Positions 1 to 64,000 of a stretch of 64,000 bases of DNA are shown here, piece after piece; positions within the stretch are counted from its first letter, which is position 1; each line of letters begins with the position of its first letter. The stretch lies in the sequence record PZ445527.1; one strand, written 5' to 3'. The stretch comes from a phage. A program made the position numbers and the translations under genes. The notes under the pieces were generated by a model. It was given only the letters and a program-made list of their open reading frames with translations. It made no database searches and was not told the DNA's origin.

Positions 1-37
1 TTCCTCGATTAATAATTCATTTACTTTCTCTCTCATA

Positions 38-241
38 TTAGATACTCTCACAACTAAGGTGGAAACATTCGTAAGCATCCCCAGTAAACTCTTTATCTTG
101 TAATAAACACTTAGCCTGGTCTTCCGGTACTCCAGCATCTAATAATTGTTGTTTACTTGGCTTTTCAGCAAATACCTTTACAAAATACTCGCCATCCTGA
201 TTATACTCATTTATATCTCTAGTAAGGACATATACTTGCAT
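38..241 (-). CDS. hypothetical protein
   Basis: 67 aa ORF on the dominant minus coding strand; no recognisable motif. Confidence 0.4.
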   Translation of the reverse strand: MQVYVLTRDINEYNQDGEYFVKVFAEKPSKQQLLDAGVPEDQAKCLLQDKEFTGDAYECFHLSCESI

Positions 242-297
242 TTAAAGTTCCTTGAAAACATAAAAGGCCAGAACAATTAAGTCCTGGCCTCCTAAAA

Positions 298-669
298 TTA
301 ATGAAGTTGTTTACCACTTCTTAACATAGTGGCCGTTTCCATAAGACCTAGCGTAGCATCACGCTTATTGATCTGTTTACCAAGTTCATCAGTACGTTTA
401 CTGATGTAAGCATTAATAGCCATATTCATAGCTGTAGCGAGATCTTCTTTGGTTATCTCTTCATCGTCTAAAGCTAATTTAGCCAAAGAATCAAATGTGC
501 TAGAGAGTCCTATAAGATCTGAGGTTTCTCCAGCCAAAATAGGATTAATATTATCTACTGTTACTTCTAGCATGGAGTTGACAATATCTTCACCGTCTAT
601 TAGACCAGTTTCAATATTACTCTCCCACTCCTTCATCTGCTCCAATAATGGATTTTTCTTTTCTGTCAT
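298..669 (-). CDS. hypothetical protein (start moved to internal Met MTEKK)
   Basis: ORF 298..735; upstream part overlaps the 3-prime end of ORF 617..1078, so internal ATG at 669 preferred. Confidence 0.5.
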   Translation of the reverse strand: MTEKKNPLLEQMKEWESNIETGLIDGEDIVNSMLEVTVDNINPILAGETSDLIGLSSTFDSLAKLALDDEEITKEDLATAMNMAINAYISKRTDELGKQINKRDATLGLMETATMLRSGKQLH

Positions 670-1078
670 GGTAGAGGTTTCCTGTGTCAGTCGGTAAGAA
701 GGATGATTGCGTTTTAGGTGGATGTTGCTTAGCAATCCAGTTAAGAATCAGCACGCGACTAGGAACAATATCGGTGTTATACCAAAAATCGTGAACCCAT
801 TGACGAGCGTCTTCAAACTTACCAAATTTATATGCTTTCTTAAACAATTCAAATCCAAAACAATCTGGTGTAAAGTCTACTTCGCGATATTGAATTACTT
901 TAGAACCAGTTAGGTCTTGGATCGCTGCATTAATTTCTGTATGTGAGAATTTTGTTTCATGAAACTTATTAAAGAATCGGTAGTTGAAGCGTCCGTTCGT
1001 TTCGACAAACAACTGGATGAAAAGATCGTTAAATTGGTTATCAAACCAGTAATTCTGTAGTTGTTGTAGTGCTGTCAT
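617..1078 (-). CDS. hypothetical protein
   Basis: 153 aa ORF, minus strand. Confidence 0.55.
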   Translation of the reverse strand: MTALQQLQNYWFDNQFNDLFIQLFVETNGRFNYRFFNKFHETKFSHTEINAAIQDLTGSKVIQYREVDFTPDCFGFELFKKAYKFGKFEDARQWVHDFWYNTDIVPSRVLILNWIAKQHPPKTQSSFLPTDTGNLYHDRKEKSIIGADEGVGE

Positions 1079-1275
1079 TTACGAACCCCGTTAATCGCCA
1101 TAATGATGCCTTCGTACATAAAAGGAAGTAGCCCAGAAGTATAGAATATACTTTCCGTTATTCCTAGATGTCGAAAAAGTACATTAAATAACGCTGTTAG
1201 AAATACAATCTGAGGCAATAATACAAAATACTCAGTTACAATCTTTGGTGCCTGATAAACAAGACGTTTTATCAT
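1075..1275 (-). CDS. small hydrophobic protein
   Basis: 66 aa ORF with hydrophobic core; start overlaps neighbouring stop. Confidence 0.45.
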   Translation of the reverse strand: MIKRLVYQAPKIVTEYFVLLPQIVFLTALFNVLFRHLGITESIFYTSGLLPFMYEGIIMAINGVRK

Positions 1276-1374
1276 TGTTTTTAAGTCTCCTTATTACTTT
1301 GGCCTGCTCCACAATAATGAAAACTGCGAGCACTAATAGTGCTATTAGCCCCGCAGTAATTGGTACTAAATCAA

Positions 1375-1719
1375 TCATGGGAGACGCCATACGTAATTAG
1401 CTGTCTGTAGGACCATAGGAGTACCATTATGGTGCATTACTACAGACGTTGGAGAGTAACTATTCGCCAGTTCTGTACGAACCATCTCACGTTCTTCTCC
1501 AGTTTCAATATTTTTAACAACCACCTTCATTTTGAGAGGTGTCAGTTCAGAGAGCGGTTTCCAAGAGTCCTCAATTTCAATTCCTACCTTTTTCTCAATT
1601 AACATGAGAACTTCTAGTGTATCATCTGGAATACTAATATTATTATTTACAAACTGTAACAGCTCATGCAAAGTATTTAATTCGTTGAAATTAAGTTTCA
1701 TCTTTAAGAATATCCTCAA
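1375..1719 (-). CDS. hypothetical protein
   Basis: 114 aa ORF. Confidence 0.5.
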   Translation of the reverse strand: MRIFLKMKLNFNELNTLHELLQFVNNNISIPDDTLEVLMLIEKKVGIEIEDSWKPLSELTPLKMKVVVKNIETGEEREMVRTELANSYSPTSVVMHHNGTPMVLQTANYVWRLP

Positions 1720-1936
1720 TCATATCACAGGACTGTTGCAATTCGTCAGCAATGCGCTTAACATCGGTCTTCGTCACTTTACCGATTAACATCACTAGTA
1801 GCATAGAAAATATAACAAGGGGAACTGGAATAACAAATAATGCTACCTTAACTACATTCTTTGGTGCCCATGTATGGTATTTAGTAACTAGAACTCCCAC
1901 CACGATTAGATAAAATGCTAGAATAAACATCATCAT
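1691..1936 (-). CDS. small membrane protein
   Basis: 81 aa, two hydrophobic segments. Confidence 0.5.
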   Translation of the reverse strand: MMMFILAFYLIVVGVLVTKYHTWAPKNVVKVALFVIPVPLVIFSMLLVMLIGKVTKTDVKRIADELQQSCDMIEDILKDET

Positions 1937-2214
1937 TTTTTAATCTCCGTAATTATCTGTGCACGCATTACTTTATTAGGTAATTTTGTATTCCCAGCTA
2001 TTGCTTCAATATTATTTAGTTTTTCTTTAAGAATATCTGAGCGTCTTTGTGCTAATTCAATATCTTGCTCTTGCTCTAGTAACCGGTGGTGTAGCCCATC
2101 ATTAGTAATGAGCATACTTTCCATGTTTTTTCGTGCGTTTACAATCCCAATAACTCCACCAATCGCTACTAGCGTAGTAAGAACCAGTAACCCAATAAGA
2201 ATTTCAATCAACAT
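1933..2214 (-). CDS. hypothetical protein with N-terminal TM segment
   Basis: 93 aa; N-terminal hydrophobic helix then charged coiled-coil-like region. Confidence 0.5.
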   Translation of the reverse strand: MLIEILIGLLVLTTLVAIGGVIGIVNARKNMESMLITNDGLHHRLLEQEQDIELAQRRSDILKEKLNNIEAIAGNTKLPNKVMRAQIITEIKK

Positions 2215-2377
2215 TAAATGTCCTTACATTTTTCATTGTTTGGAACTAGTTTACACATCTCCACATTTAACTCGTGGATAGAATTGTCTAGTTCTTCTAA
2301 ACGTGTGTGAAGAAAAACTATACTATATATTAACACTCCTAAAAGGAGTGACAGCATAAAAATGGATAGTCTTTCCA

Positions 2378-2656
2378 TTATTTCTTACCTTTCAGTTGTT
2401 TAACTTCACGCTCAAAGCTAGCTGCACGGCGTTCTGCCACTGCTTGATGCTCCTTAGCAAAGCGTGCCTCTTGTTTTGCTAAGTTAAAGGCCATAGCGTT
2501 CTTGTTAAGAGAATCATACATCTTCTTCATCGCCGGAATAGACATTTTCATCAGTTGCCCCTCAAATCCTTGCATGTCGAGGAGAATTGCTAATACATTG
2601 GCCATTTCAGTCTTGGTAAGGTTAGAGGCGTCGAAGTCTTTAGTCATGTTTTCCAT
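2378..2656 (-). CDS. hypothetical protein
   Basis: ORF 2378..2674; start placed at MENMT Met 7 nt after GAGAGAGG RBS, downstream of promoter at 2689..2717. Confidence 0.55.
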   Translation of the reverse strand: MENMTKDFDASNLTKTEMANVLAILLDMQGFEGQLMKMSIPAMKKMYDSLNKNAMAFNLAKQEARFAKEHQAVAERRAASFEREVKQLKGKK

Positions 2657-2688
2657 TAGAATTTCCTCTCTCATTAATTTATGAACTT

Positions 2689-2717
2689 ATTATACAGAAT
2701 TTTGAGGTTTAAAGCAA
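2689..2717 (-). promoter_or_regulatory. sigma70-type promoter
   Basis: TTGCTT, 17 nt spacer, TATAAT, leader AAGTTCATAAATTAATGAGAGAGG. Confidence 0.6.
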
Positions 2718-2734
2718 CTGAATTTTTTAATTAC

Positions 2735-3166
2735 TTACCAATCGTTAACAACACCAGAGAACTCAGAAGCAAAAACTTTCTCAAATTTTTCTGCAATTTC
2801 AGGATGATCCTTACAGATCAACTCAATACATGCTTCTGGAGTCATTCCTTCGTCTTCAGGATCACCATAATACTTGTCCCAAAGATCGTCAGGGATGATG
2901 TGCTCTGCCAAATCTTGGAAAGAGATTAGCTGATAACGTTCTGCTTCCTCAGGGATAAGGATTTCACAAAGATCTTTATCTATATCACTACGGTAATCAG
3001 CAATTAGCAGGGCATTGCAAGCATGACACTCCCAAACCATCAAGCGTTCAGAAATAGAATTAGACTTATCCTGAATGTAGGACTGAAACAGGGTTCGAAA
3101 AGTAGCTTTAACTTGTTCAAACTTATCTGCTGCTGCAAAAACTAGAGCTTTATCAACTTTGTTCAT
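2735..3166 (-). CDS. hypothetical protein
   Basis: 143 aa ORF preceded by promoter at 3197..3225. Confidence 0.55.
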   Translation of the reverse strand: MNKVDKALVFAAADKFEQVKATFRTLFQSYIQDKSNSISERLMVWECHACNALLIADYRSDIDKDLCEILIPEEAERYQLISFQDLAEHIIPDDLWDKYYGDPEDEGMTPEACIELICKDHPEIAEKFEKVFASEFSGVVNDW

Positions 3167-3196
3167 TTTGTTTCCTTCTCATCAATTTATAAAGTA

Positions 3197-3225
3197 ATTA
3201 TACAGAAACTTAGGCATTTTAGCAA
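3197..3225 (-). promoter_or_regulatory. sigma70-type promoter
   Basis: TTGCTA, 17 nt spacer, TATAAT. Confidence 0.6.
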
Positions 3226-3333
3226 ATAAAACTTTTAATTAAAATGCCTAATCCTGTACTAATAGCAATACAAATGATTATAAGTATTGCTACTGCTTGT
3301 ATGACTCGTTTAATGATAACCTCAGCTATATAC

Positions 3334-3855
3334 TTAGACATTTAACATCCAGCTAGTTTTATCATGGGAAGTATACTTACCACTCATGATGTCTTCCAGG
3401 CGTACTGGTGATTTTGCATACTCTACACAAACGTTAATATAACGAGGGTCTCCCATTAACTCAAAGTGAGTATGCCCATGTAAGTTCTTTTTACCCCTCA
3501 GCTCCTCTGGATGTACTGGAGCATGGGAAAGCCAAAAGTTTTTATACTTAACTAGGGATTGTACATTATCTACTACTCCTACTAAGTCTTTGAAAGATAA
3601 CCCTTCTCGTTCTAAGTCGTGGTTCCCCAAAACTAATATAGTTCTAACATTGCTAAAGAGTTTTTCGAACTTTTCCAAACCATTTCTAGATACAAATGCA
3701 TCTCCTAAAATATAAAATACTGTACGCTTATCTTTCATGGATGTAATAGTATCCATAATAAATTCATCATGCTCTTCCATAGTAGAGAAGATTGGTCTGA
3801 ATTTAGTAATATTTGCATGTCCTAAATGGAGATCACTCCAAAAGCAAACTTTCAT
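3334..3855 (-). CDS. calcineurin-like metallophosphoesterase
   Basis: 173 aa; metal-ligand motifs DLHLGH, GDAF, GNHD, GHTH typical of metallophosphoesterases. Confidence 0.7.
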   Translation of the reverse strand: MKVCFWSDLHLGHANITKFRPIFSTMEEHDEFIMDTITSMKDKRTVFYILGDAFVSRNGLEKFEKLFSNVRTILVLGNHDLEREGLSFKDLVGVVDNVQSLVKYKNFWLSHAPVHPEELRGKKNLHGHTHFELMGDPRYINVCVEYAKSPVRLEDIMSGKYTSHDKTSWMLNV

Positions 3856-4718
3856 TAAAGGATCCTCTGTACACCACAGCTATTATTTTTGTCAGTGGTA
3901 AATGCTGTGATTTTGCCAGTTTCATCATTAACCTGCGCAACCGTCAACTGCCCGTTGAAAACACCGCCAGTATCAAGATAAACACGGTTTTTATAAAGAA
4001 GTGGGTAAGGTACTCCAGTATGCCCGTGAAACACGAAATCTATCCCTTTAACTTCTGGCACTTCCACCATATATTCTTCTTTAAATCCTGCATAACGCTG
4101 GAAATAGGGGTGTTCCTCAACATTTTTAGACAAGTGGAAGCCTATTTCTTGGATTACATCTCGATCCCATAAATATGGTTCAACATGGTATCCAGGAGGG
4201 TCATGTGGGTCTTCCTTAGCTGCTTCTACTTGTGCAATAAGGTTATCCCATACTGGGGTTTCAACTTCGTTACCACATTCTTTGTACATAAAAGGTACAC
4301 CACCATGAACAACACCATATTTCTTGCCACGATGTTTAACAGTTAGGAATACTGGCATTTTTTCAGCCATGTCTTCGGCAATATTTTTAATGGTATCTGC
4401 ATCTAGTTCATTCATAGCCCACATACCACCGTTATACATCCAGTTAGCCCAATCTCCTACAATCATAAACTGGTCATGATTTCCACGAACGCTACAGAAA
4501 CGTGGATTATACAGGAATTTGGCTAAAACTTGTAGGTTCTGCGTGCCTCGATCAATTAAATCTCCCACGCATACAACGCAATCTTTCTTGCCGTTATAGC
4601 CAGCTAATTGTAGTGCATCTTCTAGCAAATCGTTGCATCCATGAATATCACCAACAAAGAATAAGTTAACATCATCAGGTACTACTAGTGTTTTATGTAC
4701 ATTAAATTCTTTTTTCAT
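3855..4718 (-). CDS. serine/threonine protein phosphatase (PPP family)
   Basis: Motifs GDIHG, GDLIDRG, GNHD as in lambda-type PPP phosphatases; ATG at 4718 sits 2 nt after upstream stop. Confidence 0.8.
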   Translation of the reverse strand: MKKEFNVHKTLVVPDDVNLFFVGDIHGCNDLLEDALQLAGYNGKKDCVVCVGDLIDRGTQNLQVLAKFLYNPRFCSVRGNHDQFMIVGDWANWMYNGGMWAMNELDADTIKNIAEDMAEKMPVFLTVKHRGKKYGVVHGGVPFMYKECGNEVETPVWDNLIAQVEAAKEDPHDPPGYHVEPYLWDRDVIQEIGFHLSKNVEEHPYFQRYAGFKEEYMVEVPEVKGIDFVFHGHTGVPYPLLYKNRVYLDTGGVFNGQLTVAQVNDETGKITAFTTDKNNSCGVQRIL

Positions 4719-4720
4719 AA

Positions 4721-4966
4721 TTATTCCCAAATAACATTTAAAATAGTTGTACCATAGTTATTCGATAGTTTGAGAGTATAACCCTCTTTATTGAGGGCTT
4801 TTATAGCCTCATAACTAATTTCGTCACGATTAAGCTGTACAAAGGAACCTCCAATCTCGACAGAAGATACTATCCTCCGCTTAACCCATCTATACGTTTT
4901 CTTTCGGCTCTTAAGGAGTGCAGCTCTATTAACCCTAGCTAAATGTTTTGCTTGCTCTGCTAACAT
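4721..4966 (-). CDS. hypothetical basic protein
   Basis: 81 aa ORF downstream of promoter 4994..5022. Confidence 0.5.
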   Translation of the reverse strand: MLAEQAKHLARVNRAALLKSRKKTYRWVKRRIVSSVEIGGSFVQLNRDEISYEAIKALNKEGYTLKLSNNYGTTILNVIWE

Positions 4967-4993
4967 TTAATCCTCCTATCAATCTATATAAAT

Positions 4994-5022
4994 ATTATAC
5001 CAAAATTTTTAGCAAAAAGCAA
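4994..5022 (-). promoter_or_regulatory. sigma70-type promoter
   Basis: TTGCTT, 17 nt spacer, TATAAT. Confidence 0.55.
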
Positions 5023-5030
5023 GTAAAATA

Positions 5031-5057
5031 AAAGCCTGATCCGCTAAGATCAGGCTT
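5031..5057 (-). terminator. rho-independent terminator
   Basis: Perfect hairpin AAGCCTGATC-CGCTAA-GATCAGGCTT with T-rich tail on minus strand. Confidence 0.7.
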
Positions 5058-5063
5058 GGTTTA

Positions 5064-5360
5064 TTAATCCTCTGGATTATCATCCAGGAAATTTTTAATA
5101 GCTTCGTGCATAGTTTCCTTACGAAGCTGACGTCCAATCAAAATATGGTTAGCTTCTACTCGACCATTAGGTAAGCGATCTGCCAGAACTACTACAGGTA
5201 CTTGACGTACACCAAATTTCTGCATTAATTCTGTATTATCAGTCTCTTTATGGACTTCCAAGTTATAGTCATTGACTACTTTATCAAATACTGGCTCGAA
5301 AAGAGCACAAGGACGACACGTGGAACCTTTTAATAAATAAATAATTTTGCTCATATACAC
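5064..5360 (-). CDS. thioredoxin/glutaredoxin-like protein
   Basis: 98 aa with CRPC (CxxC) motif near N-terminus; followed by hairpin terminator. Confidence 0.55.
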   Translation of the reverse strand: MYMSKIIYLLKGSTCRPCALFEPVFDKVVNDYNLEVHKETDNTELMQKFGVRQVPVVVLADRLPNGRVEANHILIGRQLRKETMHEAIKNFLDDNPED

Positions 5361-5367
5361 TCCTATT

Positions 5368-5907
5368 TTACTTGTTAAGCTCTTCTAAATCTGGTATATA
5401 TCCAAGAAACTCCTCAATTAAAGCGTACTCCCCAGCAATCTCCTGTCTAGACTTATTCGCTAAGTCTACTGCCAGAGCTAAGTCTTCATAATTGAAGGTT
5501 CCTTTCATACGTTTTCGGCCTGTTTCATCCGTAATTTGAACTCTCCATTTCTGCCTATCTTTAGCCCACATAACATTTGCATATCCAGATTTGGACTTTC
5601 TATGCTTCTTATTACGACAATTTTGTGGTTTAGATGCAGAACGTAAGTTTTTCCATCGGTTATTTTGTGGATTTCTATCTATGTGATCCACAAATTCAGG
5701 TATATATCCTTCCATATATAGGAAGGCCCATCTATGGGCTCCCTGCCTCTCCCCTTCCACCATTATCATTATGTAATCATTGTTATATAGAGTTCCAGCT
5801 TCCATTCCCCTCTTTACATACTGATTATTACCATCTATCTTCCAGGTAAATATCCCGGTTTCTGGATTATATTCTAGTAATTCTTTTAGTCTTTCTTGAG
5901 TGATCAC
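5368..5907 (-). CDS. HNH homing endonuclease (HNH plus AP2-like domain)
   Basis: AHRWAFLYMEGYIPEFVDHIDRNPQNNRWKNLR HNH motif; paralog of ORFs at 29152 and 55085. Confidence 0.8.
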   Translation of the reverse strand: MITQERLKELLEYNPETGIFTWKIDGNNQYVKRGMEAGTLYNNDYIMIMVEGERQGAHRWAFLYMEGYIPEFVDHIDRNPQNNRWKNLRSASKPQNCRNKKHRKSKSGYANVMWAKDRQKWRVQITDETGRKRMKGTFNYEDLALAVDLANKSRQEIAGEYALIEEFLGYIPDLEELNK

Positions 5908-6308
5908 AATTTATTAATGGCCTCTAAGAAGTTTTTCATGCACTTAACAGTTGCGGTGCTGAGGTCTAGAGTAGTTCCTAAACATTCTGTTAATGCTGCC
6001 TGGTAAGGCGCTTTTAAACGCCCTTCAGGGACTTCTACCTTTTTGTAGGTTTTATTCTTTACTTTATCTAGCATAGCTTCAAGAACATTGAGAGGCAACT
6101 TCGCACCCTCAATATTCACACCAAGCATTTCGGTCAGCATGTTATTAAGATCAATACGAGTAAGTTTCTTGCCTTTAGACATAGTAGTTCCTGCCTTCTT
6201 CTCAAGTTTTTTACGCTCTGGTGAATCGAGGTCACGTAATGCGATGTTCAACTCATATGGAGCCATGTTATAATGTTCCGCCATTTGAGTGTAGAAACGA
6301 TCAGACAT
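5904..6308 (-). CDS. hypothetical protein
   Basis: 134 aa ORF downstream of promoter 6341..6369. Confidence 0.55.
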   Translation of the reverse strand: MSDRFYTQMAEHYNMAPYELNIALRDLDSPERKKLEKKAGTTMSKGKKLTRIDLNNMLTEMLGVNIEGAKLPLNVLEAMLDKVKNKTYKKVEVPEGRLKAPYQAALTECLGTTLDLSTATVKCMKNFLEAINKL

Positions 6309-6340
6309 AGTATATACCTCTCTTAACTAATTTATGTATA

Positions 6341-6369
6341 TATTATATAATAACTAGGGCTAAAAGTCA
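6341..6369 (-). promoter_or_regulatory. sigma70-type promoter
   Basis: TTGACT, 17 nt spacer, TATAAT. Confidence 0.6.
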
Positions 6370-6383
6370 ACTACTTTTTTATC

Positions 6384-6800
6384 TTAATCTACTGCATGTA
6401 TAAATCTTTTCCTAACTAGATACATAGTTATTGGGTAAATTGAGTACATAAGTATAGGGGAGAAAAGGGTGAAATACGCTGTAACTCCCCCAGCTAACAT
6501 CAAAGGTATTAATGCTAGAGTAAGGGCCATAAGAATCATACCGAATGAAACAGCCAAAGCTATGGATATAGGATTCTCTAGTTCCATCCATAACCAACAA
6601 TATTTCGTATCTCTGTGGCAATTGCATTTACAAACGCCGAATAAACCCATAATTATATACTCTAGTCCGTGAATAACCTTTATTAATAAGCTATTTCGGG
6701 TAGTTAATGCAATGATAGTAAAGACTATCATTAAAACGAATACTACTAGACTTATTTTCCAAATACCTAGCAGCATCATAGTGAATAGTTCTGCAAACAT
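6384..6800 (-). CDS. integral membrane protein
   Basis: 138 aa with about four hydrophobic helices. Confidence 0.5.
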   Translation of the reverse strand: MFAELFTMMLLGIWKISLVVFVLMIVFTIIALTTRNSLLIKVIHGLEYIIMGLFGVCKCNCHRDTKYCWLWMELENPISIALAVSFGMILMALTLALIPLMLAGGVTAYFTLFSPILMYSIYPITMYLVRKRFIHAVD

Positions 6801-6840
6801 GGCTTTCTCCTATCTTCAAAAGTTATTAAAGCCCCCTTTG

Positions 6841-6866
6841 CCTAAAAAGGCGGGAGTATTCCCGCC
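6841..6866 (-). terminator. rho-independent terminator after endolysin gene
   Basis: Hairpin GGCGGGA-GTAT-TCCCGCC followed by TTTTT on minus strand. Confidence 0.7.
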
Positions 6867-6875
6867 GTATCTTAC

Positions 6876-7289
6876 TTAAATCAATTCTATATGTGGGCCA
6901 TCAAAAGTACCACGTTGGATTTCATCCTTATAACTTCCGTTCTGGTTCCAATCACCACCCCATCTAATCTTTACCCCTAGCTCTTCTGCTGCCTTAAAGA
7001 AGGCATCTGCCACTAATTTGAATGATTCTAAATCATTCCAATCAATCTTCCCATTTTTAAGAGGAGCAAAGTCAACGGCCAGCCCTTGTACGTGTTTTGA
7101 CTTGCTCGGGTCTTTTAAAAACGAGGTTCCATTCTTAATATTTTGGGCGCTTTGTTCTAAGGAACGTAATCCTTCTGTAATTGTAAAATCATATGGGCTT
7201 AATTCTAAAGCTCTATGAGTTACTCTTACTAAATCTGGATGAACACCCTTTAATCTATCTAAACTTCTTTTACTAAATTTAAAACTCAT
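6876..7289 (-). CDS. lys: endolysin, L-alanyl-D-glutamate peptidase (M15-type)
   Basis: 137 aa; matches the size and sequence character I recall for T5 endolysin; followed by hairpin terminator. Confidence 0.85.
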   Translation of the reverse strand: MSFKFSKRSLDRLKGVHPDLVRVTHRALELSPYDFTITEGLRSLEQSAQNIKNGTSFLKDPSKSKHVQGLAVDFAPLKNGKIDWNDLESFKLVADAFFKAAEELGVKIRWGGDWNQNGSYKDEIQRGTFDGPHIELI

Positions 7290-7942
7290 ATTGACCTACC
7301 TAAAGACCTCTGTTGTGGGGAACAGAGCTTTGCTAAATATTCCTTGAACTGTTCAGAATCAGCTGTATCTACCGGATTATCTTTCCAAGCAATACCAATG
7401 TACCCAGCATAGATATTTTTTAGATTGAAGTATGGACAAGTGTATATGTAATTAAAAGTAATGTTTTTAAACGCAGGTATATTTAACCCCATATATTTAT
7501 TTACTCTTACACTTAAATCCGATGCGTAGTTAAAGCCCTCTAAATGACGTCTGTATAATTCAGACGTTTTATTTACCGCTTTATCGGCCAAGTCAGCCCT
7601 ATCTAATTGCGCATTACTTTCCCATGCAATAATATTGGAATAATCATTGATAGCATCTGGTTTATACTTGACTACAAAAACAGCATCTGCACCCGTCTGA
7701 GAGAAGAGAACCATGCTCTTTTCCCTCGCCACATTAGGGAAGTTATCTATCCTCTGGGTTTGTAAATCCTGTAAAACTGCAGACGTGGAAAAAGTCTTTA
7801 AGAATGACATCACTTCACTAGTATTACTAACGAATAAGAAAATAATGACAGCAACTAAGATAGTTAGCAGACGTTTAAGAAGCGATGCTGGGTCTTTCGC
7901 TTCTTGGAGCAGTACTGTTAATAATTGTAAGAACTTTTCCAA
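7286..7942 (-). CDS. holin (putative)
   Basis: Immediately upstream of and overlapping endolysin; single TM segment LLTILVAVIIFLFV; start placed at TTG 8 nt after AGGAGG giving 218 aa. Confidence 0.6.
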   Translation of the reverse strand: MEKFLQLLTVLLQEAKDPASLLKRLLTILVAVIIFLFVSNTSEVMSFLKTFSTSAVLQDLQTQRIDNFPNVAREKSMVLFSQTGADAVFVVKYKPDAINDYSNIIAWESNAQLDRADLADKAVNKTSELYRRHLEGFNYASDLSVRVNKYMGLNIPAFKNITFNYIYTCPYFNLKNIYAGYIGIAWKDNPVDTADSEQFKEYLAKLCSPQQRSLGRSI

Positions 7943-8098
7943 TTTGTAACCTCCTCTAACCAGTACCATTATACTAATTTTGGAGGAAAATTTCAATGGG
8001 TTTTTAAATGTTATACTTGGAGCACAAAATTATGTCGTTGTCAAGAAGAATTTTAGATAAAAGAAAAGCCAGGGTACTTAACCCTGGCTTAAAATTAC

Positions 8099-8698
8099 TT
8101 ACTCTTCGTTGCGCTCCTCGGATTGAGGTAACTGCGCTTTATTATATTGCTCAGATCGATATTTTGCCAAGATTTCAATACGTTTATGGATTTCCTTGCT
8201 ATCTAGATAGATATTTTTGTTGTCTTTTACCATCTCGTCGATTTCATCTATTGAGAAGAACGGATAGTAGACATCTAGCATCATATCTTCTACGAACTTG
8301 TTGTAAGATTCATAGGCTTTCTTGATTTCTTGACCTTTCTCACAGAACCCGCCAGAGAACGTGTGTCCCATTAGCGTAGCATGTGGATGTACTACCCATC
8401 CATGACAAGATAGGAAAATTGTGCAGTAAGCAGAAGCACTAGGACCAATCAGGTGTCCTATAACTGTTCCACGGCAATTAGCAATTAAGTTAGATAACTG
8501 TGCAGCGGTATCAACATAGCCACCAGGGCCATTAATCATCAGATTAATTTCATCGTCCTCATTTGCCTGCATAAGTACCATTGATAAATCACGGTATTCA
8601 TCCGGCGGACCAAGTTCTTCATCAAAGAAAAAGGTATACTCGTTAGATTGGCGAATAGAGTGGAACAGGTTAGTCTTTTCTTCTTTTTTATTAGTCAT
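8099..8698 (-). CDS. ClpP-like serine protease
   Basis: 199 aa with GPSASAY and HPHATLMGH segments resembling ClpP catalytic Ser and His regions. Confidence 0.65.
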   Translation of the reverse strand: MTNKKEEKTNLFHSIRQSNEYTFFFDEELGPPDEYRDLSMVLMQANEDDEINLMINGPGGYVDTAAQLSNLIANCRGTVIGHLIGPSASAYCTIFLSCHGWVVHPHATLMGHTFSGGFCEKGQEIKKAYESYNKFVEDMMLDVYYPFFSIDEIDEMVKDNKNIYLDSKEIHKRIEILAKYRSEQYNKAQLPQSEERNEE

Positions 8699-8710
8699 AG
8701 CGATCCTTGA

Positions 8711-9463
8711 TTATCCAACTAGTGGTTCTAGCTCTAAGTCACAGAAGTTATACACTTCTAGTTTAAGGTTATTGATACCATCGAATTTATTAACTAATTC
8801 ATGAGTAATATATTTTGCAGGAATACCACTTTCAGATGGATGATCTGATTTAATAGTGAACTTCTGCTCAGCGGGCACTACATTTACTAGTAAAGAATCC
8901 ATATCTAAATGGTTTGTTTCTCTGAGTAACTCTCCTTCATTGGGGAATCTCACATCTGTTATTACGGCGACATCTGGGTCGTCTTTAGCGATGGATTGCT
9001 CCAGAATTATGAGCCAAATGCGTTCATGTACTAGCTGCCTTCCTAGCTCTGTTCCTACGAGCTGTAACATTTTTCTCGGAGAAATAAATAAACTATAAAG
9101 TCCATCTTCTTTATTCTCTGAGATAAGTTGTTGAGGATTAAGATATTTTTCCTCAAAAATAGGCCAAACGTACGAGAAGTCCTCAAACTTATCGATACCA
9201 TATTTAAACCATACGTCTCTAGCTCGCTCCAATTGATATTGTGTGACCGTAAACCATTGGTCAATCTCTTTCCCCCTGCGCTCTCCTAGAAACTCTGGAG
9301 TTACCCCGAGGATTACGGATGCAAGCTCATAAACTGGTTTAGCAAAACTGTAACGACGTGGTAAACACGTTGGATACGTGTCATTACACCAATCGATAAT
9401 TAATTTTGCAACGGTATCTTTTCCTGCACCTGCCTCGCCATGTAAACCTACTAATACTGACAT
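8711..9463 (-). CDS. deoxynucleoside monophosphate kinase
   Basis: 250 aa; P-loop GEAGAGKDT at N-terminus; size and sequence as T5 dNMP kinase. Confidence 0.8.
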   Translation of the reverse strand: MSVLVGLHGEAGAGKDTVAKLIIDWCNDTYPTCLPRRYSFAKPVYELASVILGVTPEFLGERRGKEIDQWFTVTQYQLERARDVWFKYGIDKFEDFSYVWPIFEEKYLNPQQLISENKEDGLYSLFISPRKMLQLVGTELGRQLVHERIWLIILEQSIAKDDPDVAVITDVRFPNEGELLRETNHLDMDSLLVNVVPAEQKFTIKSDHPSESGIPAKYITHELVNKFDGINNLKLEVYNFCDLELEPLVG

Positions 9464-9816
9464 TAATCTTTCCTATTGTTAATGGGTGGATAGTAAATTA
9501 AGCAACGTTTTTCTTGTAAATCTTGGCGATAGAAGCAAACCATACTAGTCAATCGTGAGATATATGAATATTCTGCCTCCCGACATTTTGCTAACATATT
9601 CCAATCTTTATATGGTACAACAACTACTACACCATCTTCGCCATTTGTAGCTAATTTCTTTTCGAATTTGAAATCAAAGCTACAAGGCTGAAGTCCTTTA
9701 GGCCAATCTACATGAGCTGTTGGTAGCTCATGTGTAGGTTCTGGCTTTACTTCTTGTGCACAGCCTGTGATTGTGATTGCGGCTGTGAGCAGTATTCCAC
9801 ACTTCCAGTTAAACAT
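9463..9816 (-). CDS. lipoprotein (candidate o-spanin)
   Basis: Signal peptide with lipobox ITGC; start embedded in the 3-prime end of the upstream TM/coiled-coil ORF. Confidence 0.5.
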   Translation of the reverse strand: MFNWKCGILLTAAITITGCAQEVKPEPTHELPTAHVDWPKGLQPCSFDFKFEKKLATNGEDGVVVVVPYKDWNMLAKCREAEYSYISRLTSMVCFYRQDLQEKRCLIYYPPINNRKD

Positions 9817-10190
9817 GCTAATCTTTCCTCGAACTCCTTACTCTGCTTTTTAGCAATTAATGTAACCAATCCAGGCTTTGCAGCTATAATATCTTGACGA
9901 CTAAGTGCTTTATCAAGCTGGGAGATCTTCTTATCAAGATCTTGTTGGGAAATATTATGGAAAGTGAAATATTGATTCATACGTGTTTCACGTTGTTCAC
10001 TTTCAACTTTAATCTTGTTTAAGGAAGTTTCTAGAGTAGAGATCTTTTTAGTAGCTACTGCAAGATCACCTGATAGAGTCTCAACCTTATTAACTAAGTG
10101 ATAAGCACCGAATCCGATGCCTATCGCTAGACCTGCTCCCAGGATATACCATTTACCTTGCCATAGAGAACTAATAAAGTTTTTTATCAT
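9747..10190 (-). CDS. TM plus coiled-coil protein (candidate i-spanin)
   Basis: N-terminal TM helix WYILGAGLAIGIGFGAY followed by coiled-coil-like region; overlaps downstream lipoprotein gene by 70 nt. Confidence 0.5.
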   Translation of the reverse strand: MIKNFISSLWQGKWYILGAGLAIGIGFGAYHLVNKVETLSGDLAVATKKISTLETSLNKIKVESEQRETRMNQYFTFHNISQQDLDKKISQLDKALSRQDIIAAKPGLVTLIAKKQSKEFEERLACLTGSVEYCSQPQSQSQAVHKK

Positions 10191-10867
10191 CTTTTCATAT
10201 TCCTGAATGACGTAACCGTATCAAATCCATGTGCTGCTAGGCGGTCTTTATCAGAAGTGGTAATAATATCTGGTTCTCCTGTTCCAAGTACACCCCAAAT
10301 ATACTGCTCGATTCTTTGGTGCAGCCGATATAGGTTAGGTTCCACACTCTGCCACGGAATACCTGATAGGTGTAGACGCGGATTAGTTATAACCTTGAAG
10401 TATTTATTGTTATCTTTATCATTTGGAACTAATGAATCTAGAACTGCTAACGGTACTCTTAACTCAGTTAAGGCTTCTTCAGCTTTGGGGGTAACTTCTT
10501 CTTGCCATGCTAAGATAGACTCTTTTGGCTTCCCCCTATTTATGTCTAGCAAAGAAAACCCTGTTGACCATCCCTTCTCCTCCAAAATTTCTAACGCCTC
10601 GTCCAAACTGAAGGTTTTTACTTGGGTATCCAGTACATCAATGTGGTATAACCAGTAAATCTCCCCAGCTAGGAAGAAAGGCAAAATTTTAAAGTAGCCA
10701 ATCTTTCCCTCAATACGAGCAATCCTACGTTCTTGCATGATCATATAGTTGTCATCATCTGGGGCTTTTATTGTTAGCTCTTCAGTTTTACGTTCCCAAA
10801 CGCGATCGGGGTCGAACAAACTGTTCTGCAAATCATACACATCTACGAATTTAGAGATGATTCTCAT
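10187..10867 (-). CDS. hypothetical protein
   Basis: 226 aa ORF downstream of promoter 10899..10927. Confidence 0.55.
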   Translation of the reverse strand: MRIISKFVDVYDLQNSLFDPDRVWERKTEELTIKAPDDDNYMIMQERRIARIEGKIGYFKILPFFLAGEIYWLYHIDVLDTQVKTFSLDEALEILEEKGWSTGFSLLDINRGKPKESILAWQEEVTPKAEEALTELRVPLAVLDSLVPNDKDNNKYFKVITNPRLHLSGIPWQSVEPNLYRLHQRIEQYIWGVLGTGEPDIITTSDKDRLAAHGFDTVTSFRNMKR

Positions 10868-10898
10868 ATTTAATCCTCTTGCCTCAATCTATGAATAT

Positions 10899-10927
10899 AT
10901 TATACAAAAGTTTGGGCATCTATGCAA
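10899..10927 (-). promoter_or_regulatory. sigma70-type promoter
   Basis: TTGCAT, 17 nt spacer, TATAAT. Confidence 0.6.
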
Positions 10928-10940
10928 CTAAAATTTTATT

Positions 10941-10977
10941 ACAAAAATAGCCCAGTCGCAAAAGTGCAGGCTGGGCT
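10941..10977 (-). terminator. rho-independent terminator
   Basis: Hairpin AGCCCAG...CTGGGCT followed by ATTTTTGT on minus strand. Confidence 0.55.
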
Positions 10978-11021
10978 TTGTCATTATTTGCTTTTGCTAG
11001 TAAGTTGACTTAGTGTCAATC

Positions 11022-11402
11022 TTATGTAATATTAGTTTCTCTAGCTTTGCGTAGTACCCCTGCATTTCTCCATAACTTAATATCGTCTACTGTTTCTTTA
11101 TAAGGAGCTATGGTAAAACCTAGTGGGCCAGCACTAAATAATCCTAAGAATCCTATTGCACGCATATAGAATAAACATTCTTCGCCTGTCATTTCTTCAA
11201 CTGCTTTTCTTTGTTTTTCGTTTTCAAACTCGTGATCCTTGTTGTCTATACGAAGGTGTTTAATGAACCATTCAGCAGAATATTCATCTAAGTGTCTAAG
11301 TATGGCTACTGCATACCCAGCACCAATTAAAAACCAAGTGGTAACAAGAATTAATACTATAGTCATATCATCTCCAGTTAAGGTCAGCGACCAACTCACC
11401 AC
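11022..11402 (-). CDS. membrane protein
   Basis: 126 aa with two or more hydrophobic helices. Confidence 0.5.
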   Translation of the reverse strand: MVSWSLTLTGDDMTIVLILVTTWFLIGAGYAVAILRHLDEYSAEWFIKHLRIDNKDHEFENEKQRKAVEEMTGEECLFYMRAIGFLGLFSAGPLGFTIAPYKETVDDIKLWRNAGVLRKARETNIT

Positions 11403-11476
11403 TTACCGCACTAAGGGGCACGACTCCCTTATCCGTAACAGTTGCAGGTGACGCAACTCGGTCCTACGCGAGTTCT

Positions 11477-11761
11477 TTAAGTATTCTGCATTTCTGCTTT
11501 AAATTTTCTCATATTACGGGTTTTTCGGTAATAGAAAAATACAGATGTTGGGCCTAAAAGAATGTCTATAATAAATATTGCAGATCTAGCACACCTGAGC
11601 AACGTTTTATCATCAAGAGGTGCTAGGTCTGATGGACGTGTTTTATGTACAACATATAAGATCACATCTTTATTCTTGGAGATGAATAAATCATCTATTA
11701 GACTATAAATAGCAACCACAGAGCCGATGACGAACCAAAGAGCAAATGGAGAAACAATCAT
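11477..11761 (-). CDS. small membrane protein
   Basis: 94 aa, hydrophobic N-terminal half. Confidence 0.5.
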   Translation of the reverse strand: MIVSPFALWFVIGSVVAIYSLIDDLFISKNKDVILYVVHKTRPSDLAPLDDKTLLRCARSAIFIIDILLGPTSVFFYYRKTRNMRKFKAEMQNT

Positions 11762-12054
11762 TTCAGATCCTTTTCATTAATTAAAATATTTGTAAATAAT
11801 GGAGTATTTCCTAAACTCATAGTAGGTCCAAATGTTTTCATAGCTACCCATAACTGCATAGTAATCATGCCATCTTTAATTTCTGGATCTTTATACTCCT
11901 CGATACGTTTTTTAGCAAAGGCAACTACATCTGGAGTGCTGCCATTCTTTATAACATGATCATGCCAAAATTGTGCATCCTCACTACGCAGGAATGTTAA
12001 GATGTCCTTAGTTGCTGGAATCTGCACTGTGCTATTGATGTTTAGCTTTTTCAC
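11758..12054 (-). CDS. hypothetical protein
   Basis: 98 aa ORF, stop/start overlap with neighbours. Confidence 0.5.
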   Translation of the reverse strand: MKKLNINSTVQIPATKDILTFLRSEDAQFWHDHVIKNGSTPDVVAFAKKRIEEYKDPEIKDGMITMQLWVAMKTFGPTMSLGNTPLFTNILINEKDLK

Positions 12055-12451
12055 GTTCTTCTCTCCGACGTTTGCATTCTTTCATCATATGAGCTGCTAC
12101 TACTTCATGGTAGTAGTCATTAATGTTATCTTCTGGCAAGAAATGCTTAATAGTCTCTAGCTGACAAATAACTCGATGAAGATGATTATTTGGTAGACAC
12201 AATTTCATACCTGCAACAAATCCAGAGAAGCCTGGAACACTGAACATGGGTTGGGCTTCTACTCTACCTTCAGAGTTGATATTAAGCTCAATTGAGATAC
12301 CCATTTTCATGCTATAAAGCTGGCAGTATTCCCCATTACCAGATCTTGACCAAATAGTGAAGTCTTCATCAATTTGATCTTGGATTTCTGTAATTGCAAA
12401 TTTAATTCTAGGATCTAAATTATTCATCTTCACCTTCAAAGTCGCAATCAT
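12032..12451 (-). CDS. hypothetical protein
   Basis: 139 aa ORF. Confidence 0.5.
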   Translation of the reverse strand: MIATLKVKMNNLDPRIKFAITEIQDQIDEDFTIWSRSGNGEYCQLYSMKMGISIELNINSEGRVEAQPMFSVPGFSGFVAGMKLCLPNNHLHRVICQLETIKHFLPEDNINDYYHEVVAAHMMKECKRRREEREKAKHQ

Positions 12452-12722
12452 AACGACAAGTAAAAGAACTAGAGCTATTAGTACGTTGAGTAGTTATCTC
12501 ACCGCGTTTGCTAATGGTAATAGCTGGTGTAGAGAAATTTTTGTTAGTGTATACCTCTACTTTACCATTACGTTCCCTAACATCACGAACTTTACCATAC
12601 TCGGTAATAATACCATTCTGTTGTACCCTAACATTCCCATTTTTCATAAAAACTTTGGTAGATGCTAGAGAACCGAAACTAACTGCTGAAACCATCAGTG
12701 CAATAATAAACTTATTCATCAT
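12420..12722 (-). CDS. secreted small protein
   Basis: ORF 12420..12830; start placed at MMNKFIIALMVSAVSFGSLAST signal-peptide Met, which overlaps the upstream stop (ATGATGAATAA). Confidence 0.5.
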   Translation of the reverse strand: MMNKFIIALMVSAVSFGSLASTKVFMKNGNVRVQQNGIITEYGKVRDVRERNGKVEVYTNKNFSTPAITISKRGEITTQRTNSSSSFTCRYDCDFEGEDE

Positions 12723-12993
12723 GGTCTTCCTCATTGCAGTCACGGCATACATCATAATCATTGAAGGAATGTTCGTGGGCTTCACACCACCAAGAACAAG
12801 AATCACAGAGGAATATTTCGGTTTTCTCAAGTGCTTGGCCTAAAAGATCATCAGCTTCCTCAGCAGTAATCTTCAATCCACATACATCTGCCACACGTTC
12901 TTTAATTAAGCGACCTGCCTCATGGTAAGACATACAGGTTCCAACAACACTATGCTCGACAACGTGAATAGCACAGTCTAGACGAGTTTTCAT
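12712..12993 (-). CDS. cysteine-rich small protein
   Basis: 93 aa with multiple Cys pairs (CDSCSWWC, CRDC); RBS GAGAGAGG downstream of promoter 13024..13052. Confidence 0.55.
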   Translation of the reverse strand: MKTRLDCAIHVVEHSVVGTCMSYHEAGRLIKERVADVCGLKITAEEADDLLGQALEKTEIFLCDSCSWWCEAHEHSFNDYDVCRDCNEEDHDE

Positions 12994-13023
12994 TTCAAAC
13001 CTCTCTCATCAATTTATAAATAT

Positions 13024-13052
13024 ATTATAACAAGAAAAGAGAGGTTTAGCAA
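13024..13052 (-). promoter_or_regulatory. sigma70-type promoter
   Basis: TTGCTA, 17 nt spacer, TATAAT, leader ATATTTATAAATTGATGAGAGAGG. Confidence 0.65.
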
Positions 13053-13069
13053 ATGAATTATTTCAGAAA

Positions 13070-13417
13070 TTAGTCGTAGCACCACCATAACCCACGCTTA
13101 CGCATGTCATGATCGCGATTATAGTCGTAATTTTCTGGATCTTTCATCACGCGGTGGAGTTCTTGACGATTCCCTTGACGAACCATTTTATTAGAATGCC
13201 ACTTAACATTCTTACTAATGGAATTCCAGTTATAACCATCCTTTTTCTCATTACGAATGGTTGCTTCCTTCATTTCTTTTTTGATGTCGTCCCAGGATTT
13301 AGCATAAGTAACACGAATCCAGTAGCCATTTTCTTTTAGGAAAGAATATTCTTGAGAGAATTGTTCTTTAGACTTCCACCACTGATCACCAGATTGTTTA
13401 CGATAAGTACGGCTCAT
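13070..13417 (-). CDS. hypothetical protein
   Basis: 115 aa, Trp/Lys-rich. Confidence 0.55.
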   Translation of the reverse strand: MSRTYRKQSGDQWWKSKEQFSQEYSFLKENGYWIRVTYAKSWDDIKKEMKEATIRNEKKDGYNWNSISKNVKWHSNKMVRQGNRQELHRVMKDPENYDYNRDHDMRKRGLWWCYD

Positions 13418-13493
13418 ATTACCTCCATTAAGTCTTTTAAACTAACCTAATGTGGATGAATTTTGTTATACATATATTATGTACCTTTATACA

Positions 13494-13527
13494 GAAAAAC
13501 CCCAGACTACTTATTCAATAGCTGGGG
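13494..13527 (-). terminator. rho-independent terminator
   Basis: Hairpin CCCCAG...CTGGGG followed by TTTTT on minus strand. Confidence 0.6.
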
Positions 13528-13538
13528 TTTGTTATTAA

Positions 13539-13850
13539 TCACAGATCGGGGCGCTTATCTTCTAAACAGTCCGAGCTAATATCTTCTCCGAATCCTACGA
13601 AGCCATCAAATTCATTTGAAATATCCGTAATCATTGCTTCCATTTTCCTAATCTCCGAGGTTTTCATCCCTGCTTTACTATTCTTAAAGTGTTTGCGAGG
13701 ATTCCCGCACATCCAACAAGAACAGATACAAGGAGTAGTAGTGATAATACCTAACCGTTTAGGGCTTTCTTCATGCGGGAAGACTGTCCAATATTTCTTG
13801 CGGTTGTTCTTCACACGTTGCCGGTGATGACGTCTTAATGCTCGATCCAC
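13539..13850 (-). CDS. hypothetical protein with Cys cluster
   Basis: 103 aa; TPCICSCWMCG cysteine cluster; followed by hairpin terminator. Confidence 0.5.
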   Translation of the reverse strand: MDRALRRHHRQRVKNNRKKYWTVFPHEESPKRLGIITTTPCICSCWMCGNPRKHFKNSKAGMKTSEIRKMEAMITDISNEFDGFVGFGEDISSDCLEDKRPDL

Positions 13851-13931
13851 ACATTTCTCCTAAAACTTGGGAGATAAATGGAGTTTGCTCGACTACCTTA
13901 CGTAGTTCGTAGAAACCGTATCCAAGCCCCA

Positions 13932-14300
13932 TTACATCGCCTGAGTAAATGTACGACTAATAACGTCGTTCTGCTGTTCACGCGTCAGTGCGTTAAAACG
14001 CACAGCATAACCAGAAACACGAATGGTTAGCTGAGGATATTTTTCAGGATGTTTCTGAGCATCCAAAAGCTGGTCACGACTTAACACATTGACATTTAGG
14101 TGTTGACCCCCTTCAATTTGAGGGGCGACTTCCACCTTGACTTCACGAAAGGATTCGGGGTCAAAGTGAGGTGTGATACCTTCTAGATCCTCAACTAGAA
14201 CTTTTTGTTTAAGTTCACCATCTTTAGAGTATAATTGAATAATCTGATTATTATGAACAATATTAATTACGCCAGATTTAAGATTTTGATATGCTTTCAT
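13932..14300 (-). CDS. grcA: autonomous glycyl radical cofactor (GrcA/YfiD-like)
   Basis: 122 aa; C-terminus [30 protein letters not shown] carries the glycyl-radical motif RVSGYAV and aligns by eye with E. coli GrcA. Confidence 0.8.
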
Positions 14301-14669
14301 TAGATCTCCCTGATGTTAGAATTTGGCTCAGCTTTTTGTTAACCCAGAAGCAAGATAAAAACTGGAAGGCAGGCTTGCTTTTCTCTTAACCACTAGGCTA
14401 CTTTTGGGTGCTAGCATTCCGGTGAGATTGATGGTCTCGGTTAAGAAGAAAAACACGGGACTTCTGTTTTAACGTCGTGCTCCCGGATTGATGCGACTAC
14501 GTGATTGCTCGCGCTAAGACAATGGCTATCTAAAGTCTTAGCTTCTACATTTATACTCCTGGATAGCATGGAGTTGCAGTCTACTTCCTGCTGTCACGCC
14601 CGGTCATTTATAGAATGTGGACTCTCTTCTCAGCAAGTTCTGGCACTATGGCCTGATCTTCTGTTTGGT

Positions 14670-14745
14670 AGTTAGTAGTGGAATCGAACCAGGTTCCACG
14701 GTTTACAAGACCGTTGCATCGCCAGCAATGCTTTAAGAGCTATCG
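14670..14745 (-). tRNA. tRNA-like element or fragment (anticodon-like loop CTTGTAA, TGT)
   Basis: T-loop GGTTCGATTCC and 3-prime ACCA present with a good anticodon stem-loop, but no pairing 5-prime acceptor strand found; abuts the 3-prime end of the HNH ORF. Confidence 0.3.
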
Positions 14746-15132
14746 TTGTCTTGTTGAAACTCTATTTCTGGCCCTATGCGTAGAGGTCATAGAGTGGCAG
14801 TTAGGGCAGAGAATCTTTAGATTTTCTGGAGAACAGTTAGTTGCATCTCCATCTATATGATCTACCTCAGTTAAAACTGCTCCGTCAATTGGATGTTTCC
14901 CATCCCAACCACATACTTCACAAGCAGTACCACGAGTATCCCACAGCCACTTCCTAACAAAAGGTTTTAATTGTGCAGCTTTACCAGTATAACCAGGTTC
15001 TTCACCTGCCAGCCACTTTAATACTTTTTGCTTTGTCTGGTACTCCTGCTGACAAGCAGGACCACAATACTTACCTGCGGAACCTCTACTTTTAGGTTTT
15101 GTGATTCCGCAATTTAAACAAGTAAACTCCAT
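14740..15132 (-). CDS. HNH endonuclease
   Basis: 130 aa; EVDHIDGDATNCSPENLKILCPNCH HNH motif plus N-terminal Cys pairs. Confidence 0.75.
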   Translation of the reverse strand: MEFTCLNCGITKPKSRGSAGKYCGPACQQEYQTKQKVLKWLAGEEPGYTGKAAQLKPFVRKWLWDTRGTACEVCGWDGKHPIDGAVLTEVDHIDGDATNCSPENLKILCPNCHSMTSTHRARNRVSTRQR

Positions 15133-15296
15133 GTTGCTTCCTATTTCAACGGGATTTCTTTTTCAATAACAAGGGCTTATCAGTCATAACTGTCATTGCC
15201 ATTTGTTGTAGAAATTCAAAGGTGAAGGCTACACGTTCTTCACCAATCTCTACTTCTACACGTTTCTTTTGTTTGTCAACCTTTAATTTTAGGCTA

Positions 15297-15518
15297 TCAG
15301 CCATCTTCGGATTCTCGTTGCTCGGCTACTGCTAGCCAGTCTGGTAAAAGAAACTTAGTACGAAACTCTTCATACGTTTCTTCTGGATAAAAGCTAAAAC
15401 CCCCTTTCTCATCATTCAAGATAACAGAGCCGTCAGTTTGTTCATATGCTCGATATGTTTCTCCAATAATGATAACTCGCTTATCAGTACTTTTATTACG
15501 AAACTCAAAAACGTGCAT
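15297..15518 (-). CDS. hypothetical protein
   Basis: 73 aa ORF within the tRNA region. Confidence 0.45.
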   Translation of the reverse strand: MHVFEFRNKSTDKRVIIIGETYRAYEQTDGSVILNDEKGGFSFYPEETYEEFRTKFLLPDWLAVAEQRESEDG

Positions 15519-15534
15519 AACGTTTCCTTAAAGT

Positions 15535-15610
15535 TGGAGCGGCTAGAGGGAATCGAACCCTACTCAGCGAGGCTTGGAAGGCCTGCGACACAACCCGTGT
15601 GCTTAACCGC
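15535..15610 (-). tRNA. tRNA-Gly (anticodon TCC)
   Basis: Manual fold: acceptor GCGGTTA/TAGCCGC, anticodon loop CTTCCAA, T-loop TTCGATT, encoded CCA. Confidence 0.7.
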
Positions 15611-15618
15611 TTATTGTT

Positions 15619-15692
15619 TGGCAGGGGATATTGGATTTGAACCAATGATCTCGACTTCAAAGGCCGTTGTGCTAACCGTTACACTACTCTCC
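15619..15692 (-). tRNA. tRNA, possibly Gln (anticodon TTG)
   Basis: T-arm ATTGG-TTCAAAT-CCAAT, anticodon loop CTTTGAA, encoded CCA; acceptor stem pairs imperfectly so boundaries and isotype are uncertain. Confidence 0.45.
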
Positions 15693-15784
15693 AATTGTTT
15701 GGCTGGAGTGCCTGATTCAATCCCAGGCACCTTCGGAGTCAGAGGCCGACGACTTGACAATTGATCTACACCTCAAGAATACTA

Positions 15785-16021
15785 TTAACTAGATGCTGGT
15801 TCTGCTGGCTGAGATACAGCAGGCTGTTCTAATGTATCTGGTGCTGATACAGAGAAAAGAGCTTGTAATGCTGCAATATCACGCTCGTAAGTTTCAATAC
15901 GAGTAGTAAGAGTATCTACCATCTGTTTATGATAGGCTAAGTTATTCTGAGATTCATCTCGAAGGGTTTGCAGTTCTGCAAGACGTGTTAACATAATTTC
16001 ACTAATTAAAGCATTACTCAT
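15785..16021 (-). CDS. hypothetical protein
   Basis: 78 aa ORF, helical heptad-like character. Confidence 0.45.
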   Translation of the reverse strand: MSNALISEIMLTRLAELQTLRDESQNNLAYHKQMVDTLTTRIETYERDIAALQALFSVSAPDTLEQPAVSQPAEPASS

Positions 16022-16211
16022 TTGTTTCTCCTAAATTTTCCGGTTCTTCTAAACGTTTGCCTTCATGATCTACTCGAATAACTCCGCATCCTTCGCAAAT
16101 CACAACTGCACCATAACCTTCTTTGACTTCAGCTTCTGTAATCAAACCAGAAAGATCACCAGTATCTCTGCCCCACATATCAATGGAGCATTGTTTGCAG
16201 AAATCAGCCAT
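16014..16211 (-). CDS. small zinc-ribbon-like protein
   Basis: 65 aa with CKQC and CEGC pairs. Confidence 0.45.
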   Translation of the reverse strand: MADFCKQCSIDMWGRDTGDLSGLITEAEVKEGYGAVVICEGCGVIRVDHEGKRLEEPENLGETNE

Positions 16212-16236
16212 ATTTTATTTCCTATTTAAGTTAATT

Positions 16237-16313
16237 TGGGGTGGCTAGTGGAACTCGAATCCACATAGGCCTGATTCACAATCAGGATCATTAACCAATT
16301 ATGATATAGCCAC
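16237..16313 (-). tRNA. tRNA-His (anticodon GTG)
   Basis: Manual fold: acceptor GTGGCTA/TAGCCAC, D-stem TCAT/ATGA, anticodon stem CCTGA/TCAGG with loop TTGTGAA, T-arm GTGGA-TTCGAGT-TCCAC, CCA encoded. Confidence 0.8.
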
Positions 16314-16534
16314 AATTGAAAACTCGCAGGGTTAGCGAAACCATCCTCAATTAGCATGTTCTAGAATACTAATCAAGTTATCTCCTATTGCACGCAGCTC
16401 AAGACGAGTACGAATTTTCAATTGTGGCGGCTCTCAGAAACTCTTCTATTCTAGCCTCAGAAGCTTACCCCCGAACGCATGTCGGGAAAGTCTTTCCAAG
16501 CGCATCAAATAGCACCGTTACACTTTGAGCCATT

Positions 16535-16610
16535 GATGTATCAAGGAATAGAAGGACTTGAACCTTCATGAGTTAGACCATTTAACTCAACCGCTTTTTA
16601 GGGTATATTT
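16535..16610 (-). tRNA. tRNA-like element (unresolved)
   Basis: Perfect T-arm GAAGG-TTCAAGT-CCTTC on minus strand but acceptor and anticodon arms could not be paired by eye. Confidence 0.25.
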
Positions 16611-16679
16611 CTAGGAGTGGATGTTCCTAGTAAACCTATTCGGCAGTCCCGTCTACCAATTCCGGCATATTCCAAGATT

Positions 16680-16774
16680 TGGAGGTAGGTAAGGGGATCG
16701 AACCATTACACCGTATCACTACGGTCAACCGATTTCAAGTCGGAGTCCATCGCCAGCCGTTGGATTGACCTACC
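16680..16774 (-). tRNA. tRNA-Ser (anticodon TGA), class II
   Basis: Acceptor GGTAGGT/ACCTACC perfect, anticodon loop CTTGAAA, long variable arm, CCA encoded. Confidence 0.75.
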
Positions 16775-16786
16775 TTATAAATTGTT

Positions 16787-16871
16787 TGGTGGGTTAGGAG
16801 AGACTCGAACTCTCACGCACTTAAGCAAGGGCTTCTAAGACCCTCGTGGCTACCAATTACACCACTAACCC
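16787..16871 (-). tRNA. tRNA-Leu (anticodon TAG), class II
   Basis: Acceptor GGGTTAG/CTAACCC, anticodon stem AGGGT/GCCCT with loop CTTAGAA, long variable arm, T-arm GAGAG-TTCGAGT-CTCTC, CCA. Confidence 0.75.
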
Positions 16872-16877
16872 CTAATT

Positions 16878-16952
16878 TGGTGGACAGTAGGAGAGTCGAA
16901 CTCCTCACTCCTGAGTGCAAGTCAGGTATTTTCCCAGATAAACTAACCGCCC
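16878..16952 (-). tRNA. tRNA-Ala (anticodon TGC)
   Basis: Acceptor GGGCGGT with G3-U70 wobble, anticodon stem CCTGA/TCAGG with loop CTTGCAC, T-arm AGGAG-TTCGACT-CTCCT, CCA. Confidence 0.75.
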
Positions 16953-17191
16953 AAATTCTTTAATTTACTAAGGCTATTAGCTCGGCGTAACTACAGCACC
17001 TTCGCTTCAAGCGGAAGGAACCGCGTCATCTCGCAAACCCAATACACTATTCAGTTGCCGCTGAATCTAGTGGACTAATCTAGAACTTCTCCCGAGTCGT
17101 AGGGATCGTGCTTTTTGGCAGCCAGTCCTAGGTCGAGCTAATACCTTAGTGAATTATGATGAGGATTTCTCCCATATCAATTTATATAAAT

Positions 17192-17220
17192 ATTATAACA
17201 AGAAATTAATCATCAAGCAA
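17192..17220 (-). promoter_or_regulatory. sigma70-type promoter upstream of non-coding leader and tRNA-Ala/Leu/Ser
   Basis: TTGCTT, 17 nt spacer, TATAAT, then conserved leader ATATTTATATAAATTGA. Confidence 0.65.
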
Positions 17221-17321
17221 TTGAGTTTTTCTTGAAATTGGTAGCGGGTTCCAGTACTGCCCTGGACTTACTTAGCTTATGAGACTAAGAAGAACTCTAT
17301 GCCTTCCACCCGCAATTGTTT

Positions 17322-17400
17322 GGTTATTCTAGACAGGATTCGAACCTGTTATCACTTGTGCGGACTTACGAGAACCATTCTTTCACTCGAATCGAACGAG
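17322..17400 (-). tRNA. tRNA-like element (unresolved)
   Basis: Perfect T-arm ACAGG-TTCGAAT-CCTGT followed by ACCA; remaining arms not confidently paired. Confidence 0.3.
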
Positions 17401-17567
17401 CTTCTGCCCTAGCCAAGCTGGTTTCCCCATCAACCACGCTAGAATGTTTGATTGTTTTCAGTGCAAGAGTCCGAGTCTTGGACACGACCGTTTCGCAAGT
17501 ACATAGGCAGCTTATCATGAGTCAGCACTTCCGAATTGCTAGCCCCGTGTTCTGCACTGAAATTTTA

Positions 17568-17915
17568 TTAGTTTAACCGTAAAGTATTATCTAATTCACC
17601 ATTAATTGTTCGGCATTCCTCTGGAATTGCTGGTGTGGCCTTGTATTCCCACCACTCAGCACCATCATATTCCCCACGTTCTAGCCAAGTTCCGTCGGCA
17701 AACCATACATTACCATAAAGTAATTGTCCACCGTATCCAGAATCATACTCAAAGTCTAGGTTATCAAGAAAATCCTCAATATCTTCTTCTGTATAGCCTA
17801 AAGGTAATACCCAAACTTTTTTATCCCCATAATACCCGAATTCTATTTTAATACACTTAATTTTAGAATTGGTATTTTTTAAGGCAAGTAACAACTCTTC
17901 TTTAGCATTACGCAT
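17568..17915 (-). CDS. hypothetical protein
   Basis: 115 aa ORF between tRNA groups. Confidence 0.5.
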   Translation of the reverse strand: MRNAKEELLLALKNTNSKIKCIKIEFGYYGDKKVWVLPLGYTEEDIEDFLDNLDFEYDSGYGGQLLYGNVWFADGTWLERGEYDGAEWWEYKATPAIPEECRTINGELDNTLRLN

Positions 17916-17940
17916 AGTATATTCTCATACTGAATTAATT

Positions 17941-18017
17941 TGGCGCGACTGATGGGATTTGAACCCACATTCCCTCCCGTGATAGGGGAGTACCATTACC
18001 AAGCCAGCCACGGTCGC
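17941..18017 (-). tRNA. tRNA with unusual anticodon loop CTATCAC (anticodon ATC, isotype uncertain)
   Basis: Acceptor GCGACCG/CAGTCGC, anticodon stem CTCCC/GGGAG, T-arm GTGGG-TTCAAAT-CCCAT, CCA encoded. Confidence 0.6.
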
Positions 18018-18026
18018 ATAATTTAT

Positions 18027-18212
18027 TTACTCAGCTTTGAGTTTTTCAATAGCTGCATTAAGTTCTTTAAGAAACTCTTTTCGTACATTAAGACGATTGA
18101 GACTTACTAGTATATCATGTTTAAGTTCTTCGATGTATTTCTTCTCAACTTCAATATTGTTGATAGTGCTATCACGATGAACTTCTAGCTGCGCAATCAC
18201 ATTCTTGGACAT
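18027..18212 (-). CDS. hypothetical protein
   Basis: 61 aa ORF, charged helical. Confidence 0.4.
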   Translation of the reverse strand: MSKNVIAQLEVHRDSTINNIEVEKKYIEELKHDILVSLNRLNVRKEFLKELNAAIEKLKAE

Positions 18213-18314
18213 GCTTGTTTCCTCAGTTATTAATGAAAATGGTATCTGTGGCTGAATTAGATGTCAGCAATGATAGCTGGTTGGCTACCGGTTTACTTAA
18301 CTCTACACAGAATT

Positions 18315-18397
18315 TGGCGGGCCGTGTAGGATTCGAACCTACGTTGTCTTTCGACACGGATTAACAATCCGCCGCCAAACCGCTTGGCTAACGACCC
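18315..18397 (-). tRNA. tRNA-Asn-like (anticodon GTT) with extended variable arm
   Basis: Acceptor GGGTCGT/ACGGCCC, D-stem GCCA/TGGC, anticodon stem GCGGA/TCCGT loop TTGTTAA, 13-nt variable hairpin, T-arm GTAGG-TTCGAAT-CCTAC, CCA. Confidence 0.6.
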
Positions 18398-18552
18398 TAA
18401 AAAATTTATATTGCTGACTAGGGTTTTCACCTAGACGGAGTTAGCACCGTAGCGTGTAGCGGCATACCTCTCCAAACCGTGCCTCATCTTTCAATTACGG
18501 AGACAGTGTTCCTACGCGTGCCTGAATTGATTTAACAATTCTTTCAGCAAAT

Positions 18553-18628
18553 TGGACGACCGCATGAGGATTGAACTCACATAAAAAGGATTTGCAATCC
18601 TTCGCCTAAGCCATTCAGCCAACGGTCG
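18553..18628 (-). tRNA. tRNA-Cys (anticodon GCA)
   Basis: Acceptor CGACCGT/GCGGTCG, anticodon stem AAGGA/TCCTT loop TTGCAAA, T-arm GTGAG-TTCAATC-CTCAT, CCA. Confidence 0.75.
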
Positions 18629-18806
18629 ATTTATCTTGTTTTTCGAGATCTTCAAACTCTAAATCATTGAAGTTCCCTAGAGTACGGGTATAGAACCCAT
18701 CCCCTGCGTCATAGCCTGATTTACCACAATCACACATTTTAAATTCGCGCAGGTGTGTGAAAACATGTTCAGAACCACAACACTTAAATCTAACTAATCG
18801 TTTCAT
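18615..18806 (-). CDS. small Cys-containing protein
   Basis: 63 aa; CCGSEH and CDCG motifs; 3-prime end overlaps tRNA-Cys by about 14 nt; promoter at 18835..18863. Confidence 0.4.
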   Translation of the reverse strand: MKRLVRFKCCGSEHVFTHLREFKMCDCGKSGYDAGDGFYTRTLGNFNDLEFEDLEKQDKSTVG

Positions 18807-18834
18807 TAGCTTCTCCAGTTCAATTTATGTAATT

Positions 18835-18863
18835 ATTATATAGAACTTTTGGGAACTAAGCAA
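18835..18863 (-). promoter_or_regulatory. sigma70-type promoter
   Basis: TTGCTT, 17 nt spacer, TATAAT. Confidence 0.6.
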
Positions 18864-19145
18864 CTACATTTTTTAAGAATTTGATGCCTTTCTTTTTCTT
18901 CTTATATTTCCACGTTAATGGATTCTGTCGATTATGAACGCTTGAGATCTTTGTCTCGTCAAAGTTCTTCAATATCATGTAATCACAAGATAATTGTTCT
19001 AGTGGAATGTGATCACCGTCAAAAGCGTATACATAAGGCTGTTGACTAGCACGATAATGATAGACTTTGTTAATTCTACGTTTCAGCGACTTATCCGCGC
19101 AGTAAATAAAGAAGTTTTAAGGGTGCATCAGCATCTCCTTCAATT

Positions 19146-19229
19146 TGGTGCATCGTGCTGGATTTGAACCACCAACCCCGAAGGGCACGGATTTACAGAC
19201 CGCTGCAATAGCCATTCTGCCAACGATGC
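19146..19229 (-). tRNA. tRNA-Tyr (anticodon GTA), class II
   Basis: Acceptor GCATCGT/ACGATGC, D-stem GCAG/TTGC, anticodon stem GCGGT/TCCGT loop CTGTAAA, long variable arm, CCA. Confidence 0.8.
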
Positions 19230-19357
19230 ACATTTAAAAGTATTCAAATACTAGTTTAAACACTTTTAAATATGTTTCCAAATTAGATAACTATTATACC
19301 AAGTTTTAAGGCACTGAGCAAGTCAGATTTTGAAGAACTTGCTCAGTGCTGTATTAG

Positions 19358-19642
19358 TTAGTCGAACTTAGGAGTGACAGATAAGGAGAACGGAAGTTCA
19401 AAAACTTCTTCACCCTCATTACTAACGGTAACTACACGACCTTTAAGTTCAGACATTAAAATATCAATATCAGCTTTTGCATCTGGAGCCATGCCAGCTT
19501 CAATACATTTAGCTTTAACTTCCGGTAAAAGCTCTACGTTATAGAGATAGAGCCACTCAATCTCACCTTCCCAGTCTTCCCAGTCTTCCCAGGATTTGCA
19601 GATTGCACTTTCAATACCAGTTGCTACAACACGATTTTGCAT
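19358..19642 (-). CDS. hypothetical acidic protein
   Basis: 94 aa with WEDWEDWEGEIEW repeat; promoter 19673..19702 upstream. Confidence 0.5.
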   Translation of the reverse strand: MQNRVVATGIESAICKSWEDWEDWEGEIEWLYLYNVELLPEVKAKCIEAGMAPDAKADIDILMSELKGRVVTVSNEGEEVFELPFSLSVTPKFD

Positions 19643-19672
19643 TCGTTAACTCCTTCATCAATTTATATAACT

Positions 19673-19702
19673 ATTATACCAGAAATTTAAAGCAAAAGGC
19701 AA
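19673..19702 (-). promoter_or_regulatory. sigma70-type promoter
   Basis: TATAAT with TTGCCT 18 nt upstream. Confidence 0.5.
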
Positions 19703-19732
19703 GTACATTTTTAAAAATTCTGTTTGGAGGAG

Positions 19733-19939
19733 CTAAACTCCAGATTCTTCTGCCAAGTCTAGACTAATAAGAGTTATAGCCATAATTGCTGCACCGTGTT
19801 CTTTTTCTCCGGTGTTTTTAGCAGAGTCTATAATATCCTTAATCTGTTCGTAATAACTTTTTACTTCTTGTTCAATGCCTGCCTCGGCTATCATGCCTTT
19901 AGTCATGAGTCGTTGCATGGTAATTTCAGTATTAGCCAT
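19733..19939 (-). CDS. hypothetical protein
   Basis: 68 aa ORF. Confidence 0.45.
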   Translation of the reverse strand: MANTEITMQRLMTKGMIAEAGIEQEVKSYYEQIKDIIDSAKNTGEKEHGAAIMAITLISLDLAEESGV

Positions 19940-20114
19940 GTTGTTTCTCCAGTTTCATTTTTAATAGTTTACAAATGAAATCAACGTCTTCATCCGTGCC
20001 TAGATCTCTATCTTCAAGGGTTGCCTTGAAATTTTTTGTTAGTTCCATAAGAATAACTTCCCTGGAACGACGTGTTGGCGGGGGTGGATGTCTATACATC
20101 TTATTTCCTTAATT

Positions 20115-20189
20115 TGGTGGGTCGGAGGAGAATCTAACTCCTACTCGTTAGCTTATGAGGCCACCGCTTTAACTTTAAGCTACCGACCC
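20115..20189 (-). tRNA. tRNA-Met or Ile2 (anticodon CAT)
   Basis: Acceptor GGGTCGG/CCGACCC perfect, D-stem GCTT/AAGC, anticodon loop CTCATAA, T-arm AGGAG-TTAGATT-CTCCT, CCA. Confidence 0.75.
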
Positions 20190-20195
20190 TATGTT

Positions 20196-20284
20196 TGGCG
20201 GAAGAAGTGGGAATCGAACCCACAAGGCTATATTTCAAACCGACAGATTAGCAATCTGCTGCAATACCGTTATGCTATTCTTCC
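20196..20284 (-). tRNA. tRNA-Ser (anticodon GCT), class II
   Basis: Acceptor GGAAGAA/TTCTTCC, anticodon stem GCAGA/TCTGT loop TTGCTAA, long variable arm, T-arm GTGGG-TTCGATT-CCCAC, CCA. Confidence 0.8.
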
Positions 20285-20298
20285 GAATTTATAAATAT

Positions 20299-20327
20299 AT
20301 TATATTAGAAATTTAGCTTCATAGCAA
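20299..20327 (-). promoter_or_regulatory. sigma70-type promoter directly upstream of tRNA-Ser(GCT)/tRNA-Met
   Basis: TTGCTA, 17 nt spacer, TATAAT, with the tRNA 5-prime end about 15 nt downstream. Confidence 0.65.
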
Positions 20328-20823
20328 GAAAATTTTTCAAGTTTTCGGTAGACATCTCATCCACATCTACAGGAGAAACAAATCCATTTAATTGTCTAGC
20401 AAATTTTTTACCAGCAGGATCATTATCCCCAACAGCTACCAATTTAAAAGGTAGTAATTTCAATTGCTTTAATAGCGCTTTTCCTGGAGAAGAACCCAAC
20501 ATTGCCAAGGCTGGATAACCAGCGTTATGTAACGCAACTGCCTTAAATACAGATTCAGCAATCAATACCACTTTTTCATCTCCATTGAGAGTTTCTAGTC
20601 CCCATACACACTGTGTAGTAGAATAAGTAAAATATCTAGCTTCAAAGGGGCACTTACCATGACCTTTTGGAGCAGAAGGATTATAAGTCTGATAGCCTCT
20701 CAACATCCCAGAGAAGTCATACAATGGGACTGTTAGCCATCCTTCCGGGCTTAACCAGCAATGATATTTATCTGTATCAAACCCTCTAGATAAGAGATGT
20801 TCTGTTAGTTCATCAACAGTCAT
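20305..20823 (-). CDS. hypothetical protein (possible Toprim-like fold)
   Basis: 172 aa; VAVGDNDPAGKKF resembles a DxD Toprim motif, assignment tentative. Confidence 0.5.
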   Translation of the reverse strand: MTVDELTEHLLSRGFDTDKYHCWLSPEGWLTVPLYDFSGMLRGYQTYNPSAPKGHGKCPFEARYFTYSTTQCVWGLETLNGDEKVVLIAESVFKAVALHNAGYPALAMLGSSPGKALLKQLKLLPFKLVAVGDNDPAGKKFARQLNGFVSPVDVDEMSTENLKNFLAMKLNF

Positions 20824-20860
20824 ATTTGATCCCCTAGTTAGTTGTATAAATACATTATAC

Positions 20861-20894
20861 AGAAAAGCCCTGCGCTCTCCAGTGAACGCAGGGC
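20861..20894 (-). terminator. rho-independent terminator
   Basis: Stem GCCCTGCG...CGCAGGGC followed by T-run on minus strand, after SPFH gene stop. Confidence 0.55.
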
Positions 20895-20919
20895 TTACTT
20901 CGAATATTACGTGTGGGTA

Positions 20920-21867
20920 TTACTTGTTACGCATATCCATAATCATTTGGCCATCGTAACCAGTGCCAACCACAGTCTGCGGTACACCACCTTGATACTT
21001 CTGAGCACGAATCATTTCAACTTCTAGTTGCTTCCAGCGAATCATCTCAGGAGTAATGGTACGTTGCAGAGCGGCGTTAGCTTCAGCTTCTTTCTTAGCT
21101 GCGTACAGTTTAGCATCTGCATCACGTTCGTTTGCAATAGCTTGGTTGTTACGAGCTTCACGATCTGCTTCTGCTTGTTTAACCTTCTGCTGTGCTTCTT
21201 GTTCAACACGAGCCAACTCAGCTTTCGCAGCATTAACTTGTTCTTCACGAACTTTGGTATTCTGTACCTGTTCCATGATTACAGGCGGCAAAGTAATATC
21301 CTGAAGGAACACTTGCTTAACTGTGTAACCATAAGGGCGTGCATACTCTTCAACTTCCTGTTGAATTGCAGTTTGCAATTGAGCCTGAATTTTAGCATCA
21401 AACAAATCTTGTGCTTTAGGTACAGACTTACCAAACTCACGAATAGTAGACAGTAATTTTTCAGTTACATACTTGTCTAGTGCCTGATCCTGAGTACCTG
21501 CATTAATACGGTTAATCGGTGCCTTAGAACCATCAAACTGCAACATAACAGTCAGGTCAACAGTGGATTTAAACTTATCCTGACTAGGAACCTGAAGTTT
21601 ATCTAATTTTACAGCAATATCTTTTGTACTGAAAGTATCGAAAGATGCAAACGGGTTTACAATATGGAAACCAGGTAATACTGGATTAGGGTCTACTTTA
21701 CCAAGAAATGTTTGGGTTTTAACCGTACCATCAGAAACAATAGTATATGAATTAAAAGCTAGGATTAAACCTGCTAAACCAACTACAGCACCAATACCCC
21801 AACGTTTAATAGTACGGATTACTTTCTGCTCAGAAGTCAGTTCTTTCATATTTTTAGTAGCAAACAT
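20920..21867 (-). CDS. SPFH/band-7 (HflK/C, stomatin-like) domain protein
   Basis: 315 aa; N-terminal TM helix, SPFH-like core, long Ala/Gln/Glu-rich coiled-coil C-terminus. Confidence 0.65.
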   Translation of the reverse strand: MFATKNMKELTSEQKVIRTIKRWGIGAVVGLAGLILAFNSYTIVSDGTVKTQTFLGKVDPNPVLPGFHIVNPFASFDTFSTKDIAVKLDKLQVPSQDKFKSTVDLTVMLQFDGSKAPINRINAGTQDQALDKYVTEKLLSTIREFGKSVPKAQDLFDAKIQAQLQTAIQQEVEEYARPYGYTVKQVFLQDITLPPVIMEQVQNTKVREEQVNAAKAELARVEQEAQQKVKQAEADREARNNQAIANERDADAKLYAAKKEAEANAALQRTITPEMIRWKQLEVEMIRAQKYQGGVPQTVVGTGYDGQMIMDMRNK

Positions 21868-21901
21868 ATATTTCCTTTGTTTTAGTTACAGTTAATAAAA
21901 T

Positions 21902-21976
21902 TGGCCGAGGTGACAGGATTCGAACCTGCATAAAGGAATTTAGAAGACTCCTGCCTCTCCCTTAGACTACACCCCG
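21902..21976 (-). tRNA. tRNA-Arg (anticodon TCT)
   Basis: Acceptor CGGGGTG/CACCTCG, D-stem GTCT/AGGC, anticodon stem GGAGT/ATTCC loop CTTCTAA, T-arm GCAGG-TTCGAAT-CCTGT, CCA. Confidence 0.8.
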
Positions 21977-22479
21977 TTTAAGTATTTTTAAGAACTCTCG
22001 TAAAAACTCTTAAAAATACAGACGATACCGGGAGAGTCATAAGTCTCACTCATTAAGTATTTCAAGACAAAATACAGTAACGTCTATTATTTTCCAGTTT
22101 AAGTCAGGGTGACTTAGTGGTTATGTCCTGCGGTATATTGAGGACTCGGTTAGGCTTGGGGTCATGACTTCCCGCCTTTTGCTGCTACTCAACAGGAGTT
22201 ATCGCGAATTACCTGTGCTATTGTGCACCATTAGTGACATCTCTCATGCCAGCATTTCCCACTTTGTGGATAGCTTGAAAAACTACTCCGATACGGAGAA
22301 AGAACTTCACTATCCTAGAATACCTTCTAAAGTTCTTCTTTAGCCTGGACATAGTTAAATCGTAATAAAACTATTCAGCAGACCGGTTGGTTAGTCTGGA
22401 ACCAACTACCGCGTGGTTTAGGCAGTGCGCAACTAACCTCGGAAGCTTTTACGTTAAAAGCACCAGTTATCCAGTTCTT

Positions 22480-22552
22480 ACCGACCGTAGGATTCGAACC
22501 TACATCTTCCACCAGTTACGGCTTGATAATACCAATTATACTAGGACGGCAG
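22480..22552 (-). tRNA. tRNA-like element, possibly degenerate
   Basis: Canonical T-arm GTAGG-TTCGAAT-CCTAC and D-loop AATTGGTA, but no convincing anticodon stem and no encoded CCA. Confidence 0.3.
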
Positions 22553-22626
22553 TGTTACTACATAAGTGATTTCCACACCCCACTATTTATAAATTAGAAA
22601 AGAATTACTCTCTAATTTATGAATAT

Positions 22627-22655
22627 ATTATACAGAATTTATAAGCATTTAGCAA
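22627..22655 (-). promoter_or_regulatory. sigma70-type promoter reading into the tRNA-like element and non-coding region
   Basis: TTGCTA, 17 nt spacer, TATAAT. Confidence 0.6.
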
Positions 22656-22663
22656 ATGAATTT

Positions 22664-23098
22664 TTAGAAAAACTCGCTAGCAATCAAGGCGGCTGTTTTA
22701 CCATCATAACGCCCTGTAAACTCTGCCTTAATAGTTTTCATTAAGAGAGCTTTGGTAATACCTGGGTTTAGCTTAACCAATTCTGCAAAGTATTTACGAA
22801 TTTCAGTTTCAGTTAACTGTTGCAGTGCATAATCATGCTCTAAACGCGCTAAAAGATCTAAGTATTCAGCATCAGGGGTATAGTCAACATTCGATTTTTC
22901 AGCAGCAATCCGTGTATTCTCAATTGCTTTGAATTGTGATTTCAACCAGTTAGTAAACTCCAGCTCAGTTACGCAATCTTTATCAATACGTTGCAGGTCT
23001 CCTAGAACCGTACTTAGATGCTTAACTGATACAGCGTCACCACTTTTGCGAGCAGCTTCAATCAACTCTCGCAGTACATAAAGCATATTCATGCCCAT
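22664..23098 (-). CDS. hypothetical protein
   Basis: 144 aa ORF. Confidence 0.55.
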   Translation of the reverse strand: MGMNMLYVLRELIEAARKSGDAVSVKHLSTVLGDLQRIDKDCVTELEFTNWLKSQFKAIENTRIAAEKSNVDYTPDAEYLDLLARLEHDYALQQLTETEIRKYFAELVKLNPGITKALLMKTIKAEFTGRYDGKTAALIASEFF

Positions 23099-23099
23099 T

Positions 23100-23270
23100 A
23101 TTTCATCCCCAATGCTTGGTTGAAAGATTGTTCCGTCATAACTGCTGAGACTTTGGCGAAATCAAACTTTTTAGGGTTAGTAGTGATCTCAGCAACGTTG
23201 GAAGTTTTAACAGTTTTCGTAGTACGAATACCGCGAGTGTTAACACCAATGACGATCAAGTTTTTCATAT
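23100..23270 (-). CDS. small hypothetical protein (below 60 aa track cutoff)
   Basis: ATG at 23270 preceded by GAGAGGAAG RBS and promoter 23300..23328; about 56 aa ending just before the next gene start. Confidence 0.4.
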
Positions 23271-23299
23271 TTCGCTTCCTCTCATTAATTTATGAAAGT

Positions 23300-23328
23300 A
23301 TTATACAGAAGTTTAAGTATTTAAGCAA
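23300..23328 (-). promoter_or_regulatory. sigma70-type promoter
   Basis: TTGCTT, 17 nt spacer, TATAAT. Confidence 0.6.
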
Positions 23329-23336
23329 ATAAATTT

Positions 23337-23786
23337 TTAAGTTTTAGTGACAACAGGCTTATAAAATGTATGTCCCTTAATCTTAGTTGTTTTCTTAAAC
23401 TTCTTTGTCCAGTACGGTTTATCTTTACCACTATGGAAGTATAAAGCTCCATGTGTAGGATCTTGTGGTAAATCAACGTAGTATATCACTCTAGCTAAAT
23501 TCTTGGCGGTTTTCCAAGCCTCATCGGTTTTATCAACTTTTGGTCTCTTAGATACCCAAGAGAACTGGTTAGACTGATATACTACTTTACAGTAGGAATC
23601 TGGGAATTTACCGGAGTTTACACGGTTTTTAGTAACATGTGCAATCGCCGTCATTCCCTTTATGCCCTCACCACGACTTTCGAAATAGATATTTTTAGCA
23701 ATGCAATCTATTTCTTTTGCATCGTGCGATGCCTGACTACTAAAGCTGAAGGTAAGGGCAGCTACTAAAAGCAAAGCTGCCTTCAT
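23337..23786 (-). CDS. secreted cell-wall hydrolase (SleB/CwlJ-like)
   Basis: 149 aa; signal peptide then NIYFESRGE...TAIAHVTKNR...YQSNQFSW resembling the SleB/CwlJ hydrolase domain. Confidence 0.6.
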   Translation of the reverse strand: MKAALLLVAALTFSFSSQASHDAKEIDCIAKNIYFESRGEGIKGMTAIAHVTKNRVNSGKFPDSYCKVVYQSNQFSWVSKRPKVDKTDEAWKTAKNLARVIYYVDLPQDPTHGALYFHSGKDKPYWTKKFKKTTKIKGHTFYKPVVTKT

Positions 23787-23798
23787 TCTTTTTACTCC

Positions 23799-24620
23799 TT
23801 AAAATAGATCATATTCTAATCTATTGGGATTTTCTCGGTATCCATAAGACGTAAGAGTACCCCTCATATACTCTGCGTCAACAGGATTAGATGTTACTAG
23901 AACCACTTTTAGTGGTCTTTGACCTAAAAATAGTATATGATCTAATAAGTCTTTTCCTTGTACCTCTGGATCTCCTAAATCTGAGTCCATAAATAAATAG
24001 GATCCTGTGAAACTAAATATATCTGATAGTTCCAGCGCACCTATAACTGTACGACAAATAATGGACATTTCAGGTAGATCTCTAACATCGTCTATTAGAA
24101 TATTGGTCTGCTTCCCAATTTCTGCATTACATAAACCATTTACTAGTTTTTCTCTTTCCCCTTTAGCTTGTTCGAAAGTGGTGAAGCCAGGAGATACGAA
24201 AAACTTTCCACCTAATGTAATGCTATACACAAAACCCTCTGGGAGTAGTTCTACACCTACGGTTTTATTAGTATTAATCCTATTTAACTTAAAATTTGTC
24301 TCTCTTAGATTAATAATTCTGTTATCCCACGGTATAGTATTTATATGGTCGATCATATAAGGCGGCTCTTCACCATAATGGAGCAACCACGCTATTCGGT
24401 GTCCATAAATAATTGTGGGTTTATTATCTAAGAGCAAACTAACTCTGATGTACCCATCAGAGTTCTTACTACATATTTCTCTCCCAGCATATAGGGTGTG
24501 CCAAGTTTTATTCTTGTATTTATTAGGCTTATAAAATAATTTACCGGTATAAGGATTATACTCTATAATTTCTCGAATATAATCTATATATGGTAGTATT
24601 TGTTTTTGTAATTTACCCAT
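23799..24620 (-). CDS. HNH homing endonuclease (HNH_3-like)
   Basis: 273 aa; GHRIAWLLHYGEEPPYMIDHINTIPWDNRIINLR; own promoter at 24651..24679. Confidence 0.7.
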   Translation of the reverse strand: MGKLQKQILPYIDYIREIIEYNPYTGKLFYKPNKYKNKTWHTLYAGREICSKNSDGYIRVSLLLDNKPTIIYGHRIAWLLHYGEEPPYMIDHINTIPWDNRIINLRETNFKLNRINTNKTVGVELLPEGFVYSITLGGKFFVSPGFTTFEQAKGEREKLVNGLCNAEIGKQTNILIDDVRDLPEMSIICRTVIGALELSDIFSFTGSYLFMDSDLGDPEVQGKDLLDHILFLGQRPLKVVLVTSNPVDAEYMRGTLTSYGYRENPNRLEYDLF

Positions 24621-24650
24621 AATAGCCTCGTTTCATCAATTTAAAAATAT

Positions 24651-24679
24651 ATTATACAGATAACTTAGTAAATTAGCAA
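24651..24679 (-). promoter_or_regulatory. sigma70-type promoter
   Basis: TTGCTA, 17 nt spacer, TATAAT. Confidence 0.6.
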
Positions 24680-25062
24680 ATACATTTTTAAATTGTGAAA
24701 CTAGTAAACCGATAAACAGCCTAGAGGCGCCACAGGCCATATCTTACGAGCCATGTACCTTTGATCTAGGGTTTGAATCATCAACGAATACTTTGCATCT
24801 TTTAGCTTTAGAAGTTTAGAAGTTTGAGTTCTTTAAACTTTTCAGCTTTCATACTTAAATGTTGATCTTTGAAGTTGTGTCGGTAATATCAACGACGCTT
24901 TGTTTTTACGTGTCAGATTAAGTGTCTGATGTAATAAACATAATCTCCAATAGATTATACTTTATAGTATGGTCAGCGGTCTTATTTAACCTCGTATTTC
25001 AACCGCTGCTGCGAGGTAAGATGCTTGGGCTTTCGTCTACCGATTTACTAGCTTTTAAATTA

Positions 25063-25701
25063 TTACTCTACTTCAATGAAGGTAGAGGCGTTAGACTCGG
25101 ACAGAACAAAGTCAACATTTGTTGCAAAGTCCTGATATTCCTCGTCATGCTGTTTAATCAGCTTCTCCAGCTCCAGCGGATCAATCAAGAATGGAGTATT
25201 CTTGAGTTCCAACAGGTTGAGCTGCATTTTAACTTCATCTTCGGAAGTTTTCTTATCGCGGGTAGCCATGCTATCCTGCAAACGCTCATATTTAGCATCA
25301 AACTGTGCTTTCTGCGTATTAAACTTAACTGTAGCGGCATGGAACTGCTTACGCATGTTAGCCAGCAGCTGAGCTTTAAGCTCCATAGAACGCTTAGCTT
25401 CAATTGCTTCCGCAACAGTCATCTTACGAGAGCCAATCTCAACGATTGTTTCCGCATTGCTTTTAATCAGAGCAGCTTTGATACGATCACGCTGGGACAT
25501 CATATCCAGCAGAGACTGGAAATCAGTCTTAATACGGGTAGACAGATCAGCTACTTCGATTGCAGCGCCAACTACAACCTGGTTTTTATCCTTACCTTCA
25601 CCAACAGCGATCAGAAGCTGTTGTTCAGTAGCTTTACGGATTTTAGCTTCCAGAGATTTGATGGTTGCCAGAGCACGAGTTTTAGAAATACGAGTAGTCA
25701 T
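25063..25701 (-). CDS. hypothetical protein
   Basis: 212 aa charged helical ORF on the coding strand. Confidence 0.55.
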   Translation of the reverse strand: MTTRISKTRALATIKSLEAKIRKATEQQLLIAVGEGKDKNQVVVGAAIEVADLSTRIKTDFQSLLDMMSQRDRIKAALIKSNAETIVEIGSRKMTVAEAIEAKRSMELKAQLLANMRKQFHAATVKFNTQKAQFDAKYERLQDSMATRDKKTSEDEVKMQLNLLELKNTPFLIDPLELEKLIKQHDEEYQDFATNVDFVLSESNASTFIEVE

Positions 25702-25754
25702 TATTTGCTTCCTTATATGAAGTTTGAGATTTGAATTTGTTTAAAGTTGGTCTA

Positions 25755-25937
25755 TTACAGACCAATTGCCAGCAGAGTGCGTAGAACAGTATCGTTACTG
25801 TTATCAATTTTAGGATTAGCACGATTTAGCAGATCAAAGATCTTCTGGACACCTGATTGACGTTCAGCCATACGACGGCTACCCAGATTACGAGTAGCTT
25901 TCTTACCATTTTTACGAACATTTTTAGATACTGGCAT
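25755..25937 (-). CDS. small basic protein
   Basis: 60 aa, Lys/Arg-rich; promoter 25978..26007. Confidence 0.45.
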   Translation of the reverse strand: MPVSKNVRKNGKKATRNLGSRRMAERQSGVQKIFDLLNRANPKIDNSNDTVLRTLLAIGL

Positions 25938-25977
25938 ATTTGTTTTCCTTTTATTGTTCTCTCAAATTTATGAATAT

Positions 25978-26007
25978 ATTATACAGAATTTTGGGGGCCG
26001 GAAGCAA
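25978..26007 (-). promoter_or_regulatory. sigma70-type promoter
   Basis: TTGCTT, 18 nt spacer, TATAAT. Confidence 0.55.
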
Positions 26008-26008
26008 A

Positions 26009-26710
26009 TCAAATTTTCATTTTTTCGATCATAGCTGCAACACAATAGCTCTCAACTAAGGCATCGAATGCTGGGTCATGTTTAACTGGGTAGATCCCAT
26101 AACGAATGGTGTCCATCTTCTCCATTTTAGCTTTTGCCCAGCTAATCCCCTCTGCTTCTAGGTCTTTGTAGTTATAACCAGCCTGCATCCAGAGATTGCG
26201 GAGAGATCGAACATTACCCAAGTTCCAGAATTTCCACGGAACTATTTCTTCATTGGTTCCAGCATGGAAAGTGTTTGCAGAGTAGATAGTCATATCAAAC
26301 TCTGGGCCGTTGCCATAATACAAAGCATTCTCTCCTAGAGCCAACTCCATAATATTTTGAGCCATAGAGTAAGCAGCATAGTTAGAGCCGAGTTTATTAG
26401 TACAATGATGTTTACCGTTTTGGAATGCAATCAGCTTTGGATTACGTTCGTTCATAGCTTCCATAATGTGGAGAGCAGACGGACTATTTTTAGCTTGATC
26501 CATCCAGAATGCTAGAGTAGATGCTGTAACTTTAGCACCAGAATTAAACTGATCTTGCACATCCAAAGTAACAAATACTAGATCAGGATCTTTATCAATT
26601 CCGTGCATAGCCACAAAAGCGAAAGAAGGCATTGCGATATGAGTAGTACCACAATCTCCTGGAGTTCCTAGAGATTCAATATCTAGCATACCAAATGGTT
26701 TTACTTTCAT
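26009..26710 (-). CDS. DEDD-type 3-prime-5-prime exonuclease (putative)
   Basis: 233 aa; N-terminal MLDIESLG (Exo I D-x-E) and C-terminal HDPAFDAL (H-x4-D) consistent with DEDDh exonucleases. Confidence 0.55.
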   Translation of the reverse strand: MKVKPFGMLDIESLGTPGDCGTTHIAMPSFAFVAMHGIDKDPDLVFVTLDVQDQFNSGAKVTASTLAFWMDQAKNSPSALHIMEAMNERNPKLIAFQNGKHHCTNKLGSNYAAYSMAQNIMELALGENALYYGNGPEFDMTIYSANTFHAGTNEEIVPWKFWNLGNVRSLRNLWMQAGYNYKDLEAEGISWAKAKMEKMDTIRYGIYPVKHDPAFDALVESYCVAAMIEKMKI

Positions 26711-26738
26711 AACTTATCCTTTATTGTGTAGAAAACTA

Positions 26739-26960
26739 TTAAAGAGCTGTCTCTTTAATAGACTCCCACTTCTTGGGGTCTTTAAAACCAGGAAGCATAC
26801 CCTCACTGACATCCCAGTTCTCCTCCACATAGAGGTCCTCTAAGTCTAACTCATCTACTGCTAGATCCATTACCTCATGACTAGAAAGTCGTGTATAATC
26901 CCTAGCTGACTTATGGGTACTAGCACGGTTAAAATCATTCTTTGCTACAAAATTACGCAT
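26739..26960 (-). CDS. hypothetical protein
   Basis: 73 aa ORF. Confidence 0.4.
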   Translation of the reverse strand: MRNFVAKNDFNRASTHKSARDYTRLSSHEVMDLAVDELDLEDLYVEENWDVSEGMLPGFKDPKKWESIKETAL

Positions 26961-26969
26961 AGTTTCTCC

Positions 26970-26993
26970 AAATAAGAGGGGCTTTCGCCCCCT
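26970..26993 (-). terminator. rho-independent terminator
   Basis: GC-rich hairpin AGGGGGC...GCCCCCT with T-rich tail on minus strand. Confidence 0.5.
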
Positions 26994-27001
26994 GATTTAA
27001 A

Positions 27002-27217
27002 TCACTTGCCCAGCAGTTTAAGGATATTTTCCATAATAGTTTGGGCAGATTTTTCACTCTTGTTGGTTTCAGCCAACTTTAAAGCGAGTTCTTCCTGCTG
27101 TTTCTGAATATCCGCAGCAATTTTTTGATCAGCCTCAATACGAGCTTGAAGCTCATCAGTGATAGTGGTAAAGGAAGCAACGATTTCAGTAACAGAACGT
27201 GGTTTCTTAGAGAACAT
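27002..27217 (-). CDS. hypothetical protein
   Basis: 71 aa ORF, helical. Confidence 0.4.
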   Translation of the reverse strand: MFSKKPRSVTEIVASFTTITDELQARIEADQKIAADIQKQQEELALKLAETNKSEKSAQTIMENILKLLGK

Positions 27218-27280
27218 AAAAATATCCTTGATTAGTTAGAGAATTAGTAGATTCTAGGGGCAGAAGCCCCTATTTATCTA

Positions 27281-27796
27281 TTACTTCGCTTTACGTTTAC
27301 GAGCTGGTTTAGCAGATTTACGAGCAGAATCACCCGTGAACTTAATGCCTACACCGTAACACAGAGCACGAACATTATCTTTACTATACTCTACGCCAAA
27401 GATATTTGGCTTAACAGAACCAAACTGTCCACGAGTATCACGCAATACATCTGCCGTTGGTTTGCGTTTCTGGTTAACTGCTTTCTCGTAATCTTTCATG
27501 GCCATGCCATTACGAGGGAACAATTCTGCTCCAGCATTGAAACTCAGTGCTACGGGAACAGATTTGTGACCGTAACCCTGTACATAGGTCACAAGGCGGG
27601 TTACAGAACGAGTAGCATTCTTAGCCTTCGGCTTTTGACGAATCGGAGCCGGACGATTCAGTGCCTGTGCAGCTTGAGCATCAGTAGGGTGCTTGCGCAG
27701 GTGGCGTTCCAGACGAGCTTTGCGGTTAGCCTCAGTCTGAGGGAAAGTTTTAACTGTAGTAGCTGCTTGAGTTTTTGCGTTTTTCTGCTTAGCCAT
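27281..27796 (-). CDS. basic protein, possibly nucleic-acid binding
   Basis: 171 aa, Lys/Arg-rich termini; promoter 27835..27863. Confidence 0.5.
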   Translation of the reverse strand: MAKQKNAKTQAATTVKTFPQTEANRKARLERHLRKHPTDAQAAQALNRPAPIRQKPKAKNATRSVTRLVTYVQGYGHKSVPVALSFNAGAELFPRNGMAMKDYEKAVNQKRKPTADVLRDTRGQFGSVKPNIFGVEYSKDNVRALCYGVGIKFTGDSARKSAKPARKRKAK

Positions 27797-27834
27797 TATT
27801 TGTTTTCCTTTTTGTTTATCAATTTATGAAGTAT

Positions 27835-27863
27835 ATTATACGGTAATTTGAAGCGTTTAGCAA
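27835..27863 (-). promoter_or_regulatory. sigma70-type promoter
   Basis: TTGCTA, 17 nt spacer, TATAAT. Confidence 0.6.
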
Positions 27864-27871
27864 ATGAATTT

Positions 27872-28321
27872 TTAATTTATTAACTGTAAGCTTCTTTTAA
27901 TTTCAGACCTTACCTGCATCAAAAGAACTCCTAAAGTATTGTCCCCGATGCCTCGGCAAACACCCCAATATGTATCTCCCCAGGTATTTCCTTCGATCAA
28001 AGTTGCATTTTTTGTTGCTAACAGTTTGTCCCTCAAATCAGGGATTGCAAACTTTAACCGTAAAAGCTCTAGCATTACGTCATCTTTTACCTTATCCCAG
28101 TCAGAGCGCAGAGTTAATTTACGTCCCCTACGTTTGGCAACTCCTGCATTTAGGGAGCGCAGTACATGAGCTACATCATCTTTTTGGTCGGATTTCATAG
28201 CCTGAAAAGCATGTTCTACAGTATCAGCATGCCATATCTCATTTAGATATTCGAAAGTAATTGGTGATAAATAAAAGTTAGATAAAAAACTATAAGTACC
28301 TTTAAATTCAGTAATCTTCAT
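27872..28321 (-). CDS. NADAR (YbiA-like, DUF1768) domain protein
   Basis: 149 aa; FYLSPITFEY...EHAFQAMK...GNTWGDTYWG resembles the NADAR/YbiA family. Confidence 0.6.
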   Translation of the reverse strand: MKITEFKGTYSFLSNFYLSPITFEYLNEIWHADTVEHAFQAMKSDQKDDVAHVLRSLNAGVAKRRGRKLTLRSDWDKVKDDVMLELLRLKFAIPDLRDKLLATKNATLIEGNTWGDTYWGVCRGIGDNTLGVLLMQVRSEIKRSLQLIN

Positions 28322-28602
28322 TTTTTACGCCCCGCATCTTTAGCCTCCTCGGCTGTATAGATATACTGATAAGCCCCTTTGGAGTAGGCTGGAGCAGTAC
28401 ACATTTTCTTACGCTCAATCTCTTCTTGAGCTTTTCTTTCGCGTTCAGCTAATTCTTCATCCAGATAAACTAAACGTTGTTCTGGAGGAGGTGGAAGACG
28501 TGTTTCTGGCTCACCAATATTAGCCTTTCTTATTTGACGAGGTGATTGTGCACGTTTTCTCAACGGTTTAAATCCTAATGAATTTGAGTTATAAATTCGC
28601 AT
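28318..28602 (-). CDS. hypothetical protein
   Basis: 94 aa ORF; promoter 28630..28658. Confidence 0.45.
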   Translation of the reverse strand: MRIYNSNSLGFKPLRKRAQSPRQIRKANIGEPETRLPPPPEQRLVYLDEELAERERKAQEEIERKKMCTAPAYSKGAYQYIYTAEEAKDAGRKK

Positions 28603-28629
28603 AAAGCCCTCCTCACTTTCAATACGAAT

Positions 28630-28658
28630 ATTATACTAAATTAGAGGGCTTTAAGCAA
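28630..28658 (-). promoter_or_regulatory. sigma70-type promoter
   Basis: TTGCTT, 17 nt spacer, TATAAT. Confidence 0.6.
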
Positions 28659-28678
28659 GAAGATTTTTAATTTATTTA

Positions 28679-29155
28679 TCACATCTCGGCAAGTTCTTGC
28701 TCAGTAATAACAGTATTACATAATGCGTCAACTTCTTCATTACCTCTAATACCTGAGTGCCCTTTAACCTTAATAAAGGTAGGGTTAGTATTATGAAAAT
28801 TAATATACTGTTGGGTTAGTTTAAATGCTTCTTGCCATAGTTCTAAATTGAGAGGAGCTTCACCATCTCCCTTCTTCCAGCCTTTCTTCTGCCAAGACCA
28901 CATCCAGCTTTCCATACCATTTTTACAGTATGCAGAATCAGTGTAGATTATAACTGGACGTTTATCATTCTTAGTAGCCCAGCGCAGAACTTCAACAATA
29001 GCTGTAAGTTCCATTTCATTGTTTGTGGTTTTTGGACTGAAACCCGACTTAGAACCCAAACGTTCGTCATTAGGATCATAAACTACGAAACCCCAAGCAC
29101 CTAAACCAGGATTACCTTTACAAGCCCCATCTGTATATATATGAAATGTACTCAT
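28679..29155 (-). CDS. rnhA: ribonuclease H
   Basis: 158 aa; IYTDGAC...EMELTAI...YTDSAY...HSG...EVD typical RNase HI catalytic motifs. Confidence 0.85.
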   Translation of the reverse strand: MSTFHIYTDGACKGNPGLGAWGFVVYDPNDERLGSKSGFSPKTTNNEMELTAIVEVLRWATKNDKRPVIIYTDSAYCKNGMESWMWSWQKKGWKKGDGEAPLNLELWQEAFKLTQQYINFHNTNPTFIKVKGHSGIRGNEEVDALCNTVITEQELAEM

Positions 29156-29694
29156 TTATTAAGTTCCTCTAAAATAGGGGGTGGTTTTGTGGAATCAAAA
29201 GTTTCTATAACAGCGTTTTTACCGTGTAACTGTAGACGAAGTTCATTGGCACATTGAATGGCGGATTCTAGGTCTTTGTACTCAAAATAACCACCATATA
29301 CTGACTTTTTATCGGAGTCTCTAACATGTACTTGCCATTTCTGATTTTGCCTATTCCAGCTAATTCCTAGATAACCAGATTTACTTCTAGTGGTTTTATT
29401 TCTCTGATTCTCTTGGTAATTAGATTTCCTGAGATTAATCCATCTATTATCATCTCGTATGCGGTTTATGTGGTCTACCATTTCCGGTAGATAGCCTTCC
29501 ATATAGAGAAATGCTAGCTGATGCGCATAATATGGATTTTTATCCACGGATATAGTTATATATCCGTCTTTTCTTAGATGACCAGCAATACTTCCTATTT
29601 TTCCGTTTCTACCCCTGACTCCCGTCCTTCTAGTAAATATTCCGGTATCGGGGTTATAATCGAATAGTTCTTTTAATCTTTCTTGTGTGATCAT
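29152..29694 (-). CDS. HNH homing endonuclease (HNH plus AP2-like)
   Basis: 180 aa; N-terminus MITQERLKELFDYNPDTGIFT shared with ORFs at 5368 and 55085. Confidence 0.8.
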   Translation of the reverse strand: MITQERLKELFDYNPDTGIFTRRTGVRGRNGKIGSIAGHLRKDGYITISVDKNPYYAHQLAFLYMEGYLPEMVDHINRIRDDNRWINLRKSNYQENQRNKTTRSKSGYLGISWNRQNQKWQVHVRDSDKKSVYGGYFEYKDLESAIQCANELRLQLHGKNAVIETFDSTKPPPILEELNK

Positions 29695-30074
29695 TCATCT
29701 AACCATCCTATGTCTATACTAAGTAATGCTTTTATTCCTGTAATACCTGTACCATAGGTATTATATCGAATAGCACTTCTGCTCTTTACTTCAAGTATAT
29801 TTTCATACTCTGTATTTTCTAGAATTTCTGTAGATATACCTAAATATCCTGATTGATCTTCCTCGTCCCAACCCATATCTTCTAGAAGATTTAGACGTAA
29901 TTCTACCTTCTCATCTCCATTGCCTACAGAGTAGTAGTCTTCTAAAGTCCTGAATTTAGAAGTGATAGAGTCTAGTATTAATAATATCTGTTCCTTAGTA
30001 ATAGTTTCTTTATCACCCTGTAAGTAATTGGAGTAATTCAGAAGGGCTTGTTCTAATTCAATTTCTTTACTCAT
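29691..30074 (-). CDS. hypothetical acidic protein
   Basis: 127 aa ORF. Confidence 0.5.
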   Translation of the reverse strand: MSKEIELEQALLNYSNYLQGDKETITKEQILLILDSITSKFRTLEDYYSVGNGDEKVELRLNLLEDMGWDEEDQSGYLGISTEILENTEYENILEVKSRSAIRYNTYGTGITGIKALLSIDIGWLDE

Positions 30075-30174
30075 TTTATTATCCTTTTGTACTTATTGAG
30101 TATATTATATTTAAAATTATACCTAATAAGCAGGTACAATTTCAAATATAATAGCCCCGAAAGGGCTATTTGAG

Positions 30175-31014
30175 TTAAGAAGACATCTTAGCTTTAAGAG
30201 CTGGGTGAGGATCATACCCCTCCAAATGGAATGACCAAGCTGCCGTATTATTTTCTAGTAAGTCGTAAAGATCTACAAATTCTGGCATTACTAGAGTCGG
30301 TAAAGGACGAGGTTTACGTTTTACCTGTTCTTCTACCTGTTCCATGTGGTCATTATAGATATGAGTATCGCCGCCACTAAAGATAAGGTAGCGAGGTTTT
30401 AATCCTGTCAGTTTTGCTAATATATGCGTTAATAAAGCATAACTAGCAATGTTGAAAGGTAAACCGAGGAAACAATCCACAGAACGTTGTGTCCATTTAA
30501 GATCTAGGTATCCATCGTTACTTACATAGCACTGGAAGCCGTAGTGACAGGGTGGTAATGCCATTTTATCAAGTTCAGCTACGTTCCATGCAGATACTAG
30601 GTGTCTGCGACCATGTGGGTTATTTTTGAGTCCCTCAATAAGTTCTATAATCTGATCTCGTCCACCAAAGTTGCGCCATTGTTTACCATATACTGGCCCT
30701 AGATTACCTTTGTCATAACCCATACTTATGGCTTGGTCTTCGTAGTTTGGAGTCCATATAGTCCATTGCCCCTCATCACACCCAAAAGTGAATACACGTA
30801 GATCATGAAGATTTGTGGAACCAGACAAGAACCATAAAAGTTCTCCTACTACTGATTTCCAGGCCAGGCGTTTAGTAGTTACAGCCGGGAACCCTTCACG
30901 TAGATCGAACTTAGCATAGGAATCAAAAATTGAAACTGTGCCTGTTCCTGTACGGTCATTACGGGGTTCACCTAGTAAAATTACATCTGTCAAAATTTTT
31001 AAGTATTGTTGCAT
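30175..31014 (-). CDS. thyA: thymidylate synthase
   Basis: 279 aa; conserved ThyA active-site region PPCHYGFQCYV. Confidence 0.9.
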   Translation of the reverse strand: MQQYLKILTDVILLGEPRNDRTGTGTVSIFDSYAKFDLREGFPAVTTKRLAWKSVVGELLWFLSGSTNLHDLRVFTFGCDEGQWTIWTPNYEDQAISMGYDKGNLGPVYGKQWRNFGGRDQIIELIEGLKNNPHGRRHLVSAWNVAELDKMALPPCHYGFQCYVSNDGYLDLKWTQRSVDCFLGLPFNIASYALLTHILAKLTGLKPRYLIFSGGDTHIYNDHMEQVEEQVKRKPRPLPTLVMPEFVDLYDLLENNTAAWSFHLEGYDPHPALKAKMSS

Positions 31015-31547
31015 TAATAAGTAACCAATTCCTGTACAAATCGCAGGCTGTTATCACTGTTTGCGCCAACTGCATAGACTAATCGAGTGGATTCATAGTT
31101 ATAATCCAGTATCATACTATCTAGGTGTGTATCTGCCTCTAGCTTCTGTTCGCTAAAGATTGTAGATACAAAAGCACTTTCAATATGCCCATGTTGGTAC
31201 ATTTCTAGAAGAAGACTAGCTCCACCTAGAACTACTGTTTGCTGATCTTTTAGAAAGGTAGGTAATGTATCACCTATCATTGATATGGGAGTGTAAATAT
31301 CGTGTGTAATATCGTCTGGCAGTGGACGATCAGCACGAATAAATAGGTCAGAAGCTCCAATCATACGTTCCCTAACGGTATATGGAAGAGCTAAATAAGT
31401 ACCCGCACCAATGATGATATTATCGGGATTCAACACGTCCAGTTGGGAATAGAAAGCATTCAGCTCTTCCTTGAAGGAGCCCCAAGGAAGCTTACCCCGG
31501 AGGCCGAACTCCCCATTCGGCCCAACTGCATACATTGCTGTAATCAT
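31014..31547 (-). CDS. dihydrofolate reductase
   Basis: 177 aa; N-terminal MITAMYAVGPNGEFG and position between thyA and nrdB. Confidence 0.8.
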   Translation of the reverse strand: MITAMYAVGPNGEFGLRGKLPWGSFKEELNAFYSQLDVLNPDNIIIGAGTYLALPYTVRERMIGASDLFIRADRPLPDDITHDIYTPISMIGDTLPTFLKDQQTVVLGGASLLLEMYQHGHIESAFVSTIFSEQKLEADTHLDSMILDYNYESTRLVYAVGANSDNSLRFVQELVTY

Positions 31548-32689
31548 AGGAAATCTCCAAATTCATTACCCAAATCTTTCAGGGTATCCATAGACGTTTC
31601 TGTGACTTGACCTACACGGTAGGCTGCACCAATCTGGATTTCTTGTGGAGCAGGCTGTAGAGAGGTAGTATCCAACCAGTTCATGATCCACGGAATAGGG
31701 TTTTTGGTGATTACTGGTAAGTGACTAGGCCATTCTACACCAATGTGCATAAATGCATTACGCCCCACAAAGTACAGATATTCTTCTAGAAGTTCTGCAT
31801 TCAAACCAATCAGACTACGACCTTTGAAGATGAAATGACCCCATTCAATTTCAGTTTTCAGAGTTTTCAGGAGCTGTGCTGGTGCTTTAGCCACTGCTTC
31901 ATCTACCAGATCTTTGTCAAACTGCTGGAACATAATCTGGATGATTGTTTTAGACATCTGCGTGTGAAGGGCCTCATCCTTAGCAATCAACTGCAGATTT
32001 TTAGCAATACCTTGCAGAATATCGTTCTCTGCTAACGCAAAGGTACATGCAAAGGATGCGTAGAACTGCATTGCTTCCAGACCGTAGATTGCAAAATAAG
32101 CATCTAACAGTTTAGCCTGAGTTTCACGCTTAACTTCAGGGAACTCAGTTTCTGGGTATGTATTGTCACCACGATGATCACGTACTGCGATGAAATACTG
32201 ACCTAACTGGTACAGTTCATCAAATAGTTCAACAGAATCTGCGATACGTGCAAATGCTTCTTGGTTTTTAGTTACAGAATCAATAAATTCTGCCGGATCA
32301 GTCAACACATTACGAATAATATTGCTATAGGCACGACTATGCAGGTCTTCAAAGTAGCTCCACTGTTTTAGCATTCCTTCCAGTTCAGGGCGGCTTACAA
32401 GCGGCATAATAGCTGCTTCAGGTGCGCGACTAATGAAAGAATCTGTTTGGGTCTGCCATGCTAAGTTCAGGAGTGTAATTTCCTGAATTTCACGAGGGAG
32501 GTTAGGCCATTGTTTCTTATCAGCCTCTAAACTGATTTCTGTCTCAGTCCAAAATTGAGAGCGTTGCAGAAGTGCCAGACGCTCTAATTCTGGATGTGCT
32601 ACGCGTACATAATCTGCGATACCTAGAGAATCGCCCAGGAAAAGATCAGCGTTAGTATGATCCCAATTCAGGTTTAGTAAAGTAGTCAT
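31544..32689 (-). CDS. nrdB: ribonucleotide reductase small subunit
   Basis: 381 aa; iron-ligand and tyrosyl-radical region typical of class Ia R2. Confidence 0.9.
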   Translation of the reverse strand: MTTLLNLNWDHTNADLFLGDSLGIADYVRVAHPELERLALLQRSQFWTETEISLEADKKQWPNLPREIQEITLLNLAWQTQTDSFISRAPEAAIMPLVSRPELEGMLKQWSYFEDLHSRAYSNIIRNVLTDPAEFIDSVTKNQEAFARIADSVELFDELYQLGQYFIAVRDHRGDNTYPETEFPEVKRETQAKLLDAYFAIYGLEAMQFYASFACTFALAENDILQGIAKNLQLIAKDEALHTQMSKTIIQIMFQQFDKDLVDEAVAKAPAQLLKTLKTEIEWGHFIFKGRSLIGLNAELLEEYLYFVGRNAFMHIGVEWPSHLPVITKNPIPWIMNWLDTTSLQPAPQEIQIGAAYRVGQVTETSMDTLKDLGNEFGDFL

Positions 32690-32720
32690 TGATTTTCCTC
32701 TTTCTCACTATTTCAGGAAT

Positions 32721-32749
32721 ATTATAGCAAATCAGATAGCGATTAGCAA
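32721..32749 (-). promoter_or_regulatory. sigma70-type promoter upstream of nrdB
   Basis: TTGCTA, 17 nt spacer, TATAAT. Confidence 0.6.
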
Positions 32750-32755
32750 GTAAAA

Positions 32756-33262
32756 TTATAAACTATCAAGCTCCAATAGTTTAGCATCACGCCATTCTAT
32801 AGCATCCTCTAATTCTTTAAATGTTTTTGTATATTTTACGCCTTTACGAGCTATCTGGACTTGATATGATCCACTAGCTTTTTGATGAATATTTTTAATA
32901 CCTAGCTTATTGTCTTTATGCGCCCCGACATTCTTTCCGTTACTGAATCTATCAGAAGCTACTAGGTTAATAGCTCTATTATCATGTCGTATTCTATTAT
33001 CGTGGTCTACTTCAGGTGGCAGATACCCATGAATTTTAGCAAAGATTACCCTATGGGCTAAGTAGGGGTATCCTTTAATATTTAATACTATATATCCTGT
33101 AGATTTATCTAAGGAGCCTGCTGGTTTTCCGGCATATTTGGTATTAAATGTTTTATTATCTCTAGGTCTATGAGTCAATATTCCAGTATATGGATCATAA
33201 TCAAATAATTTAGCTACCTCTAGATGATCTTCTAATGTTTTTGACATAATTATAATTTCCAA
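32756..33262 (-). CDS. HNH homing endonuclease
   Basis: 168 aa; AHRVIFAKIHGYLPPEVDHDNRIRHDNRAINL; sits between nrdA and nrdB. Confidence 0.75.
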   Translation of the reverse strand: MEIIIMSKTLEDHLEVAKLFDYDPYTGILTHRPRDNKTFNTKYAGKPAGSLDKSTGYIVLNIKGYPYLAHRVIFAKIHGYLPPEVDHDNRIRHDNRAINLVASDRFSNGKNVGAHKDNKLGIKNIHQKASGSYQVQIARKGVKYTKTFKELEDAIEWRDAKLLELDSL

Positions 33263-33311
33263 CCAATTAGTATAAAAATAAGAGGGTTATAATTAACCCT
33301 CTTTACTAGTT

Positions 33312-36300
33312 TTATAAGGTGCAGCCACCTGAAGAACATCCTGTAGTTTCTCCAGCTCCTCCACCATTCGCAGTGTTAAAGTTAGCATAATACCAGGTTT
33401 TTATACCATACTTAACCGCAGTCATAAAGTCACGAACTACTACTGGGCCAGGGATGATTTCATTCTCGAATTTAGAGTAATCATAATACATCTGGAAACT
33501 TGATGACTGACTCAAGAATTTTTGGTAAACGGCGTTCCACTTGATCCACTCAATACGATCTACATCATAGGCCAGTTTATAGCTCATGAGAGTATCCCAA
33601 TCAGTTGCACCTGGGGCAATTGCAATTACTTTATTCACTGCACTACCCTTGATAGATACAATCTTACGAGGTGGTTCAATAGAGTTAGTAACGCCTAACA
33701 GAACAGAGGAACTTTCTCCCGGCATCTGCGCAGTCAGAACAGAGTTACGCATACCGTATTTCAGAATGTCTGCACGCAGAGATTCCCAATCCATTTCTAG
33801 ACCTACGGATACCAGCTCATCAACAGTTTTCTTATACGTGTCGATTACCAGAATTCCTTTGGATGGTTTAGTACGATTAAACCATTCACATGCACCTTGT
33901 TCTTTAGCCAGACGTACAGAGGCTTTATGTAGGAAGTAAGACAGTTTTTCAGCTTCACGATGAATCCAGTTACGTGCTTCAACGCCTTCATAAGCCAAAC
34001 CTTCCGCCGCCATTGCACCTGCTGCGTTCATCAGACCAATACCAACATTACGACGTTTCTTAGCCGTATATTCCATAGTTGGGAACGGATAATCCTGAAT
34101 TTCAATGATGGTATCAACGAATTTCAGGAGGATGTAGCAAGTTTTCTCCCACTCAGCCAGAGATTCCATGCGTCCTAGTACAACACCACCTAAGTTACAC
34201 AGAGATACTTCACCAATATCCTCTGGCTTCATTTGATCAAGCTGCTCTTTTGTCTTATACAGCTCTGTGATATGATGGAACGGGCGTGTAGGCTGAGTAA
34301 TTTCTACACAGTTACCCGCTAAAATGCCATTAAATACACCTAAGTTTAATTTAGGTTCTGTAAAGCAATAAGTATCACTAATACGACCAGTAAACTCAAC
34401 GTTAGTTACAGTTACAAAACGGGTTGCGTCTCTATTGGGGCGTGTTAGGTTTAAGAGTTTCTCTTTATCCAAAGAGAGTCCTAAATCTTTAAGTTTCCAG
34501 AAGCCACTACTCCCCACAATAAGCCTACTAGTCTCCTTGCAGTGGTATAGTTTACTAGTACCAGTACCATCTGGTAACTCGTGGTCACCTTCTTTGCGTC
34601 CTAAAATAATCTTGCTAGTAACCCCCAATTCTAGTAACAAATCCTTCACTTTACTTAGAAAATCAGGCTCTGCCGAAGCAACCACAATACTAGGAGTTGT
34701 GCCATTTTTCTGTATGCAGCCATCTGCATCTAAATATCCCTCTAACCATTTGATACGGCTATCAATAGTATACTCTGGGCCAGGTACAAAATACTTCGGC
34801 ATTAAATCAGACTTAACAATATAGCTCAGTCTACCTGTGCTGTCCAGTAATCCACTTCCCTGAATTTCTGCGTCAATTTTATCCACTAATGGTAGTTTGC
34901 CACCTTTTTCATAGAAGTACAGCTTAGGTTCTCCATGTCTTCCATAAGTTCCATCTCCAGTGAAGAAACCGTTAGTATAAGGAGATTTTAGTACCATATT
35001 TCCATGATCTACAATAGGATTACTAAATTTAGGCATTTTCATACCTACTTGCAAGTCTACTGCTCGTACCTCTTCTAGCCCCTGTTTGAAAGAGGTACGA
35101 CGATCCTCTCTGACATATTTGGGCTGGTGGTAGAACTTATGATAAAGAGTAGATTCAATAGTAGATCCATCAGAGAATGTGATTTTTATCAACTCCTGAG
35201 CTTCCCCAGTTTTAGTAGGGATAACTGTTGACCATTCTTGTCCGTTCCAAATCTCTACTTCTTTACCAACTAAATCAATAATCTCTATGTTACCATTTTT
35301 GGTTAAAATTTTTGTTTCTGGAGCTACACAAAGGTTTGTCATACGGATTGGATCAAGGAAGTTACCGTGACGATTAGATTCCCCGATGTGGTGCGCATAC
35401 ATACGTCCTGTTTCCATTCGGATACGTAGCCAAGTATCTAGGATTTCTTTTGCAGAGACTTTAGGAGCTGCTGGAACTGTTTTTCCTTCGTGGTCGATCT
35501 TTGTAAGAGATGCCACACGTTTCTCCGCTGCCACGTAGATTTCTTCAAATTTAGCCTCGTCATCACTATAAAACGCTTCATGAACTTCTGGAGCATAGAA
35601 GTATGACATTAGCGTAATATCTTCATTTTTCAGATAACGTTTTAACAAAAGATTGTTGAAGCTCAGAGAATAATCCATCTTATCAATTTTATTCTCGTCT
35701 GTAGCACGTTGTTGCTTAACCTGCATCAACTGAATGATTTCAGGGTCAAAGTATGGATAAGACACTGTAGCAGAACCACCACGAGTTTGCTGAGTATTGG
35801 CCTTTACTGAGCGATCAATGTGTCGATAATATGGCAGTTTTCCGGAATGCGGGAATGCCCCATTTCGCACCGGATCAGCAATTGATCTGCTTTCAAGATG
35901 ATACCCGATTCCCGCTCTGGCTGCAACCATTTTGAAGACGATGTGCTCGGCGGTGTCGATTGAATCCAACGTGTCAGTGGAATCCACGAGGCAGCAACTA
36001 GCAAATCCACGGTCACTAGAGCGCAGACCAACCAGTGGCGGCGTAGGAACGTTGATTTTGTGGAGCGACATTGCGTTGTAGAGGTCGATTGCATCTAGAA
36101 TTGTCCAGTTAGGTTGAGATAACATCGCCATTGCCATACCCATGTAGGCAAACTGCGGAGTTTCATAAATTTCACCAGTGGCTATGTTGCGGCGGGAATA
36201 CTTATCAAAGAACTGCTTCAGTCCACCACTAGTAAAAAGACGGTCACGATCATGGTCGATAACCTGATTCAGAGCTTCAAATTGCTCATCGGTAATCCAT

Positions 36301-36659
36301 GCACTCATGTCTTCCCATGCACCTACGCTAACCATGTGGTCATGGAAGAAGCGCAGAGAAGGTGGTTCGAAGGAATCATAAAGGCGTTTACGCATTTGCG
36401 CAAGACGTAATTCCTTTGCTGGCACATCGTATGCTGGGTTATCTTTGATAAGGCTTTCAGCAGCCTTAATTAATGCGTCCATCAGAGTGTCGGAATCTAC
36501 AACCCCTTTAGGCAGAGTTTTTTGAGCAGCCATAGTAATGGCTGACCAACTTACATCAACTGTTTTGCAACCATACTCTGCCCAACCATTGAGTTTTTCA
36601 GGAGCAAAGTCTTCTACAGTACCGTCACGTTTAATTACTTTTTCAATGCGATGGCTCAT
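33312..36659 (-). CDS. nrdA: ribonucleotide reductase large subunit with in-frame intein
   Basis: ORF 33312..36764; start placed at MSHRIEKVIKRDG Met by comparison with NrdA N-termini; class Ia R1 motifs throughout; about 340 extra residues inserted at the NLC active-site motif. Confidence 0.9.
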   Translation of the reverse strand: MSHRIEKVIKRDGTVEDFAPEKLNGWAEYGCKTVDVSWSAITMAAQKTLPKGVVDSDTLMDALIKAAESLIKDNPAYDVPAKELRLAQMRKRLYDSFEPPSLRFFHDHMVSVGAWEDMSAWITDEQFEALNQVIDHDRDRLFTSGGLKQFFDKYSRRNIATGEIYETPQFAYMGMAMAMLSQPNWTILDAIDLYNAMSLHKINVPTPPLVGLRSSDRGFASCCLVDSTDTLDSIDTAEHIVFKMVAARAGIGYHLESRSIADPVRNGAFPHSGKLPYYRHIDRSVKANTQQTRGGSATVSYPYFDPEIIQLMQVKQQRATDENKIDKMDYSLSFNNLLLKRYLKNEDITLMSYFYAPEVHEAFYSDDEAKFEEIYVAAEKRVASLTKIDHEGKTVPAAPKVSAKEILDTWLRIRMETGRMYAHHIGESNRHGNFLDPIRMTNLCVAPETKILTKNGNIEIIDLVGKEVEIWNGQEWSTVIPTKTGEAQELIKITFSDGSTIESTLYHKFYHQPKYVREDRRTSFKQGLEEVRAVDLQVGMKMPKFSNPIVDHGNMVLKSPYTNGFFTGDGTYGRHGEPKLYFYEKGGKLPLVDKIDAEIQGSGLLDSTGRLSYIVKSDLMPKYFVPGPEYTIDSRIKWLEGYLDADGCIQKNGTTPSIVVASAEPDFLSKVKDLLLELGVTSKIILGRKEGDHELPDGTGTSKLYHCKETSRLIVGSSGFWKLKDLGLSLDKEKLLNLTRPNRDATRFVTVTNVEFTGRISDTYCFTEPKLNLGVFNGILAGNCVEITQPTRPFHHITELYKTKEQLDQMKPEDIGEVSLCNLGGVVLGRMESLAEWEKTCYILLKFVDTIIEIQDYPFPTMEYTAKKRRNVGIGLMNAAGAMAAEGLAYEGVEARNWIHREAEKLSYFLHKASVRLAKEQGACEWFNRTKPSKGILVIDTYKKTVDELVSVGLEMDWESLRADILKYGMRNSVLTAQMPGESSSVLLGVTNSIEPPRKIVSIKGSAVNKVIAIAPGATDWDTLMSYKLAYDVDRIEWIKWNAVYQKFLSQSSSFQMYYDYSKFENEIIPGPVVVRDFMTAVKYGIKTWYYANFNTANGGGAGETTGCSSGGCTL
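34311..35330 (-). mobile_element. intein with LAGLIDADG homing endonuclease inside nrdA
   Basis: Insert begins with Cys (CVAPET), ends GILAGN followed by +1 Cys of extein NL-CVEITQP; contains GFFTGDGTYG and LEGYLDADGC motifs. Confidence 0.8.
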
Positions 36660-36803
36660 TTGGTTTTCCTTTTTATAGTTATCAGGATTTAAGGAATATT
36701 CTACATTATTATTGGTCATTAGGCAAATAAAATTTTCTGATAGAAAAGGCCCGAGTATTTTCATACCCAGGCCCTCTGTGTTGTCAGTCTAGTTTTTGGC
36801 CAC

Positions 36804-37001
36804 TTAAGTTCTCAGCAGAATATCTATCGAGGTACTTAGTTCACTATAATTGAAGGGCCGATTTGGATTTGAGGTTACAATTTTCCACGCTAGGGTAGTC
36901 TTAGGACTTTCTTCCCCTTCCTTACGTGTAATCATATTAGCAGCGCTCAGTGAAGTACGATGTATTTTAGTTTTTCGGTGTAGATGTACAACGTCTCCCA
37001 T
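36804..37001 (-). CDS. small hypothetical protein
   Basis: ATG 2 nt after phoH stop, preceded by GGGGAAGG RBS; low confidence. Confidence 0.3.
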   Translation of the reverse strand: MGDVVHLHRKTKIHRTSLSAANMITRKEGEESPKTTLAWKIVTSNPNRPFNYSELSTSIDILLRT

Positions 37002-37002
37002 A

Positions 37003-37755
37003 TTACACCTTCCCCATGTCTTTAAAAATATCGTAGAATGCTTTAGACTCAGCAGAACGAACGTTATCAATTAATTCGATCATTGAGAATGGAGCATTTT
37101 CATATTTCTCATAAACTTCCATAAGAAGTGCTAGACCTGAGTCACCTTTAATGTCTTTCTGAGCTATATCCCCGCAGATAATCAAACGGCAGTCTTGTCC
37201 TACACGAGTTAGGAGACAAACCATTGCCTCAACGGAAATATTCTGAGCTTCATCGACAATTACATAGGAGTTGTTGAAAGTTCTGCCACGAGCATGTTCT
37301 ATAGCCAAAAATTTAATTTTCTGACGTTCGACATATCCCTTATAGGCATGATCACCGATGGCCCATTTCATACCATCAGCTATTGGCTCCAACCAAGGCT
37401 CTAGCTTTTCGGCTAGATCACCAGGAAGCATACCAAGAGACTTACCTAGAGGTTCATTAGGACGTACGAGAATCACTTGCTCAATATCTGAGTGAATGTC
37501 TACGAGTTCCTGAGCTGCAAGAACGGACGGAATAAAGGTTTTACCAGTACCTGGCTCACCGATACCCACAGTCACTGTGTTGTTCTTGATCATATTGATA
37601 TATGATTTTTGCTCGCGGTTTTTACCTACTAGGGATTTAGCAACTGGGTTAGCGTAATCATTAGAAAAATCAGCCTGAATTACGTTATTCTCATATTTGT
37701 TGCCACGCTTTCTTGAACCATTGCGGTTCTCTCTTTTTTGACGTGCTTTTCCCAT
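37003..37755 (-). CDS. phoH: PhoH-like ATPase
   Basis: Walker A GEPGTGKT and VIVDEAQN Walker B; start at MGKARQ Met after AGGAGTG RBS. Confidence 0.85.
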   Translation of the reverse strand: MGKARQKRENRNGSRKRGNKYENNVIQADFSNDYANPVAKSLVGKNREQKSYINMIKNNTVTVGIGEPGTGKTFIPSVLAAQELVDIHSDIEQVILVRPNEPLGKSLGMLPGDLAEKLEPWLEPIADGMKWAIGDHAYKGYVERQKIKFLAIEHARGRTFNNSYVIVDEAQNISVEAMVCLLTRVGQDCRLIICGDIAQKDIKGDSGLALLMEVYEKYENAPFSMIELIDNVRSAESKAFYDIFKDMGKV

Positions 37756-37830
37756 AAATAACACTCCTATAGTGTACTTCGCTTCTAACAGAGGATCAAC
37801 AAAAGATCTTGTTTATCAACTTACAAATAT

Positions 37831-37859
37831 ATTATACCAGTATATACAGTAAAAAGCAA
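37831..37859 (-). promoter_or_regulatory. sigma70-type promoter upstream of phoH
   Basis: TTGCTT, 17 nt spacer, TATAAT. Confidence 0.6.
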
Positions 37860-38030
37860 CTACAATTTTAAATAAGCCTATGATATTGCATTTAAATAAA
37901 AAATTTGCTTGCTTATAGAGGTAGAAATATGATACTAGATAATCATTTATTTATATGTAAAAATACTATGCTGTATAGCATCAATAAAAATTGATAAAAA
38001 TCAAAAGTCAAATAGTATTAGAAAAATGTA
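37860..38030. promoter_or_regulatory. AT-rich divergent intergenic region with palindromes at the strand switch
   Basis: No ORF; AT-rich; contains palindrome ATGCTGTATAGCAT; lies between outward-facing promoters. Confidence 0.35.
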
Positions 38031-38031
38031 G

Positions 38032-38060
38032 TTGACGTATGGGGTGGAATTATGTATAAT
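38032..38060 (+). promoter_or_regulatory. sigma70 promoter
   Basis: TTGACG, 17 nt spacer, TATAAT, then AAGGAG RBS and ATG at 38082. Confidence 0.7.
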
Positions 38061-38081
38061 ATGTGAATTAAGGAGAATTTA

Positions 38082-38747
38082 ATGGTAAGAAAGAAAATAA
38101 CTACAGAAGATGTGAACTTAGCACTTGCTCCCAGAGGAATAATTATGCTAAGCACGTATATATCAGCTAAATCCAATGCTATATTTAAGTGCTCTAATGG
38201 GCATAGTTGGGAGGCTAGAGTAGATAATGTAAAAGGTGGGAGAGGTTGCCCTTATTGTGCTAGTCGTACTTTAGATCTTAAAGAGGTAAATGAATCCTTA
38301 GCTGCTCGTGGAATAAAGATGGAAGGTAAATACATCAATTCTAAGAGTAAAATTATGTTCAGCTGTGAGAATGATCATAGGTGGGAGTCTACCCTTGATA
38401 GTGTTAGAAATCATAATTCTGGTTGTCCTATATGTTTATTAGAGAAGGATAATTATCCTACTAACGTATATATTTTAGTAAGTAGTATGGGAACCAAAAT
38501 AGGGATGTCTAGCAGAACTAAAGATAGACTCAGAGATATTAAAACTTCTTCTAACATACATGATTTAAAAATATTTAAGGAATATAGCTTTTCAGATAGA
38601 TCAAAAGCTGTGCGTATTGAAAGAGAAGCCCATTTACAGTTTAAGGAATATAATTGTCAGTACAAAGATTTTGATGGTGCTACAGAATTTTTTAGTATTG
38701 AGCCAGAAGTAGTAGCAAGGTTTATTGAGGAAATAATTAATGAATAA
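38082..38747 (+). CDS. zinc-ribbon plus T5orf172/GIY-YIG-like nuclease-domain protein (putative homing endonuclease)
   Basis: 221 aa; two CxxGHxW...CPxC zinc-ribbon repeats and C-terminal region VYILVSS...RLRDIKTS...REAHLQFKEY resembling the T5orf172 domain. Confidence 0.55.
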   Translation: MVRKKITTEDVNLALAPRGIIMLSTYISAKSNAIFKCSNGHSWEARVDNVKGGRGCPYCASRTLDLKEVNESLAARGIKMEGKYINSKSKIMFSCENDHRWESTLDSVRNHNSGCPICLLEKDNYPTNVYILVSSMGTKIGMSSRTKDRLRDIKTSSNIHDLKIFKEYSFSDRSKAVRIEREAHLQFKEYNCQYKDFDGATEFFSIEPEVVARFIEEIINE

Positions 38748-40587
38748 AGATGAATTGATTAGAAACTGCAAAGAAATTATTGAGGGTTCTGCTGATGAAG
38801 AGCTTCTCTTTAATAATGCGAATAAACCCTCTGAGCGTTTCCCTACACAAAGGGATATGCTTGCAGGGGAATTGAGTAAATATCTGATTCTAGAAGAAAT
38901 GCCAATTCAGATTCGAAATGCTCATATGATTGGAGATATTCATTTCCATGATGCTGACTATGCTGCATTAGGCATGACTAACTGTTGCCTAGTAGCCCTG
39001 GAAGATATGTTGAAAAATGGTATGAAAGTTGGTAATGCTGAAATTAGTACACCAAATTCTATTACTACTGCGGCGGCTATTACTGCTCAGATTATCACTC
39101 AGGTTAGCTCCCATCAGTATGGTGGTACTTCTGTAGATCGCCTTGATGAAGTATTAGCCCCTTATGTTCGTAAGTCCTATGATAAAAATCATGCGTTTGC
39201 AAAACGTTGGACTAAGGATGAAGCTAAAGCATCTGTAATGGCTACGGAGATGACTGAAAAAGAAGTCTATGACGCTTGCCAGGGTTTAGAATATGAAATC
39301 AATACCATGTTCAACTCTAACGGTCAGAGTCCATTTATTACCTTTGGTTTTGGTCTAGGAACTTCTTGGGAAGCACGTCTAGTACAGAAAGCAATACTGA
39401 AAGTACGCATGGATGGTTTAGGTATCAATAAACGTACAGCTATCTTCCCGAAACTGGTATTTGTACTTCGTGATGGCGTAAATATGAAACCAGGGGATGT
39501 TAATTATGACATCAAGAAGTTAGCTATGAAATGTACTGCTGAACGTATGTATCCAGATTATATCAGCTATGATAAGGTTGTGGAAGTTACTGGAGACTAT
39601 AAAGTTTCTATGGGCTGCCGTTCATTCCTAGCTGCTGCAGAAGATGGTGAAACTGCCGGTCGTAATAACTTAGGTGTTGTTTCTGTAAACTTGCCTAGAA
39701 TTGCTATCGAAGCTGAAGGAAATATTGACCTATTCTTTGATTTGCTTGAGCTACGTGTAGATACAGCATTAAAAGCGTTGGAGTGGAGAGTTGATCGCTT
39801 AAAATACATTCAAGCTAAAGCTGCACCCATCCTCTATATGTCAGGAGCCTTTGGATTACGCTTAGGGCCTGATGAATATGTATTCGATCATTTCTATAAC
39901 CGTGCTTCTGTATCTCTAGGGTATATTGGTTGCCATGAAATGCTACAGTTCATGTTTGGCAAAGATGTAGACACAATGTCCGAGACCTGCATCAAGTTTG
40001 TTCAGCGTGTATTGCAGTACATGCGGGATAGAGTCGATCAGAAGAAGGAAGAAACTAAGTTAGGTTATAGCCTGTATGCTACACCATCAGAGTCCCTATG
40101 TGATCGCTTTTGTCGTCTAGACCGTGAATATTTCCCGGAGCATGAAGATATTCTGTCCAAAGGATACTACACTAACTCTCACCACCTTGATGTGGAACGT
40201 AAAGTTGCCCCTAACGTGAAATTTGATTATGAATCTAACTTTACTCCGATTGCTTCTGGTGGGTGTATCTCTTATGTAGAACTACCAGATATGAAACGAT
40301 TCCCGGATGCACTGGAATGGGTTATTAATTATGCTGCTAGTAAGGTTCATTACTTCGGTATTAATACTCCAGTGGATTCCTGTGGTAAATGTGGATTCTT
40401 AGGTGAAACAGTAGCATCCGAAGATGGATTCAAGTGCCCTATCTGTGGTAATCATGACCCTGAAACTCTTGAAGTAACTCGTCGAGTTTGTGGGTATCTT
40501 GGAAATCCAGGTGCTCGTCCGTTTAACCCAGGAAAACAACATGAGGTTATGGGCAGGGTGAAACATCAGGATATTCGAGCTAAATAA
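38740..40587 (+). CDS. nrdD: anaerobic ribonucleoside-triphosphate reductase (class III)
   Basis: 615 aa; C-terminal glycyl-radical motif RVCGYLG; size similar to phage NrdD. Confidence 0.85.
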   Translation: MNKDELIRNCKEIIEGSADEELLFNNANKPSERFPTQRDMLAGELSKYLILEEMPIQIRNAHMIGDIHFHDADYAALGMTNCCLVALEDMLKNGMKVGNAEISTPNSITTAAAITAQIITQVSSHQYGGTSVDRLDEVLAPYVRKSYDKNHAFAKRWTKDEAKASVMATEMTEKEVYDACQGLEYEINTMFNSNGQSPFITFGFGLGTSWEARLVQKAILKVRMDGLGINKRTAIFPKLVFVLRDGVNMKPGDVNYDIKKLAMKCTAERMYPDYISYDKVVEVTGDYKVSMGCRSFLAAAEDGETAGRNNLGVVSVNLPRIAIEAEGNIDLFFDLLELRVDTALKALEWRVDRLKYIQAKAAPILYMSGAFGLRLGPDEYVFDHFYNRASVSLGYIGCHEMLQFMFGKDVDTMSETCIKFVQRVLQYMRDRVDQKKEETKLGYSLYATPSESLCDRFCRLDREYFPEHEDILSKGYYTNSHHLDVERKVAPNVKFDYESNFTPIASGGCISYVELPDMKRFPDALEWVINYAASKVHYFGINTPVDSCGKCGFLGETVASEDGFKCPICGNHDPETLEVTRRVCGYLGNPGARPFNPGKQHEVMGRVKHQDIRAK

Positions 40588-40594
40588 GCTAATC

Positions 40595-40630
40595 AGCCAG
40601 GTTGCTAGTCGACCTGGCTTTTATTTTATT
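40595..40630 (+). terminator. rho-independent terminator after nrdD
   Basis: Hairpin AGCCAGGT...ACCTGGCT followed by TTTTATTTTATTT. Confidence 0.7.
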
Positions 40631-40658
40631 TGCTTTCAGCTAAAAATATATGTATAAT
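40630..40658 (+). promoter_or_regulatory. sigma70 promoter
   Basis: TTGCTT, 17 nt spacer, TATAAT, leader ATAAATTTGAGAGGAG. Confidence 0.7.
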
Positions 40659-40686
40659 AGATTTATAAATTTGAGAGGAGAAGACT

Positions 40687-41067
40687 ATGAAAGTAAAACC
40701 CTATATAGTTGAGTCTACGTGCGGGAGTTTCCATCTAGGAGTGGATGATATTGCAGAAGCTATCTTTGCTGCTACAGGTGATTACTCCCATATAGGGGGT
40801 GCTGCATACCCCACCGTTATTGGTGATTGGGCGGAAACAAATCTAGATGTATCACCATATAGCTCACATTGCTTGTTTGATGAAGACAGAGATGAGGTAA
40901 AATGTAATCTTGAATTTGTATACAATAGAGTACTAAAAGTCTATCAACACAGTGTTGAGGGATATGAAGATATTACTGGAAGTATTAAACAATATCTTAA
41001 AGATGTATACTCTAATTTTTCTGATGAAGACCTGGAAACAGTTGCAGTGGAGTTTAATAATGACTAA
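40687..41067 (+). CDS. hypothetical protein
   Basis: 126 aa ORF with RBS GAGAGGAG. Confidence 0.5.
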   Translation: MKVKPYIVESTCGSFHLGVDDIAEAIFAATGDYSHIGGAAYPTVIGDWAETNLDVSPYSSHCLFDEDRDEVKCNLEFVYNRVLKVYQHSVEGYEDITGSIKQYLKDVYSNFSDEDLETVAVEFNND

Positions 41068-41293
41068 GAATGTGAAACACCTTAAATATCGCTTAATCTA
41101 TAACGGACGTATGGAAACTGAAGAGCTAGCTCAATTAGCTATTAACTCTAGTGAGGTTATGGTGCGTGCGCTAGCAATTGAAAAGTTGCGTGCTTCTTAT
41201 GAAAGCCGTATTATGCAACTGGAGGAAACCCTTTATGGGCTTCTTGAATCAGAAGCTAAAAGCAACCCAGAGGATAGACCTACTAAGCAATAA
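41060..41293 (+). CDS. hypothetical protein
   Basis: ORF 40952..41293; ATG at 41060 overlaps upstream stop (ATGACTAA), giving 77 aa. Confidence 0.45.
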   Translation: MTKNVKHLKYRLIYNGRMETEELAQLAINSSEVMVRALAIEKLRASYESRIMQLEETLYGLLESEAKSNPEDRPTKQ

Positions 41294-41347
41294 AAGGTAT
41301 GCATATTATGGAATAATTTTACCCCAAAACATTATCGAAGGATTTAA

Positions 41348-42187
41348 GTGAGGAACTGTACAGTGCGTAGATTAATTATTATTAGCGGTGCAGGTTTGAG
41401 CGTTGAAAGTGGTGTACGAGCCTTCCGTACTGATACTGCTAGTGGTAAAGCATTGTGGGATGATTATGACTTAGAAGAGGTATGTAATATTCATGCCTTT
41501 CGTGGTAATTTTTATCATAAAACCCATATGTTTTACAACAAGCGTCGTGAAGAGCTAAAAACTATTGAACCCAATCTTGCGCATCTTCGTATTGGTGAGT
41601 GGTATAAACAATACCCAGGTCAAGTAGTAAACTTGACTACTAACGTCGATGACCTTATTGAGCGTGCTGGCGTTCCGCATAGTGACATTCTACATATTCA
41701 TGGGTATTTAAAAGAGGTTGTTGTAGCTGACAGCTACAATAGCAGTAATAAACGAGTTATTGATGTTGGGTATAGCTCTATTGACCCAGATGATTATAAA
41801 TGGGTTAAACCTAATGTAATCTTCTTTGGTGAGCATGCTCCAGCGTACGCAGAAATGTACAATATTTTTGATGGTATTACCAGTCAAGATATGATCGTTG
41901 TAGTTGGTTGCTCTAACCAAGTAATTAACTTCTACTGGGAATTATTCCCTGTTCTTAATTTGACTGCTGCCAAATTAATGGTAGTTAACTACTATGATAG
42001 TGCCCTAGCGACAGAGCCAGGCTATCAAGGTATGACTCGTAGTGAGATGTACCAGCTGGAAGAACGCGGTATCCCTTACTGGAGTAAAGGGGCTGTAGAT
42101 GCCTTCAGTGACCCTGATTTTATTACTCGTGTAGAAGCTCATCTAGAGGGTAGACCTTATATGCCGGGGAAACAAATATGTCCATAA
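41348..42187 (+). CDS. Sir2-like NAD-dependent protein (deacetylase/ADP-ribosyltransferase family)
   Basis: 279 aa; Sir2-type Rossmann motif GAGLSVESGVRAFR, VIFFGE and VVVGCS segments; no obvious Cys4 zinc module. Confidence 0.65.
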   Translation: MRNCTVRRLIIISGAGLSVESGVRAFRTDTASGKALWDDYDLEEVCNIHAFRGNFYHKTHMFYNKRREELKTIEPNLAHLRIGEWYKQYPGQVVNLTTNVDDLIERAGVPHSDILHIHGYLKEVVVADSYNSSNKRVIDVGYSSIDPDDYKWVKPNVIFFGEHAPAYAEMYNIFDGITSQDMIVVVGCSNQVINFYWELFPVLNLTAAKLMVVNYYDSALATEPGYQGMTRSEMYQLEERGIPYWSKGAVDAFSDPDFITRVEAHLEGRPYMPGKQICP

Positions 42188-42360
42188 TTAAATCTGTGTA
42201 TACACACCCTGATGATATATTTGTATGGGCGGATGGTAGTTGGTGCTATCGCTGTGAGCTGTGGGAAATGGACTATAAATCCGATGACTATGGTGTCATA
42301 TATGTTGATACGGTTGAGTATGATACGTTCTTAGAAAGGGACAAAAGTGGAAATAAGTAA
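42178..42360 (+). CDS. small hypothetical protein
   Basis: 60 aa ORF. Confidence 0.4.
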   Translation: MSIIKSVYTHPDDIFVWADGSWCYRCELWEMDYKSDDYGVIYVDTVEYDTFLERDKSGNK

Positions 42361-42855
42361 TACTCCGATTATTTTTCTAGACATTGATGGGGTGCTCAAT
42401 TCGAGCATCTCCCACCATCATGCACCTGATGATGAAAAGATTTTCTTTGGAAGTGACTGGGTTTTCAAACCGCTTCTCAAGGCTTTTCAGGACTTTATTC
42501 GTCCTTCTCCGATAATGATTGTTGGAGTATCCTCATGGTTCTCTGTCAGGAATGAGGTGGAGAACGTTCACATTATGACCGGATTAGGTCTTATCGATCG
42601 TTTTCTAGGTACAACGGATTTTACAGGGGGGTGGATTATCTAGGGGTAATTCTGTTCTTCGTTTCGTTGAAAAGCATAAGCTCAAACATTGGTGTGTGCT
42701 GGATGATGCTGGTGCTATGATGTATCAGTATCCAACAGTTATAGTCAATGGTAGGACTGGGATAAATCTTCAAGATTTAAAAGCTGTTAGCTATATGCTA
42801 GAATTTAGCCCAGATCTTGAAATGTGTAAATCCTTACAACAATTTAAGGTGTAAA
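42347..42855 (+). pseudogene. HAD-like phosphatase/nucleotidase interrupted by a frameshift at a G6 tract
   Basis: N-terminal ORF 42347..42643 has HAD motif I FLDIDGVLN; continuation with WCVLDD motif is open in a different frame from 42609; frames meet at GGGGGG 42626..42631. Confidence 0.5.
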
Positions 42856-42856
42856 T

Positions 42857-43285
42857 ATGTTCAATAATGTATTCTCTAAAGAAGCTAACCCAATTTTGGT
42901 TAACTTTTGGCGTACTCTTCCAGCCAACCTATACAATGAGGCTATTAATGCTCTGAAAATATGGTGTGAGAATAATGAAATCTCCTTTGCTTTTAAAGGT
43001 GAGATTGAAGAGGCTCCGTGTATTGGTTTAATTGTGCAGGTGGAGGATGGTCTTGAAGAGATTGTCGGCTGGAAAGAGTTAGATGAAATGGGCTTGGTTT
43101 TTGCATTAAACTATAAGCTGTTTATGCCTAATAAACACCGTATTGTTGTTAATTATAAAACCAGTGAATCTCCTGGTTTTCAAGTTAATGAACGGTATGG
43201 TTGGTCTTACTCACCAGAAGAGGTAAATGATGGTATCCAAAAACTTCGCCGTTTTGGTTATCAAATTCCGGGTTTAACTGCCTAA
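42857..43285 (+). CDS. hypothetical protein (tandem paralog A)
   Basis: 142 aa; shares conserved block with the next ORF. Confidence 0.55.
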   Translation: MFNNVFSKEANPILVNFWRTLPANLYNEAINALKIWCENNEISFAFKGEIEEAPCIGLIVQVEDGLEEIVGWKELDEMGLVFALNYKLFMPNKHRIVVNYKTSESPGFQVNERYGWSYSPEEVNDGIQKLRRFGYQIPGLTA

Positions 43286-43294
43286 GGAGGCACA

Positions 43295-43681
43295 ATGGAA
43301 CAAGTATATTGGCGTCAGATTGATCCTAGTTTAGTGAAGCGTGCAGAGAAGCTGCTACAACGTTGGTTGGGGGTAAGACAAGCCTCCTTCACTTTTCCGG
43401 AGCAGCAAACGGATGATCCCTGTATTGGTGTTTTCCTATCAGGCTACGCTAGGGAATTGGATTGGAATGAGTTGTCTGCTATGGGTTTAATTGTTGCACT
43501 AAATTTCTTTTTGTTCCATCCACGTGGTTTGGCCATATGTCGTGTGCCTGATGACGGTTGTTCGCCCCATCTTTTACAGGTGAAAGATGATACTTGGGAG
43601 TACACTCCAGATATTCTCAAAGAAGCCAAAGAACAATTGAATCGTGTTGGAATCTATGTTCCAGGCCTGAATGATGAATGA
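43295..43681 (+). CDS. hypothetical protein (tandem paralog B)
   Basis: 128 aa; similar to preceding ORF; RBS AAGGAGG. Confidence 0.55.
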   Translation: MEQVYWRQIDPSLVKRAEKLLQRWLGVRQASFTFPEQQTDDPCIGVFLSGYARELDWNELSAMGLIVALNFFLFHPRGLAICRVPDDGCSPHLLQVKDDTWEYTPDILKEAKEQLNRVGIYVPGLNDE

Positions 43682-43704
43682 TTTTTATTAGCTGAACTCT
43701 AATT

Positions 43705-43730
43705 GCCGAGTCATTTTGGCTCGGTTTTCT
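43705..43730 (+). terminator. rho-independent terminator
   Basis: Hairpin GCCGAG...CTCGG followed by TTTTCT. Confidence 0.55.
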
Positions 43731-43772
43731 CTATGCTCAAAGACACTGGTAGCAGCCCCTGGAAAAATCTAC

Positions 43773-43801
43773 TTGCATGATGCTCAAAATCTTGATATAA
43801 T
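43773..43801 (+). promoter_or_regulatory. sigma70 promoter preceding a long non-coding leader
   Basis: TTGCAT, 17 nt spacer, TATAAT; no ORF of 60 aa or more until 44396. Confidence 0.65.
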
Positions 43802-44395
43802 ATTTATATTGAATTGAGAGACATTAGTAAAAATTGATTTTGCTAATTTTTCTTAGTGAAGCTGACAAGGGATTTACGGCGAGAGGAATCGATGACCCGT
43901 AAATAGCTGCATAAGGTACGTTGCTAGAGCTTTACGAAAAAGTTTTTTCTTGTTTACAATCCGCGATACGGAACAGTTAGGCTGCCCCATTAAGGGTTGT
44001 TTTAACTATTACTAGTGTTTATATTGCATTAGTTAATCTTCAATTAAGTGATCTGTGTACCCTGAATTCGGAAAGGTAAATCCAAACCGTGCATATTTAG
44101 CTCGTTATATAGGCAGAGTTTTATATGGGGGTGCGAACGAAAAGAGCAGCGAATGGCGGCACGTACAGTAGTCACCTACCAATAGGATAGTGAGGACAAA
44201 TAGAATCGGCTTAGCGGCCAATGACCTAGGTTCTATTCTGTATATGAGCGAAGAGAGCACAGCACTGAGATATGATAACTTATTCATATTGTTTGATGAT
44301 AATTGATGTTTACGTAAATAGTAGTAATAGTTGTTCTATTCTTTCTGAATAGTCCTAAAGAAAAGATTTCGATTAACCAACACAGGAGTATTATT

Positions 44396-47185
44396 GTGTT
44401 TTCTATCCTCCAAGGTCACGCCGGGTTTTCTCGTGATTTAGCAACAGGTATTTGGCGAGAAATCAAAGCGGAAGATTATACCTTTGCCAAGCGATTCTCG
44501 AAAGAGCATCCAGAAGGTAAACCAGCTTCTATGCCCTTCAAATTTGATGTAATAGAAGAGCACGACCCACAAAGCCTTGCAGAAATGTTACCACTTATGA
44601 GACGTTTAACGTCTGACCCTCATATCGTTGCGGTACGAGGTCGATGTCTTGCACCTAAAAATAATGTGCGACGTAAGAAAGATAACTTTAATGTATCTAA
44701 TCCTAGTAATATTATTGCTATGGACGTGGATGGTATCCTAGATACCGGTGGGTACGACAAATTTAACCTTGTTGGTATGGCCCGCCACATTATTAAGATG
44801 TTGAATAGTATTAGTGAGGATATGTTTCCTCTTGATGCAGGCTTTATAGCTCATGCATCGTCTTCGGCTGGGCTAAAACCAGGTATCCGAATGCACTTAA
44901 TGCTAGAATCTAACGTCAAGGTAACTCAGGGTCAGCTAAAGTTCTTATTTACATCTATCAATGATAGTAGTAAGCAAAAATTTGGTTTTGATATTGCCGA
45001 CCTAGCTTATTATTCATCTGTCCAGCTCCACTATTTTGCCAACCCCTTATTTAGCGATGGTATTGTTGATCCGTTTAAAGCGGAGAGTAAGCCACGTCTG
45101 GTGTATGTTAAAGGTTCGAAAGTAAATTTGCCCAATAATCTGGTTGACTATGAAACAACTAGAGGGGAGTTTAAAGAGGAATTCTACTCTTTACTCGATC
45201 AAATTAAAGGCAAAAAGATTGCTTCCGATAAAGTAGAAGAAACCATTAGCGAGTTAGAAGAGGCTGATGATGGAGTGTACTTGCGTATTATCCCCAAACT
45301 ATACCATAGAGCATTAGAGGATGGTGTTGATTTTGAATGGCTAGAACGTGAGATTAAACCAGCTTTATCTGAATATATTGCAACTAAAGATAACAGCCGT
45401 AATATTCAAGATTACTTTAATAACGGTCGTAAGCAGGCTCTCAAAGCGTTTGTTAATAATTCTAAACGTGAGATTCCATTAAATCTGAAAGGTGTTCCAC
45501 TTAAGAAATTAGAAGTGGATTCTCCACCAGAAGTTCCATACCTGAAGATTAACATTGTGCCCCCAAAAGGCCATATAACATTTGTTAAGGCAAGTCTTGG
45601 TACTGGTAAAACTACGGCAGTAACTAAATGGCTGGACGCAGGTGTTCTTCCGGGCAACTTTTTAGCAGTTACAAATACTAGAGCACTGGTATCTTCAAAT
45701 GCTAAGAAATTTAGTGCAGGACAATATGATAAGTCTGTAGATATGCTTAATTTTAAACGTGGAGCTATTGATCGTATGTCCACAACTATTCACTCTTTAC
45801 ATAAGTTCAAAAGTTTTATTGGGCAAATAGACACCATTTTTATTGATGAATGTGACGCTGTAATGAATGACCTATTATTCGCCCCAGTTGTTAAGCAACG
45901 TCGCGAGTGTATTCAAGTTCTACGTGACATCCTCATGACAGCTAAGACTGTAATCTTATCCGATGGTGATATTAGTGCGGAAACAATTGAAGCATATGGT
46001 TCTTTGATTGAGTTCGATAAACCAGTTGCATTCTATAATCATCACCGTAAGATGCTGTCAAAAGCTCATGCTTATGAGTTCCCTGATGAATCTAGTATTT
46101 GGGTTGCACTTCAGACCTCTCTAGAGATGGGTGAGAAATCTATTCTGGTATCTGATTGTGGGCCGGATGAACTGAATGAGAAGGGCATGGCGTTGCGTCG
46201 TAATACGGGTGCGTTAGTTAAGGAAATCCACTCAAACTCTACGTCTGATGTAGATATTCGACGTATTCTGGATTACACAACTAATGAGTTAATTGACCAA
46301 CAAATTGATTGCTTATTATGTAGTCCATCCGTAACGAGTGGTGTTGACTTCAACTATTTTGATAACGTATTCGTTATTACTAGAACCTCAAACCAAGCGC
46401 CAAACATGCGTTTTCAAGCAATCAGGCGCGACCGTGGTGCTCAGAATATCTATTATTTTATTGATAAATCCACTAGTGGGTTCTCTGCAGGTTCTGAACA
46501 ATATAATATTGATGAAGGTTGGCTGGAGTTAGCACAGCAATTATACGCACGTCGCAGAGAGCTGGAATCTAGGAACTATACTAGTACTTTACGTTATTAT
46601 TTGCTTGATCAGGGTGCAACTATTGATATTTTCAGCGAAAGCTGGGGAACTATTGAAGGTGCTGGTAAAGAGTACACAGAAGAGCGAATCAAAGCTATTC
46701 TGCACTCAACTCCTGATTATTGTGCTCCACGTCATGCGGATGCGTATGAAGCTAAACTACTTCTTGTCCGCTATTATCATCTTGAGTCTATTAAAGATGT
46801 AACAGTTGAGCATGTTGAACAATATATCAAAGATAAGCCGAATGATCGAGCTGCATTCTTCCATAAGATGCACGAGATGTTCTGGGAAGATATTAAGAAG
46901 TGTTCAAATGTGACCATTAAACCATTCATAGAAGCTCTGAAGGGTAAGAAGAAGGACTTCTTCCTTAAAACAGGTCAGAGTGCTAACCCAAAATATGCTA
47001 GAATGTATCTTGGTATGATGGGTATTGGTAAGGATATGAACACTGAAAATATTGTAGACTGGTACAGAACCTATTGTAAAATCGAGTGTATGCCAATTCC
47101 TTTCAAATTCATGACAGAGGAAGAGAAGGCTATGGCAGAAGAAGTAATGTCAGAGCTAGGTGCTAGAAATGACAGTGAAGAATAA
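44396..47185 (+). CDS. large replication-associated P-loop protein (T5 D2-like)
   Basis: 929 aa; GTG start 7 nt after CAGGAG RBS; Walker A ASLGTGKTT and Walker B FIDECD; position upstream of ligase/helicase/primase/polymerase. Confidence 0.65.
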   Translation: MFSILQGHAGFSRDLATGIWREIKAEDYTFAKRFSKEHPEGKPASMPFKFDVIEEHDPQSLAEMLPLMRRLTSDPHIVAVRGRCLAPKNNVRRKKDNFNVSNPSNIIAMDVDGILDTGGYDKFNLVGMARHIIKMLNSISEDMFPLDAGFIAHASSSAGLKPGIRMHLMLESNVKVTQGQLKFLFTSINDSSKQKFGFDIADLAYYSSVQLHYFANPLFSDGIVDPFKAESKPRLVYVKGSKVNLPNNLVDYETTRGEFKEEFYSLLDQIKGKKIASDKVEETISELEEADDGVYLRIIPKLYHRALEDGVDFEWLEREIKPALSEYIATKDNSRNIQDYFNNGRKQALKAFVNNSKREIPLNLKGVPLKKLEVDSPPEVPYLKINIVPPKGHITFVKASLGTGKTTAVTKWLDAGVLPGNFLAVTNTRALVSSNAKKFSAGQYDKSVDMLNFKRGAIDRMSTTIHSLHKFKSFIGQIDTIFIDECDAVMNDLLFAPVVKQRRECIQVLRDILMTAKTVILSDGDISAETIEAYGSLIEFDKPVAFYNHHRKMLSKAHAYEFPDESSIWVALQTSLEMGEKSILVSDCGPDELNEKGMALRRNTGALVKEIHSNSTSDVDIRRILDYTTNELIDQQIDCLLCSPSVTSGVDFNYFDNVFVITRTSNQAPNMRFQAIRRDRGAQNIYYFIDKSTSGFSAGSEQYNIDEGWLELAQQLYARRRELESRNYTSTLRYYLLDQGATIDIFSESWGTIEGAGKEYTEERIKAILHSTPDYCAPRHADAYEAKLLLVRYYHLESIKDVTVEHVEQYIKDKPNDRAAFFHKMHEMFWEDIKKCSNVTIKPFIEALKGKKKDFFLKTGQSANPKYARMYLGMMGIGKDMNTENIVDWYRTYCKIECMPIPFKFMTEEEKAMAEEVMSELGARNDSEE

Positions 47186-47402
47186 AAAATGGGAAACAAG
47201 GAAGCTTCCAGTAAAAGAACGTAAAGTTCCTGTTTATGATACTTCGGAAAAGCTATGTAGGGTGGTTCCTGCTAGACTAGCTGGCATCCCTAACATATCC
47301 GAGTGGTTACTTAAACAACGGAGGACTAACGTATCTCTTCGCATAGGGTTTGAGTTAGATAAAGTATATGCTGAACTTTCTTCTTTGCTCAAGGAACAAT
47401 AA
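47169..47402 (+). CDS. small basic protein
   Basis: ORF 47160..47402 fills the gap between the large protein and the HNH gene; ATG at 47169 after AGGTG. Confidence 0.35.
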   Translation: MTVKNKKWETRKLPVKERKVPVYDTSEKLCRVVPARLAGIPNISEWLLKQRRTNVSLRIGFELDKVYAELSSLLKEQ

Positions 47403-47974
47403 TGTTTATAAGAATTCCTAAATTTCCTGACTATGCAGTGAATGAAAATGGAGAGGTGTATTCTTTTCTCTCCTACAAGTTTCTTACTCCAGGTCAAAAT
47501 ACTGCTGGGTACTTACAAGTTAATTTAATGAAGGACGGTCCCCCTATAAATATGAGGGTGCATAGGTTAGTAGCCTATTGTTTTGGACTACTTCCTGGGT
47601 TAGAATCAGAATTGGTAGTAGACCATATAAATGATGATAAGTTAGATCCTAGACTATCTAACTTGCAGGTATTAACCTACAGAGCTAATGCAATAAAATT
47701 TCATAATAAAAATTGGAGAGAACATCCAGATTTCCTAGTAGAAATTAAGAAATTAGAAAGTATGGGCATAACTAAAGCAGCTGCATCCTATAGGCGCAAG
47801 GCTATGCTTAAATACATTGTGGCTGTTCCCTCTAGTGATACTCTAACCTTAGAATTAATAGAATCTACATATCAGAAAACCAATTCTTGGAGAAAAACTG
47901 CTAGAGTGCTTGGATTTAAAAGCGCCCCAGCTATTCTTTATAGATATAACAAGCTGAAAGCAGCTTCTTTATAA
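47402..47974 (+). CDS. HNH homing endonuclease
   Basis: 190 aa; HRLVAYCFGLLPGLESELVVDHINDDKLDPRLSNLQ HNH motif. Confidence 0.7.
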   Translation: MFIRIPKFPDYAVNENGEVYSFLSYKFLTPGQNTAGYLQVNLMKDGPPINMRVHRLVAYCFGLLPGLESELVVDHINDDKLDPRLSNLQVLTYRANAIKFHNKNWREHPDFLVEIKKLESMGITKAAASYRRKAMLKYIVAVPSSDTLTLELIESTYQKTNSWRKTARVLGFKSAPAILYRYNKLKAASL

Positions 47975-47980
47975 ATTTAT

Positions 47981-48009
47981 TTGCATAGTTCAAAAAATTT
48001 CTGTATAAT
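47981..48009 (+). promoter_or_regulatory. sigma70 promoter, close match to T5 PN25
   Basis: TTGCAT, 17 nt spacer, TATAAT, AGATTCATAAATTTGAGAGAGGAGTTTAAATATG; this leader and ATGGCCGGTTCTCGCAGAAAG start match the T5 N25 promoter region as I recall it. Confidence 0.8.
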
Positions 48010-48040
48010 AGATTCATAAATTTGAGAGAGGAGTTTAAAT

Positions 48041-48745
48041 ATGGCCGGTTCTCGCAGAAAGAAACATATCCATGAAATCCCGGATGAAGTCTTTAAAAAA
48101 GTTATAGAGCATCTGGAGAACGGTGGTACTAAGAAAGCAGCATGTGAAATGCTCGGCGTATCATCCAATCCGACTATGGAAAGGATGATAGAAGAGTGGC
48201 AAGATCGCCAAATTCAAGTTGCCGAGATGAAGAAAAAGAAACGTGGTACACTCATTGAAGGTATTGAGTTGGCCAACGTTATTGAACAGTATCTATCTGG
48301 TGATTCTTTTGAAGAGATTGCCGATCGTAATTACCGCTCTGTAGCAATGGTTAAATCCGTTCTGGAACGCTATGGTGCTCTGCTTCGTTTGAACGATATT
48401 GTAGATCCATTGAATCCACCAATTATTCCTGATGATGCTGTAGCAGAAGAATTTGAGGTAGGTGAGCTTGTTTGGGTTCCTGGATACCAGTGTATCGGTG
48501 AAATCAAAAAAGCAATGGATAACCCTGTTGGTTGTTACCGTGTATGGCTTCTATCAGAAGGCAAACAACAGAACGTTCATTATATGAATTATGAATTAGC
48601 TTCTGTAAAGCATTTGGAAAAGCTAGGGGTAGACGTAAAATCTCTGGGGTATAAATGGTCCCGGGAAGAAGTTATCACACTGATTAACGAAGCTGTTAAG
48701 GCCGCCTTGAAACTTGATAAAGAAAAAGGAAAACGCCGTGAGTAG
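48041..48745 (+). CDS. early protein with helix-turn-helix-like region
   Basis: 234 aa directly behind the PN25-like promoter; N-terminal GGTKKAACEMLGVS looks HTH-like. Confidence 0.6.
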   Translation: MAGSRRKKHIHEIPDEVFKKVIEHLENGGTKKAACEMLGVSSNPTMERMIEEWQDRQIQVAEMKKKKRGTLIEGIELANVIEQYLSGDSFEEIADRNYRSVAMVKSVLERYGALLRLNDIVDPLNPPIIPDDAVAEEFEVGELVWVPGYQCIGEIKKAMDNPVGCYRVWLLSEGKQQNVHYMNYELASVKHLEKLGVDVKSLGYKWSREEVITLINEAVKAALKLDKEKGKRRE

Positions 48746-48974
48746 ACTAACTGATTTACTTAAAGATGGAGATGTAAAATATCTCCAACGGGATAGCTGG
48801 GAAAATAATAAAGAGTATACTGTACTATTGAAGTTTGACGTAGACAGTAATACTGTACGCCAATACGTGTGGATGCCTTCAGACACTACTCTGCTGCCTA
48901 GTGATGAAGAGGTTGAATTAACACTAGATGAAGCTCTAGCGGATGATTGGGAGATTGTTGAGCTAGATGTGTAG
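48738..48974 (+). CDS. hypothetical protein
   Basis: ORF 48714..48974; GTG at 48738 follows AAGGAAA RBS. Confidence 0.4.
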   Translation: MSRLTDLLKDGDVKYLQRDSWENNKEYTVLLKFDVDSNTVRQYVWMPSDTTLLPSDEEVELTLDEALADDWEIVELDV

Positions 48975-48995
48975 CAATTACCGAAAAATTTCAGT

Positions 48996-49024
48996 TGCTT
49001 AATCCTACAATTCTTGATATAATA
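48996..49024 (+). promoter_or_regulatory. sigma70 promoter
   Basis: TTGCTT, 17 nt spacer, TATAAT. Confidence 0.65.
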
Positions 49025-49080
49025 TTCTCATAGTTTGAAAGAACTATTCTGTTTAATTCTTAATTAAGGAAATATAAAAT

Positions 49081-49491
49081 ATGACTACTCCAACTCAGTG
49101 GACTGATGAACTGTTCGAAAAAATGTCTTCCGAATATGTTGCTCGTATGGAGCAATTCCCAGAGGATGAACGTCCGAGTGTTAGCATGGAAATTGTTAGC
49201 GAAATTGCCCAGGAAAATGGTGTAACTCCGAACGGTTTTCGTATGAAGCTGACTAAAGCAGGTTTGTATATCAAGAAAGCTGCTGGTTCTACTTCTAAAT
49301 CTAGCGCATCTACTGGAGAAAAAGCTTCCGGTGGTTCTCGTACCTCCAAAGCCCAGGCCCATGCCGACCTTCGTTCAGCATTCTCTGACGCTGGCTTAGC
49401 ACCAGATTTTCTGGATGACGCAATTATCGACAAACTGACCGGTAAAGCGGCCGCTCATCTGGCAGAAGCAATCCGAGCTATCACTAAGTAA
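49081..49491 (+). CDS. hypothetical protein
   Basis: 136 aa; Ser/Ala-rich low-complexity middle. Confidence 0.55.
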   Translation: MTTPTQWTDELFEKMSSEYVARMEQFPEDERPSVSMEIVSEIAQENGVTPNGFRMKLTKAGLYIKKAAGSTSKSSASTGEKASGGSRTSKAQAHADLRSAFSDAGLAPDFLDDAIIDKLTGKAAAHLAEAIRAITK

Positions 49492-49505
49492 TAGGGAGAT
49501 TATAC

Positions 49506-49793
49506 ATGAACAAACAAGAAATTATCTCCGCATGTGAAGCCTATAATGAATTCTATCTCCATTATGAGAAACTACGCCAAAAAGGTACTACGTATCTTCA
49601 GGGTACTATGGATTTTTCTGATAAGTACCTAAGTAAACGTTTTGCCCAGGAGCGTATCCGTCAACCAAAAGATGACGAAATTCTAGTGTTTAGTCGCACT
49701 AATGACAGCTTCCGTTTTATTCCTGTAGCGAAAGTTCGTCGTGTGACTAGCCTCCAATCAGAGTTAGATCGTGCTTCTCCAGTAGGCCGATAA
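49506..49793 (+). CDS. hypothetical protein
   Basis: 95 aa ORF followed by hairpin terminator. Confidence 0.5.
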   Translation: MNKQEIISACEAYNEFYLHYEKLRQKGTTYLQGTMDFSDKYLSKRFAQERIRQPKDDEILVFSRTNDSFRFIPVAKVRRVTSLQSELDRASPVGR

Positions 49794-49803
49794 GAAAACA
49801 ATT

Positions 49804-49828
49804 AGCCCCTATATGGGGCTTTTTGTGT
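49804..49828 (+). terminator. rho-independent terminator
   Basis: Hairpin AGCCCC...GGGGCT followed by TTTTTGTG. Confidence 0.6.
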
Positions 49829-49843
49829 ATTTGGGATATGTAA

Positions 49844-50152
49844 ATGAGCGAACAGGTAAATCAAAACTATGAGGGACACGTTGATGACCAGTCCATCATA
49901 CTTTGGGAGAAGGAGGGGGAACAAGTAAGATTAACAGTATCTGAATTTCGTGGGAATCTATACATGGGTATTCGTTACTGGCTTCTTGATATTAATGATG
50001 AGTGGTTTCCAACGAAATCTGGCTTCTCTTTTCCTTACACCCTAGAAACAACATCACAGCTTTTCTATGCGTTTACACAGATTCTTAGCGAATCTGAGGT
50101 TTTACATGAAGTACAGAAACGAGCTGAAGAACTCAAAGCCAAGAATGCCTAG
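49844..50152 (+). CDS. hypothetical protein
   Basis: 102 aa ORF. Confidence 0.5.
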   Translation: MSEQVNQNYEGHVDDQSIILWEKEGEQVRLTVSEFRGNLYMGIRYWLLDINDEWFPTKSGFSFPYTLETTSQLFYAFTQILSESEVLHEVQKRAEELKAKNA

Positions 50153-50169
50153 TTCTTGGCTTTTTCTTT
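50138..50169 (+). terminator. rho-independent terminator
   Basis: Hairpin GCCAAGAA...TTCTTGGC followed by TTTTTCTTT. Confidence 0.65.
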
Positions 50170-50179
50170 ATAAATGTAT

Positions 50180-50208
50180 TTGCTTTCAACTCAGTTTTGT
50201 TATATAAT
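50180..50208 (+). promoter_or_regulatory. sigma70 promoter upstream of ligase A
   Basis: TTGCTT, 17 nt spacer, TATAAT. Confidence 0.7.
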
Positions 50209-50239
50209 ATTTATATAAATTAATGAGAGATATAAATAA

Positions 50240-51211
50240 ATGACTAATGTAAAAGAATTTATTAAACGCTGTCAAGAAGCATATTATCAAGGCATGTCTT
50301 TAATCTCTGATGAAGAATATGATCGTCTGGTAAAACGCTTCCCGTTAGAGGAAGAGATCGGGCCTAAGGGTGATATTCCACACCTATATCGTATGTATTC
50401 TTTACAGAAAGTTTATTATAATCGTGGGGATAAACCACCATTCAATCCTTTAGGTCAGGTGGAAACCGATAAGTTAGATGGTTGTGCAATTTCTCTGCTA
50501 TATATTAACGGTGAATTTGTTCAAGCATTAACCCGTGGTAACGGTATTCTGGGGAATGATGTCACAAGCAACGTAAGATTGCTGAACATCCCTAAAAAGA
50601 TTTCCCAAAAAGTACCTACCCAAATCACTGGTGAAGTTCTAATTACAAAGGAAGTAGAAAATAAACGTAACTTTGCCTCTGGTGCTATTAACCTCAAAGA
50701 TAGCAATGATTTTGTACAACGCATTGGAGAAGGCGGTTTAATTTTTGTTGCTTATGGTATCCAATGTTCTGCTGAATCTGTAGGTATTACAGAAGCATAC
50801 TTAAAAGATATGCTTTGGCTAGAGAATGAGAACTTCTTAACAGTTGTTAATGTACGTTCCTTCTTTAAATGGATTCCAACCGACGGTAAAGTTGTTCGTA
50901 TTAATGATAATAATAAATTCTTCCGCGAAGGGTGGACTAATAAATTCCCTCGTGGAGCATTCGCTATTAAAGAGGATGAAGAAGGCGAGATTACAACTCT
51001 TACTAAAGTTGAATGGGCGACAGGAGCGTCTGGTAAAGTAACTCCAGTTGGTTATTTCGAACCGGTAATTATTGATGATGCAGTTATTACAAAAGCCACC
51101 CTTAATAATGTAGATTATATTAAATCACTAGATTTAGAGATCGGATGTCAGATTAGAGTAGTACGTGCAGGCGGTGTGATACCAAAGATTGTGGAAAGAG
51201 TTTATGAATAG
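50240..51211 (+). CDS. ligA: NAD-dependent DNA ligase, N-terminal part (adenylation and OB domains)
   Basis: 323 aa; adenylation motif KLDGCAISL; ends where bacterial LigA continues into its Zn finger. Confidence 0.85.
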   Translation: MTNVKEFIKRCQEAYYQGMSLISDEEYDRLVKRFPLEEEIGPKGDIPHLYRMYSLQKVYYNRGDKPPFNPLGQVETDKLDGCAISLLYINGEFVQALTRGNGILGNDVTSNVRLLNIPKKISQKVPTQITGEVLITKEVENKRNFASGAINLKDSNDFVQRIGEGGLIFVAYGIQCSAESVGITEAYLKDMLWLENENFLTVVNVRSFFKWIPTDGKVVRINDNNKFFREGWTNKFPRGAFAIKEDEEGEITTLTKVEWATGASGKVTPVGYFEPVIIDDAVITKATLNNVDYIKSLDLEIGCQIRVVRAGGVIPKIVERVYE

Positions 51212-51845
51212 CGGAGTTTATCCACTGATAGTAAAAGGATATAAATATGTTGGCTATTCCAGAAATATTGATAGAAGGTTTAAGGAGCATACATATACTT
51301 ATGTTACTAATCTAGGTCATATAGACTCCCATATCCCGAGAAACTTACTAGGTGTACAGGTACAGAAGTCAGATATAAGCATAGAAATTCTAGAGTATAT
51401 TTCTCCGGAAGAGAGTACTGATGTATTTTTAAGGGCAGAAGATTTGTGGATACAGAGGATTTGTCCAGAGCTAAATACAAACGTTCCTTTATCTAACTTA
51501 GTCGAAGCAGTAGAATATTGTATTTCAAACCCATCTGAAACGTATAAATCAGCGGCCTCAAAGTTCAACATTACACCTAAAATGTTAGAGCATGTTGCCT
51601 CTGGAGGATATAACTCCTTAGGATGCATTTTATCAAGAAGTACTTTAGAACTATTTCGTAGTAAGAAATATAAAGAACTAATATTAGTACACGAAAATGG
51701 GGCTAGGTTTGTAGCGACGTCTTACCTTGAATTACATAGATTATCTGGGCTAGATAGGCATAGAATATCTGACCTACATAAAGGCAAGTACCCCACCTTT
51801 AAAGGGTGGACCCTTTTAACCCCATCTACCATATCGGAATTATAA
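51204..51845 (+). CDS. GIY-YIG homing endonuclease
   Basis: ORF 51189..51845; GVYPLIVKGYKYVGYSRNIDRRFKEH GIY-YIG motif; start at MNSG Met overlapping ligA end. Confidence 0.75.
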   Translation: MNSGVYPLIVKGYKYVGYSRNIDRRFKEHTYTYVTNLGHIDSHIPRNLLGVQVQKSDISIEILEYISPEESTDVFLRAEDLWIQRICPELNTNVPLSNLVEAVEYCISNPSETYKSAASKFNITPKMLEHVASGGYNSLGCILSRSTLELFRSKKYKELILVHENGARFVATSYLELHRLSGLDRHRISDLHKGKYPTFKGWTLLTPSTISEL

Positions 51846-51946
51846 AGTGGTTATTGACATTTTCGCCGCTTAGGTATATACTATTATCATTCAGTTGAGG
51901 GATAGAAAGTTATGGCGAGGGTAAGCAAAGTTAATTAAAATTGTAG

Positions 51947-51975
51947 TTGCTAAATGCTTAAATACTTGCTATAAT
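51947..51975 (+). promoter_or_regulatory. sigma70 promoter upstream of ligase B
   Basis: TTGCTA, 17 nt spacer, TATAAT, leader ATTTATATAAATTGATAAGGAAG. Confidence 0.7.
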
Positions 51976-52002
51976 ATTTATATAAATTGATAAGGAAGAA
52001 AT

Positions 52003-52773
52003 TTGATGAAAATCGAAATTCCAACACAATGTCCCTCTTGTGGTTCTAAGCTAGATCTTGTCAACGGACAATTATTCTGTCGTAATAAGTCCAACTGTCC
52101 AGCGCAATCAAGTAAGTTAATTGAGAACTTCTGTACAAAAATGAAGTTAAAGGGCTTTGGCCCAAAAACTATTGAGAAGCTGGAGCTGACGAAGATTTCA
52201 GAACTATTTTACCTAACCGAAGAAGATTTGGTTAGAGCCGTGGGTAGCAAGGTTGCCGCTAAGTTAATTAGCGAATTAAATACTAAAGTTCGCGGAGACA
52301 TTGACTTTGGTTCAGTTCTCGGTTCTTTAGGAATCCCTCTGATTGGAGAGGTTGCAGCAAAGAAATTATCCCAAAATTGCACTAGCTTCCACGATGTGAA
52401 GGCTGACGGCAAGGCTGGAGAAAACTATAAAGCCTGGCTAAATTCCCCACAAGGCAAGGATGTAATCGAATTACCGTGGAAATTCTCAAAGGGTGTTAAA
52501 GCTGACATCATTACTGATGGTCTAGTAGCTCAACCAAATGGAATCGCGGTATGTATTACCGGATCTTTGCAAGATTTTGCAAATAGAACGGATGCAACAA
52601 ACTATTTAGAAAGTCTAGGGTATACGGTTAAGAAATCCGTTACTAAAGACGTCAAATACCTAATCTGTGAGGATGAATCAAAACGTTCTTCCTCATCTTA
52701 TAAGAAAGCCGAAACGAATGGGATAGAAATCCTGTCGATTAAAGAACTATTGGAGAAAAATAATAATGTCTAA
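52003..52773 (+). CDS. ligB: NAD-dependent DNA ligase, C-terminal part (Zn finger, HhH, BRCT)
   Basis: 256 aa; begins with Zn-finger Cys cluster CPSCGS...C...C corresponding to the LigA Zn finger. Confidence 0.85.
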   Translation: MMKIEIPTQCPSCGSKLDLVNGQLFCRNKSNCPAQSSKLIENFCTKMKLKGFGPKTIEKLELTKISELFYLTEEDLVRAVGSKVAAKLISELNTKVRGDIDFGSVLGSLGIPLIGEVAAKKLSQNCTSFHDVKADGKAGENYKAWLNSPQGKDVIELPWKFSKGVKADIITDGLVAQPNGIAVCITGSLQDFANRTDATNYLESLGYTVKKSVTKDVKYLICEDESKRSSSSYKKAETNGIEILSIKELLEKNNNV

Positions 52774-53533
52774 ACTGAACTGGAACGTAGAAGGTGTAAC
52801 CGAGTCTCTGAAAGCAAAAGCCACTGCTCTGGGTGTTGCTGTAATCTCTCAAGAACAAGTAGCTGCTATCGCTGCTGAACTGGCCGCTGAAACTGGTAAA
52901 GATGTTACCGCTCGCTCTGTTGGCTCTAAACTGCGTAAAGAAGGTTTTGAAGTACAAAAAGCTAACGAAGTACAGAAATCCCCGTGGACTCCTGAGCAGG
53001 AAGCTGAACTGGTTGATTTCCTGAACGCTCATGCTGGTCAGTATACCTATGCTGAAATCGCTGCTGCTGTAGCTGGTGGTCAGTTCGGTGCTAAGCAGGT
53101 ACAGGGTAAGATTCTGAGTCTGGAAATGACCGCTTCTGTTAAACCAACCGAAAAAGCTGCTGCTGTTCGTTCCTTCACTCCGGATGAAGAAACTGATTTT
53201 GTTAATCAGGTTGTTGCTGGTGCTACTATTGAAGCTATCGCTGCTCACTTCGGTCGTAATATCAAGCAGATCCGTGGTAAAGCTCTGAGCCTGCTTCGTG
53301 AAGGTCGTATCGCTGCTATGCCGGTACAGGAAACCTCAAGTGCTAAAACTCGTGAAGATCTGTTAGAAGGTCTGGATCTGGTTAACATGACTGTTGCTGA
53401 GATCGCTGAGAAAACTGGTAAGTCTGAGCGTGGTGTTAAATCTATGCTGTCTCGTCGTGGTCTGGTTGCTAAGGACTATGATGGTGCCGCTAAGCGTGCT
53501 AAACTGGATGCAAAAGCTGCGGCTGCTGAATAA
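52766..53533 (+). CDS. abundant DNA-binding protein (T5 D5-like), tentative
   Basis: 255 aa, Ala-rich; three internal repeats of a short HTH-like motif; strongly biased codon use. Confidence 0.55.
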   Translation: MSKLNWNVEGVTESLKAKATALGVAVISQEQVAAIAAELAAETGKDVTARSVGSKLRKEGFEVQKANEVQKSPWTPEQEAELVDFLNAHAGQYTYAEIAAAVAGGQFGAKQVQGKILSLEMTASVKPTEKAAAVRSFTPDEETDFVNQVVAGATIEAIAAHFGRNIKQIRGKALSLLREGRIAAMPVQETSSAKTREDLLEGLDLVNMTVAEIAEKTGKSERGVKSMLSRRGLVAKDYDGAAKRAKLDAKAAAAE

Positions 53534-53615
53534 TCTGGTAAATTAAACCTAAGGGGTGGGGGCTATGCCTCTACCCCTTTTTGCATTTAGAAGGCACGAA
53601 AGCGTGCAAAGGAGA

Positions 53616-55088
53616 ATGACCTTGTTTAACGTGCAAGCTGTAGTGTTGAAGATGCTTCTAGCTTCCGAACAGAAGCAAATAGCATTGGAAACATTCTCAA
53701 AACTGCATAAAGATCATTTTAATGACGCTTTCTCCTCAATTTACCAAGCCGTCCAGAATTATTATAAAAAATATAACGCAATGCCGTCCATTGACGCACT
53801 TATGCTTGAGGCCAATAGGAACGCCCGCCTTTCTCAAGCTCTAGTCGTCTTAGCTAACACTCAAATTCCAGAAGTTAGCATGGAACAGGCACTTGAAGTC
53901 CTAGAGGCCGAGTATACACAGGATTTATTCCTGAAGCTTCTAGAAACAGACGTGCTTCAAGATTTAACAATGCTGGATCAGGGAGAAATTCTTAACCGAG
54001 TTGCCTCCCTTCACTTAAAATTAGAAGAGAAAGTAACGAATACTGGAAAAGTATTCAACGCAGATAACATGCGTATTTTCCAGAGAGAAGAAGATACCAA
54101 ACTGAACTTAATCGCTCTTGGTATTTGTAATGAGTTCGACGCTCAAATTGGTTTAGCTCGCACAGAAACGTTACTGCTTGGTGGTTGGCGTGGTACTGGT
54201 AAATCCATTATCTGTTCAAACATACAGGTTCAGCAATATTTGAATGGAGATATTGCTCCATACTTCTCAATTGAGATGAAAGAACATGAAGTATTTAGAC
54301 GTAATCTAGCCATGTTAGCTGGTGTATCAGCACTAGCAATGCGTAATAATACTCTAGAAGGCGCAGCTCTGTTGAGATTAGCCAGAACTAGAGCTAGGAT
54401 GTTTAATGGTGGTGAAGAGCTTTTCGATAACTTCGTTAAACAGTACACAATGGCTAAGATGAGTGATTTCTACGATATGGAAAGTAAGCTAATAGAAGGA
54501 TATGAGCTACATACTCCTATGATTATTGTTTATGATCCTGAGCTGTCTATTACAACAGTTGACGTAGAATTAAATAAATTAGTTGCTAGATATGGGGATA
54601 AAGTTACAGTAGCTTTACTGGACTATATTAACCAAACCCGACTTCCAGACTCTAAAACCATTGATATGTATGACTGGAAAGAACAGATGGTTGTTAGCTC
54701 GTCTTTCAAATCTATCTGCCAGAAACATAACGTGGCTGGTGTAGCCCCTTACCAGATTGATCAAGATGGTAGAACACGTATGTCAAAGGGGATTCTTGAT
54801 TCCGCAGACATGGCTGCTAATCTTAATGCTGCAAAAGCTGATAATGGTCAAGGTGCTATTATGTTTGACTTCGTTAAGACTCGTTCTTCTGATAGCGTGA
54901 AGTTTATGCCTAAAATGAACTGGGAAACCCTACGGATGGATAACACTACCAACCTAGCAATGGAAGATATATCTCAAATGGAAGCTGAGTTCGTTATCCC
55001 TATTGAGAAGGATAAGCCGGCTCAATCTAAACGTGCTAAGAAAGACAAAGCTGAAAATTCAACAGGTGAACAGGCCAGCGATATATGA
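53616..55088 (+). CDS. DnaB-like replicative helicase
   Basis: ORF 53556..55088; start at MTLFNVQ Met 4 nt after AAGGAG; Walker A GWRGTGKS. Confidence 0.8.
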   Translation: MTLFNVQAVVLKMLLASEQKQIALETFSKLHKDHFNDAFSSIYQAVQNYYKKYNAMPSIDALMLEANRNARLSQALVVLANTQIPEVSMEQALEVLEAEYTQDLFLKLLETDVLQDLTMLDQGEILNRVASLHLKLEEKVTNTGKVFNADNMRIFQREEDTKLNLIALGICNEFDAQIGLARTETLLLGGWRGTGKSIICSNIQVQQYLNGDIAPYFSIEMKEHEVFRRNLAMLAGVSALAMRNNTLEGAALLRLARTRARMFNGGEELFDNFVKQYTMAKMSDFYDMESKLIEGYELHTPMIIVYDPELSITTVDVELNKLVARYGDKVTVALLDYINQTRLPDSKTIDMYDWKEQMVVSSSFKSICQKHNVAGVAPYQIDQDGRTRMSKGILDSADMAANLNAAKADNGQGAIMFDFVKTRSSDSVKFMPKMNWETLRMDNTTNLAMEDISQMEAEFVIPIEKDKPAQSKRAKKDKAENSTGEQASDI

Positions 55089-55615
55089 TAACACAGGAAC
55101 GACTAAAAGAACTGTTTGACTACTCCCCAGAGACTGGGGAGTTTACTAGAAAAGTATCTAGAGGCAATCAGAAAGCTGGTAGTATTGCGGGTACTCTAGA
55201 TAGTGGATACATACGGATAAGGGTAGATAGAAAATTATACTTTGCACACCAACTAGCCTTCCTATACATGGAAGGATATATGCCAGAGGAAGTAGACCAT
55301 ATTAATCGAATTACTTGGGATAATAGATGGATTAATATTAGGCCATCCACCCGGCAAGAAAATAGCAGAAATAAAACAGCTAGAAGTAAATCTGGATACT
55401 TGGGAGTTTTCTGGTTTAAGCGGGATCACAAATGGCATGTAAGAGTAGTAAATTCTATGGGAGAAAAAGTTCACGGTGGGCTCTTTAATTACGCAGATCT
55501 AAAGCTTGCAGTCACTAAAGCCAATGAACTACGTCTACAATTACATGGAGAAAATGCTGTTCAAGAGATCTTTGATCCAACTAAGTATCCTTCACTGGAG
55601 GAGTTAAATTCATGA
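55085..55615 (+). CDS. HNH homing endonuclease (HNH plus AP2-like)
   Basis: 176 aa; N-terminus MITQERLKELFDYSPETGEFT, paralog of ORFs at 5368 and 29152. Confidence 0.8.
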   Translation: MITQERLKELFDYSPETGEFTRKVSRGNQKAGSIAGTLDSGYIRIRVDRKLYFAHQLAFLYMEGYMPEEVDHINRITWDNRWINIRPSTRQENSRNKTARSKSGYLGVFWFKRDHKWHVRVVNSMGEKVHGGLFNYADLKLAVTKANELRLQLHGENAVQEIFDPTKYPSLEELNS

Positions 55616-56502
55616 GTAGAATAACAGAATTACTTGATCTTAAGGGAATTGAGTATAAAGATACTGGTGGAGATATTTTAATCTGTTGCTTAAATCCAGA
55701 TCATGACGATAAACACCCAAGTTTGCGTATTGACCCTGAAACAGGTATTATGCACTGCTTGAGTTGTGGCTTCGGTAAAGGTATACCGAGCATTTACCAT
55801 TATTTTAATGAGACTCAGTACCGACAGTCCCCAAGACTATCGCAAGTACGTAAAAAGATTTCAGAGATTAGGAATGGATCAACGAATCTTGCAATTCCTG
55901 AATCTGCTTACCTTTTCGAAGGTGATTTCCGAGGTATAAGTTCTAAGACCTTGAAGAAATATTTTGCTTTCCAACACCAAGCAGACTGGGAAGGCAGAAT
56001 TGTATTCCCAATCACAGATGCTGTTGGACGCAATATCCTATTTTTGGGTCGTTCTATAAACAGTTCTGCCCCTCCTAAATACTTAGTAAAACCAAAACAA
56101 GTTTCACCCCCAATTTTTCCTGTACGATATAATACTCCAGTTCTTATTCTAGTTGAAGGCATCTTTGATATGCTGAACCTAGAGGATAATGGTATAGACT
56201 ATGCTTCTTGCTGCTTTGGTACACATCAGTTTACTTCGGATAACATTGCAGATAAGTTCAGTCCTTATATTATTGCCGGTGTAAAAGTTGTTGTTATCTT
56301 ACTAGATAATGATGCTTCTGGTAATAAAGCCGCACAAGCATTGGCCAAGCTAATTCGTACAAAAACACGTTTAACACCTGTAGTTGCTAACTTCTTACTT
56401 CCAGAGGGTAAGGATCCTGGTGATTTAAATAAAGAAGAAGTCGATACGTTAGCAAAACGTATTGAAATTTTAGTTGCTGAATCGCTTAAAGATTTGGTAT
56501 AA
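55612..56502 (+). CDS. DNA primase (DnaG-like zinc finger plus Toprim)
   Basis: 296 aa; CCLNPDHDDKHPSLRID...HCLSCGFGKG zinc finger; Toprim LVEGIFD...LLDNDASGNKAA. Confidence 0.85.
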   Translation: MSRITELLDLKGIEYKDTGGDILICCLNPDHDDKHPSLRIDPETGIMHCLSCGFGKGIPSIYHYFNETQYRQSPRLSQVRKKISEIRNGSTNLAIPESAYLFEGDFRGISSKTLKKYFAFQHQADWEGRIVFPITDAVGRNILFLGRSINSSAPPKYLVKPKQVSPPIFPVRYNTPVLILVEGIFDMLNLEDNGIDYASCCFGTHQFTSDNIADKFSPYIIAGVKVVVILLDNDASGNKAAQALAKLIRTKTRLTPVVANFLLPEGKDPGDLNKEEVDTLAKRIEILVAESLKDLV

Positions 56503-56564
56503 TATATTGGTAAGTTAGAGAAGAAACATTGAAGTTATACTTACTTACCAAGAGGAGATTAAAT

Positions 56565-59132
56565 TTGAAAATCGCAGTAGTTGATAAAGCTCTAAACAAC
56601 ACTCGTTATGATAAACATTTCCAGCTATACGGCGAGGAAGTTGATGTATTCCATATGTGTAATGAGAAGTTGTCCGGTCGTTTGCTCAAAAAGCATATTA
56701 CTATCGGGACTCCAGAAAACCCATTTGACCCGAATGATTATGATTTTGTTATACTGGTAGGTGCCGAACCTTTTCTGTACTTTGCAGGTAAGAAAGGTAT
56801 TGGTGATTATACCGGTAAACGTGTAGAGTATAATGGATATGCTAACTGGATTGCTAGTATCAGCCCAGCCCAGTTACACTTTAAACCTGAAATGAAACCA
56901 GTTTTTGATGCAACAGTAGAGAATATCCACGATATTATCAATGGTCGTGAGAAGATTGCAAAAGCTGGTGATTACCGTCCTATTACTGGTCCTGACGAGG
57001 CAGAAGAATATATCAAGATGGTATATAATATGGTTATCGGACCTGTCGCATTCGACTCCGAAACCTCAGCACTATACTGTCGAGATGGTTATCTGCTTGG
57101 TGTTTCTATATCTCACCAAGAGTATCAGGGTGTATATATTGATTCTGATTGTCTCACAGAGGTTGCAGTATATTATCTCCAGAAAATTCTGGATAGTGAA
57201 AACCACACTATTGTTTTTCACAACTTGAAGTTTGATATGCACTTTTATAAGTACCACCTGGGACTTACTTTTGATAAAGCACATAAAGAACGCAGGCTCC
57301 ATGATACCATGTTGCAGCACTATGTTCTAGATGAACGTCGTGGTACTCATGGCTTGAAATCTCTAGCAATGAAGTATACCGATATGGGTGACTATGACTT
57401 CGAACTAGATAAGTTCAAAGATGATTACTGCAAAGCACATAAAATCAAGAAAGAAGATTTCACCTATGATTTAATTCCGTTTGATATTATGTGGCCTTAC
57501 GCTGCGAAAGATACAGATGCCACCATACGTTTGCACAACTTCTTCTTACCAAAGATTGAGAAGAATGAAAAACTTTGCAGTCTGTATTACGATGTTTTGA
57601 TGCCTGGTTGCGTATTCTTGCAGCGTGTTGAAGATCGTGGTGTACCTATTTCTATCGATCGTTTAAAAGAAGCTCAGTATCAGTTAACCCATAATCTGAA
57701 TAAAGCCCGTGAGAAACTGTACACTTATCCGGAAGTTAAACAGCTAGAACAAGATCAGAATGAAGCGTTTAACCCGAACTCTGTTAAGCAACTTCGTGTT
57801 CTTCTGTTCGATTATGTTGGTTTGACTCCAACTGGTAAGTTAACAGATACTGGGGCAGATTCTACGGATGCAGAAGCTCTGAATGAACTGGCTACGCAGC
57901 ATCCAATTGCTAAAACTCTACTAGAGATTCGTAAGCTGACTAAGCTGATCTCTACTTATGTTGAGAAGATTCTACTGAGTATTGATGCAGATGGTTGCAT
58001 TCGTACTGGTTTCCATGAACATATGACTACTTCTGGTCGTCTGAGTTCTTCTGGTAAACTGAACCTGCAACAGTTGCCCCGCGATGAATCTATTATCAAG
58101 GGTTGTGTAGTAGCTCCTCCAGGATATCGTGTAATCGCATGGGACTTAACAACTGCGGAAGTTTATTATGCTGCTGTTCTATCTGGGGATAGAAATATGC
58201 AACAGGTATTTATCAACATGAGAAATGAACCTGATAAATACCCAGACTTCCACTCTAACATCGCACACATGGTATTTAAGCTCCAATGCGAACCTCGTGA
58301 TGTTAAAAAGTTATTTCCAGCTCTGCGTCAAGCAGCTAAAGCAATCACCTTTGGTATTCTGTATGGTTCTGGCCCAGCTAAAGTAGCTCATTCTGTTAAC
58401 GAAGCTCTTCTGGAGCAGGCTGCTAAGACAGGCGAACCGTTTGTAGAGTGTACTGTTGCAGATGCTAAAGAGTACATTGAAACTTACTTCGGTCAGTTCC
58501 CGCAGCTTAAGCGTTGGATTGATAAGTGCCACGATCAGATAAAGAATCATGGATTTATCTACAGTCACTTTGGTCGTAAACGTCGTCTGCATAATATCCA
58601 CTCCGAAGACCGTGGTGTTCAGGGTGAAGAAATCCGTTCTGGATTTAACGCAATCATTCAGTCTGCTTCTTCTGATAGTCTCCTTTTAGGTGCTGTAGAT
58701 GCAGATAATGAGATCATTTCTCTTGGCCTAGAACAAGAGATGAAGATTGTTATGCTGGTTCATGACTCCGTAGTTGCTATTGTTCGTGAAGACTTGATCG
58801 ACCAATACAATGAAATCCTGATTCGTAATATTCAGAAAGACCGTGGTATCAGTATTCCTGGCTGTCCGATTGGTATTGATTCAGATTCTGAAGCTGGAGG
58901 TTCTCGTGACTACTCTTGTGGTAAGATGAAGAAACAGCACCCATCAATCGCTTGTATTGATGATGATGAATATACTCGTTATGTCAAGGGTGTATTACTT
59001 GATGCAGAGTTCGAGTATAAGAAACTAGCTGCAATGGATAAAGAGCATCCAGATCATAGCAAGTACAAGGATGATAAGTTTATTGCTGTATGTAAAGATT
59101 TGGATAACGTGAAAAGGATTCTCGGTGCTTAA
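56565..59132 (+). CDS. DNA polymerase, family A with 3-prime-5-prime exonuclease domain
   Basis: ORF 56529..59132; TTG at 56565 follows AGAGGAG and gives 855 aa; Pol A motif B KAITFGILYGSG and motif C LVHDS. Confidence 0.9.
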   Translation: MKIAVVDKALNNTRYDKHFQLYGEEVDVFHMCNEKLSGRLLKKHITIGTPENPFDPNDYDFVILVGAEPFLYFAGKKGIGDYTGKRVEYNGYANWIASISPAQLHFKPEMKPVFDATVENIHDIINGREKIAKAGDYRPITGPDEAEEYIKMVYNMVIGPVAFDSETSALYCRDGYLLGVSISHQEYQGVYIDSDCLTEVAVYYLQKILDSENHTIVFHNLKFDMHFYKYHLGLTFDKAHKERRLHDTMLQHYVLDERRGTHGLKSLAMKYTDMGDYDFELDKFKDDYCKAHKIKKEDFTYDLIPFDIMWPYAAKDTDATIRLHNFFLPKIEKNEKLCSLYYDVLMPGCVFLQRVEDRGVPISIDRLKEAQYQLTHNLNKAREKLYTYPEVKQLEQDQNEAFNPNSVKQLRVLLFDYVGLTPTGKLTDTGADSTDAEALNELATQHPIAKTLLEIRKLTKLISTYVEKILLSIDADGCIRTGFHEHMTTSGRLSSSGKLNLQQLPRDESIIKGCVVAPPGYRVIAWDLTTAEVYYAAVLSGDRNMQQVFINMRNEPDKYPDFHSNIAHMVFKLQCEPRDVKKLFPALRQAAKAITFGILYGSGPAKVAHSVNEALLEQAAKTGEPFVECTVADAKEYIETYFGQFPQLKRWIDKCHDQIKNHGFIYSHFGRKRRLHNIHSEDRGVQGEEIRSGFNAIIQSASSDSLLLGAVDADNEIISLGLEQEMKIVMLVHDSVVAIVREDLIDQYNEILIRNIQKDRGISIPGCPIGIDSDSEAGGSRDYSCGKMKKQHPSIACIDDDEYTRYVKGVLLDAEFEYKKLAAMDKEHPDHSKYKDDKFIAVCKDLDNVKRILGA

Positions 59133-59622
59133 TTTCAAATTGCCCGTCTATGCGTTACGGGCATTTGTATCAATTGAGCAAGAAGGTGATTATTCCGTAA
59201 TTACAACAAGATATAATAAATATGTCCTAGATAACAGGAAGTTGCCTGGCACTTTTTCTCAACGTAGACTTATTCTATTTGAGAAACGGAAAGAATTACC
59301 ATACAAGCTCTATCCTATTAGAGGTAGAATATCAATGTTGTCTCAATTAGTTGGGTCAAAGCGTAACCAATTTATAGATTCTGATGGAAATCTTATTAAT
59401 TGGAAGAAAACTACGTTCTACGATGTTGTCACCTCTAAAGTTTTGCATTCAGCTAGAATTTATAATGGAAAATACCAATGCTATGTGGCTAAAGTCCCTT
59501 ATCCATTTGTATTATCCTATGTTCCAGCTTATATAAGCTATATTCTGGTAAATAATAGCCCTGTTATTTATCAAGTCCATCAAGAGGAGCCTGAAATTCC
59601 TAGACTTAGAATAAAATTATGA
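59125..59622 (+). CDS. hypothetical protein
   Basis: 165 aa ORF between polymerase and helicase. Confidence 0.5.
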   Translation: MLNFKLPVYALRAFVSIEQEGDYSVITTRYNKYVLDNRKLPGTFSQRRLILFEKRKELPYKLYPIRGRISMLSQLVGSKRNQFIDSDGNLINWKKTTFYDVVTSKVLHSARIYNGKYQCYVAKVPYPFVLSYVPAYISYILVNNSPVIYQVHQEEPEIPRLRIKL

Positions 59623-60971
59623 AGGTTGTTATATCTAATAAAGCCTATTTCAAGCCCGATGATGAACTTTGGGATTATTGTAGTAAGCAAACCACTTATC
59701 ACATAGAGACAATGACTAGTAAATACCCTATTATGTATAAGAATAGTGGTGTTGTTGCCAAAGAGATTAAGTGGATTCCTATTACGCGTCTGGACTTATT
59801 AGATGCTAAAGGAATAAAATACGAATTAGTCGATAAACGCACATTAGCTCCGGTAGATATACCAAAACCGTCGTTTAAACTGCGTGAAGAAGATCAGCTT
59901 CCAATATACGAAGAATGCGATGATACCTGTATTATTAATGGTAAGCCTGGGTTTGGTAAAACTATCCTAGCACTTGCACTTGCGTATAAATTTAGTCAGA
60001 AAACTTTGGTAATCTGTACAAATACATCCATTCGTGAAATGTGGGCGGCAGAAGTTCGTAAATGGTTTGGGTTTGAACCAGGCATCATAGGTTCTGGAAA
60101 GTACAATATTGATCCACCCATTGTGGTTAGTAATATTCAAACAGTGAATAAACATGCGAATAATCTTTCTAAAGTATTCGGTACTGTTATAGTTGATGAA
60201 GTTCACCATTGTGTGGCTACAACTTTCACTAACTTCCTAGAAATATCATGTGCTCGCTATAAAATTGGACTATCCGGTACACTAAAACGAAAAGATGGTC
60301 TACAAGTTATGTTCAAAGATTTCTTTGGATATAAGATATTTAGCCCACCGGTTAATAATACTGTTGCACCTACAATCCATAGGTACTCCGTGCCTGTTGA
60401 GCTATCAGGAAACCAAAACGTACCGTGGGCATTACGTGCTAACGATGTGTATAACCATCCTGAATACCGAGAGACTATTATAAACCTAGCACATCTATAT
60501 GTGAATATGGGGCATAAAGTACTCATTGTAAGTGATAGAACAGAGTTAATCCAAACAGTACTAGAAGCACTATCTCAGCGAGGCGTCACAACCTATGAGA
60601 TTATTGGCGCAACCCCCCTTGATGATCGATTAAAAATTCAGGAAGATATAGCAAAAGGTGGCCCTTGTGTACTTGCAGCAGCTCAAAGTATCTTCTCTGA
60701 AGGTATTTCCCTTAATGAGCTATCTTGTTTAATAATGGGAAGCCTCATTAATAATGAATCTCTCATTGAACAGCTTGCAGGCCGTGTTCAACGTATTGTC
60801 GATGGTAAACTCGACCCTATTGTTGTAGATCTAATTATGAAAGGTGGCACTGGACTAAGACAGGCTTCTGGGCGTATGGCAGTATATCGTAACAACGGGT
60901 GGAAAACTATTACTATGACTCCGGAGAAAGCAGTTCAATTAGCTAAAATTGCATTTGGCAACAGCTTATAA
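59619..60971 (+). CDS. SF2 ATP-dependent DNA helicase (T5 D10-like)
   Basis: 450 aa; Walker A GKPGFGKT, DEVH box VIVDEVHH, C-terminal helicase motifs. Confidence 0.8.
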   Translation: MKVVISNKAYFKPDDELWDYCSKQTTYHIETMTSKYPIMYKNSGVVAKEIKWIPITRLDLLDAKGIKYELVDKRTLAPVDIPKPSFKLREEDQLPIYEECDDTCIINGKPGFGKTILALALAYKFSQKTLVICTNTSIREMWAAEVRKWFGFEPGIIGSGKYNIDPPIVVSNIQTVNKHANNLSKVFGTVIVDEVHHCVATTFTNFLEISCARYKIGLSGTLKRKDGLQVMFKDFFGYKIFSPPVNNTVAPTIHRYSVPVELSGNQNVPWALRANDVYNHPEYRETIINLAHLYVNMGHKVLIVSDRTELIQTVLEALSQRGVTTYEIIGATPLDDRLKIQEDIAKGGPCVLAAAQSIFSEGISLNELSCLIMGSLINNESLIEQLAGRVQRIVDGKLDPIVVDLIMKGGTGLRQASGRMAVYRNNGWKTITMTPEKAVQLAKIAFGNSL

Positions 60972-60983
60972 ATGATGTATAAT
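60955..60983 (+). promoter_or_regulatory. sigma70 promoter (first of a tandem pair)
   Basis: TTGGCA, 17 nt spacer, TATAAT, leader ATATACATAAATTTGAGAGAG; followed by hairpin TTCGGA...TCCGAA. Confidence 0.6.
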
Positions 60984-61054
60984 ATATACATAAATTTGAG
61001 AGAGAAAGTTTCGGATTGATAAGAAAGTCCGAAGCAGAAAAATAAAAATTTTAG

Positions 61055-61084
61055 TTGCTAAATTCTCTCGAAATCTAGTATAAT
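61055..61084 (+). promoter_or_regulatory. sigma70 promoter (second of a tandem pair)
   Basis: TTGCTA, 18 nt spacer, TATAAT, leader ATATACATAAATTCGAGGAG. Confidence 0.6.
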
Positions 61085-61191
61085 ATATACATAAATTCGA
61101 GGAGAAAACAAAAATTAAATTCTTCGATTATGAAAAGCTATACTTACTAGCTAGAGGAAATTCCGACTTAATTATTAGGCTATTCAAAAGA

Positions 61192-61476
61192 ATGCTTACA
61201 GAGCCTGATGCTCACCAATTATTGGTCGGTTCCTCATTCATTTTGAATGAATCAACAATAGTTGATAATCCAAATAAATTGTCTAATAGACAACTGGCAG
61301 AATATCTAGGAATTTTAAGTCTACGAAATTATGCCGAATACAAGTTTACAAACGATCCTAGTTTGGACATACAATATGTTCCAGTATGGATACCACGTTT
61401 AGTAATCGACACTAACCCACTAATCGCAATTAACAAATCGAAATTAATCTTTAAAGAGGAAATAAAATATGGCTAA
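61192..61476 (+). CDS. hypothetical protein
   Basis: 94 aa ORF; weak RBS. Confidence 0.4.
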   Translation: MLTEPDAHQLLVGSSFILNESTIVDNPNKLSNRQLAEYLGILSLRNYAEYKFTNDPSLDIQYVPVWIPRLVIDTNPLIAINKSKLIFKEEIKYG

Positions 61477-62242
61477 GTCTTGGGGCGAAACTACTGGCGG
61501 TTCTAACGATAAAATCGAATTCCTGAAGTTCAACAACGGTATCACTCGTGTTCGTATCGTTTCTGGTGTTCTTCCACGTTATGTCTACTGGCTGACTAAT
61601 AAAGAAGGTAGCGTAGCTCCTTTTGAATGTCTCCGTTTTAACCGCGACAAAGAGAGCTTTGTTCGTGGTAAAGCTGATCCAGTTCATGAGATGGGCTTCT
61701 TTGAGAAAGAGCTGGATAAAGATGGTAATCGAGTTCCGCTGAAACCGAAGAAAAACTATATCGCTTTTGTTATCGACCGTTCTGATAACAAACTGAAAGT
61801 AATGGAAGTCAAAGCTACTATTCTGAAAGGCATCCAGTCTATCATGAAGCAGTTGAATCTGGCAACTCCGTTTGATATTGATATTTCTATCGAGAAAAAA
61901 GGCAAAGGTTTCGATACTGAGTATGATGTACAGCAGATTGCTGCTATGCAGTTCCAGATTAAGCTGCAAGATCCTAACAGTGCAGAGTCTAAGCAATATG
62001 CTGCGGATGTAGATCTGATCGGTGAAGCTATGTGTGATGAAGATGGCGACATCATTAAGTTCGAGAAAGTTCCTTCTCTGGAACAAACCTATCCGGTCCC
62101 TACCTATGAAGAGCAGAAAGAAGCAATTCAAGCCTTCATGGAAGGTCGTGAGAATAAAGATGATGATGCCAAATCTGGTAACAGCAATGCTGGTTCCCAG
62201 AAAGGTATTGACCAAGAAGCTGCAAGCGATCTGGATGACTAA
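61469..62242 (+). CDS. acidic-tailed protein, possible ssDNA-binding/replication accessory (T5 D11-like)
   Basis: 257 aa; biased codon use; acidic C-terminal tail ending DLDD. Confidence 0.5.
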   Translation: MAKSWGETTGGSNDKIEFLKFNNGITRVRIVSGVLPRYVYWLTNKEGSVAPFECLRFNRDKESFVRGKADPVHEMGFFEKELDKDGNRVPLKPKKNYIAFVIDRSDNKLKVMEVKATILKGIQSIMKQLNLATPFDIDISIEKKGKGFDTEYDVQQIAAMQFQIKLQDPNSAESKQYAADVDLIGEAMCDEDGDIIKFEKVPSLEQTYPVPTYEEQKEAIQAFMEGRENKDDDAKSGNSNAGSQKGIDQEAASDLDD

Positions 62243-62248
62243 TAAATA

Positions 62249-62275
62249 GAGGGGCTTCGGCCCCTTTCTTTTTAA
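62249..62275 (+). terminator. rho-independent terminator
   Basis: Hairpin AGGGGC-TTCG-GCCCCT followed by TTCTTTTT. Confidence 0.7.
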
Positions 62276-62278
62276 CAT

Positions 62279-63256
62279 ATGAGAATATTATTTAGTGCTG
62301 ATCATCATATTAAGCTGGGCCAAGATAAGATACCCAAAGAATGGCAGAAGCGTCGCTTCCTGATGCTAGGAGAACGGTTAAATGATATATTCCATAATCA
62401 TAACTGTGATCTTCATATTATTGGTGGTGATTTATTTGATCATTCCGACCCGTCGTCGGAAGAAGTAGAACTTCTAGAAAAATTTATGTCTAGGCTAGAT
62501 CATATAGGAATGGTATTTACAGGTAATCATGAATTAATAACTAAAACTATTTCATGTCTGTACCATTATGCGGGAGTTATTAATAAAGTAACTAGTGGGA
62601 AGTGGGAAGTAATTACCAAACCATATCGTTCCCTTGAATTTGATATTGTCCCATATGATGAGATTCATAAACCCAAGTGGAAACCTGCTGAATCAAAACT
62701 ATGTTTCACGCATGTTCGTGGTGAAATCCCTCCACATGTAAAACCAGAAATTGATCTAACTAAGTACAACTGTTATGATACTGTAATTGCTGGAGATTTA
62801 CATTCTTATACTAATAGCCAGACTATCGGATCTACTAGACTTCTCTACCCAGGGTCTCCATTAACTACATCGTTCCATAGAGAACGCACAAAAGGTACAA
62901 ATGGTTGCTTTATCATTGATACCGATACATTAAAAGTAGAATGGATTGAACTAGGTGATTTACCACAACTGATTCGTAAAACAATCGGAGCAGGTGAAGA
63001 AATGGAACCTAGTGATTATGATCGTGTAGTCTACGAAGTTACTGGTGACGTTGTTCAATTAAAGTCTATCAAAGACTCTGATTTATTAGATAAGAAGATT
63101 AACCATCGAGTTACTAAAGACGCTAAGTTAAATCTTGTTGATCTTGATATGTTGGGCGAACTTGAACTTTACTTCCGTGAAGTCGAGAAGCTATCTCAAG
63201 GCGACATTGATAGAATCTTGGCTAGAGCTGCGAAATATGTCAAAGATTACAATTAA
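62279..63256 (+). CDS. SbcD/Mre11-like nuclease (T5 D12-like)
   Basis: 325 aa; metallophosphoesterase motifs FSADHH, GGDLFDH, GNHE. Confidence 0.8.
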   Translation: MRILFSADHHIKLGQDKIPKEWQKRRFLMLGERLNDIFHNHNCDLHIIGGDLFDHSDPSSEEVELLEKFMSRLDHIGMVFTGNHELITKTISCLYHYAGVINKVTSGKWEVITKPYRSLEFDIVPYDEIHKPKWKPAESKLCFTHVRGEIPPHVKPEIDLTKYNCYDTVIAGDLHSYTNSQTIGSTRLLYPGSPLTTSFHRERTKGTNGCFIIDTDTLKVEWIELGDLPQLIRKTIGAGEEMEPSDYDRVVYEVTGDVVQLKSIKDSDLLDKKINHRVTKDAKLNLVDLDMLGELELYFREVEKLSQGDIDRILARAAKYVKDYN

Positions 63257-64000
63257 GACACTAAAATTTAGTAACGTTATGTCTTACGGTAAGGACATCG
63301 TAATTCATTTCGATAAGAATCCAGTTACTCAACTAATTGGTGGCAATGGGCTAGGGAAATCCACCATCGCTACTGTTATCGAGGAATTGTTTTATAACAA
63401 GAACTCTCGAGGTATCAAGAAGGATGCTCTATTCTCTTGGAATGCCCCTAAGAAAGAATATGATATGCACGCTTATTTCTCGAAAGATGATGATGAGTAT
63501 GAATTGCATAAAGTAGTTAAATCAACTGCTAAGGTTACACTCATTAAGAATGGAGAAGATATTAGTGGGCATACGGCAACCCAAACATATAAGATGATTG
63601 AAGAAATTATGGGTGGTGACTTTCAAACGTTCACCAAACTGATTTATCAATCAGTGGGTTCCAACCTAGATTTTCTAAAAGCAACAGATGCAACACGTAA
63701 GGCTTTTCTTGTCAACTTGTTTAATCAAGAACAATACAAAGAAATGTCGGAAACTATTAAGGCTGACCGTAAAGAAATAGCAAATACCTTAAATAATTTG
63801 CAGGGCCAAATGGCTGTAATTACGAAAATCCTTAATGGAAAAAATAATCTAGGAACTTTGCAGGAACCTGTAGAAGTACCGGAGTTTGATGAAGAGCCAT
63901 TAGCACAAGAACTTACTGAATCGAAAATTAAGGCGGCATTAGCCAAGTCTCAAGAGGCTAATATTACTAAGTTGCGTAATTTGGACAAAGCTGTACAAGT
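63237..64000 (+). CDS. SbcC/Rad50-like ATPase (T5 D13-like), 5-prime partial
   Basis: ATG at 63237 overlaps sbcD end; N-terminal Walker A GGNGLGKST; ORF runs off the window end. Confidence 0.8.
   Translation, partial: MSKITIKTLKFSNVMSYGKDIVIHFDKNPVTQLIGGNGLGKSTIATVIEELFYNKNSRGIKKDALFSWNAPKKEYDMHAYFSKDDDEYELHKVVKSTAKVTLIKNGEDISGHTATQTYKMIEEIMGGDFQTFTKLIYQSVGSNLDFLKATDATRKAFLVNLFNQEQYKEMSETIKADRKEIANTLNNLQGQMAVITKILNGKNNLGTLQEPVEVPEFDEEPLAQELTESKIKAALAKSQEANITKLRNLDKAVQ

Follow-up and report, generated by a model that had tools for sequence, protein, structure and literature searches.

A T5-Type Early Promoter Family, Previously Described in T5, and Its Conserved Start Region in a T5-Like Phage

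Introduction

The early promoters of phage T5, PN25 among them, were reportedly the subject of work by Gentz and Bujard in 1985 and by Kammerer et al. in 1986, and PN25 has become standard both for expression vectors and for work on how polymerase escapes from a promoter. In work by Hsu and co-workers on N25, the native transcribed sequence gave fast escape and the N25anti variant was about 10-fold worse (PMC12464699). The T5 early promoters were studied by Klimuk et al. 2020, with primer extension on T5; an ATATT discriminator was common to all known T5 early promoters and was suggested to be the basis of class-specific regulation, while gpT5.026 had a moderate effect only and its mutant was viable (PMC7472727). 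Escape and discriminator effects have been measured only on N25 or a small number of T5 promoters, mostly in vitro.

The early promoters of T4 likewise make up a set of dozens of paralogous, unusually strong promoters for the host polymerase within one phage, and their conservation likewise extends to positions around the start site and 5′ of the −35, but they follow another consensus and belong to an unrelated phage. This T4 family, whose consensus takes in more than the two hexamers, was reportedly described by Liebig and Rueger in 1989; it is shut off by way of polymerase modification and other T4 proteins, and not by a T5-type mechanism. The sigma-70-dependent promoter-proximal pause elements of lambda PR′ and lacUV5 have a −10-like sequence just past the start, as does the family described below, but their conserved final T is absent from the T5-type element, and the likeness is one of resemblance only.

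The DNA analysed here (the window) is a stretch of 64,000 nucleotides from a phage distinct from T5 (PZ445527.1). An earlier note had described in it about 25 near-identical promoters followed by a conserved transcribed leader, and had suggested that the leader could carry a shared regulatory signal.

Size and Arrangement of the Family

The promoter family proved to be real and far above chance. The pattern TTGCTW-N17-TATAAT matched 18 times in the window, against 0.09 expected from dinucleotide shuffles, and the relaxed pattern TTGCNN-N17/18-TATAAT matched 26 times. When a motif was built and scanned, as the note had proposed, a two-block PWM (−50 to −26 and −17 to +17, spacer 16–18) found 29 family sites in the window at a cut-off of at least 12 bits, and 40 second-order Markov simulations produced zero matches even at 10 bits or more. 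The first and last members, at 2689 and 61084, are those given earlier; the count is 29 instead of about 25, with the canonical leader in about 20–25 of them. The transcribed strand carries all 29, 20 of them on the minus strand at 2689..37859 and nine on the plus strand at 40630..61084, and the promoters switch strand at the same place as the GC skew. The spacer is 17 nt in 24 members and 18 nt in five, the −35 starts with TTG in 28 of the 29 and TATAAT is present in every one. A generic sigma-70 consensus scan of the 40–60 kb region showed no enrichment (47 matches versus 57 in shuffles), and it missed most family members because its scoring used TTGACA; information came from the family-specific motif alone.

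The 29 sites, all candidate early promoters, are as follows.

2666..2717, minus strand: −35 to +17; T5P8 ortholog; TTGCTT-17-TATAAT aagttc ATAAATTAATGAGAGAGG; ATG at +27
3174..3225, minus strand: T5P9 ortholog; ATG at +25
4971..5022, minus strand: T5P10 ortholog; upstream AT block is a terminator T-tract (T5 'repeat a')
6319..6370, minus strand: T5P11 ortholog; −35 TTGACT; found by the leader-only scan
10876..10927, minus strand: T5P13 ortholog; TTGCAT
13001..13052, minus strand: T5P14 ortholog / repeat b1
17169..17220 (−10 end 17192), minus strand: 5′ of tRNA cluster; in T5 'repeat b3' only, no promoter annotation
18812..18863, minus strand: T5P18 ortholog
19270..19321, minus strand: T5P19 ortholog; TTGCTC; tRNA-Tyr 57 nt downstream
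19650..19702, minus strand: T5P20 ortholog; spacer 18 nt
20276..20327 (−10 end 20299), minus strand: tRNA-Ser 8 nt downstream; T5 counterpart at about 37195, 100% identical, unannotated
22604..22655 (−10 end 22627), minus strand: 5′ of tRNA-like gene; T5 'repeat c3', no promoter annotation
23277..23328, minus strand: T5P22 ortholog
24628..24679, minus strand: T5P23 ortholog
25955..26007 (−10 end 25978), minus strand: spacer 18 nt; T5 'repeat c4', no promoter annotation
27812..27863, minus strand: T5P25 ortholog; 7-nt discriminator, leader motif one base off
28607..28658, minus strand: T5P26 ortholog; divergent leader ATTGAAAGTGAGGAGG
30081..30133, minus strand: weakest member, 22.7 bits; T5P27 ortholog; CTGCTT, spacer 18 nt, non-family leader
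32698..32749, minus strand: T5P28 ortholog; divergent leader
37808..37859, minus strand: final leftward early promoter; T5P30 ortholog
40630..40681, plus strand: first rightward family promoter; T5P31 ortholog; terminator 40595-40619 upstream
43773..43824, plus strand: T5P32 ortholog; TTGCAT; long leader
47981..48032, plus strand: apparent ortholog of T5 PN25 (= T5P33); −35 TTGCAT; leader same as N25
48995..49046, plus strand: T5P34 ortholog
50180..50231, plus strand: T5P35 ortholog, 100% identical; ligase subunit A
51947..51998, plus strand: T5P37 ortholog; ligase subunit B; kept in Klebsiella, Erwinia and Vibrio relatives
56474..56526 (−10 end 56503), plus strand: DNA polymerase promoter; spacer 18 nt; leader GTAAGTT...; T5 counterpart at about 71119, unannotated
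60955..61006 (−10 end 60983), plus strand: TTGGCA −35; T5 'repeat c7', no promoter annotation; tandem with 61055..61107
61055..61107, plus strand: T5P38 ortholog, 100% identical; spacer 18 nt

Counterparts in T5 and in Distant Relatives

The comparison with published T5 promoters, which the note had also proposed, provided a syntenic counterpart for every one of the 29 sites. Identity between the window and the T5 early region is about 94%, with a mosaic pattern, and the sites themselves are 90–100% identical to their T5 counterparts, mostly above the syntenic genome blocks (78–97%). In GenBank AY587007, 23 of them are 'putative early promoter' features (T5P8...T5P38) and six have no promoter annotation; the same record annotates the −10 plus leader as "repeat b/c". 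For two annotated T5 promoters, T5P16 and T5P17, the window has no counterpart. Common to both phages are TTGCTW, the 17-bp spacer, TATAAT, the AT-rich discriminator and the ATAAATTGA/GAGAGG start, and the positions relative to the genes are the same. With this degree of identity and annotation behind it, the reading of the sites as early-class promoters of a T5-like phage (Tequintavirus), made for the host sigma-70 RNA polymerase, is very probably correct. The family had been rightly interpreted, but it is not new, because these are the classic T5 early promoters, annotated in GenBank.

The copy at 47981..48009, which had been said to match PN25, is on sequence grounds its ortholog and not the same sequence. 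T5P33 agrees in every letter with the PN25 sequence given in the primers of PMC4447248, and the window copy is identical to it from −17 to about +30, leader included. The spacer and the upstream region differ, a homing-endonuclease gene stands in place of the far-upstream UP region, and the −35 is TTGCAT for TTGCTT, so that this copy falls outside the TTGCT(T/A) pattern by which the family had been defined.

The window holds early genes only, and the full T5 genome served as a proxy in which the window-derived PWM could be run. There were 34 matches, of which 31 lie within the 16.2–75.7 kb early region; of the others, one is the early llp promoter T5P41 and two are a single weak site in the terminal repeats. 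Over that whole genome the PWM matched none of the annotated pre-early and late promoters, and within T5 the motif belongs to the early class alone. Window and T5 differ by only 0–3 changes per column, too few to rank positions, and distant relatives were used instead. The motif recurs in Demerecviridae of Klebsiella, Erwinia and Vibrio; there, DNA polymerase identity is just 58–77% and the spacers have drifted apart, but the blocks are retained.

The Conserved Start Region

The leader is conserved independently of the −35 and −10 hexamers. In 26 seeds picked by their hexamers alone, with the leader ignored, information content persisted over −6 to +17, and the median leader score was 16.4 bits (leave-one-out). 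A stands at −6 in 25 of the 26 seeds and T at −3 in 22, and each position of TAAATT at +2 to +7 is kept in 21–24. The string TATAAT-N6-ATAAATT, with at most one mismatch, occurs 20 times where 0.91 would be expected. A leader-only PWM was noisy at 8 bits or more (47 matches versus about 19 expected); above about 15 bits, nearly all of its matches lie directly 3′ of TATAAT. Information is low in the spacers and far-upstream regions and the functional blocks are near-invariant, so that "near-identical" holds for the blocks and not for the spacers, which vary among members.

Downstream of the −10 the order is ATATTY, then ATAAATTGA, then a purine run nearly without C. The "transcribed leader" is indeed conserved, but its first six bases are an untranscribed discriminator (consensus ATATTT over −6 to −1, G+C 15.5%), in which ATATT applies as a consensus and not copy by copy, since only 8 of the 29 sites have it exactly. 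C makes up 2.6% of +2 to +17, versus 17.4% on the transcribed strand. The leaders at sites 28630, 30104 and 32721 are divergent, and these three members stand outside the family type. Two subtypes can be told apart, b-type members with ATTTAT/ATAAATTGATGAG and c-type members with ATATTC/ATAAATTTGAGAGAG. An extended −10 was considered for the c-type copies and rejected: the TG before TATAAT sits at −14/−13 instead of −15/−14, and there is therefore no canonical extended −10.

A Probable Composite Early Promoter

Read as T5 early-class promoters, the sites have the build of a strong composite promoter. It consists of an A-rich, UP-like block at about −46 to −38, a −35 of TTGCTW, a spacer of 17 (sometimes 18) bp carrying an A-run at −22 to −19 and a T-run at −17 to −15, a perfect TATAAT and a 6-bp AT-rich discriminator, ATATTY. 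The start would be the A seven bases past the −10, and the RNA would open with AUAAAUUGA and continue into the C-poor purine run. Start sites in the window phage are inferred here from N25, whose run-off 'C30' is consistent with transcription from the A of ATAAATTT.

With such a layout, the "conserved leader" would therefore consist of three parts. The untranscribed discriminator would be the T5 early-class signature and the proposed target at which gpT5.026 may weaken RNA polymerase contact during early turn-down. The initial transcribed sequence, inside the polymerase footprint, would have the role that it has in N25, that of setting the speed at which a tightly bound polymerase escapes, if, as the analogy suggests, all family members behave like N25. 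The third part would be, in roughly two units out of three, a Shine-Dalgarno, with the first gene 22–35 nt from the 5′ end. A shared signal in the leader, as first suggested, fits the published ATATT-class and N25-escape proposals, but part of the block is untranscribed, and its role may be one in strength, escape or translation rather than in regulation.

A TG step is found at +7/+8 or +8/+9 in 21 of the 29 sites. Such a YG/TG step is reported to slow rather than speed escape, and a YG near +6 to cause initiation pausing (PMC5961368), and it is therefore not evident that the conserved TTGA serves to optimise escape.

Alternative Explanations

The leader could serve translation purely, as an unstructured, A/U-rich 5′ end joined to a strong Shine-Dalgarno and suited to ribosome loading on very short leaders. 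In 19 of the 29 units the purine run does form a Shine-Dalgarno for a gene that begins at +22 to +35, which bears out for those units the earlier description of a leader running into the ribosome-binding site, and the leaders are little structured and have no shared secondary structure. Against this, ten promoters, those of tRNA or long-leader units, lack an ORF in the first 50 nt or so; they include promoters 8 and 57 nt upstream of tRNA genes, and leaders in this group are equally conserved: matches to ATAAATT average 5.9 of 7 in these units versus 6.0 in the others, and the purine fraction of the run is 0.84 versus 0.87 (background 0.53, P = 5e-10). Conservation moreover starts in the discriminator, upstream of the RNA start. 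The leader motif is more than a ribosome-binding site, and translation as its sole purpose is improbable; a translational role probably contributes but is insufficient for the conservation seen.

The stretch from −6 to about +10 could also be an operator at which a phage DNA-binding protein switches the early units off or on together. No phage protein of this kind is known. The motif is early-class only in T5, its position over the start site is one at which a repressor would work, the block is kept across the family, and the mechanism of class switching is open according to Klimuk et al. 2020 (PMC7472727). On the other side, the sites are without dyad symmetry: only 3 of the 29 have ATTTATAAAT as a perfect palindrome, a C at −1 has no compensation at +3, and the palindrome idea was dropped. 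RNA polymerase contacts the same bases, and their conservation is sufficiently explained because it does so; we give the operator little chance of being right.

Another proposal is a shared pause, either sigma-dependent, at the TATAAA-like sequence at −1 to +5, or in initial transcription, at the T-G step at +7 to +9. The consensus over −1 to +5 agrees with TATAAT at five of six positions, and the frequent YG step described above lies close to where pausing was reported (PMC5961368). The final T needed by sigma is missing, however, with A at +5 (the equivalent of T−7) in 21 of 26 seeds, where the −10-like hexamer of a sigma-70 pause element in the initial transcribed region would have A at position 2 and T at position 6. 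Native N25 is a comparatively fast escaper (PMC12464699), no report of such a pause at N25 was found, and the proposal seems quite unlikely.

That the similarity is a relic of recent promoter-cassette duplication or gene conversion, with a functionless leader, would suit the treatment of −10 and leader as dispersed 'repeats b and c' in the T5 annotation, but is hardly credible when paralogous copies share near-invariant functional blocks and not spacers, and when the Klebsiella, Erwinia and Vibrio phage orthologs keep those blocks despite diverged spacers. A shared structured RNA, for example a riboswitch or a protein-binding hairpin, is equally hard to believe: the single leaders at 22627 and 60983 have 5′ hairpins, but a common fold was ruled out by four typical leaders that folded no better than shuffles or unlike one another and by an Rfam scan of the window that gave tRNAs only at the gathering threshold, and self-pairing of the leader is impossible because it is A/U- and purine-rich and nearly free of C. 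The polymerase leaders were folded as single sequences, the aligned fold being empty as MAFFT misaligned the 3′ arms.

Concluding Remarks

As a discovery the family carries little weight. Its modest yield is a transcribed block that is conserved with or without a gene downstream, strikingly C-free, and retained in distant relatives on different hosts. Its relevance is to how T5 switches its transcription classes, a question still open in the literature. Beyond optimising strength and escape and providing a ribosome-binding site, the block formed by the discriminator, AUAAAUUGA and the C-free purine run may act as a control element dedicated to the whole class, a tentative and rather doubtful reading. 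It is permitted by the presence of the block in about 30 paralogs, also 5′ of tRNA genes, and by its retention in Demerecviridae of Escherichia, Klebsiella, Erwinia and Vibrio. Such an element could work by pausing initial transcription in a programmed way at the conserved T-G step; alternatively, it could offer gpT5.026 with a partner, or another DNA- or RNA-binding protein, a handle by which the early units are shut off together.

The T5 early promoter family

The repeated promoters of the window are those of the known early promoter family of Escherichia phage T5, here found in a T5 relative; the feature is real and already known. Aligned over its entire length, the window corresponds to T5 13530-78616 apart from mosaic gaps, and its 40000-52000 portion is ~94.5% identical to the T5 early region. 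Across the matching region, the T5 record (GenBank AY587007) carries features labelled "putative early promoter T5P6...T5P38", as well as dispersed repeats that are exactly the -10 hexamer plus the leader, namely "repeat b" (TATAATATTTATATAAATTGATGAG) and "repeat c" (TGTATAATATATTCATAAATTTGAGAGAG). Each of the 29 family sites can be paired with a T5 site at 90-100% identity, which mostly exceeds that of the surrounding genome, and 23 coincide with annotated T5 promoters. Four of the other six (-10 ends at 17192, 20299, 22627, 25978, 56503 and 60983) bear a repeat b or c label in T5. T5P16 and T5P17, which are family-type in T5, have no window counterpart. An earlier note had read these sites as a promoter family and proposed a comparison with T5, and this orthology bears it out.

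A search of the window for TTGCTW-N17-TATAAT gave 18 matches (14 minus-strand copies over 2689..37859, four plus-strand copies over 40630..51975), as compared with 0.09 expected from dinucleotide-preserving shuffles, which places the motif above the chance frequency in AT-rich DNA that the same note had named as a possible refutation. Relaxing the pattern to TTGCNN with a spacer of 17 or 18 nt gave 26 sites, from which a two-block weight matrix was built (-50..-26 and -17..+17, the spacer being allowed to vary from 16 to 18). At 12 bits or more this matrix found 29 window sites, whereas 40 simulated windows contained no site even with the threshold lowered to 10 bits, and its outermost members, 2689 and 61084, are the ends that had been proposed from the sequence. 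The 20 sites left of 37.9 kb are all minus-strand and the nine right of 40.6 kb all plus-strand, so the orientation of all of them follows the local direction of transcription; the GC skew switches sign near 38 kb. A generic sigma-70 scan showed no enrichment (47 matches versus 57 in shuffles), and the signal is a family-specific motif rather than AT-richness.

Conservation of the leader

Since the 26 seeds were picked on their hexamers alone, the sequence beyond the -10 provides an independent test. Information content is clear at -6..+17, with A at -6 in 25 seeds, T at -3 in 22, TAAATT at +2..+7 in 21-24 and a purine run at +9..+17, and the median leave-one-out leader score was 16.4 bits. 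The consensus after the -10, ATATTY followed by ATAAATTGA(T)GAGAGG, is nearly that of the earlier note, which had taken all of it as transcribed; the first six bases are the untranscribed discriminator. TATAAT-N6-ATAAATT with at most one mismatch is present 20 times, as compared with 0.91 expected. In a leader-only scan, the top-scoring matches were nearly all directly 3' of TATAAT, so the leader belongs to the promoter and is no free-standing element; two extra promoters with a different -35 were also recovered (TTGACT at 6342 and TTGGCA at 60955).

Judging by the N25 run-off product "C30", transcription starts at the A of ATAAATTT, 7 bases past the -10 (PMC12464699). In this register, a start codon falls at +22..+35 in 19 of the 29 units, with the purine run as their Shine-Dalgarno sequence. 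The remaining ten are ORF-free within about 50 nt, some having a tRNA gene 8 or 57 nt downstream, and keep the motif equally well, with 5.9 of 7 ATAAATT matches versus 6.0 in the others and a purine run of 0.84 versus 0.87 (background 0.53, P = 5e-10). This, together with the depletion of C at +2..+17 across all 29 sites (2.6%, the transcribed strand having 17.4%; P about 3e-28), argues that the leader block is more than a ribosome-binding site. A shared RNA fold was rejected, none being common among the leaders folded, as was a palindromic operator (3/29 palindromic, without compensation), and the leader matches no Rfam family. At one unit these elements were seen:

22479-22620 (-): region with the leader of promoter 22627, which folds into a 13-bp hairpin from +1 that includes the conserved AUAAAUU (z -3.5)
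22479-22550: tRNA-like gene about 70 nt downstream (Rfam 35.5 bits, missed by ARAGORN); annotated pseudo-tRNA at the equivalent place in T5

The PN25 ortholog

The PN25 sequence printed in primers (PMC4447248) agrees with T5P33 in every letter. The copy at 47981..48009, which the earlier note had matched to PN25, proved a correct lead, being the ortholog and identical from -17 to about +30; it differs in having TTGCAT for TTGCTT and in its upstream sequence. The region of the T5 N25 UP element is here occupied by the following ORF; T5 has at this locus a different endonuclease gene that is absent from the window.

47402-47974 (+): 190-aa HNH homing-endonuclease ORF (Pfam HNH_3, E = 5.5e-8; weak NUMOD4), stopping 6 nt before the -35

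Class specificity and relatives

When the full T5 genome was scanned with the window-derived matrix, 31 of 34 matches fell in the early region (16.2-75.7 kb), one was T5P41, the early llp promoter, and two were a single weak site present in both terminal repeats. This site (AY587007 6004 and 117617, plus strand, pre-early region, without promoter annotation) reads TATAAT aactgc ATAAATTAGTTAG and has a poor -35, TAGCCA. The motif was absent from the annotated T5 pre-early promoters P1-P5 and late promoters P39, P40 and P42. Three relatives also show the family architecture, with divergent spacers, in their early regions, JSF10 giving for example TATAAT agttcc ATAAATTGATGAAC, and the exact -10 plus leader pattern is found in more than 120 IMG/VR stretches, largely on contigs of 104-128 kb, a length that would suit T5-like genomes. 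Recurrence of the architecture while spacers diverge is incompatible with a mere relic of duplication and speaks for the blocks being under selection.

Table. Family matches in relatives (phage; polymerase identity; matches)
Klebsiella phage DevonBitter; 77.5%; 11 in 34 kb
Erwinia phage KEY; 74.8%; 11 in 43 kb
Vibrio phage JSF10; 58%; 7 weaker in 44 kb

Other promoters and neighbouring elements

Counterparts of T5 P6, P7, P15 and P24 are also present and of non-family type, as are three of those listed here; the sequence features of the T5P12 ortholog would fit a different temporal class.

7911-8010 (-): T5P12 ortholog ahead of holin/endolysin genes, 100% identical to T5; TTGAAA-N17-TATAAT, G+C-richer discriminator GGTACT, without the family leader
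36643-36742: T5P29 counterpart
51837-51933: T5P36 counterpart
51854-51882 (+) and 51947-51975 (+): tandem promoters between two ligase subunit genes; the T5P36 ortholog (near-consensus TTGACA-N17-TATACT, discriminator and leader unlike the family) and, 93 bp downstream, the family-type T5P37 ortholog
60955-61107 (+): two family promoters, same strand, 100 bp apart, the next ORF with a Shine-Dalgarno being some 380-480 nt away from both; in T5 the second alone bears a promoter annotation, and the first leader could form a small hairpin (z -2.1)
37905-37933 (+): TTGCTT-N17-TATGAT box, back to back with family promoter 37831 (-)
37948-38755 (+): segment without T5 counterpart, in the divergent region that separates the leftward from the rightward early genes, and probably a mobile gene served by a predicted promoter of its own; ORF start at 38084, promoter-like box at 38032-38060 (TTGACG-N17-TATAAT, non-family discriminator ATGTGA)
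4994-5060 (-) and 40595-40658 (+): intrinsic terminator hairpin immediately upstream of a promoter, its T-run GGCTTTTATTTTAY doubling as the promoter's upstream AT-rich block; this shared module is "repeat a" in the T5 annotation
43705/43773, 50135/50180 and 56441/56474: further terminator-then-promoter pairs
56509-56570 (+): DNA polymerase leader, opening with a 5' stem GGUAAGU...ACUUACC

T5 and the Klebsiella and Erwinia relatives retain the polymerase-leader stem. Vibrio phages JSF10 and River4 have at the same place a different sequence with a much stronger hairpin and then a U-run (z about -5), pairing being kept despite the differing sequence. The corresponding positions outside the window are L126 about 19945, L124 about 19941, L125 about 19911 and L127 about 330. 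Possible roles for the hairpin are stabilisation of the mRNA from its 5' end, translational control as an operator, and attenuation.

Mechanism

According to Klimuk et al. 2020 (PMC7472727), the discriminator is the main difference between early and late promoters of T5, and it is ATATT in all known early ones; the phage protein gpT5.026, through binding to the beta subunit of the polymerase, weakens the discriminator contact, and without it early transcripts go up and late transcripts go down. The shared regulatory signal that the earlier note had suggested for the leader agrees with this published proposal, and whether the leader offers a class-wide regulatory handle is a question that the literature already poses. 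N25 itself has, besides TTGctt/17/TATAAT, a UP element upstream and an AT-rich element in the spacer, and escape is its rate-limiting step (Hsu and Han 2025, PMC12464699). Its native transcribed sequence was concluded to have evolved for faster escape, an "anti" version being about 10-fold worse (PMC12464699). A T-G step near the start is reported to slow initial transcription in other promoters (PMC5961368), yet one is present at +7..+9 in 21 of the 29 sites, and the classic "TTGA" need not favour escape. On the favoured account, each family site is probably a tightly binding early promoter in which the discriminator would mark the promoter class, the transcribed start would tune escape and the purine run usually also serves as the ribosome-binding site.

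Follow-up and report, generated by a model that had tools for sequence, protein, structure and literature searches.

How does a single region of a phage genome come to hold ten elements of the homing-endonuclease type, and are these elements duplicates of one another, enzymes that serve the phage, or independent passengers? The question is raised by a stretch of 64,000 nucleotides of phage DNA (sequence record PZ445527.1) that was analysed over its full length and that we refer to as the window. The source genome is that of a T5-like phage (Demerecviridae), with 92-96% nucleotide identity to T5, BF23, FFH1 and others, and the window is its early and replication region. We consider it highly probable that this region has gathered ten independent selfish homing elements, i.e. 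nine free-standing endonuclease genes and one intein.

All ten elements listed in a preliminary description of the sequence are present, with domain evidence for each: seven HNH genes, one I-TevI-like GIY-YIG gene, one zinc-finger/T5orf172 gene and one LAGLIDADG intein, together amounting to ~5.9 kb or 9.3% of the window. Their identification as nucleases is borne out by searches with Pfam, PHROG and family profiles, which gave nuclease domains of the homing-endonuclease type. Pfam HNH_3 is found in six genes (at 5368, 23799, 29152, 32756, 47402 and 55085), and the catalytic D-H...N columns are invariant in the alignment of all seven window HNH proteins. An HMM trained on the HNH proteins of the window and of T5 and run against all 924 stop-to-stop open reading frames of at least 30 amino acids in six frames returned exactly these seven HNH genes, with no further copies and no remnants; phmmer yielded no additional GIY-YIG or T5orf172 copies over the window, and an Rfam scan matched only tRNAs and no introns. 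The preliminary description had placed most of the elements beside nucleotide-metabolism or replication genes, and seven of the ten indeed lie beside or inside such genes (rnh/thy, nrdB/nrdA, nrdA, nrdD, origin-binding protein/D2, ligA/ligB and D6 helicase/primase).

Three of the HNH genes encode free-standing HNH-AP2 homing endonucleases that all start with M/V-ITQERLKEL. The one at 5368..5907 (minus strand; HNH_3 E=1e-13, phrog_99 E=2e-57) is inserted between a thioredoxin-like gene (the T5.037 homologue) and the T5.038 homologue, where a 555-bp segment replaces 1 bp of T5; among 28 relatives the site is empty in 20, holds the same allele (97-99% nucleotide identity) in two and a different insert of ~500-535 bp in six, and the dN/dS of the element is 0-0.06. 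The gene at 29152..29694 (minus strand; HNH_3 E=1e-11, weak AP2 match E=0.1) lies between RNase H (rnh) and thymidylate synthase, its stop overlapping the rnh start (ATGA). In the AF2 model of its protein (pLDDT 83), the predicted C-terminal domain has plant AP2/ERF domains as its best PDB fold matches (probability 0.99-1.0); the link between AP2 and HNH was reportedly first noted by Magnani et al. in 2004. This element is absent from T5, has a counterpart with 95% amino acid identity in one relative, and a 63% allele occupies the site in five. Within the same variable segment (29147-30100, absent from T5) lies a 127-aa open reading frame (29691..30074, minus strand) that belongs to phrog_26840 of unknown function (E=1e-81) and gave no match in a Pfam search; the gap at this site measures 67, 232, 312, 553 or ~955 bp among relatives, which implies that the segment is modular. 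The third member (55085..55615, plus strand; HNH_3 E=3e-12) sits between D6 helicase and primase with an ATGA stop/start overlap at each side, at a site that reads ...gatat[ATGA]gtag... when empty. It occupies the T5 hegJ site and is 66% identical to T5 HegJ at the protein level; 21 of 30 relatives are empty here and nine carry the hegJ type, and copies with 99.4% identity are present at the same site in T5_ev219 and Tennessee. Members of the family start on the stop of the upstream gene (ATGA), and at the 3' end of the copies at 29152 and 55085 there is a Shine-Dalgarno-like GAGGA, with an ATGA at which the downstream gene starts again. In the copy at 5368 the stop is a TAA that lies 7 nt ahead of the next gene, and that gene has a Shine-Dalgarno sequence of its own.

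The remaining HNH genes are more diverse. A small gene in the tRNA region (14740..15132, minus strand) combines a zinc ribbon with a classical HNH domain; its Pfam scores are just above cutoff (HNH E=3e-5, HNH_3 E=1.6e-5) and are backed by the HNH family phrog_1271 (E=6e-18). It lies inside a segment that T5 lacks (14310-15141), its protein is 41.5% identical to part of T5 HegA, and one relative of 120,120 bp (L094) has a 99% identical copy. Between nrdB and nrdA, a free-standing gene (32756..33262, minus strand; HNH_3 E=8e-9, phrog_99 E=1e-47) uses the same intergenic site as T5 hegH, but the two are not orthologous (35% amino acid identity); the site is empty in 15 of 27 relatives, holds the hegH type or another insert in eight, the same allele (93-95% nucleotide identity) in two and an 80% allele in two. 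The free-standing gene at 47402..47974 (plus strand; HNH_3 E=5.5e-8, phrog_59 E=3e-27), with a NUMOD4-like N-terminus (E=0.0015), is located between the T5.110 homologue and the D2 gene and puts 570 bp in place of 1 bp of T5. Of 29 relatives, 26 are empty at this position and three have a different 454-bp insert, and homologues (87-96% identity) in DaisyDussoix, SuperGirl and others bear the annotation 'putative homing endonuclease'. The seventh gene (23799..24620, minus strand; HNH_3 E=2e-11, cREC_REC E=2e-12) encodes a fusion in which an HNH(-AP2-like) endonuclease stands, in frame, at the N-terminus of the T5.084 homologue. The nuclease insert comprises codons 2-171 (approximately nucleotides 24108-24617), directly after Met1 of the cREC-domain host gene; residues 173-271 are 51% identical to T5.084, and the ATG and the 40 nt upstream of it are identical to those of T5.084. 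Among 27 relatives, 24 have only a standalone gene of 311 bp and two the same fusion, which was found in 29 of 441 phage records.

The intein (34311..35330, minus strand) is a class-1 intein of 340 amino acids with a LAGLIDADG endonuclease domain (LAGLIDADG_3 E=8e-14), situated in nrdA (33312-36764). Relative to T5 NrdA it is an exact in-frame insertion at MTNL|CVEI, giving a protein of 1150 amino acids. TIGR01445 (intein N-terminal region) scores above cutoff, and the motifs comprise Cys1, a TLYH block B, GFFTGDG, GYLDADG and a C-terminal Asn followed by Cys+1, with Gly instead of the usual His before the terminal Asn. The insertion lies just before the conserved NxCxE cysteine of NrdA, probably the catalytic one, and NrdA would presumably be restored through protein splicing. 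The intein is present in one of 27 relatives and in four distinct phages among 50,697 records, and is annotated as such in SelmaRatti.

Two further elements are of the GIY-YIG superfamily. The free-standing T5orf172 gene (38082..38747, plus strand) encodes two treble-clef/CapR-type zinc-finger modules (Pfam DUF4379 E=4e-14 in two stretches, CapR E=1.5e-8, T5orf172 E=1e-10, MUG113 E=2e-11) and belongs to the endonuclease family phrog_681 (E=7e-49). It lies immediately upstream of nrdD and overlaps its start, the nrdD promoter region and first ~14 nrdD codons being replaced relative to T5; in 27 relatives the site is empty (18), occupied by T5orf172 genes with two or three zinc-finger modules (eight) or by an HNH gene (one). 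The free-standing GIY-YIG (I-TevI/Seg-like) gene (51189/51204..51845, plus strand) is located in the ligA/ligB spacer, between the halves of a split NAD-dependent ligase. The ligase is also split in all element-free relatives, so the element is not what currently keeps it split. The Pfam GIY-YIG match is exactly at cutoff, but the domain is matched by eight of eight family members, the motifs (GVY-x8-YVG, R, H, E, N) are present and invariant in the family alignment, and a profile of the family picks up the catalytic domain of I-TevI (1mk0; E=5.5e-19) and the DNA-binding region of I-HmuI (E=5e-5). The family is rare, with only eight relatives among 1.84 billion representative proteins, and the gene occurs in one of 29 relatives (SP3, 89%).

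In the alignment with T5 the gaps coincide with each element, with junctions exact to the base. The reading as mobile insertions is supported by this clean presence and absence at exact sites: over 27-29 related genomes the sites are mostly empty, and some hold a non-orthologous nuclease. The distribution is incongruent, each window allele being common to a different relative: the intein and the GIY-YIG gene to SP3, 5368 and 23799 to SHSML-45, 29152 and 38082 to a 111,325-bp contig, and 23799 and 32756 to H8. The flanks (200-400 bp) of 5368, 29152 and 32756 are 96-99.5% identical to those of carriers versus a median of 76-87% in empty-site genomes (for the 200 bp of nrdA adjoining 32756, 99.5% versus a median of 81% elsewhere). 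This one-sided pattern represents either co-conversion or target divergence, and flank comparison gave no co-conversion signal at the intein, the T5orf172 element, 47402 and 55085. Bins adjacent to elements are more diverged than background (median 91.4% versus 94.0%), at modest significance (one-sided Mann-Whitney p=0.024). Compared with their closest counterparts, the elements show dN/dS values of 0.0-0.22, which implies that the proteins are maintained. Homing of the ten alleles is thus suggested by distribution and homology, while presence and absence alone would also fit repeated loss.

The three MITQERLKEL genes had been taken for recent duplicates, on the ground of a near-identical N-terminus. 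The first ten residues are indeed identical and the LEELN C-termini alike, but the identity is limited to the first ~10 residues: aligned with one another, the proteins are 48-66% identical overall and the synonymous differences are saturated (proportion 0.78-0.89). Even in the first 20 codons (codons 2-20) the synonymous proportion is 0.59-0.96 and the non-synonymous one only 0.07-0.14, which implies that the N-terminus is held by selection on the protein; moreover, the termini M[IL]TQERLKEL...LEELN[KS] recur in ~30 distinct members, T5 hegE and hegJ among them, spread over six or more sites of other T5-like phages, and for each window copy there is another phage with a counterpart of 95-99% identity at the same site. 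Recent duplication within the source genome thus has a practically negligible probability, and to judge by these comparisons the three genes are old, separately acquired HNH-AP2 lineages, each tied to its own site. A different origin might be considered for the nuclease part at 23799, namely that it is an intein whose excision would set free the cREC-domain host protein. Its insertion in the host gene is exact and in frame, the frame is preserved in a 76% identical variant at the same locus, the host part has no internal start, and the SelmaRatti record annotates the insert as 'intein'. The insert ends at Gln171|Thr172, and a few inteins do have a terminal Gln and a +1 Thr. However, it follows directly on Met1 and begins with Gly-Lys, without a Cys/Ser/Ala nucleophile, and profile searches found no intein or Hint match. 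The alignment of residues 11-163 with free-standing HNH-AP2 nucleases runs from one end to the other (phrog_99 E=1e-34), and the predicted model has the same order of elements as these nucleases, which leaves no room for a Hint splicing domain of ~130 residues. Judged by its sequence the insert lacks the features of an intein, and we regard splicing as extremely improbable.

Two other explanations concern what the elements do. Some or all HNH genes could be working phage enzymes, involved in T5-type DNA nicking, host-DNA degradation or, as packaging-associated HNH proteins, in packaging. The HNH_3 family takes in the nicking enzyme I-HmuI, the dN/dS values are low, and T5-like genomes contain specific nicks at GCGC-containing sites (PMC10644984). 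Yet each of the seven genes is missing from most close relatives, all of which share the T5 lifestyle, six of 33 related contigs have no HNH gene in the sampled part of the region (two of them with full three-locus coverage), and Stitch is without any homing endonuclease (PMC4319617). In addition, none of the seven adjoins a terminase gene, and different nucleases replace each other at the same site, as expected of competing selfish elements; a working role is thus very improbable. The classical homing cycle predicts degeneration after fixation, and the elements might accordingly be relics, i.e. one-time homing endonuclease genes that have lost their cutting activity and simply persist. This we consider unlikely, if somewhat less so, as all open reading frames are intact with their catalytic residues present, dN/dS is 0.0-0.22, no degraded copies were found in the window, and fixation of the elements in the population is still a long way off, a situation in which activity should be under selection.

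Independent selfish homing elements are therefore the reading that we prefer. By analogy with T4 Seg/Mob and T5 F-Tfl, each nuclease would, on co-infection with an element-free relative, recognise a long target in the conserved host gene adjoining its own position, by means of an AP2-like, NUMOD-like, zinc-finger or LAGLIDADG DNA-binding surface. It would cut or nick this target, and recombinational repair on the element-carrying template would transfer the nuclease gene and, with it, a few hundred flanking bases. Conserved replication and nucleotide-metabolism genes may be favoured as neighbours because any relative can be counted on to have their sequences. The construction of the cassettes avoids harm: they are placed exactly at gene junctions, and one (23799), fused in frame, takes over the start codon of its host gene.

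The density of such elements, described at the outset as unusually high, is so relative to phages in general but ordinary within the T5 group, where crowding of homing nucleases is an already known and well-documented trait. T5 has eight annotated heg genes in the same region; for whole genomes, nine homing endonucleases were reported for T5 and none for Stitch (PMC4319617). HNH counts in this region range from 0 to 14 in 27 relatives, five of which have at least seven; phage H8 has at least 14. According to Akulenko 2004, as relayed in PMC10644984 and PMC2330249, T5-like genomes differ from one another mainly in their homing endonuclease genes, and F-TflI/II/IV have proved site-specific. F-TflV, F-TflVI, P-TflVIII and P-TflX are putative. 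The T5 heg genes (hegA-hegJ) are of the same phage group and genome region as the window elements and have three sites in common with them, namely nrdB/nrdA (hegH), D6/primase (hegJ) and the one beside the origin-binding protein gene near hegI; the MITQERLKEL family takes in T5 HegE and HegJ (49-66% identity). Nevertheless, no window nuclease exceeds 66% amino acid identity with its T5 match, hegA, C, D, E and F are missing from the window, and T5 is without five of its insertions (5368, 29152, the intein, the T5orf172 element and the GIY-YIG element).

With T4 Seg/Mob and I-TevI, the GIY-YIG element shares a catalytic domain matching that of I-TevI and a free-standing position between the halves of a host gene function, and a double-strand break followed by flank co-conversion would be the expected common mechanism (PMC2330249); its lineage differs in being very rare and in its place in the ligA/ligB spacer. 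Ribonucleotide reductase genes are common targets and a recognised hotspot for such elements (PMC3045599, PMC4760082). Like other class-1 LAGLIDADG inteins of the large subunit, the NrdA intein has Cys1, a TxxH block B, two LAGLIDADG motifs, a terminal Asn and, as Cys+1, the conserved Cys of the NxCxE motif, but it deviates in its penultimate Gly and is rare in T5-like phages (four distinct deposited phages). T5orf172 genes are abundant in T5-like phages and cluster, as do HNH-AP2 genes, near ribonucleotide reductase and replisome genes (Barth et al. 2023, PMC10448857). The window T5orf172 element resembles those with CapR/DUF-type zinc fingers described there in its predicted C-terminal nuclease domain, its N-terminal tandem treble-clef modules, the variation of module number between alleles (two or three) and its location beside a ribonucleotide reductase gene; it differs in overlapping and rewriting the nrdD 5' end. 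The HNH-AP2 genes resemble the 'IPA-HNH' genes of the same study in having an HNH_3 core followed by an AP2-type three-stranded sheet and helix, and in being free-standing, beside essential genes and variably present. What sets the T5 group apart is its own conserved N-terminal helix (ITQERLKEL) and an LEELN C-terminus that doubles as the ribosome-binding site for the downstream gene.

Searched with megablast as three overlapping pieces of 24-25 kb, the window returned about 570-610 phage records, none of which is an identical genome; the best matches were T5, BF23, FFH1, SSP1, Shivani, SP3 and similar members of Tequintavirus and Epseptimavirus, at 92-96% identity. The gene content (a tRNA block, nrdA, nrdB and nrdD, thymidylate synthase, a split NAD-ligase, the D6 helicase, primase, a family-A polymerase and the D10 helicase) makes the window fit the early region of T5. 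Two records of 4.5-5.3 kb titled 'Listeria phage LM 4-11-1 / 4-14-1' (OR847212.1 and OR848534.1) are 97% identical to the T5-like region and are probably mislabelled or contaminant fragments.

The preliminary description listed ten homing-type elements, most of them beside nucleotide-metabolism or replication genes, and both the list and its genomic setting were upheld. The domains of all ten were recovered with Pfam (with PHROGs in agreement for the HNH and T5orf172 genes), and the Pfam and profile searches returned homing-type nuclease domains and not something else. Seven elements are HNH genes (starting at 5368, 14740, 23799, 29152, 32756, 47402 and 55085), whose proteins all match the Pfam domains HNH_3 or HNH above cutoff and share D74, H75 and N87 (numbering of the 5368 protein) as invariant residues; the 47402 protein has a NUMOD4 match below the Pfam cutoff (E=0.0015) as well. 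The other three are a zinc-finger, CapR and T5orf172 gene (38082-38747), a LAGLIDADG_3 domain inside the 1150-aa NrdA, and a GIY-YIG gene (51189-51845) that scores at the Pfam cutoff. A custom HMM, built from the HNH proteins of the window and T5 and run over all six-frame stop-to-stop ORFs from 30 aa upwards, matched exactly the seven HNH genes and no fragments, so that ten is the correct and complete count; together the elements occupy ~5.9 kb, i.e. 9.3% of the window. An Rfam scan of the whole window for introns, at the gathering threshold, returned tRNAs only. Intron-encoded nucleases were thus rejected, the nine nuclease genes all lying between genes or being fused at a gene start, which leaves nine free-standing elements and one intein.

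The GIY-YIG gene (51204 in the preliminary description) required a family-level analysis. The window protein alone reaches just the Pfam cutoff (22.6 bits) and falls below that of TIGR01453; a word search found one cluster of relatives, and an exhaustive HMMER search over 1.84 billion representatives found eight, the only ones detectable. In the alignment of these eight sequences G4, Y6, Y15, G17, R25, H29 and E79 are invariant (motif GVY...YVG), and all eight match Pfam GIY-YIG (best E=1e-13). The family profile matches the catalytic domain of I-TevI (1mk0; E=5.5e-19), its positions 124-198 match the C-terminal DNA-binding region of I-HmuI (1u3e; E=5e-5), and three of the eight members carry the I-HmuI_NUMOD-like Pfam domain. 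A sequence search against solved structures yielded nothing significant for the GIY-YIG protein alone, the intein alone or the 29152 HNH protein alone; in the case of the GIY-YIG family, it was the profile only that succeeded. With a GIY-YIG motif that includes the catalytic residues and a linked C-terminal DNA-binding domain, the gene has the features of a homing endonuclease of the I-TevI/Seg type. Its counterpart in SP3 is named 'NAD-dependent DNA ligase subunit A' by NCBI and UniRef, an annotation that was probably carried over from the adjacent ligA. The 38082 protein combines T5orf172 (E=1e-10) and MUG113 (E=2e-11) with two stretches of DUF4379 (E=4e-14) and CapR (E=1.5e-8), and this arrangement of a nuclease domain with zinc-finger repeats is that of a predicted T5orf172-type endonuclease.

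Alignment with T5 NrdA puts the intein (34311-35330), which is 340 aa long, at MTNL|CVEI. Among its features are Cys1, a block B motif (TLYH), the sequences GFFTGDG and GYLDADG, and an end ...AGN followed by Cys; its N-terminal region matches TIGR01445 with 35.2 bits (cutoff 24.5) and LAGLIDADG_3 is matched above cutoff (E=8e-14). These are the features of a class-1 intein, in which the two LAGLIDADG motifs would form a single-chain endonuclease. The penultimate residue is Gly in place of His, a residue that is common in inteins and does not define them. The +1 Cys is part of the conserved NxCxE motif of NrdA and is, we assume, the catalytic cysteine of class I RNR; since the motifs are intact and this residue is essential, we infer that the insert is probably spliced out to give mature NrdA. 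The same intein, at 98% nucleotide identity, is present in SP3, Kenya-K36, Kenya-K42 and SelmaRatti, and is annotated as such in the last of these.

Comparison of the insertion sites with element-free relatives gave presence and absence at precise sites, with base-exact junctions. In blastn against T5 the window consists of collinear blocks, and the gaps between them (5356-5910, 14310-15141, 23928-24617, 29147-30100, 32715-33311, 34311-35325, 37949-38754, 47403-47972 and 51184-51809) match the elements. Occupancy was determined from the distance between the flanks of each element in ±10 kb loci around three conserved anchor genes, taken from 27-29 T5-like genomes in IMG/VR. The site of the 5368 gene holds the same allele in two relatives and another insert in six, and is empty in 20; for the 23799 gene these numbers are two, one and 24 (the empty state being a standalone 311-bp gene), for the 32756 gene two (plus two at 80%), eight and 15, and for the T5orf172 gene one, eight and 18. 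The intein and the GIY-YIG gene each recur in one relative, with no other insert at their sites and with 26 and 28 empty sites, respectively. The alleles at 47402 and 55085 recur in none, their sites holding other inserts in three and nine relatives (of the hegJ type in the latter case) and being empty in 26 and 21. The 29152 gene has one match at 96%, five at 79% nucleotide identity, and eleven relatives with shorter gaps.

At the junctions, one base gave way to 555 bp in one element and to 570 bp in another; the element between D6 and primase has ATGA at both ends, where empty genomes have one ATGA stop/start overlap; the intein is inserted in frame with zero loss; and the T5orf172 element has taken the place of the promoter region of nrdD together with ~14 codons at the start of the gene. 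A 150-nt difference from T5 within nrdD (39891-40033; 50 codons) was considered as a mobile insert and rejected, 18 relatives matching the window; it is an in-frame NrdD deletion specific to T5. When all HNH genes of the relatives are mapped to window coordinates, more than 25 distinct insertion sites appear, and the same site is contested by unrelated nuclease alleles: the position upstream of nrdD, for instance, is taken in relatives by T5orf172 genes, whose zinc-finger modules number two or three, and in a single genome by an HNH gene. The window shares the intein and the GIY-YIG gene with SP3, the 5368 and 23799 genes with SHSML-45, the 29152 and 38082 genes with a 111-kb contig, and the 23799 and 32756 genes with H8, and this pattern of a different relative for each allele is in keeping with independent horizontal gain.

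Signs of homing were sought in the flanks. Next to three HNH elements, 200-400 bp on one side are 96-99.5% identical to carriers versus 76-87% (median) to empty-site genomes, and over all ten elements the 200-bp bins that border them diverge more from relatives than the background does (median 91.4% versus 94.0%; one-sided p=0.024). Every element has a dN/dS of 0.0-0.22 relative to its nearest counterparts, and the encoded proteins are therefore under purifying selection. By catalytic motif and site polymorphism the seven HNH genes fit the class of free-standing homing endonucleases; their site-specific cleavage and biased inheritance are putative, the one-sided flank identity of three elements and the flank divergence being indirect evidence. 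The idea of a nicking enzyme was considered and rejected; no identification of the T5 nickase was found in the BF23 paper (PMC10644984).

Several other segments differ from T5. Ten further ORFs, mostly in or near segments absent from T5 (12032-12451, 27872-28321, 29691-30074, 10187-10867 and others), were considered as overlooked elements and rejected, since Pfam finds no homing-type nuclease in them; one encodes a NADAR protein and one a DUF7022 protein. The former (27872-28321, minus strand; 149 aa, Pfam E=6e-22) lies in a 490-bp segment absent from T5 (gap 27874-28363), and as NADAR proteins reverse ADP-ribosylation it may be an anti-defence gene. The 127-aa ORF at 29691-30074 (minus strand) belongs to phrog_26840 (function unknown; E=1e-81), has no Pfam match and shares a variable segment with the 29152 gene, for which relatives show several alternative gap sizes. 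The 139-aa ORF at 12032-12451 (minus strand), likewise without Pfam match, lies at the exact site of T5 hegE (F-TflV) and is a case of a nuclease site taken by a non-nuclease replacement. In the tRNA region (14300-22600) ARAGORN finds only 12 tRNA genes versus about 24 in T5; the region is ~4 kb shorter, and hegA, C and D are absent. A weak tRNA-like Rfam match (22479-22550, minus strand; 35.5 bits) has no ARAGORN call, and the tRNA-Asp gene (17941-18017, minus strand) has the anticodon AUC versus GUC in T5 (G34->A), with an acceptor stem mismatched at C6·A67, and may be undergoing decay or have been re-specified.

The genes at 5368, 29152 and 55085 do share the N-terminus M/V-ITQERLKEL, and the preliminary description took this to imply recent duplication, a reading that the DNA-level comparison contradicts: the three proteins are only 48-66% identical and synonymous sites are saturated (pS 0.78-0.89), even within codons 2-20 (pS 0.59-0.96 versus pN 0.07-0.14). 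For each of them a counterpart of 95-99% identity exists elsewhere, at the same site, and some 30 different proteins, which occupy six or more sites in other T5-like phages and include HegE and HegJ of T5, combine the ITQERLKEL N-terminus with the C-terminus LEELN[KS]. The conserved termini might have served as recombination signals in the DNA, an idea we rejected because synonymous sites vary freely there, which implies that the constraint acts on the protein; at the 3' end it probably acts on a ribosome-binding site as well. The 29152 and 55085 genes end in GAGGA(N)xATGA, i.e. a Shine-Dalgarno-like sequence and the start of the downstream rnh or primase gene, which suggests that translational coupling was kept after insertion. 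In an AF2 model (pLDDT 83) an N-terminal helix packs on a ββα-metal core (pLDDT 84-92), after which come a sheet of three strands and a long helix; in Foldseek against the PDB the top three hits of this last domain are plant AP2/ERF domains (probability 0.99-1.0; TM 0.71 to 1gcc), and Pfam AP2 is matched weakly in the family (E=0.1). The predicted fold thereby places the family in the HNH-AP2 class of homing endonucleases.

The 23799 gene (23799-24620) deserves separate treatment. Over residues 173-271 its product shows 51% identity with T5.084, a cREC_REC protein of 105 aa that stands alone in 24 of 27 relatives. The window and T5 agree exactly in the ATG and the 40 nt upstream; Met1 is followed in frame by an HNH-AP2-like nuclease of about 170 codons, and the host part has no plausible internal start. 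Of 441 matching phage records 29 contain the fusion, and a word-indexed search of 5.8 billion proteins gave it in no more than two clusters, one of them 76% identical and at the same locus, which indicates that the frame was maintained over time, i.e. across at least 24% protein divergence. We read the gene as a nuclease gene that captured a host start codon: the nuclease would have inserted right after the ATG and would borrow the host promoter, ribosome-binding site and start.

In SelmaRatti (MZ501103.1) residues 3-171 of the homologue bas34_0072 are annotated as an 'intein', and the BASEL authors based their intein calls on in-frame insertions seen by comparison (PMC8594841). Met1 is directly followed by G2-K3, so that the N-terminal Cys/Ser/Ala nucleophile of an intein is absent; no intein or Hint profile matches the protein; and residues 11-163 are fully taken by the HNH-AP2 architecture, which leaves no room for a Hint domain (the fold evidence covers the insert only, the cREC half being modelled poorly, pLDDT 35-60). 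The intein reading was therefore rejected; the insert is an HNH-AP2-type nuclease and the annotation a probable misannotation, and self-excision is unlikely. That a processed or working fusion represents an undescribed mode of residence of homing endonuclease genes within host genes strikes us as very improbable. In its tamer version the 273-aa fusion may be the working form of both proteins; in the more novel one the nuclease may be cut from the cREC protein post-translationally, by non-canonical, non-Hint cleavage or splicing, in which case 'intein' would be functionally right despite failing every intein criterion. Start codon capture by an in-frame fusion is a small, testable curiosity, and the sole item here that merits modest further attention.

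The elements are thus real, but the preliminary description overstated how unusual their density is: the homologous region of the relatives holds 0-14 HNH genes (median about 2; five genomes with at least seven), counts that are minimum values (~2 kb of the tRNA region fall between the loci), so that the window lies in the upper range of the T5-like group without being exceptional. Every window allele that was compared with public sequences has a counterpart among them at 89-99% identity (87-96% for 47402), some of the alleles being compared with GenBank phage records directly. Of the overall interpretation, then, homing-type elements with replication neighbours stand, and recent duplication and unusualness do not. 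Two database names are flagged as probable misannotations, that of the SP3 GIY-YIG gene as a ligase subunit and that of the HNH insert of the T5.084 homologue as an intein, and the region offers a clean example, across about 29 genomes, of unrelated nucleases competing for sites and of cassettes that appear to preserve translational coupling. Homing-endonuclease mosaicism as such is already known in T5-like phages, named in T5 (hegA-J) and analysed on a large scale in Barth et al. 2023. The T5 genome has nine homing endonucleases and Stitch none (PMC4319617), it is chiefly homing endonuclease genes that make T5-like genomes differ from one another, as the BF23 paper states (PMC10644984), and F-TflI/II/IV are site-specific (Akulenko 2004 as cited in PMC10644984; see also PMC2330249). 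T5orf172 genes with repeated zinc-finger modules are abundant in T5-like phages, HNH-AP2 genes cluster next to RNR and replisome genes, and homing endonuclease genes lie at recombination boundaries (Barth et al. 2023, PMC10448857). Of the heg genes of T5 itself, eight are annotated in the corresponding region (hegA, C, D, E, F, H, I and J).

Follow-up and report, generated by a model that had tools for sequence, protein, structure and literature searches.

We analysed a 64-kb stretch of phage DNA (hereafter the window), whose source is a T5-like phage (Tequintavirus) with approximately 95% identity to phages Tennessee and HildyBeyeler. Two overlapping reading frames on the minus strand of the window, both with an ATG start, are arranged so that the gene for a predicted inner-membrane spanin subunit (i-spanin) lies upstream of the gene for a predicted outer-membrane lipoprotein subunit (o-spanin), and their coordinates give an overlapped architecture. 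The features of these genes and of their downstream neighbors are as follows.

9747..10190, minus strand: i-spanin gene, 147 amino acids; PHROG 739; orthologue of T5 orf15c / T5.045
10092..10151, minus strand: predicted N-terminal transmembrane helix, i-spanin residues ~14-33 (Kyte-Doolittle, AlphaFold)
9960..10091, minus strand: predicted periplasmic helix alpha-1 with heptad periodicity, i-spanin residues 34-77 (heptad score, AlphaFold)
9823..9830, minus strand: Shine-Dalgarno-like GAGGAAAG, read from the upstream sequence; within the i-spanin coding sequence
9747..9816, minus strand: 70-nt dual-coding overlap, i-spanin C-terminal tail and o-spanin signal peptide/lipobox
9463..9816, minus strand: o-spanin gene, 117-amino-acid precursor, 99-amino-acid mature lipoprotein (predicted); orthologue of T5 orf14c / T5.044
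9760..9771, minus strand: lipobox I-T-G-C, residues 16-19; Cys19 is predicted to be lipidated and to begin the mature protein
8711..9463, minus strand: dNMP kinase gene; Pfam DNMK 3.4e-10; named dNMP kinase in relatives
8099..8698, minus strand: ClpP-like protease gene; Pfam CLP_protease 4.6e-8; PHROG 1827 6.4e-90
8066..8090, minus strand: terminator-like hairpin, 10-bp stem and T-run; consensus match only
7968..7996, minus strand: sigma-70-like promoter, TTGAAA-17-TATAAT, 11/12, upstream of the holin; consensus match only
7286..7942, minus strand: T4-type holin T, 218 amino acids; TTG start at 7942 with GAGGAGG upstream; Pfam Phage_holin_T 5.7e-112
6876..7289, minus strand: endolysin, M15 L-alanyl-D-glutamate peptidase type; Peptidase_M15_4 2.1e-9; PHROG 465 9.6e-58

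The product of the upstream gene matches PHROG 739 'Rz-like spanin' at 6.1e-37 and shares 84.4% identity with T5 orf15c and as much as 98.6% with the proteins of other T5-like phages; its orthologue in HildyBeyeler carries the label i-spanin. The top Kyte-Doolittle 19-residue window covers residues 15-33 (YILGAGLAIGIGFGAYHLV, mean 1.55), a Gly-rich segment of moderate hydrophobicity, and the same scan of this protein gave no second hydrophobic segment. The heptad score peaks at residues 34-61, at a value reached by 0 of 500 shuffles. The AlphaFold model, built from single-sequence input and of low confidence overall (pLDDT 66.6), contains one unbroken helix at residues 3-77, where residues 41-70 reach pLDDT 89-96, followed by another at residues 82-97. 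Two cysteines, C126 and C134, are located in the predicted periplasmic part. Hydropathy, heptads and the model all point to a single N-terminal transmembrane domain followed by a helical or coiled-coil remainder, which is the anatomy of an i-spanin.

The product of the downstream gene matches PHROG 812 'Rz-like spanin' at 9.4e-30 and is 96.6% identical to T5 orf14c; its orthologues are labelled o-spanin in HildyBeyeler and Shivani, and the precomputed Pfam annotation PF26831 is present on all of its homologue clusters. The lipobox cysteine is invariant in all 55 of these clusters. The residues at +2/+3 are Ala-Gln, therefore the protein carries no Asp inner-membrane retention signal, and across the 55 clusters the +2 residue is Ala, Ser, Thr or another residue and is Asp in none. 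A lipoprotein signal peptide, a lipobox cysteine and a +2 residue other than Asp are thus all present, as in an o-spanin, from which lipidation and outer-membrane localisation are predicted. No hydrophobic segment was found in this protein beyond the signal peptide. We rejected a unimolecular spanin of the T1 gp11 type, because the o-spanin is without a C-terminal transmembrane segment and a separate transmembrane partner exists.

The mature o-spanin contains four cysteines (C45, C78, C94, C105), which together with the two of the i-spanin are conserved across Demerecviridae, and equivalents of C94 and C105 are found in 54 of the 55 homologue clusters. Periplasmic cysteines are available in both proteins for putative disulfide bonds within homodimers. 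The structural model of the o-spanin (pLDDT 79.7) consists of a beta-hairpin and a long helix, and its fold matches in BFVD are themselves o-spanins, among them that of Providencia phage PR1, the 'Rz1' of Shigella phage Sf25 and PseT.2 of Acinetobacter phage 133. A Foldseek search of this model against the PDB returned nothing at E<=0.001, a PDB sequence search gave nothing significant, and local Pfam-A and NCBIfam scans of both proteins yielded no meaningful match, only weak coiled-coil noise.

These results bear out the earlier note, which had read 9747..10190 as an i-spanin-like protein with a transmembrane helix and a coiled coil, 9463..9816 as an o-spanin-like lipoprotein with the lipobox ITGC, and the two as an overlapped pair: the hydropathy maximum and the AlphaFold helix, the PHROG 812 match with Cys19, and the 70-nt overlap agree with it, and the coiled-coil prediction that it had suggested as a check gave the heptad maximum described above. 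The finding that it had named as evidence against its proposal, retention of the lipoprotein in the inner membrane only, is not favored by the +2 residues.

The overlap encodes residues 125-147 of the i-spanin, including C126 and C134, and residues 1-23 of the o-spanin, with codon position 1 of the o-spanin corresponding to codon position 3 of the i-spanin. It is identical in 24 T5-like loci, and the T5 spanin overlap is likewise reported as 70 bp (Kongari et al. 2018, PMC6139136). Its sequence is under dual-coding constraint: the overlap has a nucleotide diversity of 0.053, compared with 0.085 and 0.096 in the flanks, and third-position diversity in the o-spanin frame drops from 0.189 to 0.026. 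The Shine-Dalgarno-like GAGGAAAG is located 6 nt upstream of the o-spanin ATG; the gene following the o-spanin is preceded by a related motif, AGGAAAGATTA.

AT-rich phage DNA can yield overlapping reading frames by chance, and the o-spanin is omitted or truncated in many annotations, as one might expect if one of the two frames were a chance reading frame and only a single protein were made. We regard this as hardly conceivable and rejected it in view of the conservation of the pair: all 40 related viral contigs carry it intact, with both frames open and their features conserved at identities down to ~25%. A hydrophobic N-terminal segment was found in the upstream partner in 35 of these loci by script and in the other 5 from their translations. 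The invariant lipobox cysteine, the Shine-Dalgarno-like sequence before the internal start and the lowered diversity in the overlap also speak against a chance frame, as does phage Shivani, where a homing endonuclease splits the spanin genes and both reading frames nevertheless stay complete.

A homologue search with a single sequence returned 5 clusters only, and relatives of the T4 type came within reach only with a profile search. GenBank and RefSeq relatives label the two orthologues i-spanin and o-spanin, and the DT57C RefSeq record labels them 'Rz-like spanin'. The 'T5 family' is catalogued among the overlapped spanins by Kongari et al. 2018 (PMC6139136), and the T5-type pair is also catalogued in the Shivani genome paper (PMC4342426). 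In many T5-like records one or both genes appear as 'hypothetical protein', or the o-spanin is omitted or truncated, as in a Klebsiella phage where it is annotated as 51 amino acids only. Judged by sequence, then, 9747..10190 and 9463..9816 are a T5-type spanin pair, orthologous to T5 orf15c/orf14c (T5.045/T5.044); the pair of the window is real, already known and the standard, published T5 arrangement, and its function is plausible. It carries little weight as a discovery: public T5-like genomes already annotate it, and the main survey of spanins lists it. Its practical use lies in clean coordinates and features for those T5-like records that show a 'hypothetical protein' or a truncated o-spanin.

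Downstream of the pair, the dNMP kinase start and the o-spanin stop have one base in common, and the terminator-like hairpin is located between the ClpP-like gene and the predicted holin promoter. We set the holin start at TTG 7942 because this codon is preceded by a Shine-Dalgarno sequence and yields the 218-amino-acid length annotated in relatives, where the holin homologues are given as 657 nt; a 236-amino-acid reading frame from TTG 7996 was rejected because its TTG coincides with the -35 hexamer of the promoter-like site. As the earlier note had pointed out, approximately 1.5 kb separate the o-spanin stop (9463) from the holin start (7942), with the ClpP-like protease and the dNMP kinase in between, and the coordinates and Pfam and PHROG matches confirm this layout. 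The gap is a conserved family trait and no oddity of the window: throughout Demerecviridae the genes follow one another as i-spanin, o-spanin, dNMP kinase, ClpP-like protease, holin and endolysin, and My1, KKP_3711 and a Klebsiella phage retain this synteny at 25-45% identity. The spanin genes sit amid early-type nucleotide-metabolism genes, outside any late lysis cassette.

The site of the pair upstream of the dNMP kinase and ClpP-like protease genes suggests early-gene expression, a hint that rests on tight gene packing and on the terminator- and promoter-like signals preceding the holin. From this one could argue that the proteins form a spanin-like complex whose primary role is different or additional, for example an early envelope function, with disruption of the outer membrane being dispensable or achieved by another route; the four extra conserved cysteines and the C-terminal tail of the T5-type pair, absent in T4, could be read in the same way. 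However, the T4 spanin genes, too, lie at a distance from t and e, yet encode bona fide spanins (PMC6139136), and we found no positive evidence for another role. Position does not discriminate here, because the T5-like holin and endolysin share the same early-type block. We consider a different primary role very unlikely.

The same early-type block beside the dNMP kinase, in which predicted signals divide the pair from the holin and endolysin, could also be taken to favor the possibility that the lipoprotein modifies the envelope or excludes superinfecting phages and that the upstream membrane protein is an unrelated early product. T5 indeed encodes such a protein, the early lipoprotein Llp, which blocks the FhuA receptor (cited in PMC4342426), and a T5-specific lysis experiment was not found in the searchable literature. 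Yet the homology of both proteins to the T4-type PseT.3/PseT.2 extends along their whole length, and the T4 pair has been tested; the lipoprotein gene always co-occurs with that of its transmembrane partner; the pair of cysteines needed for function is conserved; and Shivani, which is without llp, retains the spanin pair. An Llp-like exclusion lipoprotein is highly improbable and was rejected on account of the homology and the paired gene.

We conclude that the two proteins very probably constitute the two-component spanin of this T5-like phage, which would carry out the last step in lysis of its Gram-negative host. Searches of the literature for experiments on the T5 spanin proteins themselves found none in what is searchable, and searches by the names T5.044, T5.045, T5p043 and T5p044, or for Tequintavirus i-/o-spanin, returned no paper; for this reason the assignment of spanin function rests on T4 homology and on anatomy. 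The moderate hydrophobicity of the transmembrane segment, the lack of a local Pfam match for either protein, the low confidence of the i-spanin model, the lack of a solved structure to compare with and the position among early-type genes speak against the spanin reading. What the data themselves show is the anatomy of the sequences, their conservation, the dual-coding constraint, the homology to the T4-type pair and the conserved synteny; that the proteins form a complex, depend on degradation of the wall, fuse membranes and require disulfides is carried over here by analogy with lambda and T4 work.

On this basis, the 147-residue i-spanin would be anchored in the inner membrane via its one N-terminal helix, leaving in the periplasm a mostly helical domain that is probably coiled-coil-like over residues 34-77. 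The 117-residue o-spanin would be exported, lipidated at Cys19 and, because its +2 residue is Ala and not Asp, presumably directed to the inner leaflet of the outer membrane, where its mature domain is predicted to comprise a flexible linker, the beta-hairpin and the long helix. The two proteins may bind to each other by their C-terminal parts and thereby form a periplasm-spanning bridge through the peptidoglycan mesh, and this complex would be idle so long as the wall is intact. Triggering of the T-type holin and breakdown of the wall by the M15 endolysin would then release the complexes to cluster and collapse, which would bring the inner and outer membranes together so that they fuse and the last barrier to release is gone. 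As with T4, whose counterparts of C94 and C105 are both indispensable, disulfides would be expected to be necessary.

In comparison with known systems, the pair agrees most closely with the T5 family (T5.045/T5.044): both genes are orthologous (84.4% and 96.6% identity, respectively), the 70-nt overlap is identical and the neighbors are the same, with no substantial difference apart from minor signal-peptide substitutions at the o-spanin N-terminus.

Lambda Rz/Rz1 consist of a type II inner-membrane coiled-coil protein and an outer-membrane lipoprotein; their reading frames overlap, and they act after holin and endolysin. The T5-type pair belongs to the same functional class, but neither a Pfam Rz nor an Rz1 match was obtained at E<=0.1, and no sequence relation to lambda Rz/Rz1 was detectable. 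We rejected membership in the lambda family on the grounds of this lack of a Pfam match and of an architecture that is overlapped rather than embedded. The whole of lambda Rz1 lies inside Rz, and its mature form is short, without predicted or detected helical structure (PMC6139136), whereas the mature o-spanin described here has 99 amino acids, a predicted beta-hairpin and helix, and only its first 23 codons in the overlap.

The T4-type spanins PseT.3/PseT.2, represented in our comparison by the phage T2 locus, are homologous to the T5-type pair. PHROG 739 and 812 are common to both (T2 PseT.3 and PseT.2 match them at 8.5e-37 and 3.5e-43, respectively), and the o-spanins of both also carry PF26831. 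In BLASTP comparisons the o-spanin is 30% identical to T2 PseT.2, with a common C-terminal M-x-C-[FY]-Y-R-Q-x-L-x-E-x-x-C, and the i-spanin is 25% identical to T2 PseT.3, with a KPGLV motif in both; the H-x-x-W-P and C-[FY]-Y-R-x-x-L-x-E-x-x-C motifs of T4-type o-spanins are also present here. Complementation of a lambda Rz-am Rz1-am lysogen has been shown for T4 PseT.3/PseT.2, in which C87 and C98 of PseT.2 are each essential (PMC6139136); these two residues align with C94 and C105 of the o-spanin. The o-spanin model also agrees with the beta-alpha-beta organisation described for T4 PseT.2 (PMC6139136). In neither phage are the spanin genes next to those for holin and endolysin, and the holin here is of the T4 type as well.

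The T4-type genes differ in having an overlap of only 4 nt, against 70 nt here, and in being assigned to the 'separated' class. The T5-type i-spanin is ~30 amino acids longer than PseT.3 and has a tail with C-x2-G-x4-C (C126, C134) that PseT.3 lacks, the T4-type i-spanin being without cysteine; the extra o-spanin cysteines C45 and C78 correspond to an aromatic residue and a Trp in the T4 type. The pair at 9463..10190 thus shows neither the separated architecture nor the cysteine-free i-spanin of T4 itself, which places it in a distinct subfamily rather than among T4-type members in the narrow sense. One could go further and suppose that the T5-type pair is a mechanistically distinct, six-cysteine offshoot of PseT.3/PseT.2, in which an internal C45-C78 disulfide would replace the aromatic/Trp contact and the gained i-spanin tail, wholly inside the overlap, would add a covalent i-i or i-o link that lambda and T4 do not use, the overlap existing because of this tail and being constrained by it. 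We think this rather unlikely. With its many cysteines and its overlapped genes, the T5-type pair, a relative of the T4 spanins that have been tested, offers a convenient natural variant for finding out which disulfides are really required for spanin function.

The earlier note had called a candidate overlapped spanin pair in the window, and both minus-strand ORFs are present where it placed them; anatomy, homology and conservation all support its interpretation. The observation is correct and already known from prior literature, since the spanin genes of a T5 family were reported to overlap by 70 bp (PMC6139136). In that spanin survey, Kongari et al. 2018 list a "T5 family" among i-spanin and also o-spanin families, with T5, EPS7, Stitch, SPC35, AKFV33, FFH1, DT57C, My1, phiR201 and Shivani as members (PMC6139136). 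Our literature search found no experiment on the T5 spanin proteins themselves. The features of the locus are as follows.

10187..10867, minus strand, 226-aa ORF (PHROG 4243, no Pfam family), overlapping the i-spanin start by 4 nt
10190..9747, minus strand, i-spanin gene, 147-aa ORF
9816..9463, minus strand, o-spanin gene, 117-aa ORF
8099..8698, minus strand, ClpP-like protease gene (Pfam CLP_protease 4.6e-8, PHROG 1827)
8090..8066, minus strand, terminator-like hairpin after the ClpP-like gene (consensus scan)
7996..7968, minus strand, sigma-70-like promoter upstream of the holin (consensus scan; 11/12 match, TTGAAA-17-TATAAT)
7942, minus strand, likely TTG start of the holin, with GAGGAGG ahead of it
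6866..6849, minus strand, terminator-like hairpin after the endolysin (consensus scan)
6384..6800, minus strand, gene for a 138-aa hydrophobic protein (PHROG 5944), directly downstream of the endolysin

Over the 4.2 kb around the pair, the window shares 95% identity with Salmonella phage Tennessee and Escherichia phage HildyBeyeler; about 450 records of T5-like phages match this stretch at 80-95% identity. These identities, as sequence evidence, make the window a Tequintavirus-type member of Demerecviridae. Compared with the T5 early C-region fragment, the i-spanin is 84.4% identical to orf15c and the o-spanin 96.6% identical to orf14c. The orthologues in HildyBeyeler are annotated as i-spanin and o-spanin; both in the DT57C RefSeq record are named "Rz-like spanin", and its notes equate one with T5.044 and the other with T5p044.

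The i-spanin begins with a short N-terminus containing two lysines, followed by its sole hydrophobic segment (residues 15-33, YILGAGLAIGIGFGAYHLV, Kyte-Doolittle mean 1.55) and a charged domain. The heptad pattern is strongest at residues 34-61, and its score was reached by 0/500 shuffles of the periplasmic part. The AlphaFold model, built from a single sequence and of low overall confidence (pLDDT 66.6), shows a continuous helix at residues 3-77 (pLDDT 89-96 at 41-70) and a second helix at 82-97. The o-spanin starts with MFNWKCGILLTAAITITGC, a signal peptide with the lipobox I-T-G-C at its end (Cys19). Ala-Gln follows directly, so the Asp(+2) signal for inner-membrane retention is absent. Its model, built on 55 homologue sequences (pLDDT 79.7), consists of a linker, a beta-hairpin (50-55, 61-66) and a long helix (69-96). 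This model matched no solved structure; its matches among predicted viral structures are o-spanins, including those of Providencia phage PR1, Shigella phage Sf25 ("Rz1") and Acinetobacter phage 133 (PseT.2).

The two ORFs overlap by 70 nt, with o-spanin codon position 1 falling on i-spanin codon position 3. A Shine-Dalgarno-like GAGGAAAG, read from the sequence, lies within the i-spanin gene 6 nt 5' of the o-spanin ATG. Nucleotide diversity among 25 T5-like sequences is lower in the overlap (0.053) than in the flanks that code in one frame only (0.085 and 0.096), and o-spanin third-position diversity falls from 0.189 to 0.026 inside the overlap, as expected for two constrained frames.

We examined 40 related loci from IMG/VR. 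The lipoprotein ORF is intact in all 40. A script picked out the TM-bearing partner upstream of it in 35; in the remaining five, the partner can be seen in the translated sequence.

Arrangement of the i-spanin and o-spanin ORFs in related loci
T5-likes: 24 loci, 70-nt overlap (five GTG-start loci included and confirmed)
T5-likes with an endonuclease gene insert: 3 loci, 666-nt gap
Klebsiella phages: 2 loci, 88-nt overlap
My1: 1 locus, 34-nt overlap
Contig L043: 1 locus, 16-nt overlap
T4-likes: 9 loci, 4-nt overlap

Five T5-like contigs (L021, L026, L027, L032, L033) start the o-spanin with GTG instead of ATG, a change that is synonymous in the i-spanin frame (Ala GCA to GCG). In Shivani (L005, 3305..4003), as well as in L018, L019 and L022, a homing-endonuclease gene of ~0.7 kb (PHROG 681/559) sits exactly at the spanin overlap, as already described by Kongari et al. 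2018 (PMC6139136). With the insert the two genes are separated and no longer overlap, and both ORFs stay complete: the i-spanin retains both cysteines but ends in a new 141-aa C-terminus, and the N-terminus of the o-spanin becomes MHKIK. The L043 pair, at 2136..2815 of the 47.5-kb contig IMGVR_UViG_3300027849_000015, has T5-type cysteines (i-spanin C114/C122 plus one in the TM segment; four in the o-spanin), and its 16-nt overlap is intermediate in architecture between T5-like and T4-like loci. The annotation of Klebsiella phage vB_Kpn_K7_rec17 gives a 51-aa fragment of the o-spanin (4049..4204); the full gene is a 109-aa lipoprotein ORF from 3875, overlapping the i-spanin by 88 nt, which implies that gene callers often miss the overlapped start.

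The gene order runs 226-aa gene, i-spanin, o-spanin, dNMP kinase, ClpP-like protease, holin, endolysin, small membrane protein. It is kept in HildyBeyeler, DT57C, Shivani, Pectobacterium phage My1, a Klebsiella phage and Enterobacter phage KKP_3711; the spanins of the last three share just 25-46% identity with the window's. The 1.5-kb distance from the holin and endolysin noted earlier is therefore a fixed family trait; T4 spanin genes also lie away from t and e (PMC6139136). The ClpP-like gene lies between spanins and holin in every Demerecviridae locus examined, among early-type genes and not with head genes. My1, the Klebsiella phage and KKP_3711 have a similar-sized gene where the window has the 226-aa ORF, whose translation may be coupled to that of the spanins. 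In the same three phages the endolysin is followed by a gene similar in size to the 138-aa ORF, whose product apparently has several membrane segments and is a candidate accessory protein or regulator of lysis. Elsewhere in the window lies a tRNA gene cluster of the kind usual in T5-like phages (12 genes, 15619..21976, minus strand), in which a tRNA-Asp call at 17941..18017 has the unusual anticodon ATC.

The ORFs lie close together all the way from the 226-aa gene through the ClpP-like gene (4-nt, 70-nt and 1-nt overlaps, then a 12-nt gap). The consensus scans predict that the spanins are probably transcribed together with the dNMP kinase and ClpP-like genes and the holin-endolysin separately: hairpins directly after the ClpP-like gene and the endolysin, plus the promoter-like site, suggest a separate unit, with promoter-like sites in total no more numerous than in shuffled sequence. 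The true holin start is likely TTG 7942, giving a 218-aa protein as annotated in relatives. A 236-aa ORF from TTG 7996 (minus strand) was rejected; that TTG belongs to the -35 hexamer of the promoter-like site.

The holin matches Pfam Phage_holin_T at 5.7e-112 and the endolysin is an M15 peptidase. Our own evidence comprises anatomy, homology and conservation; complex formation, disulfide linkage and membrane fusion are inferred from studies of lambda and T4 (PMC6139136 and the Berry et al. papers that it cites). From homology with T4 and analogy with lambda, the inner membrane would hold the i-spanin and the outer membrane the lipidated o-spanin. The C-terminal parts of the two would bind each other, giving a complex that crosses the periplasm and passes through the murein mesh. 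After the T-type holin has let the endolysin out and the wall has been degraded, the complexes would be free to cluster and collapse, and would fuse the inner and outer membranes.

Neither spanin matched the Pfam-A copy scanned (which lacks PF26831), NCBIfam or PDB sequences. Both matched "Rz-like spanin" profiles, the i-spanin phrog_739 (6.1e-37) and the o-spanin phrog_812 (9.4e-30), profiles that phage T2 PseT.3 (8.5e-37) and PseT.2 (3.5e-43), representing the T4-type i-spanin and o-spanin, also match. In pairwise BLASTP, the o-spanin is 30% identical to T2 PseT.2, with H-x-x-W-P and M-x-C-[FY]-Y-R-Q-x-L-x-E-x-x-C in common, and the i-spanin 25% identical to PseT.3, sharing KPGLV. A profile search of a 5.8-billion-protein collection yielded 58 clusters of T5-type and T4-type o-spanins, all carrying precomputed Pfam PF26831 but one, a truncated sequence.

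The four periplasmic cysteines of the o-spanin are C45, C78, C94 and C105. C94 and C105 occur in 54/55 homologue clusters and align with T4 C87 and C98, both essential for T4 spanin function (PMC6139136). In the cluster alignment, C45 and C78 (about 9682..9684 and 9583..9585) occur together in 20 of the 55 clusters, the T5-type; in 34 others, the T4-type, they are jointly replaced by an aromatic residue (Y/W/H) and Trp. This all-or-none covariation suggests that the two positions may touch in the fold, through a disulfide in T5-type and an aromatic contact in T4-type proteins.

The o-spanin model is close to the beta-alpha-beta organisation predicted for T4 PseT.2 by Kongari et al. (PMC6139136). 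The T5-type i-spanin is ~30 residues longer than PseT.3 and ends in C-x2-G-x4-C (C126, C134), a motif that PseT.3 lacks; it is kept in all Demerecviridae examined, and this tail is coded wholly inside the 70-nt overlap. Lambda Rz/Rz1 has no sequence relation to the window's pair, and its architecture is embedded, whereas that of the window is overlapped.
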